The notes beneath the pieces were generated by a model. It made no database searches. It saw only the letters and a list, made by a program, of their open reading frames with translations, and was not told where the DNA came from. The translations under genes and the position numbers were made by a program. A stretch of DNA of 64,000 nucleotides from Yuukianura sp. NJ FZ-2021 (lineage: Eukaryota): positions 9,238,001-9,302,000 of the forward strand of contig CM102287.1 in assembly GCA_046563655.1 (NCBI GenBank), given 5' to 3'. Positions within the stretch are counted from its first letter, which is position 1. Each line of letters opens with the position of its first letter. Below, in pieces: positions 1-64,000 of this stretch.

Positions 1-909
1 AGTCCAGCAAGTGAAAGTTTGAAACGACCAGCAAAATATGGAAATTCAATTCCACTCAAAAAGAGACGTATCAAATACGAACCGGAAGAGGAACCAATGC
101 AACTCGTATCTCCAAATGGTAAGATTCCAAAAACGTTTTCAAATCGACTTTTTAAAAATGAAAAACGTTAAAAAACGACAGTTTTTGAAATTTGGATTTG
201 AAAGTTGTTGGGCTTGGACAACATCCAATTTAGAATTTATAGGAAAGACTTTAATTTTGAATGCAACCTGCATAGGTTATTGCCTTCCTCGTAAAAATGA
301 GTCATCCAGTTTTGAAAATCTTTTGTTTCAAAATTTTGAAACACCTTTTTGAACCTTTTTTGAAAAAAAAAATAGTACTTCTTCCATTGTCTTAAAAAAC
401 GAAAAGTGTTAAAATTAACGCCAAAGGTGACTAAAAAGTTGCCGGTGAGTCATAGGATTAACAAAAATGAGACAAAAAGTGTCAAGTTTTTGTAAATTTT
501 AGAAAAATGCAGTTTTGAAAAACACTTTTTTTAAATAAAAAGTAAAGTAAAGTGGCTAGAAGCAAAAAGTTTTTAGGTATGAACACCTTACCAGAAAATA
601 CAAAGGAAAATTTTTACAAAGATTTCCATTATTGAGTAAAAGCTTTTATGTATTGGTAACTTTGCGACACGGAATTTTTCTAAATCTGAAAGAAAATCTG
701 TCAAAGAAGATTTTTTTTTTGAAAAAACGAAAATTCCTCATTGCATTGTGTAAGGTGGAAGCTAAATTTTCAAAGACATTTTTTCATAAATCTTTTGTCC
801 ACTCCAACAATTGACCAGACTTTGGAGATTTAAATCTGCCGTGGCAGGTTACAAAAATTTCAAAAAATGACACAATTCCTAAACCAAACTTTTTTTTTGT
901 ATTGCGCAG

Positions 910-2056
910 GTACAATAATGGAACCGTTGGACATTTCTTCAGAACCAGAAAACTTGTCTACAAAACCACAAGATCTAAGCATCACATCCCACGGAAAAGT
1001 AAACCCACCATCACCAGCCCCACCATCACGCATTGCCTTTGACCCACCACAAATTCAAAACATCCACCGTCAAATCCATGCATTTTATCCACCAAAAGGC
1101 CCCACCGCTGGACCCCTCGAGCCAATCAACTTCAACCAACCAACTTGGTCCCACCACAGTCTCTTTACACCCTACAACCCACGGAACCACCACCAATTCT
1201 TTGCCCCACCAAATCACACCCACCATTACCCCCCAAAGAGAGAATTCATTCTGCCTCATGACTCTCCTGCGCATGACCAAATGTCACAGTACAGACCAAT
1301 CCCAATGCGTCCATCTCCACCAGCCAAACACTTTGAAATGATTCATCCCACGCAGGTCAAGACAGAGGTCATGCGTCTCTCTGAACTCGGCACAGTCACA
1401 CACAGAATCAAAGTGGAAGCGGAAGACACACTCCGATCATTGCCAGTGAGGGACTCTGTCATCAGCCACAGCAACAGTCAAGCGCAGTTCCACCCTTCAA
1501 CTACTTCGCAGTACCGTGAAACCGTGAGTCGCAGCAGTTGCGACTCGGGCGTCTCCTCCCCCTCGGGCAGTTCCTGCCACTCGTCTTCCAGCGCCGTGAG
1601 TGGGACCGTGGTGAACGGGACGGTGCGCTACCAGTGTCCGAACTGCTCCAAGTCCTACTCGACGGTGTCTGGGCTGTCGAAGCATGTGCAGTTCCACTGT
1701 TCCGTCGCTGTGAAGAAGTCGTTCGTGTGCAAGGACTGTGACAAAGTGTACGTGTCCCTGGGAGCCCTTAAGATGCACATTCGGACTCACACTCTGCCCT
1801 GCAAGTGCACAGTGTGTGGCAAGGCCTTTTCCCGCCCCTGGCTCCTCCAAGGGCACTTAAGGACCCACACGGGGAGAAGCCCTTTGCCTGTTCCCATTGC
1901 CACAGGGCCTTCGCAGACAGATCCAATCTAAGGGCCCACCTCCAGACCCACTCTGATGTTAAAAAGTACTCGTGCAGTCGCTGTGCAAAAACTTTCTCCA
2001 GAATGTCTCTCCTCACCAAACACGAAGAAAGCGGATGCGCCACGGGGTCAATTTGA
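910..2056 (+). CDS. Snail-family (snail/escargot/worniu-type) C2H2 transcriptional repressor, main exon; 1-nt frameshift at ~1871-1874
   Basis: Five Snail-type fingers ([102 protein letters not shown]) split over ORFs 867-1931 and 1805-2056. PxDLS-like CtBP motifs lie near the start. A polypyrimidine tract + CAG acceptor ends at 909; first in-frame ATG after it is 918. No SNAG-encoding exon was found in 1-909. Exact paralog not assignable by eye. Confidence 0.95.
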
Positions 2057-2302
2057 ACCACTTTAAACTAAAAATCTCCTGCGAAATCCCGTTTTAAGTT
2101 ATTGTACTGTTTAAAATTTATATATTTCTTTAAAAAATTTAAATTTTTCAATTTATTTATTACGTTTAGATATAATATAAATACAACCGCATTATATTTT
2201 CTGACCTTCAGCCGTTAGTAGTTGTAAGCCTGCCCAATGTACAAATTTCGTGTTTCTAATTGTATCATATACTGTGGATTTTGCTGTTTCGGATGTGACG
2301 AC

Positions 2303-2308
2303 AATAAA
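2303..2308 (+). terminator. candidate polyadenylation signal of the Snail-family gene
   Basis: AATAAA ~250 nt after the stop, downstream of an AU-rich tract (ATTTATTTAT at 2151). Confidence 0.45.
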
Positions 2309-2955
2309 ATCTTGTATCAAAATATAATTCTTGAAACAAAATCTTTTAAGAAAAAAATCAAAAATTTTCTTTTCATTTTAGAGTCATTTCAGATTAAGTC
2401 AAAAAATTTCGTTTTTGTTCCATAAACATGCGTTTTTTAAGGAAAAATTCACGAAAAAATTGACTCATACTAAAAAAACGACAGATGAAGCTTGTACTAC
2501 AAAGTTTTGCGTTGACCCTTGACCTCTGGCGGCAGGATTTGAGTGATTAGATAGCGGTGTGCACTAATTAAGTACACCATTGCAGGGCAGGTGCTGGTGG
2601 TTGCCAATAACCCAAAGAACAAACAACGTACGTTACAATGTGTGCTTAATCTCAAGTGGACCACTTATCACACAAAACAAACATATGACATACACCATAT
2701 CCAGGCTATTACTACTCGCACGATATTTTTCCGCCGTTAATTCGAAAATGTCGCCGTGAAACTTTGTGAGGACTGACCTTTCCTCTGATTTTCCGATTTG
2801 ATCTTTCATGACGCATCAAAACGGGATCGTATAGATCATGCTGATTGGATTTAAATTAATTGAGCCTTTGTTCATTTGGCGGCTTTGGTTCATTGGGAAA
2901 TCACGATTCACGACAAGAAAGGAATAAAGTACTGATGACATCTTAGGAGAAATCC

Positions 2956-3006
2956 ATATTCCACATTCCATAATCCACAAGTTGTGGATTATGGAATGTG
3001 GAATAT
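2956..3006. repeat. perfect inverted repeat, 25-bp arms, 1-nt spacer
   Basis: ATATTCCACATTCCATAATCCACAA-G-TTGTGGATTATGGAATGTGGAATAT. Confidence 0.95.
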
Positions 3007-6000
3007 TATGGACAATTCCCTCGTTCCATTTTAATTTTGGTGTCCTGGAATGCCACATAATATTTGAATCTTAAGCTCTCCTGTTTTTGGCGCCCATTGG
3101 AAAGATAGTTTGAGTGCGTCCATTAACAGTTGATGTGTCTGGGTTTGTTGTTATGCTTTATGAGAACGTAACGTTAGTATTTGTTATTGTTTATGTTTAG
3201 GTTTTGATTAATCGATTAACGTATTCCGTTGAGTTAACGGGTTTAGAACAAATTGGTATGTAGTAGTGTGCTCTACTTTTACCACCTACTGGGTAAGATA
3301 AAGTTAGGCTAGAAATAGATTTAACCCGAGAGAGCAGGAGGGTGTAGAAATAAATTGATTGAAATGATCTTTCGATTACTTTTGTTTGTTTGCGAGTAAA
3401 GTGGGCCAGGAGTTGATTAACAATTGAGATGTTTCTTTTGTTTCAATTGTCAAATGGAGAAGAGTAGCTGACACGCTGACCCCGCCCATACCTTACCTTC
3501 TTCATTAAACTCTTGTTTATCAATTGAGCAGATCGGAACATTAGCAAATCCCAGGCTTAAGAAAATTCGCATCAACTAAACAATGGATTTTCAATTTTCA
3601 TTTGTTCTCTATGTTATTGTCTACGATTCGTTTTTTACTCTTTATATCTGATCTAAAATTTGACCTGGCATGACCTTCTGTGTCCAGTATAGCTGAAGTA
3701 AATGTAGTGCCAAAACATATCACAGACAATACAGTAACGTAGTTTTACGTTTTGGGATCTCCAGGAGCGCATACTTAACTTGAGTCATCGGAGTTATCAC
3801 TGGTCACCAATTTCGGTTCACTTGTACTAAAAAGCTGATTAAGGTTAATCTAGTTAGGCTAAAAGTTTGAAGTGGAATTTGTTCCTGCTGACATGATGAC
3901 TATGTTAGGAAACTCTGTACTTGTCATACTTTGTTTTTAGTTCATCTGCACTGGAGGATGAATGATACAAAACAGGTGGAATCCTTATGTAGTGGACTGA
4001 CTGACACACACTTATCATGTCATCAATCATTTTCAAGTGATTTGTATTTTACAAGCAATCCAGTACATACACCAATGTCAAAAACAGGTGGAATTTTGCT
4101 AACTTAAATTCAAGAGACAAGTATAAAATTCTCGAAATTTCGAAAACGAAATGCGAGTTCTAAATTCCGATTGTTTTTTGACTGCTATTTGGTCACTTGG
4201 GCAATCCAGGGCTGACTAAAACTGAGATAACTCAGACGTGACAAAATTGACGCCATTCTGGATCTGGACTATGCATCGTTTAGGTTAGGCTTATGTTGTA
4301 GACTATGTTAAGCTATGTTTCTGAATGTAATTGGTTTGGTGACCTCCTGCTCTGGTTGTTTGACCTTACTAAATGGAGATTCAATCCTGAGGAGATCCAC
4401 TTTCCAAGATGAATACAGAATAGGAGTTCCGGAATTGAGAAAATAAGAATCAAAGAGAGATCGATGCCTGCTTGGTCCAAGTCCATTGTCTCTGCATTTC
4501 GTGCGATATGCAGAGCAGAGGTCACGTTGCACGATTTCACCATCCGAAGTAGTTGTCGGTCAACTCTCTCATCATCAAAGATGCTGTTACAGTTCAATTG
4601 GAGATCAAAACGATATGGCTCTTCGACATTTCAAATCTCATCATCATTCCTCCTCACACCAGTCACATCAATTTTGAACCAATCAGTCACTCACAGACGA
4701 AACACCAAATCTCGTCTCTTGCCAAATATGTAAACAGAACATTCAAATTCAAAGAGAAACTCGTCGAAAAGATTTGAGATTTGAGTTTTGCTTTTTAAAA
4801 CTTGTCTTCTCTCTATTTGGATTGTAGATCACTACTCAACTTTGCTTGAATCATAATTTTGGTCCAATCTGCATCTTGCACTGCGGCGGCGGAAATTTTA
4901 AAACTCGTTTTTTATCCAAAAATCGTCCGAGCTACTCCTGCTGAACTTTTCATTTTCATTTTTGGTGTTGTGCAATTTGATGAACAAAAAATCGTTTTCC
5001 ATAAATGCATCTCTGGTGATAGCTTATTTCGACAACTTTTTCTTTCTGGTTGCGTGTAGAAGTGATACTCAAGCGTTGCTTGACGGCGGGAAATGAGTTG
5101 AGTTGTGTTTTGATTGATTTGACCTTTGACCTTTTCCTTTCTGAGAATCACTTCCACATTCCTCTCGTGTCGTTTCAAGTGGAGTGTGTCTCTGGGCTTC
5201 AATTTACTTAAGGCTACATCTACAAAAGTCAATTTTCAACCTGTAAAGAGTCAAGTGCCTCGTGTCTCTACTGATGTAAAAACGAAAGTTTATATGTTAT
5301 GCTAAAGTTATGATGTTTTGCGTCCTTGGTATTATGCAAGACGTAGAGTTGAAGGGGTCGGAGCCCTTTGGAACAACGAAGGGCTCCAGAAGACAATGCA
5401 ATTTGAAACAAGAATTTTTAGACGCATGCAGTTCACCTGTTTTACGATGACTGACATTTGACCTCTGCAGTTGAAAATGCAAATTCGTTCTAAGTTTTCT
5501 GCTAAAAATTTGTAAAGACTAAATGTGTAAAATGTAAAAAGGTTTTTTTTTTGCTTGAAAATCTGGAAATTTTGATAAATTGTTTATATTTCAATAAACG
5601 TGTATTTTTTTGGTGAGTGAGAGAAACGCATTCCGGAATTCTTTCCTGAAACGCACTTTTTGCTTAAAAGTTTTGCTTGTTTAACCACTTTTGAAAACCG
5701 ATTTTGAAAACCTCAAATCATTCCAATTGATGTGAACAAATTGAAAGTGGATGACAGAAAGTAAAAGTGTCAAACAATTCAACGAATAGAAAAAGCTATA
5801 CTCGCTTTCAAATAAACTGTCATTTTTTTTTCTAAAATTTTGTACTAAAAATTGAAGTTTCTAAAAAAAATCGGTTTTTATTTTTTGACAGTTCAATTCA
5901 CACTGGAAATCGAAAGTCTCACCAGTTTTTTAGCATACTGTCTATTATCATGCATTGTAAAAAATTGTTTTCTCAATGAAATGTATTTTATACACATCAT

Positions 6001-9000
6001 GATTTTCCAATTCCCAAACACTCCAAAAATTTTTTTTGAAATTTCGACAAATTTTTTCAATTCAATTTTTCATTTCAATACCAGACCAATGAAGATGTTC
6101 AAACTGCAAAATCAGAATGTGTTCTAAATGGTACCATTTTGCTTTAAATTTTAGAAACCGGCGTCCACATCTTTCACTAAATCAGTTCAGTTATTTGTCA
6201 AGGTCAAAGGTCAAACTGAAAAACTCATTTCTTCAATTCACAAATGCATGCACTACATTGCATCACCTTATAAACTGCGAAGTCACTCCATCTGAAGTGC
6301 AAGAAATGGTTCACTTGATGTCATTTTCAGTTATAATGAATTGAAACGTTCAATTTTTTTCCGCGTTTTCATACAGGTTTTTTAAGGCGAAGAAATTTCA
6401 TCAATCAATCTCTCAAAAAACAACTTTTTGTACCGCATTTTTTTTGTGAAGCTTTTTCCTTTGTTGGCAAACAAAAGCTTAGAAGAAACTGTTTTGATGG
6501 ATGATGGCATGTGGCTTAACGTAGATTAATCAATTAACGGCACAAACAAGCAGAACAACAATGACCGCCTACAACAACTTTTGTTTGTGTATTTGCAACA
6601 ATGCAATGCTTAACTGACACAGGAATTGGACTTCGTACGCCTCCTTAAAAAGCCAATTGTTACGCAGACTATAAAGATGTCAAAAGTTGACAAAAATCAA
6701 AAAATCCCGCCCCCTGATTTCAATTTAGCGTCACGTCAATTCAAAACTCCGCGCTACAAATCACGTAGGACGGCCTGAGCATCACTTTTTTTGAGATTTC
6801 TAAAGTAACTTTCAGATTCTGAATTTTGATGACGTTTTTGACCTGTTGCGTTTTTGGAATTTTGAATTTTGGTGGTTTTGTTTGTAACCTCATGAATCAT
6901 TCAGATATTGGCAGACGATCTCTCCTGTTTCTCTTCCACTTTTGTATGACTTTGCAATGGAAATTTTTAAAAGTACTGGAAGTGACGCCATCAAGTTATA
7001 CGAAAGTTGCGCATTTGGATATTTAAAATTTAAAACTACTTTTTTCTTAAAGTTTGACATTTGGGAGACTGTTGTGTTGTTTTTGGAAACAGTTGGGAGA
7101 TACAAAGTGTTCATCCTGCGGCAGCAGGAAACCAGGAGCACTTGGAGCAAGGTGCCTCGAGTCACTTCCCTTGTCCAGCAACAGGTTGCAGAGCACTGGC
7201 CACAACAATGCCCAAGGCCACCAATCACACTTCCTCCACACGACCAAGGCCCTTAAGGGCCCAAGGACCCTTGGATCCAGATGCCAAACGGACAGAGTCA
7301 ATTTAAAGTCGGTTGAAGCAGAAGCCCAATGATCAACCACTTAACTACACCACAACTGGAGCGAGCCGAAAGAAAACAAAAACCTGATTTTTTATGTTAG
7401 TAATTTGTAATGAAAAATTTTTCATTTTCTTGCGGTTTTTGGTTTTAAATTTTTGTGTCATTGTGCATAGACTATTTTCTTTTGGATGTTTTGAATTGTG
7501 GTGGAAGTGTCCCGTTTGAGGGTCACCCAACGGAATAATTCCTCATTCATTTCTACATCTTCAGTTTCGGATTTCCTCAGCCAAAGTGACACTCGGGCGA
7601 CACAATGCTACTCGCAACTTCGAAATTTCATTTTTGTTTGGTCAATGTAAAAACTGTTGAGGAATTGAAATTTGATGAAATGGGCGGAAAGGGAGAAACC
7701 GCAAGTGGGCGGAGAAAGTTCGGAATTGAAGACGCAACTTCATTCACGAGAGAAAAGCAAATGAAACGGAAGAGTGACCAGCAGAAGGCGGGAATCGGGC
7801 ATCTTTGATGCAAAATTCAAACAAAGTGAAGCGTTTGTTGGAGGGAATTCTGTGTGTGTTGCATCGTTTGATGTGATTTTGGAATGAATCGGAGTGTTGT
7901 GACTTGGCGGATCGTTTGGAGTGTGGTGGGGCAAGGGTGGGTGGGGCTTTGTGTCAGAGTGAGAAGTGTAATGAGGTTCGGTGGGACTTTGATTGATGTT
8001 GACTGGACATAGTGAGAGGTCAAATGCTTGTGGCTGTTGTGATTGGTGGATTCTGCAGTGTGTTTGGAGTGTTGTTTACTTCTGCGCAGGAAGTGTTTGA
8101 GCAGTTGGTTCCAGATGTGTATACTTTTGTGTGTTGGATTCTGAGTGTTTGGTTCCACAAACAATCAGAAGTAGAAGCCACTTCCTTCTAAATTCAAACC
8201 TACTTTCTCCACACGTGCTTCCGCCCTTGCGCTTCTGTCTCCGCAGCCACGCCCTCTTTTCTCAAAATCTTTGCAGCAAATTGCAGCAGCAGGGGTCCTT
8301 TTCAAGTGTCAGCTTTAAACGTTATTCCTGAACTTTCGAAATTGAATTTCTGACGGTTCTTGTAAAAATTGAATAATTCATCACTCTTTTTTCCTTGTTT
8401 TTATGAAAATGCAGTTTTGTGGTAGTATTTGCCTAATTTGGAATTTGACTGATTGATGTTGAAAAACATTGTTTTTGTTTTTAGTTTTCAGTATTTGCAC
8501 GCACATGCGAATCATCCTCCGCCTACGCCAAGAATTTGAAAGTCCATTTGTCACCTTCTGAGCCTCTTTGCAGCAACTTGTCTCTGCTTCTCACTTGTTG
8601 CTGATTACAAGTGACCATGTTTGGACAGAAAGCTGCGAGGTCACGCGGTCACTGGGACACGCAGCTCCAGAACTACACAACAGTTACGCAAAATCCAAAA
8701 AATTATGCTGATTTTTTACATCAAAGTTTTTCACATCACCATACAAATTGGCAGATTTCGAGAAAAAAAACTTTGAAAAAAAAGGAGAAAGCATGGAAAA
8801 ACAATCACTTTTGAAATAAAGTTTTCGAAATAATGAGACTTTGAAATGATTATGGTTTTGAACTTTATGAGCTAGGCAGTTACACGTTACTGTTTGTCGG
8901 TTGAAGGGGTTAGGTTAATTTGTGTTCATTTGAGAGTGGAGTGTGTGACCTTATGGCAAGCACCCTTGAAGGGCCCTGCTCCTCCAAGGGCCCTCTGCTC

Positions 9001-12000
9001 CGGAAGTGACAAATCATCTCCTGAGCATCTCTGTGTCTTACTCCCTCTCAAATTGAGCCTCGCAATTTATAGGTTGTTTCTGCAGTGGATGAGTGAGTTG
9101 GTGGGGCTGGTGGGTGCCATGTGGTGGGGCAGAGGGTGATTTCTGATTGGCTACGGGAGTAGTTGGTGGGAATGGAAGGTGGTTAGGCCATTAAGCTTAG
9201 CCTAACGATTAGGTTGAGGAAGTGGGGAGTGGAATTGGGCGTAGATCCGATGAGCTTTTAATTAATTTGCAGACATAGTTCATTAGAACCCACTCGGACA
9301 CTCTCTGGGGAAATTCAATCCAGCGACAAATGGAGTCTCATGCTTCGTCATTTGTTAAAAAAAGTGTTTGAATTATTCAGCATCCCGTGACACGCCCATT
9401 AAGCATCTGAGAACAATGTTTTCTAAAAAAATGTTCTGAGGACTCTAGAAAAGTAGCGTGGGAGGTTTGTCACTGCTGCGTTGTTGGAGACATTGAATTG
9501 TGAAATTGGGTCAAGCGAAGGCTAAAGTGGGTCAATGTACCCTTCAATTTGAAATGGAGTACACTTGTTTAAGGGTCCAGGATGAGTTAAGGACCAATAT
9601 TTGATCTTCCAGGAAACGATGACCTGGATTTCATTATGCTTCGAAAGAAAAAGAGTGAAAAAGTTTACTTTCTTTTCATTCTCAAACCGAAGTTTTTCTC
9701 AGAATTTGAGCTCTGAATAAGAATACCACACCACAATGTTGATTTTTTTAGTTTTGTAAATAAAAAAAAATAGAAAATAAAAAAAATTTGAATTTGATCA
9801 TTTCATTTCTCATTTTGAAAAATTTTCAAAAGCCAACAAAATTCCAATCGTCACATGGAAATAGCGATAGAACCTAGTTAGTACGATTTAATTTTATAAC
9901 GAAAGTTGTAGAAAAGTAAGAAGGTTGGAGGCGATACAAAAAATAGAGACAATTTTTTGTTCAGTTCAGATCTTTTTTTTTAAATTGACCCTTGAAGGGA
10001 TCAGTTTCGCACTGGAGCCCTTAAAGTAAGAGCCTTAGTCTAACTTTAATGTGAGGTCACAGGTCAACTCACTCCCAATTCCCATGAAACCCATCCATTG
10101 ACAAACAGAAATGAATCACAAGTCCCCTTTTACTTTAAAATATCGAGCCCTTAAAGGGCTTCACTTTTACCTGTTCCTCTTTGGAACAATTTTTTTCTTC
10201 AATTCTTCCATTTTAGCTCAGGTTTTAAAGGATCAATTTAAGGTTAAGGTATTCTAGACGCTGATTAACTGCAAAGCAACAACCGTGAGGTAAAATTCTC
10301 ACACCTCTTAACCTGACATGAATCAAAAACTTGACGAATCAACCTTATTCTCAGTTTTTTGTTCAAATAATTCAAAGTTCAAACAAGACTTAAAAAAACT
10401 TCAAGTCAATTCACTTGGTTTGTTTGAAGCCAAATTACTACAAACAGCATTTTGGAAAAGGCTTTCAATCTTTTTTAAAACATAAGATCAGGTTTTTTCG
10501 GATTTTGATTGAGAATGTTCTGTGAAGCGTAAACGGTGGAGTAGTTTTTCTTTTCTTGAAGAGAGAGATGCCCTTTCGTTTTCATTGTAAAACTGCAGGG
10601 TCTCAAGGGCCCTTGGAATCTGAGTCCCCCTGTCCAGGCACTTTTGGATCCATTGTCTTCCTGCAACCTTAGCCACTGGGATTCAGTTTGTGAATGGAAT
10701 AGGAGCCACAGGTGAGGAGGAATCGGTGGGATGGAATTAATTCTGCAGAGTGGGACCCTTAAGGGCCCTGCATCTCCCAGTCAAGGCTCCTCTTCCTCTG
10801 CATTTCGAAATCCGCTTCCTAATGAGATGGGGATTTTTAAGTCTCACACTTTCAAAGGCTCAAATTCAGAACCTGCCGCAACATTCGAAAAAAGTGGAGC
10901 AAGTTTTTGAAAGGGAGCAAAAAATGGAGTGAATAAGGAACGGAAATTTTAAATTATGCAATGCAAGTCTTTAGAAATTCAAACAGATCACGACACAGTT
11001 GCGTCACACGGAGCTTGGGAAACTTTCTTCCGTTGAATTTTTAATTTTGAAAACTGGACCACTTTTCTAAAAATCCAGAAAGTGGCATTTTTAGCAAGGA
11101 GTGACTGGTGCAACAAAGTTAAAGTTCACATACGTATACGACACTCTTTTCCACGAATGATCTGATGTTTAGCGTCTTGAGAAGTCGAGTGTTTTCGTGA
11201 ATGGATTTTCGAGCGGCTGTTAGCTGCTTAATGAATGATTTTTAAAACGCGGTTTTGGATTTCAAAAATTCATTTTCCAGTGGGCATTTTTTAGGGTTTG
11301 AAAAAGTTTAAAAAGTTGTGGACTTTTATGGATGTTGGTGTCATTTTTGATACATCGATTCTCTTTTTAAGAAGATTCTTCGGAGGCTGTGACACACATG
11401 GTCACACAATTCCAAAACAAGTGCCAAATGTCAAAGGTCACATGTTGAAGTCGGAGCTTATGCAAGCAAAATTGGGAAACTGAAGTGGTTCTTCACTCTG
11501 TCCATATATATAAATTATTAATTTTTGTAAACGGCGTCAAAATTTGTTTAATTTTTGGATATTTTGTCGGTTGGTTTTTTGAAAATGACTCCCTTTGCCG
11601 CCTGATTTTGAGTGGGAAGTTGAGTGGAGTGAAAGTTAGAGGAAGCGGAGTGTGTTGTGCAGGTGAGTTCTTGGAGGCACGCAACCATGACAGCCACGGA
11701 CCCTTAAGGGCCTCTGCTGCTGCCCACTGACCCCTTAATGGAGGAAGCGGAAGTGGGGCCTTATGGGCAGCACAGGTGACTCCAGGAATTTAAAAACTCC
11801 CGCTTCCGCAAAACAGCAACTGACTCACACTCTTCAAATTAACCCACAAGAAGTTCCGAAATTCCTAAACTAATTTAAATCCAAACCTTCCTCTCCCTGC
11901 TTATTTTGTGCAACTGAATCTCCCTTTTCCTAAAATTTCAAGATCCGAAATATTTTTCAGCGGAGGAGAGTTATTCAAAATGACAAAAATAGGTGTCATC

Positions 12001-15000
12001 AATCCCTTCAAAAGAAAAATCCAATGCTTAATCCATGTGCTCCACATTTAAAGTACCCTTAAAGGGCTCATCCAAATCCAAGTGAGAAGTGTGATGTGGG
12101 TGTCCAGAGTGTCAGTTCTGTGTGTGACAAGTGGGTGACAGCCAGAATTATGATCCTAATCACACTTAATTGTCACTTCAACACTCAGAAGACACCGACG
12201 ACTGCCGAAGTGACCTGAAGGAGGATTAAGGGTCACAAAGTACACTTAAGGGCCGCCACAGCTATGTTTAGGTGGAAAGTGTTTGGACATGTACAGGGTG
12301 ATCCACAATAATTAATCATAGATTCACCTGGAATCCTCCCTTCTTCAATGGAAACTAATCGTTTTCCATTGTAATTCAAAGGAAATCGACACTGTCATGT
12401 CTCACAGGATTCAAATTTCCCCCTCTCAAAGTGACACGCTTCCCGGCAATGGATAATTTTCAATCTTTGTCGCTTCCGATGCAAATGAAATCGTCAATGC
12501 TCTTACGCATGAAACATTGCTCCAAAAATTTTCAAATTGTAGCTGTCCATCTTTTCAAAGTGACGCTAATTCGTATTAACGCATCGACTATTTACTCAAA
12601 GTAGTTTTGCGTAAGGTGTAAATTATCCAATCAATTTACACACGCATGCTCTATTCAGTGGAGCAATTATGAAAACTTTGACAAGAAAAGTGGAGTCATT
12701 TTAGTTTTGAAAATGAAAAGTCAAACAAAAATCCATTCTTGCGTCATCGACAGTTGGAGAAGAAAAGAATAAATTCTTGTTTGTTTGACTTGTCGAAGGC
12801 CAAAGTTCAAAATCGATTCAACAAAATCTGTGATGAGGATCAACAAGAGTCACCTCCACAAAAAACGAAAACAAGATCAGGATTTTTCTGAGTTTGTGAT
12901 TGGCTGGAAATATCCAGAATTGAATCTCTTGATTGAAGATTAAAAGACGCCAATGGATTGAAGTGCTTTGAAAACAGAAGCAGGTCACCTGCCCACGTCA
13001 TGTTCAAGTAATTAGCAAGTGTTAATTAATCTTCTGTTCCAGTGTTGATTAATCCTGTGTTTAGTGTGTCTGCGTGACGTGTGACTTAAATGGAGGTCAC
13101 TGGAGGAAGTGATCTTTGTGCTGCAGCTTCCAACTGCCTCTCCTGCTTCTGCTGCACCACAAATTCCACCTGGATTGGATTTTCTCTTGTGAAATCTCTT
13201 CCAATTTCAGTCAGAGGCAGATGCTGCTTTCAAGCATTTTTCTTTCTGTTTTTCCATTCAGACCAAAAGATTTCTTGTCGCGTGCCCACTGAAACTCAAA
13301 ATGAAAAATTGAATACAACCAACTTTCAAAATTTCTTAAGCAAACGCTTTCTGCTGCAGCTTCAAATTTTGACAAAAGAAGGTGCTTCCATTTCGAAATC
13401 TAACGTCCAACGTATCAAATTTTGAAAAAAAATGAGCAAACGTTCATCTTTACTTTTTTCTAAACAGAGATCTGTCAGCATTCAATTCCGAAATTTCAAC
13501 ACTGACCGAAGTTCTCCATTTCAATTTTTTTTGGAAGTGCTTGCTGCCTTGTTCAGATTTTGAAACCTAAACCGGTTTTCAGTAAAAAAAGAATATTTTT
13601 TCTCAACTATAGAAATCAAACGCTCCACTTTTTATTTGCATAGCCTCAACAGTTCACATTTCAAATTCACACACTGAGAAGGTCCTTCAATTCATCAATT
13701 GGAAAATAAAAAAAAGAATAAAGAAAAATCACTTTTTCTTTCCGTTCTTGCTTGGTCAAACTTTACTAAACTGTGAAAAGAGTGTGATTCAAAAATTATA
13801 GTTTAATATTTTTTGAAAAGTTTAGGTGACTTTGAATTTTGAAAATTGAAATGAATTTTTTTTTGGGATTCAAGATGATTTATTTTCATTTATAATTTCA
13901 ATTTCATCCAGTATTCAGACAGCTTTTTGGCTTTGCAGATGACAAAAAAAATGAAACTGTTTAGAAAATGTTTCAATTAATACAACTGCTGAAGGATCCA
14001 AAGAGTTCTAGAAGGAAACACCATCAGATTCTGTTTACAAAAATATTTTCATCTTCAGCCTTTCTAAATCTGATCAAAAGTGTCTCTTGTGTTGTTGATT
14101 TTGAGCGCTTTTCCAAATCCTCTTCCAAAGTCTGTTTGAACAAAATCAAAGAAAAGCTTTTCTAAAAAATCGTACCTGCCCGATTAAGTTTTCGGATTTT
14201 GAAAATATTCTCAGGTTGAACCTCCTGTTTTGTTGGAGTGCCTTCGAGCCCCCTCCAACCCTTCACCAAACACTGACTTTGTTCAATTGTTCCTTTTTTA
14301 AAAACGAGATTTTTAAAAATGGGAGTTCATCATTTCAAAAGAACTTTTTCAAAAAGTGATTCAAAAAATTATGGCCATAAACTCCGGATCCCTTCGCATC
14401 TTCCTGTCTTTGTTTGGCCAAATTCCTTCTTTTTAGAACAGATTCAAGGGATCCCCAGTGACCCCTTGGGAGGGGGACTTTAAAAAACAAGTAAATCCAA
14501 GGGCACCTTGATTCGCATCTGGGTCTGGGACAAAAGCGGAGTAATTTAAATGCGGAAGGTGCTGAATCCACTGTGCTCAAACTGGATTTCCTTGTGCATA
14601 ATTTCTGTTTTAAATTTTCTAAACATTTGAATTGAAATCCACTTTTAAGGGCCCTCCTCGTGTAAATTCTGGAACCAAAACACGATTCTTTTCCTGCGAA
14701 GGGTCAAAGGGCACTTGGCAAAAAAACCCGGAAGAATAAGAATAGAGATTTCCATTTCCAGTTTTCTTTCTTCTTGGAACGAAGGGGTGAGTCTCAACAA
14801 ATGAAATTTTAAACACAAAAAATGAACTTTTTAGAATTAAAATTTGAAATATTAAAATGAGGATGTGTTTTGGAAGTAGATTTTTCCAAACGTAGTTTTC
14901 CTTTGGCGCTTCTGTGTTCCTTGAAGGGAGATGAAAGATACATTTCTGAATTCATAATTTGTGTTCCTCCTTTGCTTAGTTTTTGTTGTGATGAAGATCC

Positions 15001-18000
15001 GAGTGAGATTTGGTTTAAATGTCCAATGTGTGAGATCCATCAAGTGCAGAGGTGCGTGACATCGACAGAGGAGGGCCCTTAAGGGGTCTAAATTCAATTT
15101 GATCCCGAGTACACATGTATGCTCACACATCAATTGTTGTGTTGTGCATAAATTATGATTTGAACGAGAGAGAACAAGGGGATGAAGGGATGATTTGAAT
15201 CAGATGAGATCTGTCTCTGTTTGATTTTTAATCCCGTCCTGCGGCTTTTACAATTTCAAAAATGTTGACCTAGGTCATGTTCATACCTTTTCAAAATTGT
15301 TGTGCTTTGAAAATTTATTTTTAGTTCACCTAAATTCCCCTCATCAATGTCTTTTGGATTTCGAATTTCGAATCTTTCTAATCTTCAAGCTCAAATATCA
15401 ATTTCTTAAAATAGAGAATATGATCTCTCAAAAATATTTTGTAAAAAGGAGTATTTTGATCGCCCAATTCCCATTTTCCGTTTTTTAGAAAAAAAAATCT
15501 CTCTTTTTGTCAATTTTTTTCTAAAGAACAATGACTTTTGATCTGAAAAATGAGAACTGGAGCATATAGAATTTCGAAATCTTCACCACTTTCTTTCTTC
15601 GAAAAAAAAACTACTTTTTTTGAAAATCAAGAATTTAAGCGTGTCTCTAAAGTTCTTTACAATTTTGACACCTTGTAAGCCTTATGAGTATGACCCAGGA
15701 ATGGTACAGACCCACCGACAGAGAATTGTTATATTATTTATTATTATATTATATTTATTCATTGATTTTATATTAATTTTGAAATTTTTGAGCAATACTG
15801 TATAGCTGTTTGTTAGTGAAGACATTTTTCAAACAAGGCTTAGGCTTATGACGTTAATGAGACAGAAAGAAAATGAGAAACAAAGGGAGGGGGACCCTTG
15901 AAGCTGATGAAGATTTGAAGTGACAAGACAACTGGAGAGGTGTGAAGATGCTTAAGCACTTAACACTTCTGTTCCATTCATAGCACCACGTGACTAAAAA
16001 TAGCCTAAAATCCAATCAACTGCAACGTCCAAGGCTCCAAACACGAGCCCTTAAGTCCTCATAGCATTCAAAAGAATTGGCCTTAAATGCCGGTAAAATT
16101 TTACTCATAACTTGGTAGAAAATAATTTTGAAATGTTGAAGTTCAAATAATCGTTGATTCGGAAAAGCAACATTTCATTTTACGACAAAATTTTACAGTT
16201 TTCATCAAAAGAACGGAAATTTTGAAATTTAGGAAAAAGTTTATGCATGTTTATGTAATTCAGTTTAAGATTTGAAAGCGTGAAGCGCCTACTGCCTTCC
16301 ATTTACCAGCATTTTTCGCACCTAATGATGCGAAGCATCGCGGCGCAAGTTCAAACGACAATTTTTTGCTTGTAACTAATTTCCAATTCCGATTATTGGA
16401 TTGGTTGCGTTGAAATTTATTTGAATTCAAAAGTGACTCCATTTATCTTCAAATGTCACATCACAAGAAATCGGAAATTTGAACCCAGGCGGCACTTTCC
16501 CTTAAAGGGACTCAGGGCCCTTCATTTCAATTTTTTTAAAGTGAGAATGAAATGGGCGTTGGGAAATTCTGATTCTACAAAATCGGCATCAATAATTGTT
16601 CAATTTGTCAACGTGTCACTTTTCAAAATTTCATAATCAATCAAATTGGTTCAACCAATTGCAACACTACTGGTAAATACATAGCTAAAGTTTACTCTTT
16701 TTTTAAGGATTGACAATTTTTTTATGAAATTCTAATGCATTTCAACGACACTTAAAGTTTTAGCACTTCGTTTTAAAATTCGCAGCTTTAGAAAGACAGT
16801 TATTCTTCTTTCCATCGCATTAAAGTAGAATTGGAAGGGTTTGACCTCTGACCTCTCGAGCAAAATTGAAACCAAATGCCTTGACCTTTGTTTGTGTTTC
16901 ATAATATGACTCAAGCACAATTGAGTTTGTATTCACCTGGATTTTGAAAAACAATTTCTCCCTTTGCAGCACGTGAAACTCATTTTGCGTTCATTTGAAC
17001 ACGGCCTTTGTTTTCTAAAAAGCGGGTTTCCTCCTTTGGTGGTTGGAGGAAGCGGCTCTTTGTTGTTGTGTTCAAATGGACACATGAAGGGGGTACTTTG
17101 GCACAGGGGTCACATGAGGGAGTTGTCCAAGGGGGACCCTTAACAGTGACAATGGGTGACCTTGAGAGCAGGAGTTGTTGATGTGGGGTGATTGAGTCAC
17201 TTCACCTGGCCAAAGGTCATTCGTCTCCATTCATTTCCAAGTCCCCCCTTATTCTAGGGGGTACTTGGAATATTGAGATTTAAGTCATCAGAGTGTCCCT
17301 TCGTCCCTTGTCACAATCTTTGACTCCCTGGGGATCATATCTCTCATGTCAAAGTGTATCCAAAAACAAACATGTTCACATGGACATAAAAGGTCACACA
17401 AGGGCTACTTGACACCTTGGAAAACAATTAAGTTGTCCGAAACGACAGTTTCACAAACAATTTCTAGTGAAATGGACGTAACTGATGTGTCCAAGGACAT
17501 GCATGGATAAAAACCATCCGACCAATCCCAATCCCGCCCACGCCAATTCGTTTCGTCCAGTTTTGGAAATTCTTTGCTCAGTTTTTAGCTGTCTACGCTC
17601 ATGTTAAGTTCGTCACGCTTTTGCATTTTTATGTTCAAAATTTTCAGAAATTCTTGGCTTGTTTGGTTTTCTTTCTTTTTTGAACAAATGTCGGTTTAGC
17701 TTTCTAATGCTTTTGTTAGTTTTCAAATTAGTCAAGCTTCCTGGGAGTCCAACTTCCTCTGCCGTTTCAAATTTTTGCTGTTTTGACTGCTTTTCAAAAA
17801 ACGAAATCGAAGTGACCGAGGTCAAAGGTCAACGCCGTTTTAAGAATTTCACTCTCTGATATGCGAAGAAATCAAACATGATTTTAGTTAAGCATTCAGA
17901 AGTATGGGGAAAAGCTATTAAAGAATTAAAAAATTCTTTGTTAAAATTTTGGTCTTTTCGAAATTGAAATTTTGAATTTGAAAATCGAAAAGGCGGAAGG

Positions 18001-19213
18001 TCAAGCATTTTCCTGTAAATCTTGGAAACTTTTACCGCAAGATGAAATCCAAATAAAGACATATTTTCCCATTGTTACAGAACCAAAACCAGACACCCTT
18101 TCCATTTTTCTGTCAAGGGCCCCCAAAATGAGTACGGGCCCTTTGAAATTCATTGCTTACTGTGTCGGTAGTTCCCTAACCTAACTTAACCCTAACATCT
18201 TTTCACCCAAAACTTTACTTTCCAGTGATGAGGAAAGAGTTAAGGGCTCCCAGATAATCCAATTCTCAATTTCAAATGGAACCGAACCAAAGGGTCCCCC
18301 TTTCGGTTTCACCGACTTACAAATTGGAAATTTCGAAAAAATGAAAAACGAAAGATTTTTTCTTTAAAAACTCAAACACCGAATCCTTTCAATTCTTGAT
18401 CGAATTCTAAAAAACGCTCTTTTCTTTTGTCGATATCCTTCACTGGTACCCTTTAAGTCCCCAAAAATCAATTCCAATTTCAACTTTTTTAAAATCTGTG
18501 TTTGAACACACTTTTTCCAAATCTTATCACTTGACAAACTGAAAGTTTCGATTGAATCCCGTGTTTGTACATCTTCCAGGTGAACTCTTCAAAATTCAAG
18601 ATTAGAATTGAAAAAAGTATGACAGGGTCAGGTCAAAGGTCAAATTTTAAAATTCACCAGCAGAGAGTTATGTTGTTGGAAATGTTACGTTGTGTTAGGC
18701 TTTTAGCGTTGGACAACAAAAGGTTAGACTAATGTTGTTTTTTTGAAAAGTATCCATTAGTCCATGCTGGACTTTCTCTGCTTTCTCTTTTGTTGTTTTG
18801 GTTGCATGATTCACCTCCATTGCATCTGCCTCATTCACAGGCACCTTCATCTCCCTGCCCCCCTGGGGGGACTTAAGTCCTGTTTACTCTGTTGATGAAA
18901 TGATGAGCTCTGCGTGACCTGACCTCCCTCGCATGCAACTCACTTTGGAAGGACAATGAAAGCCCATCTCATGACACCCCTTAATGAAATGGTCCACCAG
19001 TTCCAAACTAGCACACGACGGTTCTTCAAATTAACTAAAAGCACACGCAACACAACAATAATTCCAGCATCCAATTAACACCACTTACACAGGTAGGTGA
19101 CTCATCTCCAAACTTATCCCATCAACATCAAAATTACATAACCTAGCACAAAAACGTAGGCTAAGACTAAAGACATTAGGTTAGTAGCCTAACGAAGGGA
19201 CAGAATACAAGAA

Positions 19214-19275
19214 TACAAAACAAAATTTCACAAAAACTAATCTAACTTTTAGTTTTTGTGAAATTTTGTTTTGTA
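19214..19275. repeat. perfect inverted repeat, 27-bp arms, 8-nt loop
   Basis: TACAAAACAAAATTTCACAAAAACTAA-TCTAACTT-TTAGTTTTTGTGAAATTTTGTTTTGTA. Confidence 0.95.
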
Positions 19276-22200
19276 ATGCAGGCAGATGTACATAGTTTGA
19301 CCTCCGACCTGATACGGGAGATTCCAATTTGTCACCAGGGGAAGGTCATTCTAAACCTCAGATAGGAATCGACAGATCTGCAGATACAGATCCGTTCGTG
19401 TCGTGGCCATTGAAGGTGTGAATCCACTTATCACTTTAGGATCTTGGTCCACTTTTATCAAAAATCTCAACCTTCTGCTCCGACATGCACAAAAACATCT
19501 TCCTAACATAATCTTAGCATGACCTGCCCCAACACGTTACAAAAATTCAAAACATAAATTGGAAAATGATTGCCATTTAGTTTTGTGGTTAACGGTGAAA
19601 AGTTCTGATCAAATCTGCAACACCGATCAATCATCATTGCCTCATAAACTGATCAAATTCAGATTTGACACGTTTTACAAAAAGTAAAATTTGACACCTC
19701 CAAAATTTTGATTTTGAAATCACAAACAAAAAACATAGCTAACGAACCCACGCCGAAGTTCCTTAACGTTAACGGTACAGTTTACTCTGCGTCGTTTTTT
19801 GAAAGTTGTAGCAACAACGGTTGTTTGAAATTGGCCCAAATTTGAAAAATTTCAAAACGATAAATTCAGAACGAACCTAAACTGAACTGTGGTTCTTCTA
19901 AGGAAAGAGGAGATACAAAGATTGAATTTATTGGAAAGGTGACCCTTAAGGGCTCAGCATGATTTCCAAAATATTGTGACACTTTTGGACCATCTTGTAC
20001 TTGAAGGAACAAAAGAAACAATGGGCCACACGCAACCTTCGACAGTCCTGGTCACTCTTCCGCTGGACAATTCAAAATTTCAGAGATCCAAAAATCGATA
20101 CACAACAAACAGCAACCGCCAAAAACTCAATCTTTTTCAAAAATGAAATAGAAATGAAAGAAAAAATGCACTTTTTAAAATTTGAGAATTATCAGACTAA
20201 CCAAGCTTCGTGCAACAGGAAAAGAAAAAACTATTTTTTGTTTATTACGAAACCTGGCCGACTCGTTAACTGTTTCGAAATTTTGCAATTCTTCGTTCAA
20301 ACCTAACAAATTTTGTTCGTATGGCGTTGGCGTTAAATTTCCACATACAAAAAAAAGTAGCATTTTAGCAGTTAAGCGTGTTCGAAACAAATCTTGCCCC
20401 ACCAGATCGCCTTAACATGCTACAATGGAGCCACCAGAAATGTTTTTGTGCCACCATGCCCCACCCATGTTTCCATTGTCACTGACATGAATCTGCGGAT
20501 GTGATGATGATCCCGTGTCATGTCAAATCTGTTTTTTAAAAAAAGCTGCGTCATGGTGGGAGTTATTGTTCAATTCAAAAATGATTTCTTCCCCTTTCTG
20601 CCCCTTCGATTCCAGCAATAATCGAGTAATCGATTACTTTTGGAACATCGTTGACAAGTGTCGACTACAGCTTGTCATCAATTCACACTTTCCACCTTGT
20701 CAGTTCCAAAAGTTAAAAGGTTTTGGAAAAAAATCAAACCAAAAAAATGTCAAAGGTCAAAGTGTTGGAAACCACATCAACGTCAACATTTTCAAAATCA
20801 AAAACGAAATCTTTGGCTCGAAATTCAAAATTTAACAAAGAAAACTGACCGATTTTCAAACTTTTTTTTTTCCAAAGCTCCTTCACCTGCCTGTTTCAAG
20901 TATCTACGTGACTGACCTTGGACAGAAGCCACAAGTAATTTTACTTCGCGCAGAAGTGAATATTTAGGGGGCCCTTAAGGGTCAAAGTTCAAGCGAGAGG
21001 AAGCTGTTAAGTAAATAGGAAACGCAATACGCAATGCTCCGAACTTTTACTTTTCAAAAAAGGAACACTTTTTTTTCAAAAGTAACTTTTGCATTTTTTT
21101 CGTTTTTCGAAAAGGTCCAATTTCAATATTGTAGAGTTGAGATTAGGTCAGGGGCATCTGCTCCACTTTGATCAGAGGTTGCCTAAGTACAGAAAAACAA
21201 AGGAGCCCTTAAGTACCCACCCACGGAGAACTAGATTAAACTAAGGGCACTTTGTTTCAGTAAACTACACCTGGTAAATCACTTACATGTAACAAACAAC
21301 ATAACACTGCGTGCTAAAGGGCACAATTAAGGACGTTGTTACTCTGTTGACACCGGAATAATTTAAGGGCTCCCGGGCCAAGCGGCAATTTTCAAATTTT
21401 TTGAAATTGAAAATTTGAAAAACTGAAAACAAAATCTTGCGTGACCTACTTTACATAATGACATCTGTAATTTGTACTTTTGTTCACAAAAAAGTTCCCT
21501 TCAATCAGTACTCTCTGGAGCCCTTAAGTACACTTCCGTCAAAACACGTAACTTCCGCTTCTAAGTTCCCTCAACTCTTCCCGCGGAAATTCAATTCCTT
21601 GAAATTTTGGCGCCAAAAGTTAAACGCAGAGGGGTTAAGGTTTTGTTGAAGCGTCACCTGCTAAGGGCCCACGCGTCAAGGGCTCTTCCGAATTCCACTT
21701 TCTGGGGCATTCCTGGATTTCGGTTTGGGGGCCCTTAATTTTCTCAGAAAAGTGGAAAAGTGACGGCCCTGGAGCGCCGGCTGCTGCCACTACTGTAAGA
21801 GTGAGATTGATTTATGGACTTAAGGGCCCCTGCAGAATTACAGAGCTCTTTGGGTAATGAGCAATATGGACTCGTGTGAACCATTAACCAACTTAATTGC
21901 AGGTAACCACATAAACATTTAAGGGAGCTTCACCTGACTTAAGGGCCCCCTCACCCCTTCAGTCACAATTAACTTTAATCATCAATTTAGTTAAAATTAG
22001 CTGTCAGTATTACTAGTTTGTGCAACTGAAACTTAGGCGTTCAAATATCCTAAAAATCATTAGCGGAAGCACAAGAGCCCTTAAAGGGAGCCCTCAGTAA
22101 GTTACCTTGTGTTTCTTGAAATTGATCCTTCTGCACCTAACCCTTGAAGCTTTATGTACCCTTAAGGACTCTGGGTTAACACTAATGGTTAATTCTTGTT

Positions 22201-25200
22201 CACTAATTTACAGAATTTGAGTCGATTTTCATCGAAACACGCCCTGTAATGACCTCCTCAACAACTTACAAGAAGGGCCCTTCAAACAGCATCGTTCTTG
22301 TTTTTGTTTTAGTTTTACAAGGGCCCTTGGAAGGGCTCCTGCTTCCTGTAAAACCTTAAAGGGAATCGGTGTAAGTTGTCGTTTTCTAAACAGAACTAAT
22401 GGACTTAATCTTCCAAGGATATCAAGGAGGACCCTTACACTTTCAATTACTAATTTTCAAATTAATGGTTCTTCCGCAAAAGGAAAAGTGAAATTGAATC
22501 CTTATCTGGTCAAGATTCTTGTTTGAACGATTGTTTTTGTTCTTCTTCAGAACAGTAGTTTTTTAAAACAAAAAGGAATACATCTGCCACAAAAACACTG
22601 AACTATTCAAATTTTTTCGAAATTTAACAGAATTCATTTCTAAAATTTCTTGCATGGTTTCTTACCTCCTCATTCATAATTTATTTTGCTCAAACAAATT
22701 CAAAACGTTTATAATTTTTTTTTCACTCAAGAAAGTGAAAATGAAACGTATGTAATTCACTTGTTTTTTTTTTTGTGTTGCAGACCAAACACTGAAGATT
22801 GGCTGAAAAATTAACATTAACCGTTAGAAATTCCCACCGGAGGCCATTTGTCTACTGGATTCTAGCCGCCTACTTTGCAGCATGCTCAACTTAATTTTTC
22901 AAACAGAATTTTTAAAAACTTTTTTAAATTTAAAAAAGTTTACTGTTAATCAGCCGCACCCGGAAGAGAAAAACAAGGTGTTGAATTCTATCCATTCAGC
23001 AGCAGCTGGAAAAGTGAAATTAGGGAGTTGCACATAGCCTACACGAGGCTAATAAATTATGGAAGTAATTGTTAATGATAGGAGGGTGAATTTCATAACG
23101 TTAAGCAAAAACATAACTTAATCGTAACTAGCCTAATTTAAGCAACTAACCTAATCCAACATAACCTCAAACCGCTGCCATTTTTAAAACTAACTGCAAC
23201 TTTTTGAATTTCGTGTGAAAGTAAAAGTAGGCAGGATTCCAAGAATCTTTTTCCGGGTTCCCTCATTGTCATAATTCCATTCTTTTTCCAGTCTCATGAA
23301 TTATTCCCGCGCTCTAATTTTTCCAAAACAGGTTCAACTTTTCAAAGTTCATTTTCAAAATTTCGTGGGATCTAAAAATAGGGGGCCCTTATGGGAAAGG
23401 GCTCTGGTTTGGAACAAATCTGGGGCGCTACCCGGGTAGGACCCTTAGCTTCACTCCGAAGGGCCCCTCTTTTGTCACCTGCAAAACACTTCGGTCTCTT
23501 TCCCTGGGAACAAAGTGTGGACAACACAGATCCATTTCCACTGGATCACACATCACACGATTAACAAAGGAAAAGTGAACCTGATTCCACTTGCAAAAGG
23601 GATTCAAATCCCACAGGGGTCAGAGGTCAAAGGACACAAAAAATTCACACGCAAAAAAATATGAGGGTTAAGGTTCATGGGAAAATTCAAAATTTGAAAA
23701 GACGAACAATACACTAAAGTCACTTTAATTCCGAACAAAAATAAAGCTGCAAAAATTCAGCACGAAAAATTTTTTACAGTTCAGTTAGAGTGGAATGTGT
23801 AGAGAGGAATTTGCGGACGATTTTCTTCTTATGTTTCTCCCCAGAATGCTTGAAATGCGTTTCATGTTTCTCTGTGTTCAGTTGAAAATGTTTTGGAAGG
23901 GAGAATTAGTTGTGAAAGTGGAGCCTTAGAAAGTGTGGACTTGAAGTACCCATCTTCTTCCATTTGTCACTCGGTGACCCTTGACCTGTCACCAACAGAC
24001 GCAACACTCACCACCAAATTAACAAAATACAACTCTGTTTGCACTCATCTCTCTTCACTAATCTCACTAAACAAAATCCATCTTTCAAACTTTTCCAAAA
24101 TCTGGAAAAAGGGGTTTTGTTTTTTCAAAAACTGGTTCGATTCCAGTGGGGACCCTTAAGGGCCCCAGATGCTCATTTGGGTGTCACTGCTTCTAAGGAT
24201 TCAAATTTTGAACCAAAAATAATAGGATTCATTTCGCACCAAAAACTAAACAAATCCGCTTAAATCCAACCGCTCAAAATTCAACAATCTTCGGCTCCAG
24301 GTTGTTGCTCTCTTTTTCAAAAAATCTTTTTCAATGTCAACCAACTGGGCCCTTCAAATTTCAATTTTTTCAGAATTTGAAAAAAACGGAAACTTGAGTG
24401 TTTCCTTTCAAAAAGATGAATTTTCGTTGGATTTGTTCCGTTCTCAAGGATTCGTAGCGGGATTTCTTAATTCAAAATTCAAGGAAACCCTTTCACCCCT
24501 TCCATTTTTTGCGTAACAGGATCAGAGCGAGCCCTTGAAGGCCCCCACCCTTGTCTGTGGATCTGGATTAGACAGTTTTCCATTTAAAAAGAAGAAAGTG
24601 GTAAAAAATGAATCATTTCCCCAAATCTTGTGACACTTTTTCTGAGAGTGAAATTTCAATGCAATTCTGCTTAAGGGTCCGTTATTTCCCACAAACACAT
24701 GCTAAGGGCTAAGGGCCCTTTGACCTCGCTCCAAACAAATGAACAAGGTACAACTGAAAAAAGTGGAGCCTTACTTTCTCAAGGGATCCAAAAAGGACAG
24801 TTTTCTAAAAAAAATTCTTTTCGAAAAAGGAGCAAAATGGAGCCCTTTAAAAATCTGAAAGTGTTCATTTCCATTTCGCTTGTTTTGGTGTGAGGTTCCG
24901 TTAAGGGCTCTTCCATCGTCATCTCTGCCCAAAGTCTGTTTGAATTTGAATGAATTGTCGTAGTGAGTAGAAAAGCAGAGTGTGAGAACTGTGGGTACTT
25001 GAAGGGACCCCATGGGAACTGGACTTGTGCCCTTCAACCAATCAATGCACTTCCAAAAAGCAGGTGACTGTCAAAATGAATGAAATTTTGGTGACCTTCT
25101 GACCTTTGGAGACAAAACGAATTTCTCTTTAGCCTTTTGCTTTTCAGTGCTTTCAAAAAATATCCTGCTGTTTTCTCCTCTACTGAAAATGTAGGTTAGG

Positions 25201-26964
25201 ATTGTTAGGCTAATTACGATCATTTTAGGTTAGTTAGGCTTAGATTAGGTTCGTACTCTTAGCTAGAAATTGACATTTCCGGAACTTATGGCATGGGTTT
25301 AGAATTGAATCGTCCGTACTTAGGCTAGGTTAGGGAAGCTGTCAGGGTCAAAGGGTCTCTAGGACTTAAACACTGAAACTAATAATAAGGCTCCCAAAAA
25401 CCCTTCACTCAAATGATTGAAACTGTCTCCTGCCTGTCACTAATTGAGACATTTCAACTAAAAGTTGATTCCACTTGACATTGACATTTGACCTCGCATG
25501 CACATGCCAGTCGGCATCGCATCATAGAGTATTCGCAATTTTTAAAAGCGCGCGAAAATGCTACCGGAGACGATTCTGGTGCGTCATAGCAGCTTGAACT
25601 TTCATTGGAATCCGAATTGTGGAAGACTTAAGGGGAGGGTACTTGAGTCCTCCTGAAATAAACCTACCAATTCTTGTCTTTGCAACGACTGTAAAGGGGC
25701 GGGACTTCAGAAAAAATTGTCTGAACAGGTGAAGATTTGAAATTTGAAAATCTTTTTGAACACGTTTTTAGTATTTTATGAAAGTTCTATTCAAGTAATT
25801 ATTTTCATCAATTCATTTATATTTTATTATACTCTACTTTACTAATGCGGTAGTTTGTTAATGTACTATTTGGTGTAAAAATTTTAAATTTTGGGATGAT
25901 CGACTCTTTGACCGTTGCACTTTGCCAACTTTGCGTTTTGTTGTGCAAGTAGCTTGTGGCGGAGGGACTCTATTGAAGGGCCCCTCCTAAGGCTTCCGCC
26001 AAACACCAGGCCCTTAAGTCCTTGGCTCAAAGCACAGTCCGGAATTTCGGGGATGAAGCCAAAGATCTTTGAAATGTCCCGGGTTTTATTTGTTCTGCAT
26101 TGCGTTACTCGGCAGCTGCTTCCCCCTTCCAATCACTGCCTCTTCCCCGCCCCCTCTGCCCATTCTTCCCAGCATTCAATTGAACCGGGGGTGGGGAGGG
26201 CCCTTAGCTCGCGCGACCAGCATCGACCTGGCGCGAGCCCTGGGCCCTCAAGGGCCACTTCCACTCGCGTCTCCCTCGCAACGTCCATTGTCACACTCAA
26301 AATGCTCATGGAATAAAGTGTCGTCCTTCAGAACATGATTTCTGCCTATGCATTCGATCCACTCTGTACAAATCCACAACATGAAAAGTCAAAGGTCCAG
26401 CTGCTGCAGCATCCCAACCAAAAATACTGCCAGCATCTATTGACTGATCTTGAAATTCTAGATACCTGCAAAATCTTAACAAGTCAGACTATCCAACACT
26501 TCTAAAAATTCTATGCGGCTACGAATTCCGAAATTTCAATGTAGGATTCTGGTACATCCAAAAGTTGGAGAAGATGTGAATTTTTATCATAATTGACTGA
26601 CTAATTTAGAAATCAGCTTTCAGCCCTTTTAAGTCCCACTTCTTTGTCTGAATCTTTTTTAAAAAAGTTTAGAAGATATGCCCGGACTCATGTGATTGGT
26701 TAGTTCAGGTTGAATTTCAAAAAAAAAATTAAATTGGGTGTCCACCTATTTCAGCTGGTGACACCTTGAAGGAGTAGGTAGCTGCTAGTACAACTCACAA
26801 AAAAGGTTTGTTTACATTTTTGACATTTACTTTGTGTTTGTGTTGCTCATTCGACTTAATGTCAACGAGATCGAAATTTTAATTTGTTAATTAATTGTAT
26901 AGTTAATTACTAATTCGAATTAGCAATTATTCCAGGTGTCGCAGCGTTCCTAGGGGATAACACC

Positions 26965-29228
26965 ATGGGATTCAATCCTGCCGAGCGATATCAATCTCGA
27001 ACCGACGTTGCTTATCGGACTGCTGTTTCCAGGCTACGAAGTCTATTGGTTCCAAGGTCACTCGAAACTGTCGAAGATCACACCAAGAAGGTCAGAAGCG
27101 GTTTGCCAAGTACCGGTTTGTATGAATCTCCTCGTTACTACACTCCGACTGCCCATGAAGCGGAACTATTTAATGCAAATCTTGAGAGAGAGTCTGACAA
27201 TTCAGAGTTGTTGGAGTTTATTGACAAGCAGGCCCGAGTCATAAATCAATTAGAAACGGATATTGGTAACAGTCGAACAGACTTGGGGCAAGTGCTGGAG
27301 AAAGTAGAGGAAGTACTGGCAGAGAATGAAGTTCTTCATGAACGGCTCAAGGAACCTGAGATTAAGGAAAGTCCAGAAGATCCCAAGGTCAGGAAGTTGG
27401 AACTGCGATGTGGCGAATTGGAATCAGAACTGTTAAAATCTAGACAAAATCTGCGTAAGGCTCAAGAGGAAATACTAGATTTACGGACTCAACTCTCGGG
27501 TCAAGCTCGTTCAACATTTGTCAAGCACACGACATGTGAAATTCATTTGGCTGAAATTGAAGCCATTACAAGGTAATAACTTAGAACTACGATTATCATT
27601 TAGTTTCACTTACTAACTGTTAACTGTAACTTACGTTTTTGGTTTAGGGAGCGGAATGACTTGTTACAAAAAACTGCTAGTTTAGAACAAGCGATTGCGG
27701 AACTGAAAGGAAGAGAAACTGTGGCCGCCGATAAAGTGAAATCCAGCCTGGACATTGTTGATCAACTTACACTAGACAGGAACACGGTAAAGATTCAGTT
27801 GATTTTTAGCTAGTTTATCAAAATATGTTGATGATTTTGATTTTTCAGATAGCATCACAGCTAAAGCAAAAACAGGAAGAAATTGTTCAGTTGCAGCAAC
27901 GTCTTCATCAACTGACTGCAGAGAATGCACTGAATCGTAACCAAAGTAAAGCAGAAACTGAGAAGTTCTATACTGAAGAAATTGATCGATTGAAGACTGA
28001 ATTAAATCAAGAAGTTGAGTTTGGGGCTCAAGCAACCAGTAATTTGGAATCCGAAAAGCGACGAGGCAGGGAACTACGAAATCAATTGGAGGATCAACTC
28101 AAAATTCACGCAGAATTTAGACAAGACATGCAAATGCGAATTGGTAAGTTTGTTATGAAAAATTCGAAATTGGAAATATGTCTTTATGCTTCGTTTGATT
28201 CTTAGAAACTCTAGAAGCTCAGCTTTCTCAAACATTTCAAAAGAAGACCAAAGCGGAAGATGATCTTATGAACATGAGACTGGAAGTTGAAAAAATTCAG
28301 CTTGAGGGCCATCAAGAAATGGCACGCATGTCTGTAAGTGTAATTTCTGAATTTGAGATTTGGAAATTTCGTTATTTTCAAAATTTTGAATTCATCTTTC
28401 GTTTCTGTTACTTTAGACCGAGTTGACACTTATCCGGAATCAACTGATAGAAAGGAATTCCGATCTGAAGAAATGTGACACGGTCGTTTTGGCACTAAAT
28501 GAAAAAATTACAGAAATGGAAAACGCAAAAATTTTGGACAGCAAAGCTCGAGAGGCTAAGCAAGCCAAGGAAAATGAACAACTAATCAAGTCTACTGCAG
28601 AAGCTGTTCAACAAAAATATTGTAAAATAATCTTTTTGAAGTCAAACGTTTTTTTAAAGTTGTTTGATTTTTGAAATTCAATTCCAGCTCAAGAACGCCG
28701 TGAATTTGAAGCTGTGATTGAGAAGCAGAATTGCTTAATGGACAAGTTGAGAACGGAGTGCCACACTTTGGCAAAGAAACTGGAAGAAATGGCAGCACTT
28801 TACAAGTACATTTTCAAAATTTTCAATCCTACATGTTTTCTGTTTTTTGAAAATTTTTGTCAGTGTGTTTTTTCTTCGTTTTAGGAAAAACAAATTTGAT
28901 TTGGAAACGGAGAAGACCCGATTAGTACAAATGTACAATGCAACTTTGAAAAAATGTACAGATTTAGAGCAGAAGGTGCAATACTATTCGGCTGGACAAG
29001 ATCAAATGCTAAATCGAGTTCACTTTATGGAGGAAGAGGAAAAGTCACATACCCAAAAGGTTTTCAAAATTTCAAAATTCTACTTTCATATTTGATTTCC
29101 AAAATGCTTTTTTCCAGATTGTGACGCTACTTACTAAACAAAGTTTGATTCAAAAGGAACGCGAGCGACTGGAAAGTGAAGTGACATTGTTACGATCACA
29201 ACTCAACGCACGGCCAGATAAGCTTTGA
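26965..29228 (+). CDS. SDCCAG8: centrosomal coiled-coil protein, SDCCAG8 (CCCAP) homolog, multi-exon
   Basis: Coiled-coil exons joined by short introns. Segments recalled as SDCCAG8-like: FIDKQARVINQLETD...EVLAENE, MDKLRTECHTLAKKLEE, and C-terminal LLTKQSLIQKERERLESEVTLLRSQL; stop TGA 29226-29228. Confidence 0.8.
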
Positions 29229-29720
29229 GTAATTTTCAATTCGTACAGTATTCCAACCTTTTTGTTCAACAATCAACAGAATTCAATTTTCAACTTCTAC
29301 TGTACAAGCTTAAGTTGCAAAGTTGATTTGGTCAATTTGAAACTGGACTTTTCGACTCGTCTGAGAGTGAGACAGAGGCAGGAACTTCATTGACCTTGAG
29401 TCAAGAATTGTATTTTTTCTGTACTTTTTGTCAGTTCAAATTCTGTATAACTTGAACTTGGATTTAGAGTCTTTAGTTTTAAGGTGAAACTAGTTTTCAA
29501 ATGCAGTTTAACGAGAACCTACCACGTTTACATCTTGCCTTGTATTAATTGTTTACCTCATTAGCTAACTGTTCAAAATTAAGCTTGCCTGCTAAAATTG
29601 CTCAAACTTTGTACAACTTCTGCTACTTATATCTTAACGATAAGTTGTAACCTTCGTCTCCGTCCAGATTGAAACTTTTTCAGTCAAAAGTTCTTAAACA
29701 CGAGTTCAAGTTTTGTACAA

Positions 29721-30917
29721 ATGGAATTCAAAATCCCTGTTCCGTGGGGTCATATTGCAGGTCAGAAATTGTAATTTTCAAATTTTAAATTTTCGTCGCA
29801 TTGAAAATGTTGAAATGAATGTTATTTATTAATTTGAAATTGTGAATTACAGGAAGATCTTATGGAAGTTGGAGTGGAACACCAGTATTAGGAATTCACA
29901 GTTGGCAAGATAACTGTGCCTCGTTCGAGGTCATTGGACCCCTTCTGTCAAAAGAAATCTTTTTTGTGGTCATTGACCTCCCAGGTCACGGCCAAAGTTC
30001 ACACTTTCCTCCTGGAATTGCTTACCATCGAGTGGTAAGAACACACACAAATCTAACTTCCAGAATTTTGAAACTTTACACAATGTCGCTGATAATATTA
30101 TAACACCTTGGTCGCTGATGAGTTTTTGAATTCCAGGATTTTCCAGGAATTATAAAGCGCGTGGCGGATCATCAACGATGGAAAAAATTTACGCTTTTGG
30201 GACACGGAGTTGGAGCGGAACTGGCCATTTTGTTTACTTCAGCCTTCACAAATATGGTACAAAAATTATGACAATTCAAGTTATAATTTTGTAATCTTTT
30301 CGTTTTTTCTTCTAAATTAGGTTAATCGTCTGATTCTCATTGATGCTATCAAACCCTACTCGTGCTCGTTTGTCAATGGAGCTAAAGAACTTGGAGCAGC
30401 GATTGACGAACAAGTGAACTTTGACCTCAAATATCAACAAAACCAAGATCATCCGCCAGCATTCTTAGAGGAAGAGGAAATACAGAGTGTGATTCAACGT
30501 TCAAATGGAGAATTGACGCATGATAAAGCAAAGTTGATTGTTGTAAGTTTCTCAAATCCAAAAAATTATACCAAGATTTTCAAAAAGTTTTTTCATTAGA
30601 ACCGAGATGTGGTGCTCAAAAATGGAGAAAAGCTGAAGGCGCAGGATTTGCGTCTGGCTGTTCCAGATTCAATTCGTTTCAGTCACGACCAAGTGATGAA
30701 TCTGCTGGACAAGGTCAAAGGTCTCCAAGTTCTTTTTATCAAAACAAAAGAAACGCCGTTGAAGGAAGAAGATGGACTGACAAAGATTGCATTTGAGAAA
30801 TTCCGACGTCTCTGTTCGAAGTTTAAAGAAGTTGAGGTTGACGGAGGTCACTATGCTCATTTGTCTAACCCTGACAAGGTCGTTGACATTGTTGAAGACT
30901 TCCTTCTGGACAACTAA
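29721..30917 (+). CDS. kraken/SERHL-like alpha/beta hydrolase with nucleophile Ser replaced by Gly
   Basis: MEFKIPVPWGHIAG start; LGIHSWQDNCASF; IDLPGHGQSSH; elbow reads LLGHGVG (30200-30214); C-terminal VDGGHYAHLSNP. Five exons. Confidence 0.85.
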
Positions 30918-31867
30918 AACACATCAAGATCTTTCATGTTATCAAACTTGAACTTTTTTGAAAACGTTTTTCAAACGACAAAAGTAATTAAGTGTGAAAA
31001 ATCAATTTTGAACTTTTGTAATTTTTTGGTTTTTAAGGGTTCCAAGGTCAAGGGAATAAATGGAACTCAATTTCAAGTTTTTTTGAGAAATTGAAATTCA
31101 GTTTCGGCTTTTACATCGCGAGGCACTTGTCACTCCATAAATTTATCCTTTTTATTCATTTAATAGTTTTTGGCATGCTGAAACAATTCATGGCCTGTTG
31201 CTGTCATCGGATGACATAAATCTGTCGTAGCGTTAAGTAATCTTGGCACAGAACAATAGGGTTTGTAAGCTACGTAAGAAGGATTCGCATTGGTGGATAG
31301 CACAAACCATCCATTTTTAGCAGAGAAGGCATTTTAGTTTAGTGGATTTTTCAATTGGAAATAACTAAAATGGTTGAATTTAATTACTTTTGTTAAATTA
31401 ATCTTCTTTTTAGTCGAAACCCGCGTATGGGTGGTGGGTGAGCGGAATTGAGGCACCCTGAAACAGCTGATTGGAGGGGTTGCGGCTGCGGCAGAGACAA
31501 ATTGGACCTGTCTTTTATGTCCTCTGTTTACGAGGTCAATCATCAATTAATTGTGGCCACTTAACCACCGACCAGCGACAAGTAATTGGCTCCTCCTAGG
31601 ATATCCTTTCTCTTCAATTAAACAATTGAATCGCAGATCGCAGCAATTCACATCTGCAAGCTGCAATTTCCACCGTACGCTCTGGCATCTTCATCCTCCG
31701 AAAGGTCAATCTTCGTCTCCCTCTCCGCTGCATCAATTTGAAAGAGGTGAGGATAAAGTTAAGTTTACAATTCTAATTAACTCTAGCCTTATTCTGTTCA
31801 GTGTGAATCTAAATTAAATGGAAACTTTCATTCTGTTTTTAATTTCTAGGTTCAACGAAACAGAATT

Positions 31868-34574
31868 ATGATGGCAGCGACATCAACAGTACCTGATTCC
31901 TTTGACGACCAAAATGTAAGGAAACCCAGACATAAGGATTGATACGATGAGTGAACTGTTTTGGTTTGGCTGGCTGATTGTTAATTAGTTTCTGTTTTAA
32001 TTACTTCCAGGGTCTGGAACCGGATCCAAATGCAATAACCATTATCCACTACAATGATGTTTATGATGTTGAGCCGCAGAACAAGGAGCCGGTGGGTGGG
32101 GCTGCACGATTTTGCAGTGCAATCAAAAGTTTTGCACATTTGAACCCACTTGTTCTGTTTTCTGGAGACTGTTTCAGTCCGAGCCTCCGTAAGTTTCTAC
32201 AAGAATAAATTAAAAAGTGCAGTTTTGTTCGGAAGTACTTACAATTCTGGAATCGGAATGTAATTTTCAATTTCAGTGAGCACAATCACAAAAGGAGAAC
32301 AAATGGTACCAGTGCTCAATGCTGTTGGAACTGCTGTTGCTTGTTACGGAAACCACGAATTTGGTAAAGTTCACTTTGATTTCACATGTAATCGTTGTAC
32401 CAAGATTCGTCCGATTTCTACCTATAGTGTTGTTTACGGATTAGATTTCGGGTTGGACATCCTCGCCGATCTCGTGAAGAAAACGAATTTTCCTTGGTTG
32501 ATGTCAAATGTCATTGACAACGAAACTGACTTGCCATTGGGTGATGGTAAAGTGACTCACACTTTGGAAGCAAATGGAAAGAAAATCGGACTCGTAAGTT
32601 TTTTAAATTAGTGCAAAATTTCAAAATGGAAAACGTAAATCATGTTTTCGTGATCGTTTTCAGATGGGCCTAGTAGAAATAGAATGGTTGGAGACTTTGT
32701 CAACAATTGACCCTGATGCAGTGACGTTTCGAGATTTCGTGGAAGTTGGAAATGAACTGGCCATTGAACTCCGAAAGGAGGTTGGATATTCTTATTCATC
32801 GATTTGATAAACTTTATTGTTAACGTTTTTATTTTTTAAGGGATGTGATATCGTAATTGCTCTAACGCACATGCGTCAACCAAATGATCAAATCCTGGCC
32901 GAAAACGCTGTCGGAATTGACCTGATCCTTGGAGGTCACGATCACGTCTATTCACTACACACCATCAACGATATTATCGTTCTCAAAAGTGGAACTGACT
33001 TTCGAGATTTTTCAGTCATTACGACCACGTTTCCAGCAGGTCAAAGGCCTAAATTCGACGTACAAAGGATTTCAGTCACATCGGACTACACTGAAGATCC
33101 AGAACTCAAAGCAGAATTGGCTCAGTACTCATGTAATCAAACTCACAATTTCTCATCTTCAATTGATTTGTGATTTTTCATACTTTTGTGGTTTAGCCCT
33201 GATGTCATCAAGGATGGCAGACGTTCTTGGAGAGTTTCACTGTGACCTGGACGGTCGCTTTGCTTCTGTCCGTACAAGTGAAACTAACTTGGGAAACTTC
33301 GTATGTGACATCATGTTGGCCTCAATGGATGCTGATTGTGCTATTCTCAACTCTGGAACACTTCGGTCTGACACTGTTCATCACGCTGGGCCGTTCACGC
33401 GCCGTGATTTGCTCACCGTGCTGCCTATGATGGACGCTCTGATTGTACTAAATGTTACCGGTAATAACTCAAAAAATGTCAAAGGAGGAAAAACGTTTTC
33501 AAACGTTTCAAATTCTCAGATTTCAAACCTATTTTTTTCTGACAGGCCAGCAACTTGTGGGTGCCTTAGAAAATGGTGTTTCGCAGTATCCGAAACTGGA
33601 AGGTCGTTTTCCGCAAGTCGCTGGACTACGATTTGCGTTCAATCCGAAGCACCAGCCTGGAAATCGAGTGGATCCTAGATTTGTTATGGTTGGTGACGAG
33701 TATCTCCAACTCAACAACAAGTATCGACTGGTCACAAAAGCTTACATTGCTACCGGTAAGACTTAATTTCCATTGTTTCAAAAATGATGATTCATGAATT
33801 CTAAGTTAGTCTCAACTCTTGTTGGTTTGATTCAGGACATGATGGATATACTAGTCTTTGCGGTGGAGAAGTTTTGGTAAACTTTTTGAAAATTAAAAAC
33901 GGAATTTTGGAAACTTTTTTGTATGCAGGTTTATGCTGGATTTTAGGCCGATGAAGAAGCATGTCTCGAGCTGTCCATTGCAGTTCAAAATCATTTTCAT
34001 GCCATTCAGCTCGTGACTGGACACAGTGATCGGCGGAACTCACGACATCATCAGTCACTCGTCACACTTTCTCGTCGTCACAGTCTCATACGGTCCATGA
34101 GTCATATGGGAGTGCATGACATTTCGTTGTCACCCGGAAGTCACTCTACACATCCCCACACACTTGAACATGGCATGTCACTTGCACCGCGTCCGAGTTT
34201 GTCACGTCAAGGAAACGTCGTGGAGTCAATTGAGCGGAAAACGTGCAAATTGGAACCAAAAGTGGAAGGCCGAATTATCCTCATTTCAGACAAAGAGGTA
34301 TGAAAACAAGAAGGAAATTTCAAAATTCTGAAACAAATTTAGTTAGATAAAAATTTATTTAATTAAAAATTTTTTTCCACAACAGGTTCTGCAGAATTTG
34401 ATTGAACAACGAAATGCTTGGGAGATGAATCGCACAATTGCTGAAGAAGATGAGAGTCCAACTTCACCGGCAGGTAACAATAGTGTGACGCGAATCGCTG
34501 GAAAGTCAGCGTCGAATGAGCCAGACGACGCTGAACTGATTACGCTTCATCCGGTTGGGTTGAAACAAAACTAA
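31868..34574 (+). CDS. 5'-nucleotidase/apyrase-family metallophosphoesterase without signal peptide, multi-exon
   Basis: Motifs HYNDVY, SGDCFSPS, GNHEFDFG, IALTHMR, LILGGHDH, VRTSETNLGN, NSGTLR, GRFPQVAG. Start ATG 31868 is tentative. Possible alternative last exon 34946-35076. Confidence 0.9.
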
Positions 34575-35121
34575 CACAAAATTATTAGTAAACTTAACGT
34601 CTTAGTATTATACGTAACTCATCTAACTCGTTAGTCTCAAAACAGTCTCACATTTAACAATGAATCCAAAGTCTCAAAGTATTATTTGTGTTAACCAAAG
34701 TGCCCTTACGTTACCTCTCAACAATTAACAGTTTGTTTAGTTTTTGAGTTTAGGCTTGTTTTAGAATTTAGTACAAATGGTTTAGTATTTTGAAACGCAC
34801 ATTCCTCAGTTATGGCTTTAACATTTTGTTGAATAATTTTGACATGGTGCAAAATAAAACCATGGTTGAAATTTTTTGGAAGTTGGACTAACTCCTTATA
34901 AAAATTGAAAATTTCAAATAAAATTTCGATTCAACTTTTTCTTAGAAAAAATTCTGACTCGATTGCAATCTCTGCACGACGAAGCCGTGAAACAACAGAA
35001 TGCTGGGCTGGAAAGTATCGCGGACGAAGATGCTTCTGAAGTTCGGAGTAATAAATTCAACTTTGAAATAAACTAAAACAGTGTCACATGTAGTCCTCTG
35101 TTTGGTGTTAGTGTAGGGTAG

Positions 35122-35141
35122 AGGTCAATGACCTTTGACCT
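35122..35141. promoter_or_regulatory. perfect IR1 nuclear-receptor element (EcR/USP-type) overlapping a DR1
   Basis: AGGTCA-A-TGACCT-T-TGACCT, ~450 bp upstream of the first pacifastin-like gene. Function not shown. Confidence 0.4.
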
Positions 35142-35589
35142 TTAACTAACTAAGTATTTGCTCAATCTTATGTGTCACTAGTACCTCAGAAAACAATTAG
35201 CGAAATCAACGACCTTGTGTTTTACGTCATAATTTAGGGACCCCTGTGGTAGTAAATAAAACTAGAGCAAAAAATTTCAGTGTAAATTGAAAATAATGTT
35301 GAAAATTTCAAAAATTTGCTTTAAGAAAAATACTTTTTTAATTAAAAAATTGCAAAATTCTTACAATTTAGAATGTGTACGCAACGCAAACGTCAAATCC
35401 TGCTTACGAAATTGCAAAAAGCGTCACGCTATTGTTTTTGGATGGTTTCATTATAATCTGTATTTAATTATGATTCGAATTAACGCCTCAATGTCAGCGC
35501 CATTTTTGAAGCCTTCTACAAAAGAGCTAAATTTTCCCTCCCTGCTAAATTTTTGGTCTTCCAAGTTTGCAATTTGAACATTTTTGAAA

Positions 35590-35952
35590 ATGGAGCTGAA
35601 GTTTCTGGTTGTGGCCACTACCGTATGTGTTGCAGTGTTCTACACTGCGCTGGCGCTTGAAAGCTACGAACAAAATGGCCCATTGGTAGGAAAACACAGA
35701 AGTACACGGGAGGCGGACGGTAATTAAAGCACAAGTGAATGCGTTGATTTCCAACTTCTTTTTCTGAACACACAAATTTAAAATATGTTCAAATTTTGGT
35801 ATTAAGATTTTTGATTTGTCATTTTACTATCAGGCTGTTGCTCGAATGGAGTCAAGTACAACCTCGGACAGAAATTCAAGATCGACTGTAACGACTGCAC
35901 ATGCCTTACGACGGGCATTTCATGTACGAAACGAGTTTGTGCAACAGAATAA
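35590..35952 (+). CDS. pacifastin-like 6-Cys secreted peptide 1 (exons 35590-35719, 35834-35952)
   Basis: Signal peptide MELKFLVVATTVCVAVFYTALA, RSTR site, GCCSNGVKYNLGQKFKIDCNDCTCLTTGISCTKRVCATE*; fits C..CNxCxC..G..CTxxxC. Confidence 0.75.
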
Positions 35953-36160
35953 GCCCCGCAGGGCCTCTAACACCACTGAAGTAGCACCTAACACAAGCTA
36001 AAAAGTTTTTGAAATAAAGATTTCGAAGAAAATTTTGAAATTTTTACAACCTGTAATCTAACCAACATGGTGTAAACTCGAAACGTTTTAGTACGCGTGC
36101 CTGTTTATAGAGTGTATAGACTAATTGTGAAATTACTTTGAAGAAAACTAAAATGAATTA

Positions 36161-37452
36161 TTAAGTATCGTCAGATACTTATAGGGATCGTCTTGTCCGT
36201 CCGTCCGTCCACCAGTCCGTCTAATGGTTACAACTCGATAACCACTGCATTGATTTCTAAGCGGTGTTTTTAAATTAGTAACTACTGACCAGATAACTAA
36301 AATTAGTTTTTGGATTCACCTCAAGTGACCTCTAATGGTGTCAAAGGTCAAGCAGGTGAGGCTATTTCCAAGTGTTATTTAAAAAGAGTGATTTTCCTAC
36401 TAAATTTTTAACTTTGTGGAATTTCCAATTATGCTATTTAAAAAGAGTGATTTTCCTACTAAATTTTTAACGTTTTGGAATTTGGAATTATGTTATTTAG
36501 AAAGAGTGATTTTCCTACTAAACTTATAACTTTTTGGAATTTGGAACTATGTCATTAAGAAAGAGTGATTTCCAATTATGTTATTTAAAAAGAGTGATTT
36601 TCCTACTAAATTTTTAACTTTTTGGAATTTCCAATTATGTTATTTAAAAAGAGTGATTTTCCTACTAAATTTTTAACTTTTTGGAATTTCCAATTATGTT
36701 ATTTAAAAAGAGTGATTTTCCTATTTTATGTTATTTAAAAAGAGTGATTTTCCTACTAAATTTTTAACTTTTTGGAATTTCCAATTATGTTATTTAAAAA
36801 GAGTGATTTTCCTACTAAATTTTTAACTTTTTGGAATTTCCAATTATGTTATTTAAAAAGAGTGATTTTCCTACTAAATTTTTAACTTTTTGGAATTTCC
36901 AATTATGTTATTTAAAAAGAGTGATTTTCCTACTAAATTTTTAACTTTTTGGAATTTCCAATTATGTTATTTAAAAAGAGTGATTTTCCTACTAAATTTT
37001 TAACTTTTTGGAATTTCCAATTATGTTATTTAAAAAGAGTGATTTTCCTACTAAATTTTTAACGTTTTGGAATTTGGAATTATGTTATTTAAAAAGAGTG
37101 ATTTTCCTACTAAATTTTTAACTTTTTGGAATTTCCAATTATGTTATTTAAAAAGAGTGATTTTCCTACTAAATTTTTAACTTTTTGGAATTTCCAATTA
37201 TGTTATTTAAAAAGAGTGATTTTCCTACTAAATTTTTAACTTTTTGGAATTTCCAATTATGTTATTTAAAAAGAGTGATTTTCCTACTAAATTTTTAACT
37301 TTTTGGAATTTCCAATTATGTTATTTAAAAAGAGTGATTTTCCTACTAAATTTTTAACGTTTTGGAATTTCCAATTATGTTATTTAAAAAGAGTGATTTT
37401 CCTACTAAATTTTTAACGTTTTGGAATTTGGAATGTATGTTATTTAAAGAGT
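36161..37452 (+). mobile_element. non-autonomous DINE-1/HINE (Helentron-associated)-like element, 3' end not recognised
   Basis: Begins at a TT site with hairpin TAAGTATC-GTCA-GATACTTA (36162-36181), then (GTCC)4 at 36195-36210, a ~160-bp core and an internal tandem array. Confidence 0.55.
36375..37452. repeat. 59-bp minisatellite, ~18-19 copies
   Basis: Unit TTATTTAAAAAGAGTGATTTTCCTACTAAATTTTTAACTTTTTGGAATTTCCAATTATG; two internally truncated units near 36560 and 36720. Confidence 0.97.
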
Positions 37453-37694
37453 GTGTGCGCGCCTTCAGATTCAGACTTAAAATTCTGCTTACGAAATTGC
37501 AACATGCGTCACTCTATTGTTTTTGGACGGTTTCATTATAATCCGTATTTAATTATGATTCGAATTAACACCTCAATGTCAAGGTCAGCGCCATTTTTGA
37601 AGCAGATTGTGCATTCCCTTTTATAAAAGAGCTTTTTCCCTCCCCCTGCAAAATTTTTTTGTCTTCCAAGTTCGCAATTTGAACATTTTTGAAA

Positions 37695-38105
37695 ATGGAG
37701 CTGAAGTTTCTGGTTGTTGCCACCACCGTATGTGTTGCAGTTTGCTACAATGCGCTGGCGCTTGGAAACTACGAACAAAATGGCCCATTTATAGGAAAAC
37801 ACAGAAGTACACGGGAGGCGAATGGTAATTAAAGCACAAGTGAATGCGTTGATTCGCAAACTTCTTTTTCTGAACACACAAATTTACAAATGTTCAAATT
37901 TTGGTATTAAGATTTTTGATTTGTCATTTTAGTATCAGGCTGTAGCTGGTATGGAGTCAAGTACAACCTCACAGAGAAATTCAAGATCAAGTGTAACGAC
38001 TGCAAATGTCTTACGAAGGGCATTGCATGTACCAAACGAATTTGTGGAACAGAAGCCCCTCAGGCCTCTAATAACACCACTGAAGGAGCAGCTAACACAA
38101 GCTAA
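37695..38105 (+). CDS. pacifastin-like peptide 2 (exons 37695-37824, 37939-38105)
   Basis: Close duplicate of peptide 1 including intron and flanks; GCSWYGVKYNLTEKFKIKCNDCKCLTKGIACTKRICGTEAPQASNNTTEGAANTS*. Confidence 0.75.
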
Positions 38106-38428
38106 AAAGTTTTTGAAATAAAAATTTCGAAGAAAATTTTGAAATTTTTACAATCTATAATCTAACCAACATGGTGTAAACTCGAAACGTTTTAGTACGC
38201 GTGTTTATTTATAGAGTGTACCTATTTTAGTTATTGTTCGGAGGAGTTTTAATTACTTTAGCACTTTTTAAAAGTAGGGCAGTCTAACGCTACCGTTTTT
38301 CTTTGTCTGCGATTGGTCAGCGCTGCTGTTGAAGAAAAAACTAGCGGATTCAAATTTTGACGAAAATTGGGATAGAATAGGATTGAAATTAAAAATTTTC
38401 ACACAATATTTTTAAGTTTTCATCAAAA

Positions 38429-39451
38429 ATGAAAACTGGGTTTGGTTTTTTGGTGATTGTTGGTCTGTATGAAATTTACTGCAAAATGGATTTCGGGAGC
38501 TACGAGGATGTTGAATCTGTGATAGACAATCCGAGGCGTGCAAGAGCAGCGAAAGGTGGTACGGTAAAACATGTAACATATTTTTGAAAAATCTCTTTTT
38601 TTTTAAATTTGAGAGAATTGGAATTTGAATTTGTAGGGTGCACTTCTAAGAATGGAACGTGGTACAACGTCACGCAGAAATTCATGGTTAGTTGCAACTT
38701 CTGTAGATGTATTGGTGTAGATGTGGAGAACGAAGATAAGTCTTTGGAGAAACCCAGGATTGAATGTACCAGACGCAACTGCTCATTTCCTAACGTAATC
38801 GTTCTAAATCCAAACCGGACAACTGTACCTCCACTTAATGGAACTACTAAACCTACACCGAAAAAAGGTAAAAAGTACAGTTACACCAGAAAATGCAGCG
38901 AAAATTAACAAAGAATGATTAATTTGTGATTAGATATAAAAACTAACAAGTTTATTTCATAGCCGGTCATTAGCGCGAAACCACGAAAAAATCAATCTTA
39001 ATATATGGCAACAGTGTACCTGAACATTATTGAAGTGTAGGGTTGAATTTATAGCTGGGTAAGGTTTTATTGGAATGCAGGTTCATGTTGCCAACTTGTG
39101 GAATTCGCGCTAATTACCTGGAAGTGGAACCGTTTACTTTTAGTATTTTGGAAGAAAATGTTACTTTTTAAATAGTTTTGAAGAAATTTTCCTGGAAATA
39201 TTCCAATTTATAAGCAAATTCAAATTGCTACATCTTAAATTATTTATGTTTACGTTGAGTAAATTACGAATGGGTCATTTTATTCATTGTTGGAAGTGTG
39301 GTGTTAATTATGGTGTTAATTACTAACAGGACTACCACCAACATTACCACCCGCAACAACGAAGCGTACAGTACCAACCACTCCGGAGTCAGCGGAGGAA
39401 GCAGAAACGACGACTACGGTCCCAACCAAAAAACCAAAACCAAAAGGCTAA
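38429..39451 (+). CDS. pacifastin-like protein 3 with Thr/Pro-rich tail (exons 38429-38558, 38637-38867, 39330-39451)
   Basis: Hydrophobic leader, RRAR, CTSKNGTWYNVTQKFMVSCNFCRC-x18-CTRRNC; phase-1 introns; TACTAACAG acceptor. Confidence 0.7.
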
Positions 39452-39932
39452 GCTAAACCTTTGGAATTTTTTGGTTTTTAGACACAGTTGTAGACTAATT
39501 GTGAAATTACTTTTAAAAAAGACTAAAATGAATTATTTTGAATAAGATATTAAAAGTTTAAAAGCATAAAAATGCGTGTTTACAATATTTTTGTTTGAGA
39601 TTCTACCGCCCCTACAGGAGCACTTAAGTCAAGCTAAAGTTTTCAAGAAATAAAAATTTTAAAGAAATTCTTTGAAATGTTTACAATCATGGTTGTAAAC
39701 TTTGGAACGTTTGATTTTTTAGATGTGCGAATTTATTGAGAATGTATTTTGTTTATTGTTCAGAGGAATTGTGTTAATTATAGTTTTAATTACCTTTAGT
39801 ACTTTTTCAAAGTCTCACGCTTCAGTATTCCATTGTCTCGCCATTGGTCTACTGTTGAAAAAAAGCTAGCGGATTAAAAATTTTCTTTCAACTTAAAAAT
39901 TTTCATAAGATATTTTTCAATTTTCATCCAAG

Positions 39933-40685
39933 ATGAAAACCTTTGAGCGTGGTTTTGTGGTGATCGTTGTTCTGATTGCAATTTACTTCAGTACGAATTT
40001 CGGAAGCAACGCAGAAGAGGAATCTGCATTAGGCAAACCGAGACGTACAAGAGCACCTAATGATACTAATGTTACTAAAGGTACTGTCAACATATAAATC
40101 TTTTTTTGAAAAACTAAAATAATGAGACAATGGAAATTTGAATTTTCAGGCTGTACTTTGAATGGAACATGGCGCATTGCCGATCGAAACGTATTCTACT
40201 TGATTGATAAATGCAACAAGTGCAGATGTATTGCTATAGATGTAGAAGACCATGATTACGATTTGGCTAACGGCAGGCTTGAATGTACGCATAGGAACTG
40301 CGATCATCCAGACGTAAAAGTTTATAACGCAAACAGAACAACTGTACCTCCAACTAATGTTCCACCAACAAAAGGTAAAAACTACAGTTACAACAGAAAA
40401 TGCAGGATACAAGATGGGAGTATACTACTTATAAGCCCACCATTTTCAAAACTTGGTAGAACAAAAACAAAGTGGTTTTAAATAGTTTGGAAGAAATTTT
40501 CTTGGAAATGTTACAATTTATAAACAAATTCCAATTGCTCCAACTAAAATTATTCATGTTTACGTTGAGTAAATTATAAAGGGCCATAGTTATTGTTGGA
40601 AGTCTTGTGTTAATTGTGGTGTCAATTACTAACAGAAATACCAGCAACAGCAGGAACCACAGCTAAACCACAACAAAAAGGATGA
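39933..40685 (+). CDS. pacifastin-like protein 4 (exons 39933-40080, 40150-40374, 40636-40685); last exon frameshifted relative to protein 5
   Basis: Signal peptide, RRTR, CTLNGTWRIADRNVFYLIDKCNKCRC-x19-CTHRNC. Confidence 0.7.
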
Positions 40686-41117
40686 TGATGATGAGGATTA
40701 CTGCCCGGAGACGACGACGGCCCCACCTAAAACAGAAAAAAGAAAAAAAATAAGCCTTTGAAAGTTTTTTGGTTTTTAGACAGAATTGTTGAATAATTGC
40801 GACTACTTTAAAAAAACTGAAATTGATTATTTTGAATAAGATATGTTAACTACATTGTTAACTACTAACCTACTTTTTGCAAATGGAGTTAAGTGTCTTA
40901 GTTTATTGAGAGTGTATTTTATTTATTGTTCAGAGGAATTGTGTTAATTGTAGTTTTAATTACTTTAGTACTTTTTCAAAGTAGGCAAATAGGTCAGTCT
41001 CACGCTTCGGTACTTCCCTGTCTCGCCATTGGTCTACTGTTGAAAAAAAGCTAGCACATTAAAAACTTTCCTTTAACTTAAAAATTTTCATAAGATATTT
41101 TTCAATTTTCATCGAAG

Positions 41118-41863
41118 ATGAAAACCTTTGAGCGTGGTTTTGTGGCGATCGTTGTTCTGATTGGAATTTACTTCAGTACGAATTTTGGGAGCAACGCAGA
41201 AGAGGAATCTGCAATGGGCAAACCGAGACGTACAAGAGCAGCTAATGCTACTAATTCTACTGTTGGTACTGTAAACATGAACCTACATCTTTTTTTTTCA
41301 ATCTTTTTTTTTGAAAAACTAAAATATGAGAGAATGCAAATTTGAATTTGCAGGCTGTACTTGGAATGGAACATGGCACGAAGCCCAACGAAACGTATTC
41401 TTCTTCATTGATAAATGCAACCAATGCAGATGTATTGATATAGATGTAGACAACAACAATGACAAATTGCCTAAACCCAGGATTGAATGTACCCATAGGA
41501 ACTGTTCAGATCCTAAACGAAAAGTTTATAATCCAAAAAGGACAACTGTACCTCCAGCTAATGCAACTACTTCACATCCACAGAAAAAAGGTAAAACTAC
41601 AGTTTACAACAGGAAATGCAGCATACAAGGTGGGAGTACTACTTATTAAGCTGTTTTCCCAATTTCTTAGAAGAGGGTCTAAAAAGTTTTAGTTATTATA
41701 GGAAGTCCGATGTTAATTATGGTGTTAATTACTAACAGGAGTACCAGCAATAGCAACAACCACAACAACTAAACCTACAGTACCAACCACTCCGGAGTCA
41801 GAGGACTACCCGGAGGACACGACGACGACGGCCCCACCTAAAAAAGCAAAAGGAAAAAAATAA
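41118..41863 (+). CDS. pacifastin-like protein 5 (exons 41118-41265, 41354-41590, 41739-41863)
   Basis: Paralog of protein 4; RRTR, CTWNGTWHEAQRNVFFFIDKCNQCRC...CTHRNC, Thr/Pro tail, stop TAA 41861-41863. Confidence 0.72.
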
Positions 41864-42406
41864 GCCTAGGTGAAAGTTTTTTTTTTGAGTTTTCGATAGA
41901 GTTGTTGAATAATTGTGACTGTGACATTACTTTAAAAAAAAACTGAAGTTGACTATTTTGAATATGATATTAAAAGTTTGCGTTACCGAACTTCCTGATT
42001 ATTGTTCAACCTCACGTCAACACTGAAGTGAGAGTCCGAGGTCACATTTTTACTTGAACTAAAACTTGTTTACAATAAAGGTTGCTTAATTAGGTCAGAT
42101 CAACTAAATTTACTGTAGTAGTAGTATTTTCAAAGTTTATATGACGTTTTAAGCATTTCCGAAGAAATTTTCCTGGAAAGCATATTCCAATTTATAAACA
42201 AATTCAAATTGTATAATACACCTGGAATTTGCGATTTTTACGTTCAGTAAATTACAATGGGTCATTTTAGTTATTCGAGGAAGCGTGTTAACTAAATTGT
42301 TAATTACTAACCTACTTTTTGCAAAGTGAGTTAGTGTCGTATATTACTTGGTATGCCGTGTTGTTCTAAACAGATTAAATTTTTGCACCAAGTTTTCTGT
42401 CAAAAA

Positions 42407-42862
42407 ATGTTAAAAAAAGTGAATACTGGGTTTGCTCTTATGTTTGGCGTTGCATTGGCTGCAATTTGCTGCAGTATCCAGACAGTTCTATCGGAATACT
42501 TCGATGAAAACTACTTCGATGCAGAAGTACTTCGAATTAAGCGAAACTCTACCGGTAAGGACAAAACTATTTTTTAAACAATGTATTTTAGACCAACTAT
42601 TTAACAGAATTAAAAAGTTTTGAAAAAATTGGTATCATGAAAGTTAAAATTTTATCATTGTGAAGGCTGCACTAAAAATGGAACGACGCACAAAATATTG
42701 GACAAATGGAAGGTAGACTGTAACAATTGCCGTTGTACGGAAAAGGGAAGGATCGAATGCACTCGAAGGGACTGTGACAACGCTCCTAATGTGAAGGTGC
42801 ATAATCCTGCTAGAGTTAGTACAACTACGCAAACACCACCAGCCAACAAAACAAAACCCTAA
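42407..42862 (+). CDS. pacifastin-like peptide 6 (exons 42407-42554, 42666-42862)
   Basis: Signal peptide, RIKR, GCTKNGTTHKILDKWKVDCNNCRCTEKGRIECTRRDC; closest to the canonical pacifastin spacing. Confidence 0.78.
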
Positions 42863-43257
42863 AACATTTCAAGTTTTTGGTTTTCGACAAAGTTGTGAAT
42901 TTACTTTAAAAAAAATAAAATGAATTATTTTCAATAGGATATATTAAAAGTTTGCATTACCGACCTTCTTCATCATGCTCAACCTACGTCAACTCTGAAA
43001 TGAGACTCCGAGGCCACCATTTAACTTGAACTAAAACAGGTTTTCAATTAGTTTTACTTAACTTTTAATTAGGTCAGGTCAAGTAAACTTGCTGTCAACT
43101 TTTCAGACCGGTTTAGCATTTTTGAAAAGTTTCATTCCGTCTTTTCGAGGCTTTGTTGAATCTGAGTTCTAAATAGTGAGAAGATTTCAGAACTTTTAAA
43201 ATCTGAACATTTTTGAAAAACTTTTTGTTACTTTTTTTTTGAAATTTTTTTTTGGAA

Positions 43258-44835
43258 ATGAATAAGCTACGGTGTCTTTTGCTTGTGGTGTGTATTGCGT
43301 TTTCGTGTTGTTCAATTTCCTGGGGTGCTGGAGCTGTCAAGTCCTTCAAATGGTTTGTACAGGATGGTTCAGAAGTACAGAGTCCAGTAGTTCCTGTATC
43401 TCCGACTAAAATTGAAAAAGTGGCGGGATTTGTGTCAGATTTTGATGAGGGGTCAAAGGTCACCAACACAAGTGGAGTAAAAGTTGTCCTTAAAGCGGCA
43501 GCGGATGACGATGACATTGGAAGTTCAAATTGTCGCTGCGTCAGTCGTCACTACTGTCAAAATGGAATTCAAGTGACCAAGCAACGAGCGATCAACTTGG
43601 TACGATTTTCGAAAAAATTAAAAAAAGAAAAAAATTCTTTCTTAGTTTTTTTGAAATTGACTGAAATTGTTGTAAAGTAGACAAAATTTTTTACAGCCAC
43701 TTTGTCATGATCGAGAAATCATGTGCTGTGAGACCGTCAGTCCAGGATGTGGCATCGTAGAGAAATTTCCGCCGTTCCGTCCGCTTCCCTCGTTTGGAGA
43801 AGTTCGTATTTCTAAAATTGAAATTTTGAGAAACTTTTTTAAATTACAAAATTTTGAAAACTAGGCCAGTTATGGTGAGTTCCCATGGACAGTTTTGGTG
43901 ATCGACGGGAGGGAAGACATGATCTACGGAACGGGAATTCTCGTTGGTCCGAATCTAGTTCTCACGACTGCACGCAACATTCAACATGTTTCGTAAATTA
44001 AAAATTCAAAACAGGCAAAACTTTTTCTTGAGTTGTTCAAAATTTCTAAAATTTTGGAAATTTTCAAAATTTTAGACAAGGACGACCCATGCGTGTGCGT
44101 CTGGGTGAATGGGACTTGGCTTCCAACATAGAGCCATTTGAGGCACAAGAATTTTTAGTCCGCGAAATCATTCCGCACCGAGACTTTAATCCAAAAACTT
44201 TTCAAAACGACATTGCAATTTTACGTCTAAATGCGTCCATTGACTTTCCTGCGTTTCCGGCCATTCGGTCTGCTTGTATCGGACGGTCCGGAGAGGATCT
44301 CAAATTTATCAATGCAAAGTAAGGTCAAGGTCAAAGGTCAAACTAAGCCTAACTATGTTCTTACATTTAATTTGACCTTTGATATTCTTTTGGTTTAGAT
44401 GTTTTACTGCCGGATGGGGAACGAAATCCGACACGCGAATTGTGACCGGTCGCAATATATTGAAAAAAGTTGATTTGAAGGTGCATGATTCCGCAGTTTG
44501 TGAACGCGCCATTCGGCGCGGAGTTGATAACCCTGACTACCATTGGGACGAAGTCAGTTTCATGTGTGCTGGAGGAGAACAAGGAAAAGGACTATGTCGA
44601 GTACTGATTCAAAAAGTTCAACATTTTGAAATTTTATGAAATTTTGAATTTTATGGAATTTTTTAAGGGCGATGAAGGGGCAGCTCTGGTTTGTCGTGAC
44701 GGTGCACCGGGGTCACGCTACACGGTGGTCGGAATGGCATCGTGGGGAACGACTTGTGGCCAAGGCGGGTTTCCCGGAGTGTTTACGAATATCCCAACTT
44801 TTCAAAAATGGATTCAAACTTTTGATAGAAATTAA
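43258..44835 (+). CDS. clip-domain serine protease homolog (masquerade/PPAF2-like), non-catalytic
   Basis: Signal peptide; clip CRCVSRHYC...CHDREIMCC; EASYGEFPW; VRLGEWD; NDIAIL; CFTAGWG; catalytic motifs read TTARN and GDEGAA. Six exons. Confidence 0.9.
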
Positions 44836-45025
44836 TTTCAAAAATGTTAACATTAAAGTTGTCATGGGAACGTCAGCAGTAATTATTTTACGATTTGTGT
44901 AAACTTTATTTCCAATTTTGAATTTCAATTTTCAGTTTAGCCTCTTTAGCTTGTCGAGAGTTTTTTATTGAGGAATTTTTGAAACAATTTAGGTTAGTTT
45001 TTTTTCAATTCGAATTTTACCGGAA

Positions 45026-46014
45026 ATGGACACCCAAAAAATACCGAGTTTCGTTTGCGGTCCGAACTTGGTCAAACGCGGATTCCTCAAACCTCGGCTG
45101 AATCCCATCGATCCATCAGAACTTGATCCACGACCACCAATTCCGTGTGTACGGAATGCCTGCTGCGCATGTCGTCCTTGTCCACCCCCTGACCCCCCAC
45201 CATGCTTCGGCATGAAACTGAAACAACTCGAGAACTGCTACAACTGCCAAGTATCTGACGGATGTCACCGGCGCAAAGAGGCCTTCTACGACCGTTGGCA
45301 GACCTACTTGGATCGTCTCCCCATTCGCTATCCCAACTACGACTACACAACGTACTGCTGTGACGACTACGTTGACCTGAGTATCAACAGAGACTTTGAC
45401 CGGTACCTCTACTCTGAGTACAAGAAGGACTGGACAGGTCTGCTCAAATAACTTTTGAACGTTTAGAAAACGTTTTCTATTTTGAAAGTTTCGTTTTTTT
45501 TATTCAGGTCAAAGACGTCGAGCTCACATGAACTTTTTGTGGCCACGACTTCTGGGCCAGTCACTCGGAGAACAAGAAAACGACCGATCACGATGCGACA
45601 GAACTGAGGAATGTCCGAGTAAATGTACTCATCTCTGTGACGGGACTGACACGGACCAAGATTTGGTGGGAAACTTCAAAAAATGGGATAATTGTTGCAA
45701 AATTACTGTGATTATTGACCAATCTCCTTTGACTTTAGGCTGATCGAGTTCGTCTGTACGATGAAGACGGATACTCCCGATGGCATCAGTTGCAACTGGC
45801 TCCATACGGATTCACCGAAACGGCGACACTCGTCAAAAGTCGGATCCATCCGTTCCGGAAAGACACTTCGTTTTCGGCTCCACTGGAGGAACTGACGACC
45901 GGAAGAGAGCCACCGTACAAACAAATCAGAGACGAAAAGCTGAAGGTGACACATGGATGCCAGTATACCGTCGGTATCCCACACGGTATCACTACAACTA
46001 GACGCTGCAAATAA
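45026..46014 (+). CDS. uncharacterised Cys/Pro/Tyr-rich protein, 3 exons (45026-45437, 45508-45665, 45739-46014)
   Basis: Three ORF pieces join in frame at GT-AG sites; no signal peptide; no family recognised. Confidence 0.65.
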
Positions 46015-46659
46015 CGTTTTCAAACGTTGTTTTTTCAAACTGTTCAAATTTTAAGTATCAAAATGTTTTTAGGAAAAAAAGGCCAAGTCCTTCTTTAATA
46101 TTTTTTTAGTAGAAAAACGAGTAAAGTTCCTCTTCAAAAAATGAATTGATAACTCCTGTTATTTAATAATAGATCTACTAGAGGCGAAGATAATTAAATT
46201 AATTAAGCAGTAATTAACGTTTAGCTTTTGCTTAACATTAAGTTGCTTATTGTCCCAAAATAAATTCCAGCTTATTGTTCTAACTTATCCACATCGCTTT
46301 CTGGACGCATCGTTCCCGCTAGAGAACGGCGGGAGTTGAATTCTTGATTTCAAATTAACATATGTGGATCCTGTTCTAACAACAAAAAACACGTGAAGTC
46401 CACAAGGCGAGTGGTAAAAACGTAAACGTACATGTTAATCAATTAATCCGGTCATTTGGAATTAAGGAAACGAGGTAATTAGCTAGCGTGCAGTCATGAA
46501 ACATACATTTTAGTCTACGTGGGGAAACATTAACGCTAATCTTGATTTCATTTATTTGCTTGTACGATAGAAAACGGAAGAAATTGAGTCACCTGTGTCG
46601 CTGTGTCCATCCAACAACGTATTTCCTGTGAATTGAATTAGATTACTCTGCATTCTGGA

Positions 46660-64000: not shown

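Follow-up and report, generated by a model that had tools for sequence, protein, structure and literature searches.

A short, partly palindromic DNA word fills the 3' flank of a Snail-family gene in Yuukianura sp. and may form a locus-restricted array of factor-binding sites

We analyzed a 64,000-nucleotide stretch of contig CM102287.1 from Yuukianura sp. NJ FZ-2021 (GCA_046563655.1), hereafter the window, in which a Snail/escargot-family gene is followed by a large non-coding domain carrying many copies of a short word (Table 1). Homologues of the gene are named snail, escargot and SNAI2, with the top match reaching 46% identity at 96% query coverage, and its reading frame is interrupted by a 1-base break within a G run at ~1872-1876. 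The motif array occupies the entire space between Snail and the downstream gene and ends ~0.7 kb before the first ATG of the latter. An earlier note on this DNA had drawn the domain from 1760 to 26260; the dense part was recovered at ~7.17-26.26 kb, but only four half-sites lie between 2.1 and 7.1 kb, and the matches at 1761-1938 belong to the Snail coding sequence.

Table 1 Features of the Snail locus and its 3' flank (window coordinates)
Feature	Position	Strand	Basis or remark
Snail/escargot-family gene, single exon, five C2H2 fingers	918..2056	+	six-frame zinc-finger scan and translation
Motif within Snail zinc-finger codons	1761..1938	.	four PWM matches, three loci
Motif-poor stretch 3' of Snail	2057..7167	.	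four half-sites: 2516, 5352-5383
Dense motif domain, unique non-coding DNA	7168..26263	.	~130 AAGGG/CCCTT half-sites, both strands
Perfect CCCTTAAGGG within GGCCCTTAAGGGCCC	7250..7259	.	
Perfect CCCTTAAGGG	10756..10765	.	
Perfect CCCTTAAGGG	11701..11710	.	second-study contig over 11649-11827: 0 differences
Perfect CCCTTAAGGG	15076..15085	.	
Perfect CCCTTAAGGG	19943..19952	.	
Perfect CCCTTAAGGG	20972..20981	.	
Perfect CCCTTAAGGG; longest palindromic context seen, GGGGACCCTTAAGGGCCCC	24153..24162	.	
Composite patch: direct pair AAGGGCTAAGGGCC, then AAGGGCCCTT, then TGACCT (AGGTCA half-site)	24704..24733	.	
Next gene, first exons; coiled-coil-looking protein without Pfam match	26965..29095	+	

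The domain consists of unique sequence. Self-blastn across 2-26.4 kb returned no dispersed repeats and TRF no tandem arrays of the motif unit, the repeat-rich part of the window lying outside the domain at 35-43 kb. Among 54 ORFs in the domain with a length of 75 aa or more, none reached the curated Pfam cut-off; the one sub-threshold match, to DUF7511, scored 17.6 bits, with the cut-off at 27. The domain likewise lacks any match to an Rfam family. The DNA is CpG-depleted and is also present in independent read sets, as contigs of runs from two studies. Among 40 listed of 875 read-set differences, none falls in a 5-bp core, compared to 1.4 expected (P = 0.25); the search for an orthologous locus yielded none.

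The motif unit is a word of ~11-14 bp, CC(C/T)TTAAGGGC(C/T)CC, that is partly palindromic. The consensus is CCTTAAGGGCCC, and base specificity is strong, with G at all three GGG positions. The half-site AAGGG/CCCTT was counted 141 times inside 2061-26400 (60.8 expected), whereas its frequency in the other 37.6 kb of the window is that of chance (36 versus 35.3 expected). The restriction to the domain, as originally proposed, is equally apparent for longer forms, with 48 occurrences of GGCCCTTAAGG at up to two mismatches (6.9 expected; 46 of them at or below 26256) and 33 of TNAAGGGCYC (0.55 expected; 31 at or below 25983). Under an order-2 Markov model, AAGGGCCC and CCCTTAAG occur 28 and 24 times inside the domain, where 0.5 and 0.7 copies are expected, and at chance level outside it, so that it is the word itself, and not base composition, that is enriched. 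At a stringent PWM threshold, which admits ~2 matches per shuffled window, 52 of 60 matches fall within 5-26.7 kb, with the 64-kb window as the only background, and these occupy 41 loci, nearly all of them within the dense domain.

The perfect copy CCCTTAAGGG is present at each of the seven positions previously reported and nowhere else in the window, compared to an expectation of 0.04, and none of 100 shuffles yielded seven or more. The variants were likewise found where the earlier note had placed them, namely CCCTTAAAGGG at 10148, 12056, 16499 and 22078, CCCTTGAAGGG at 8963 and 9989, CCCTTATGGG at 23386, and CCCTCAAGGG at 26245; AAGGGCCCTT occurs four times. The densest kilobases, 21, 22 and 24, also agree with that account. 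Over 175 positions, extending to +/-90 around the 141 oriented sites, information is confined to -8..+10, with PWM-like variation, and similarity ends ~10 bp from the core, in keeping with the claim that the flanks are not homologous. No partner motif emerged near the sites from the 706 hexamers tested (best P = 0.002). At the sequence level, the array has features of a homotypic cluster: a short PWM-like word, both orientations, unrelated flanks and a density far over the window background.

Half-sites are evenly divided between the strands (70/71), which favors a signal at the level of the duplex over one at the level of RNA. Most sites are lone half-sites, and about one quarter of half-sites belong to overlapping inverted pairs, which have in common either TTAA (CCCTT-N0/1-AAGGG) or GGGCCC (AAGGGCCCTT). 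We counted seven inverted pairs at offset 5, six at offset 6 and four AAGGG-CCCTT pairs at offset 5; by simple arithmetic (70 x 71 / 24340), ~0.2 would be expected per offset, placing inverted pairs ~30-fold above chance. Direct repeats of the half-site are not enriched.

The excess extends into Snail itself. A PWM scan of the gene gave matches at 1761, 1850, 1854 and 1925, in codons for ALKMH, GHLRTH and NLRAH. With the PWM derived solely from non-coding sites, these four matches compare to a mean of 0.58-0.83 under synonymous-codon permutation (P = 0.0007-0.004), and this excess in codon choice connects the motif with Snail at the level of DNA.

Together, these observations lead us to assign a probability of about one half to the interpretation that the 19-kb domain is a locus-restricted array of putative sites for one sequence-specific factor. 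Two readings had been put forward earlier, and clustered sites for a homodimeric factor provide the best fit to the word, the strands and the inverted pairs, while a helically periodic nucleosome code was not supported. The asymmetric word of ~11 bp, about T-N-A-A-G-G-G-C-(C/T)-C, would be the unit recognized by the factor, and the two kinds of overlapping inverted pairs suggest binding by a dimer or oligomer, presumably one that tolerates some geometry. As a counterpoint, a rigid dimer would not usually show two inverted geometries together with N0 and N1 spacings, which fit DNA-shape readout equally well. The word matched no verifiable factor.

With ~100 stronger and weaker sites distributed along 19 kb, avidity at the locus could far exceed that of ordinary DNA, and a factor drawn by it would act mainly at the Snail locus. 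It may exert domain-wide control of Snail, for example as a coat keeping the entire regulatory desert 3' of the gene in a single state, be it silent, primed or architectural; binding by a protein, its action on Snail and the sign of that action are all inferences here. Such a coat is more likely than a classical enhancer activator because the sites occur in nearly every kilobase (at least three half-sites in 19 of 20 one-kb bins, 7-27 kb), instead of in modules of 0.5-1 kb, and reach into the Snail coding sequence. The downstream gene, which the domain abuts at its start, could be an alternative target.

The same coverage of nearly every kilobase, in place of a few modules, would also suit an architectural array acting as a boundary, tether or pairing platform for chromosome folding or for insulating Snail from the housekeeping-like genes downstream, without directly setting Snail transcription, as would the filling of the intergenic space up to shortly before the ATG. 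We nevertheless consider this explanation unlikely, since the codon-level excess points to Snail itself and the half-sites are patchy at the 500-bp scale (variance/mean 2.2; 8 of 38 bins empty). Moreover, known arthropod insulator arrays are compact, measuring hundreds of bp, unlike the 19-kb array described here.

A further possibility, to which we give a slightly lower weight, is that the sites act through intrinsic mechanics, with one-turn bendable patches (a TTAA step with GGGCCC flanks) biasing nucleosomes or looping without a dedicated protein. In a pairwise model based on loop-seq, the DNA predicted to be most cyclizable alternates 5-6-bp TA-rich (TTAAA) with 5-6-bp GC-rich (GGGCCC) segments, with T preceding A in the former (PMC13238741), and the unit at the Snail flank (CCTTAAGGGCCC, CCCTTAAAGGG, AAGGGCCCTT) equals one repeat of this predicted sequence; the motif family, with variants of 10 and 11 bp and palindromes in either phase, corresponds to what is predicted to be most cyclizable (PMC13238741). 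The mean half-site spacing of ~172 bp (141 in 24.3 kb) and a nominal over-representation of site pairs separated by 150-160 bp (15 versus 7.2, P = 0.01 uncorrected) point the same way, but the latter fails correction, as 39% of jittered controls are as extreme. High cyclizability also requires several consecutive periods, whereas the sites span 1-1.6 periods (the longest match ~1.6) without arrays or phased surroundings, and the base specificity, as in the GGG, is stricter than a W/S bending rule requires.

The initial suggestion that a ~10-bp period runs through the domain was not borne out: besides the lack of tandem arrays, neither WW/SS autocorrelation nor 147-bp periodograms at 10-11 bp exceeded the level seen elsewhere in the window, S content beyond the motif has no phase relation to the sites (an amplitude as large as that observed arises in 13-92% of random anchor sets), and 31-bp W5/S5 windows show no excess over shuffles or the rest of the window. 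The apparent periodicity is instead attributable to a single unit containing two overlapping 6-bp palindromes, CTTAAG and GGGCCC. With at most ~1.6 helical turns per site, flanks devoid of phased W/S and no robust spacing peak at nucleosome length, the proposal of a nucleosome-anchoring helical code is likewise not sustained.

Much less probable, and already largely refuted, is a functionless by-product, consisting either of transposon-end or excision relics with a TTAA target and GGGCC... termini or of a decayed tandem array of AAGGGCCCTT. TTAA is a known transposon target site, and joined ends would be one conceivable reading of AAGGGCCCTT and CCCTTAAGGG. However, decay would not preserve 11 bp while erasing the rest, and the domain holds neither dispersed repeats nor tandem unit arrays. 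Transposon or MITE termini were rejected because the 141 sites share only -8..+10 and the word is at chance elsewhere in the window, including the repeat-rich 35-43 kb; the excess furthermore reaches the constrained Snail coding sequence through synonymous choices. Least probable of all is a transcript-level signal, such as a promoter or processing motif serving numerous small RNA units, or a motif through which an lncRNA binds protein, for although the 16-bp palindrome could fold into a GC stem capped by a TTAA loop and CpG depletion is possible in transcribed, methylated DNA, the strands are balanced, no nucleotide signal lies at a fixed distance up- or downstream to 90 bp, the lone half-sites that prevail cannot form hairpins, and Rfam families gave no match.

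Finally, we compared the array with known systems. PATCs, in which A/T tracts phased at 10 bp extend over long runs in C. elegans germline genes, are similar in being a domain-restricted non-coding signature linked to a gene class, but the Snail-flank domain has no 10-bp periodicity and its word is specific and contains G/C. Drosophila Polycomb response elements resemble the function proposed here, in that a sequence-encoded mark would extend over the flank of a developmental regulator. Using Drosophila-type motif definitions (Pho GCCAT, GAGA), Pho-like GCCATHWY occurs twice in the domain and 22 times outside, and GAGAGAG twice in each; a PRE of this type was therefore rejected, with neither enrichment of these motifs nor PRE motif grammar in the domain.

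The extended half-site of ERR/FTZ-F1-type nuclear receptors has the consensus TNAAGGTCA and has the 5' T-N-A-A-G-G in common with the Snail-flank motif; the inverted, everted and occasional direct half-sites, some of which abut genuine AGGTCA, are a further likeness. In contrast, the 3' part of the motif is GCC/GCT instead of TCA, and direct repeats show no excess. Genuine AGGTCA and DR1 elements occur window-wide and are not confined to the motif domain.

The core of the THAP1 site (THABS) has five invariant bases, TxxxGGCA (PMC2879526), and shares with TAAGGGC a T followed, three bases on, by GGC (PMC2879526). The THAP1 site itself was rejected: four of the five invariant bases align, but the final A is present in only 24 of 141 sites, with C in 81 of 141, and the better-conserved T of the Snail-flank motif lies one base further 5'. 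As THAP domains vary in specificity, a THAP-domain factor is a candidate suggested by sequence resemblance, and only a lead.

A parallel in the use of many copies of a short motif at one gene is offered by ZNF410 at CHD4, where dense clusters of a motif that is rare elsewhere are reported to devote a factor to a single locus, so that its occupancy and regulation are confined there (10.1101/2020.08.31.274324, 10.1101/2020.08.31.272856, 10.1101/2024.02.24.581901). The rarity of the Snail-flank motif elsewhere is judged within the window, and the layouts differ, as the ZNF410 sites form two compact clusters whereas here ~100 sites are distributed over 19 kb and into coding sequence. ZNF410 at CHD4 provides a precedent that we count in favor of a factor dedicated to a single locus.

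The ten-base palindrome CCCTTAAGGG occurs seven times in the window versus 0.04 expected from dinucleotide-preserving shuffles (n = 100), none of which reached seven copies. Its seven positions were correctly reported in the earlier note, as were the variants CCCTTAAAGGG, CCCTTGAAGGG, CCCTTATGGG and CCCTCAAGGG, each recovered where that note had placed it. The palindrome belongs to a more degenerate word, a partly palindromic unit of ~11–14 bp with the approximate form T-N-A-A-G-G-G-C-(C/T)-C: GGCCCTTAAGG with up to two mismatches gave 48 matches (6.9 expected; 46 of 48 at or before position 26256), and TNAAGGGCYC gave 33 (0.55 expected; 31 of 33 at or before 25983). When the 3′ flank of the Snail gene (2061–26400, inside) was compared with 26401–64000 (outside), the most skewed words all overlapped one consensus, with inside and outside counts of 141 and 36 for the half-site AAGGG/CCCTT, 61 and 7 for AAGGGC, 26 and 0 for CCTTAAG, 28 and 2 for AAGGGCCC, and 24 and 0 for CCCTTAAG. 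Relative to an order-2 Markov expectation, AAGGG was found 141 times versus 60.8 inside and 36 times versus 35.3 outside, indicating that the rest of the window is at chance, neither enriched nor clearly depleted. The restriction to this domain that had been claimed from reading the sequence is borne out by these counts, and both the motif and its confinement, within the window, to the DNA 3′ of Snail are genuine and far exceed chance expectation.

Table. Positions of motif copies, genes, repeats and independent contigs in the window
Feature	Position	Strand	Remark
Snail/escargot-family gene	918–2056	+	single exon, five C2H2 fingers; at window start
Next gene	starts ~26965	+	
CCCTTAAGGG	7250, 10756, 11701, 15076, 19943, 20972, 24153		none elsewhere in the 64-kb window
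Variant CCCTTAAAGGG	10148, 12056, 16499, 22078		
Variant CCCTTGAAGGG	8963, 9989		
Variant CCCTTATGGG	23386		
Variant CCCTCAAGGG	26245		
Variant AAGGGCCCTT			4 copies
Run contigs, one study	10584–11049, 22077–22535, 23885–24854		few differences
Run contig, other study	11649–11827		no difference
Direct repeat AGGTCANAGGTCA, examples	5120, 6201, 17819, 18630, 35129, 44328, 53791, 57431, 59655		window-wide
Tandem satellite	36364–37455		period ~59 bp; 86–94% identity between shifted copies
Segmental repeats around satellite, at 38–43 kb	35387–43095 overall		66–88% identity
Open frame, 592 residues	46886–48664		rich in Ser, Lys, Thr, Asn; no Pfam match
Internal duplication in this frame	47762–48426 vs 47108–47760		81% identity
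Tandem gene pair, large hydrophobic exons	49185–50667 and 51156–52690		look like multi-pass membrane proteins; no Pfam match for three exon ORFs
P450 exon	59.6–60.5 kb		closest in likeness to arthropod CYP6-type clusters

The motif domain occupies the gene-free space between Snail and the next gene. Half-site densities were 1, 0, 0, 3 and 0 per kb in kilobases 2–6, 3–15 in each of kilobases 7–26 except kilobase 13, which holds none, and 0 or 1 from kilobase 27 onward; at a 500-bp scale the sites are patchy (variance/mean 2.2, 8 of 38 bins empty). The 54 ORFs of ≥75 aa between 2.06 and 26.7 kb yielded nothing at the curated Pfam cut-off (one sub-threshold match, DUF7511, 17.6 bits versus a cut-off of 27), and no Rfam family was found in the domain. 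The homologues of the Snail gene are named snail, escargot, SNAI2 and the like and are mostly from arthropods among the matches listed, the best sharing 46% identity over 96% of the query. In the Snail gene itself, a one-base frameshift lies in a G run (1869–1876) between finger 3 (…HLRTHTG) and finger 4 (GEKPFAC…); either the homopolymer was misassembled or this copy of the gene is disabled.

Aligning the 141 half-sites on AAGGG confined the information to positions −8 to +10, with preferences for T at −2 (81/141), C at +5 (61/141) and C at +7 (81/141), and for C or T at +6 (59 and 43 of 141). No further position departed from background out to 90 bases on each side, in agreement with the earlier observation that the flanks are not homologous. 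The half-sites are split 70/71 between the strands and include inverted pairs at fixed offsets (CCCTT-AAGGG, 7; CCCTT-N-AAGGG, 6; AAGGG-CCCTT, 4), ~30-fold above the ~0.2 expected per offset (70 × 71/24340). An iterated weight matrix (PWM), with a threshold set at ~2 matches per shuffled window, yielded 60 matches: 52 (41 distinct loci) at 5–26.7 kb, 4 in the coding sequence of Snail and 4 elsewhere. Two of the last 4, at 47.6 and 48.3 kb, are the repeated GNKKGPLKN codons of the internally duplicated 592-residue frame.

The matches within Snail were evaluated with a PWM built from non-coding sites only and 3000 synonymous-codon permutations within the gene. This PWM found 4 matches (three loci) in the zinc-finger codons at 1761–1938, compared with a permutation mean of 0.58–0.83, and 0.07–0.4% of permutations reached 4. 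Amino-acid sequence alone is therefore insufficient to account for the matches, codon choice being pulled towards the word, which is thereby linked to Snail.

Over 6500–26499, motif-rich stretches are covered with few differences by contigs from public runs of two studies, so the pattern is not an artefact of this assembly. Among 40 listed of the 875 differences between window and contigs, none fell in motif cores versus 1.4 expected, numbers too small for power. The contigs of the two studies, which carry the labels of two organisms, often depart from the window at identical positions, which makes the window's haplotype the odd one out; diversity across this interval is a few percent. Four Snail-like loci from metagenomes (at most 47% identity) all lack CCCTTAAG, but they derive from distant organisms, and the comparison is not informative.

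Together, the discrete but degenerate word, its equal use of both strands, the unique flanks and the excess of inverted pairs argue that the domain may be a homotypic array, very large in extent, of sites for a single putative DNA-binding factor. We consider this the best explanation, at a probability of about 0.5. The earlier note had offered clustered factor sites as one of its alternatives, and that part stands at roughly even odds, while the protein is something we infer. The sheer number of sites would give the locus exceptional avidity for such a factor. With sites in almost every kilobase and reaching into the gene, we favour a factor that would coat the whole domain, in a silencing, priming or architectural role, rather than one acting as a conventional enhancer activator. 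Two inverted geometries with two spacings would be loose for a rigid dimer and would suit DNA-shape readout as well. No partner hexamer emerged near the sites among 706 tested. The T-N-A-A-G-G 5′ part resembles the extended nuclear-receptor half-site, but the 3′ part does not. The THAP1 core TxxxGGCA (PMC2879526) fits incompletely: four of its five invariant bases align, but the last is C rather than A in most sites. Among the papers listed by a sequence-string search of the open literature, none describes the word as a binding motif; the matches look like primers or unrelated uses, except for one paper on DNA cyclizability.

That paper bears on the mechanical or nucleosome reading proposed in the earlier note, in which TA and GC steps alternate at helical periodicity over the domain. 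The premise is sound: in a pairwise model derived from loop-seq, the most cyclizable DNA consists of TA-rich tracts (TTAAA) alternating with GC-rich ones (GGGCCC), and the domain word is the very unit of this predicted optimum (PMC13238741). The consensus holds two overlapping six-base palindromes, CTTAAG and GGGCCC, so that each instance matches some stretch of (AAGGGCCCTT)n. However, cyclizability rests on several consecutive periods, which the Snail domain lacks, the longest palindromic context spanning ~1.6 periods. Neither WW/SS autocorrelation (A-T versus G-C base classes) nor 147-bp periodograms at periods 7–14 gave the domain a stronger signal than the remainder of the window; beyond the motif itself, S content was unphased with the sites at periods 9–12 (13%–92% of random anchor sets reached the observed amplitude); and 31-base W5/S5, W5/S6 and W6/S5 template windows showed no excess over shuffles or the rest of the window. 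A peak of merged-site distances at 150–160 bp (15 versus 7.2, nominal P 0.01) was not robust as a sign of nucleosome-length spacing, as 39% of jittered controls were as extreme. The helical-periodicity and nucleosome interpretation is thus not supported, and we regard the mechanical reading as quite improbable, though its agreement with the cyclizability optimum leaves it some weight.

The strand symmetry, together with the lack of features at fixed distances from the sites, makes a signal acting at the RNA level unlikely. The "Polycomb equivalent" mark that had also been suggested finds no support in known motif grammar: for Drosophila-type Polycomb elements, Pho-like words number 2 in the domain versus 22 outside and GAGAGAG 2 versus 2, counts that do not speak against a Polycomb-type recruiter of a different kind. 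Consensus words for Zelda, Dorsal, Twist, Su(H), GAGA, Pho, NK2 and TCF were not enriched in the domain. At 7000–26400, CAGGTG, a Snail-type E-box, occurs 16 times versus 5 outside, and the palindrome TTTCGAAA 11 times versus 3; WGATAR (9 versus 53), TAATTA (6 versus 37) and CATATG (0 versus 8) are scarcer there, although the outside counts may be partly due to the repeats at 35–43 kb. The motif domain also coincides with a second domain-wide signature, CpG depletion (observed/expected 0.64 at 7–26.4 kb, or 0.72 motif-masked, versus 0.94–0.95 elsewhere in the window); TpG/CpA is not clearly in excess there. Separately, the nuclear-receptor-type direct repeat AGGTCANAGGTCA has 26 matches with at most one mismatch (14 perfect) versus 0.25 expected; these lie in unrelated unique flanks in intergenic DNA and introns and are not confined to the Snail domain, and AGGTCA alone is ~4.5-fold over order-2 Markov expectation in both window halves.

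The unique flanks, the codon result and the absence of a repeat family (in 2–26.7 kb, self-blastn found no dispersed repeats and TRF no tandem arrays of the motif unit) come close to excluding an origin from the ends or excision footprints of transposons or from the decay of an array. The dense repeats of the window sit at 35–43 kb without the word, and the satellite region is AT-rich (GC 0.29 at 36–38 kb) and likewise free of the motif.

Homotypic site clusters normally range in length from some hundreds of bases up to a few kilobases. In its scale, the putative factor-site array is an unusual variant among them, with ~100 copies of an 11-bp word spread over 19 kb of unique DNA and ending at gene borders; it is unusual, too, in reaching into the synonymous codon choice of a neighbouring master regulator. 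Such an array would make it possible to test how sequence can address an entire developmental locus rather than a single enhancer, and the word is defined precisely enough for experimental probing (e.g., GGGCCCTTAAGGGCCC). A bolder version, which we think rather unlikely, is that a lineage-specific protein coats the whole regulatory desert of the master gene, as well as some of that gene's coding sequence, via ~100 short palindromic words, each equal to a single period of the DNA that is mechanically easiest to bend. If so, the domain state would be encoded in the sequence itself, an invertebrate counterpart of CpG-island or Polycomb-type marking, and further developmental loci of this genome may be flagged by the word as well. 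Should it mark other developmental genes, it would point to an unrecognized domain-marking system in arthropods. A precedent is ZNF410, which, according to the abstracts describing it, is devoted to the CHD4 locus via a dense motif cluster (10.1101/2020.08.31.274324, 10.1101/2020.08.31.272856, 10.1101/2024.02.24.581901); if the word is unique to Snail, the array would add a second case of a factor dedicated to a single gene.
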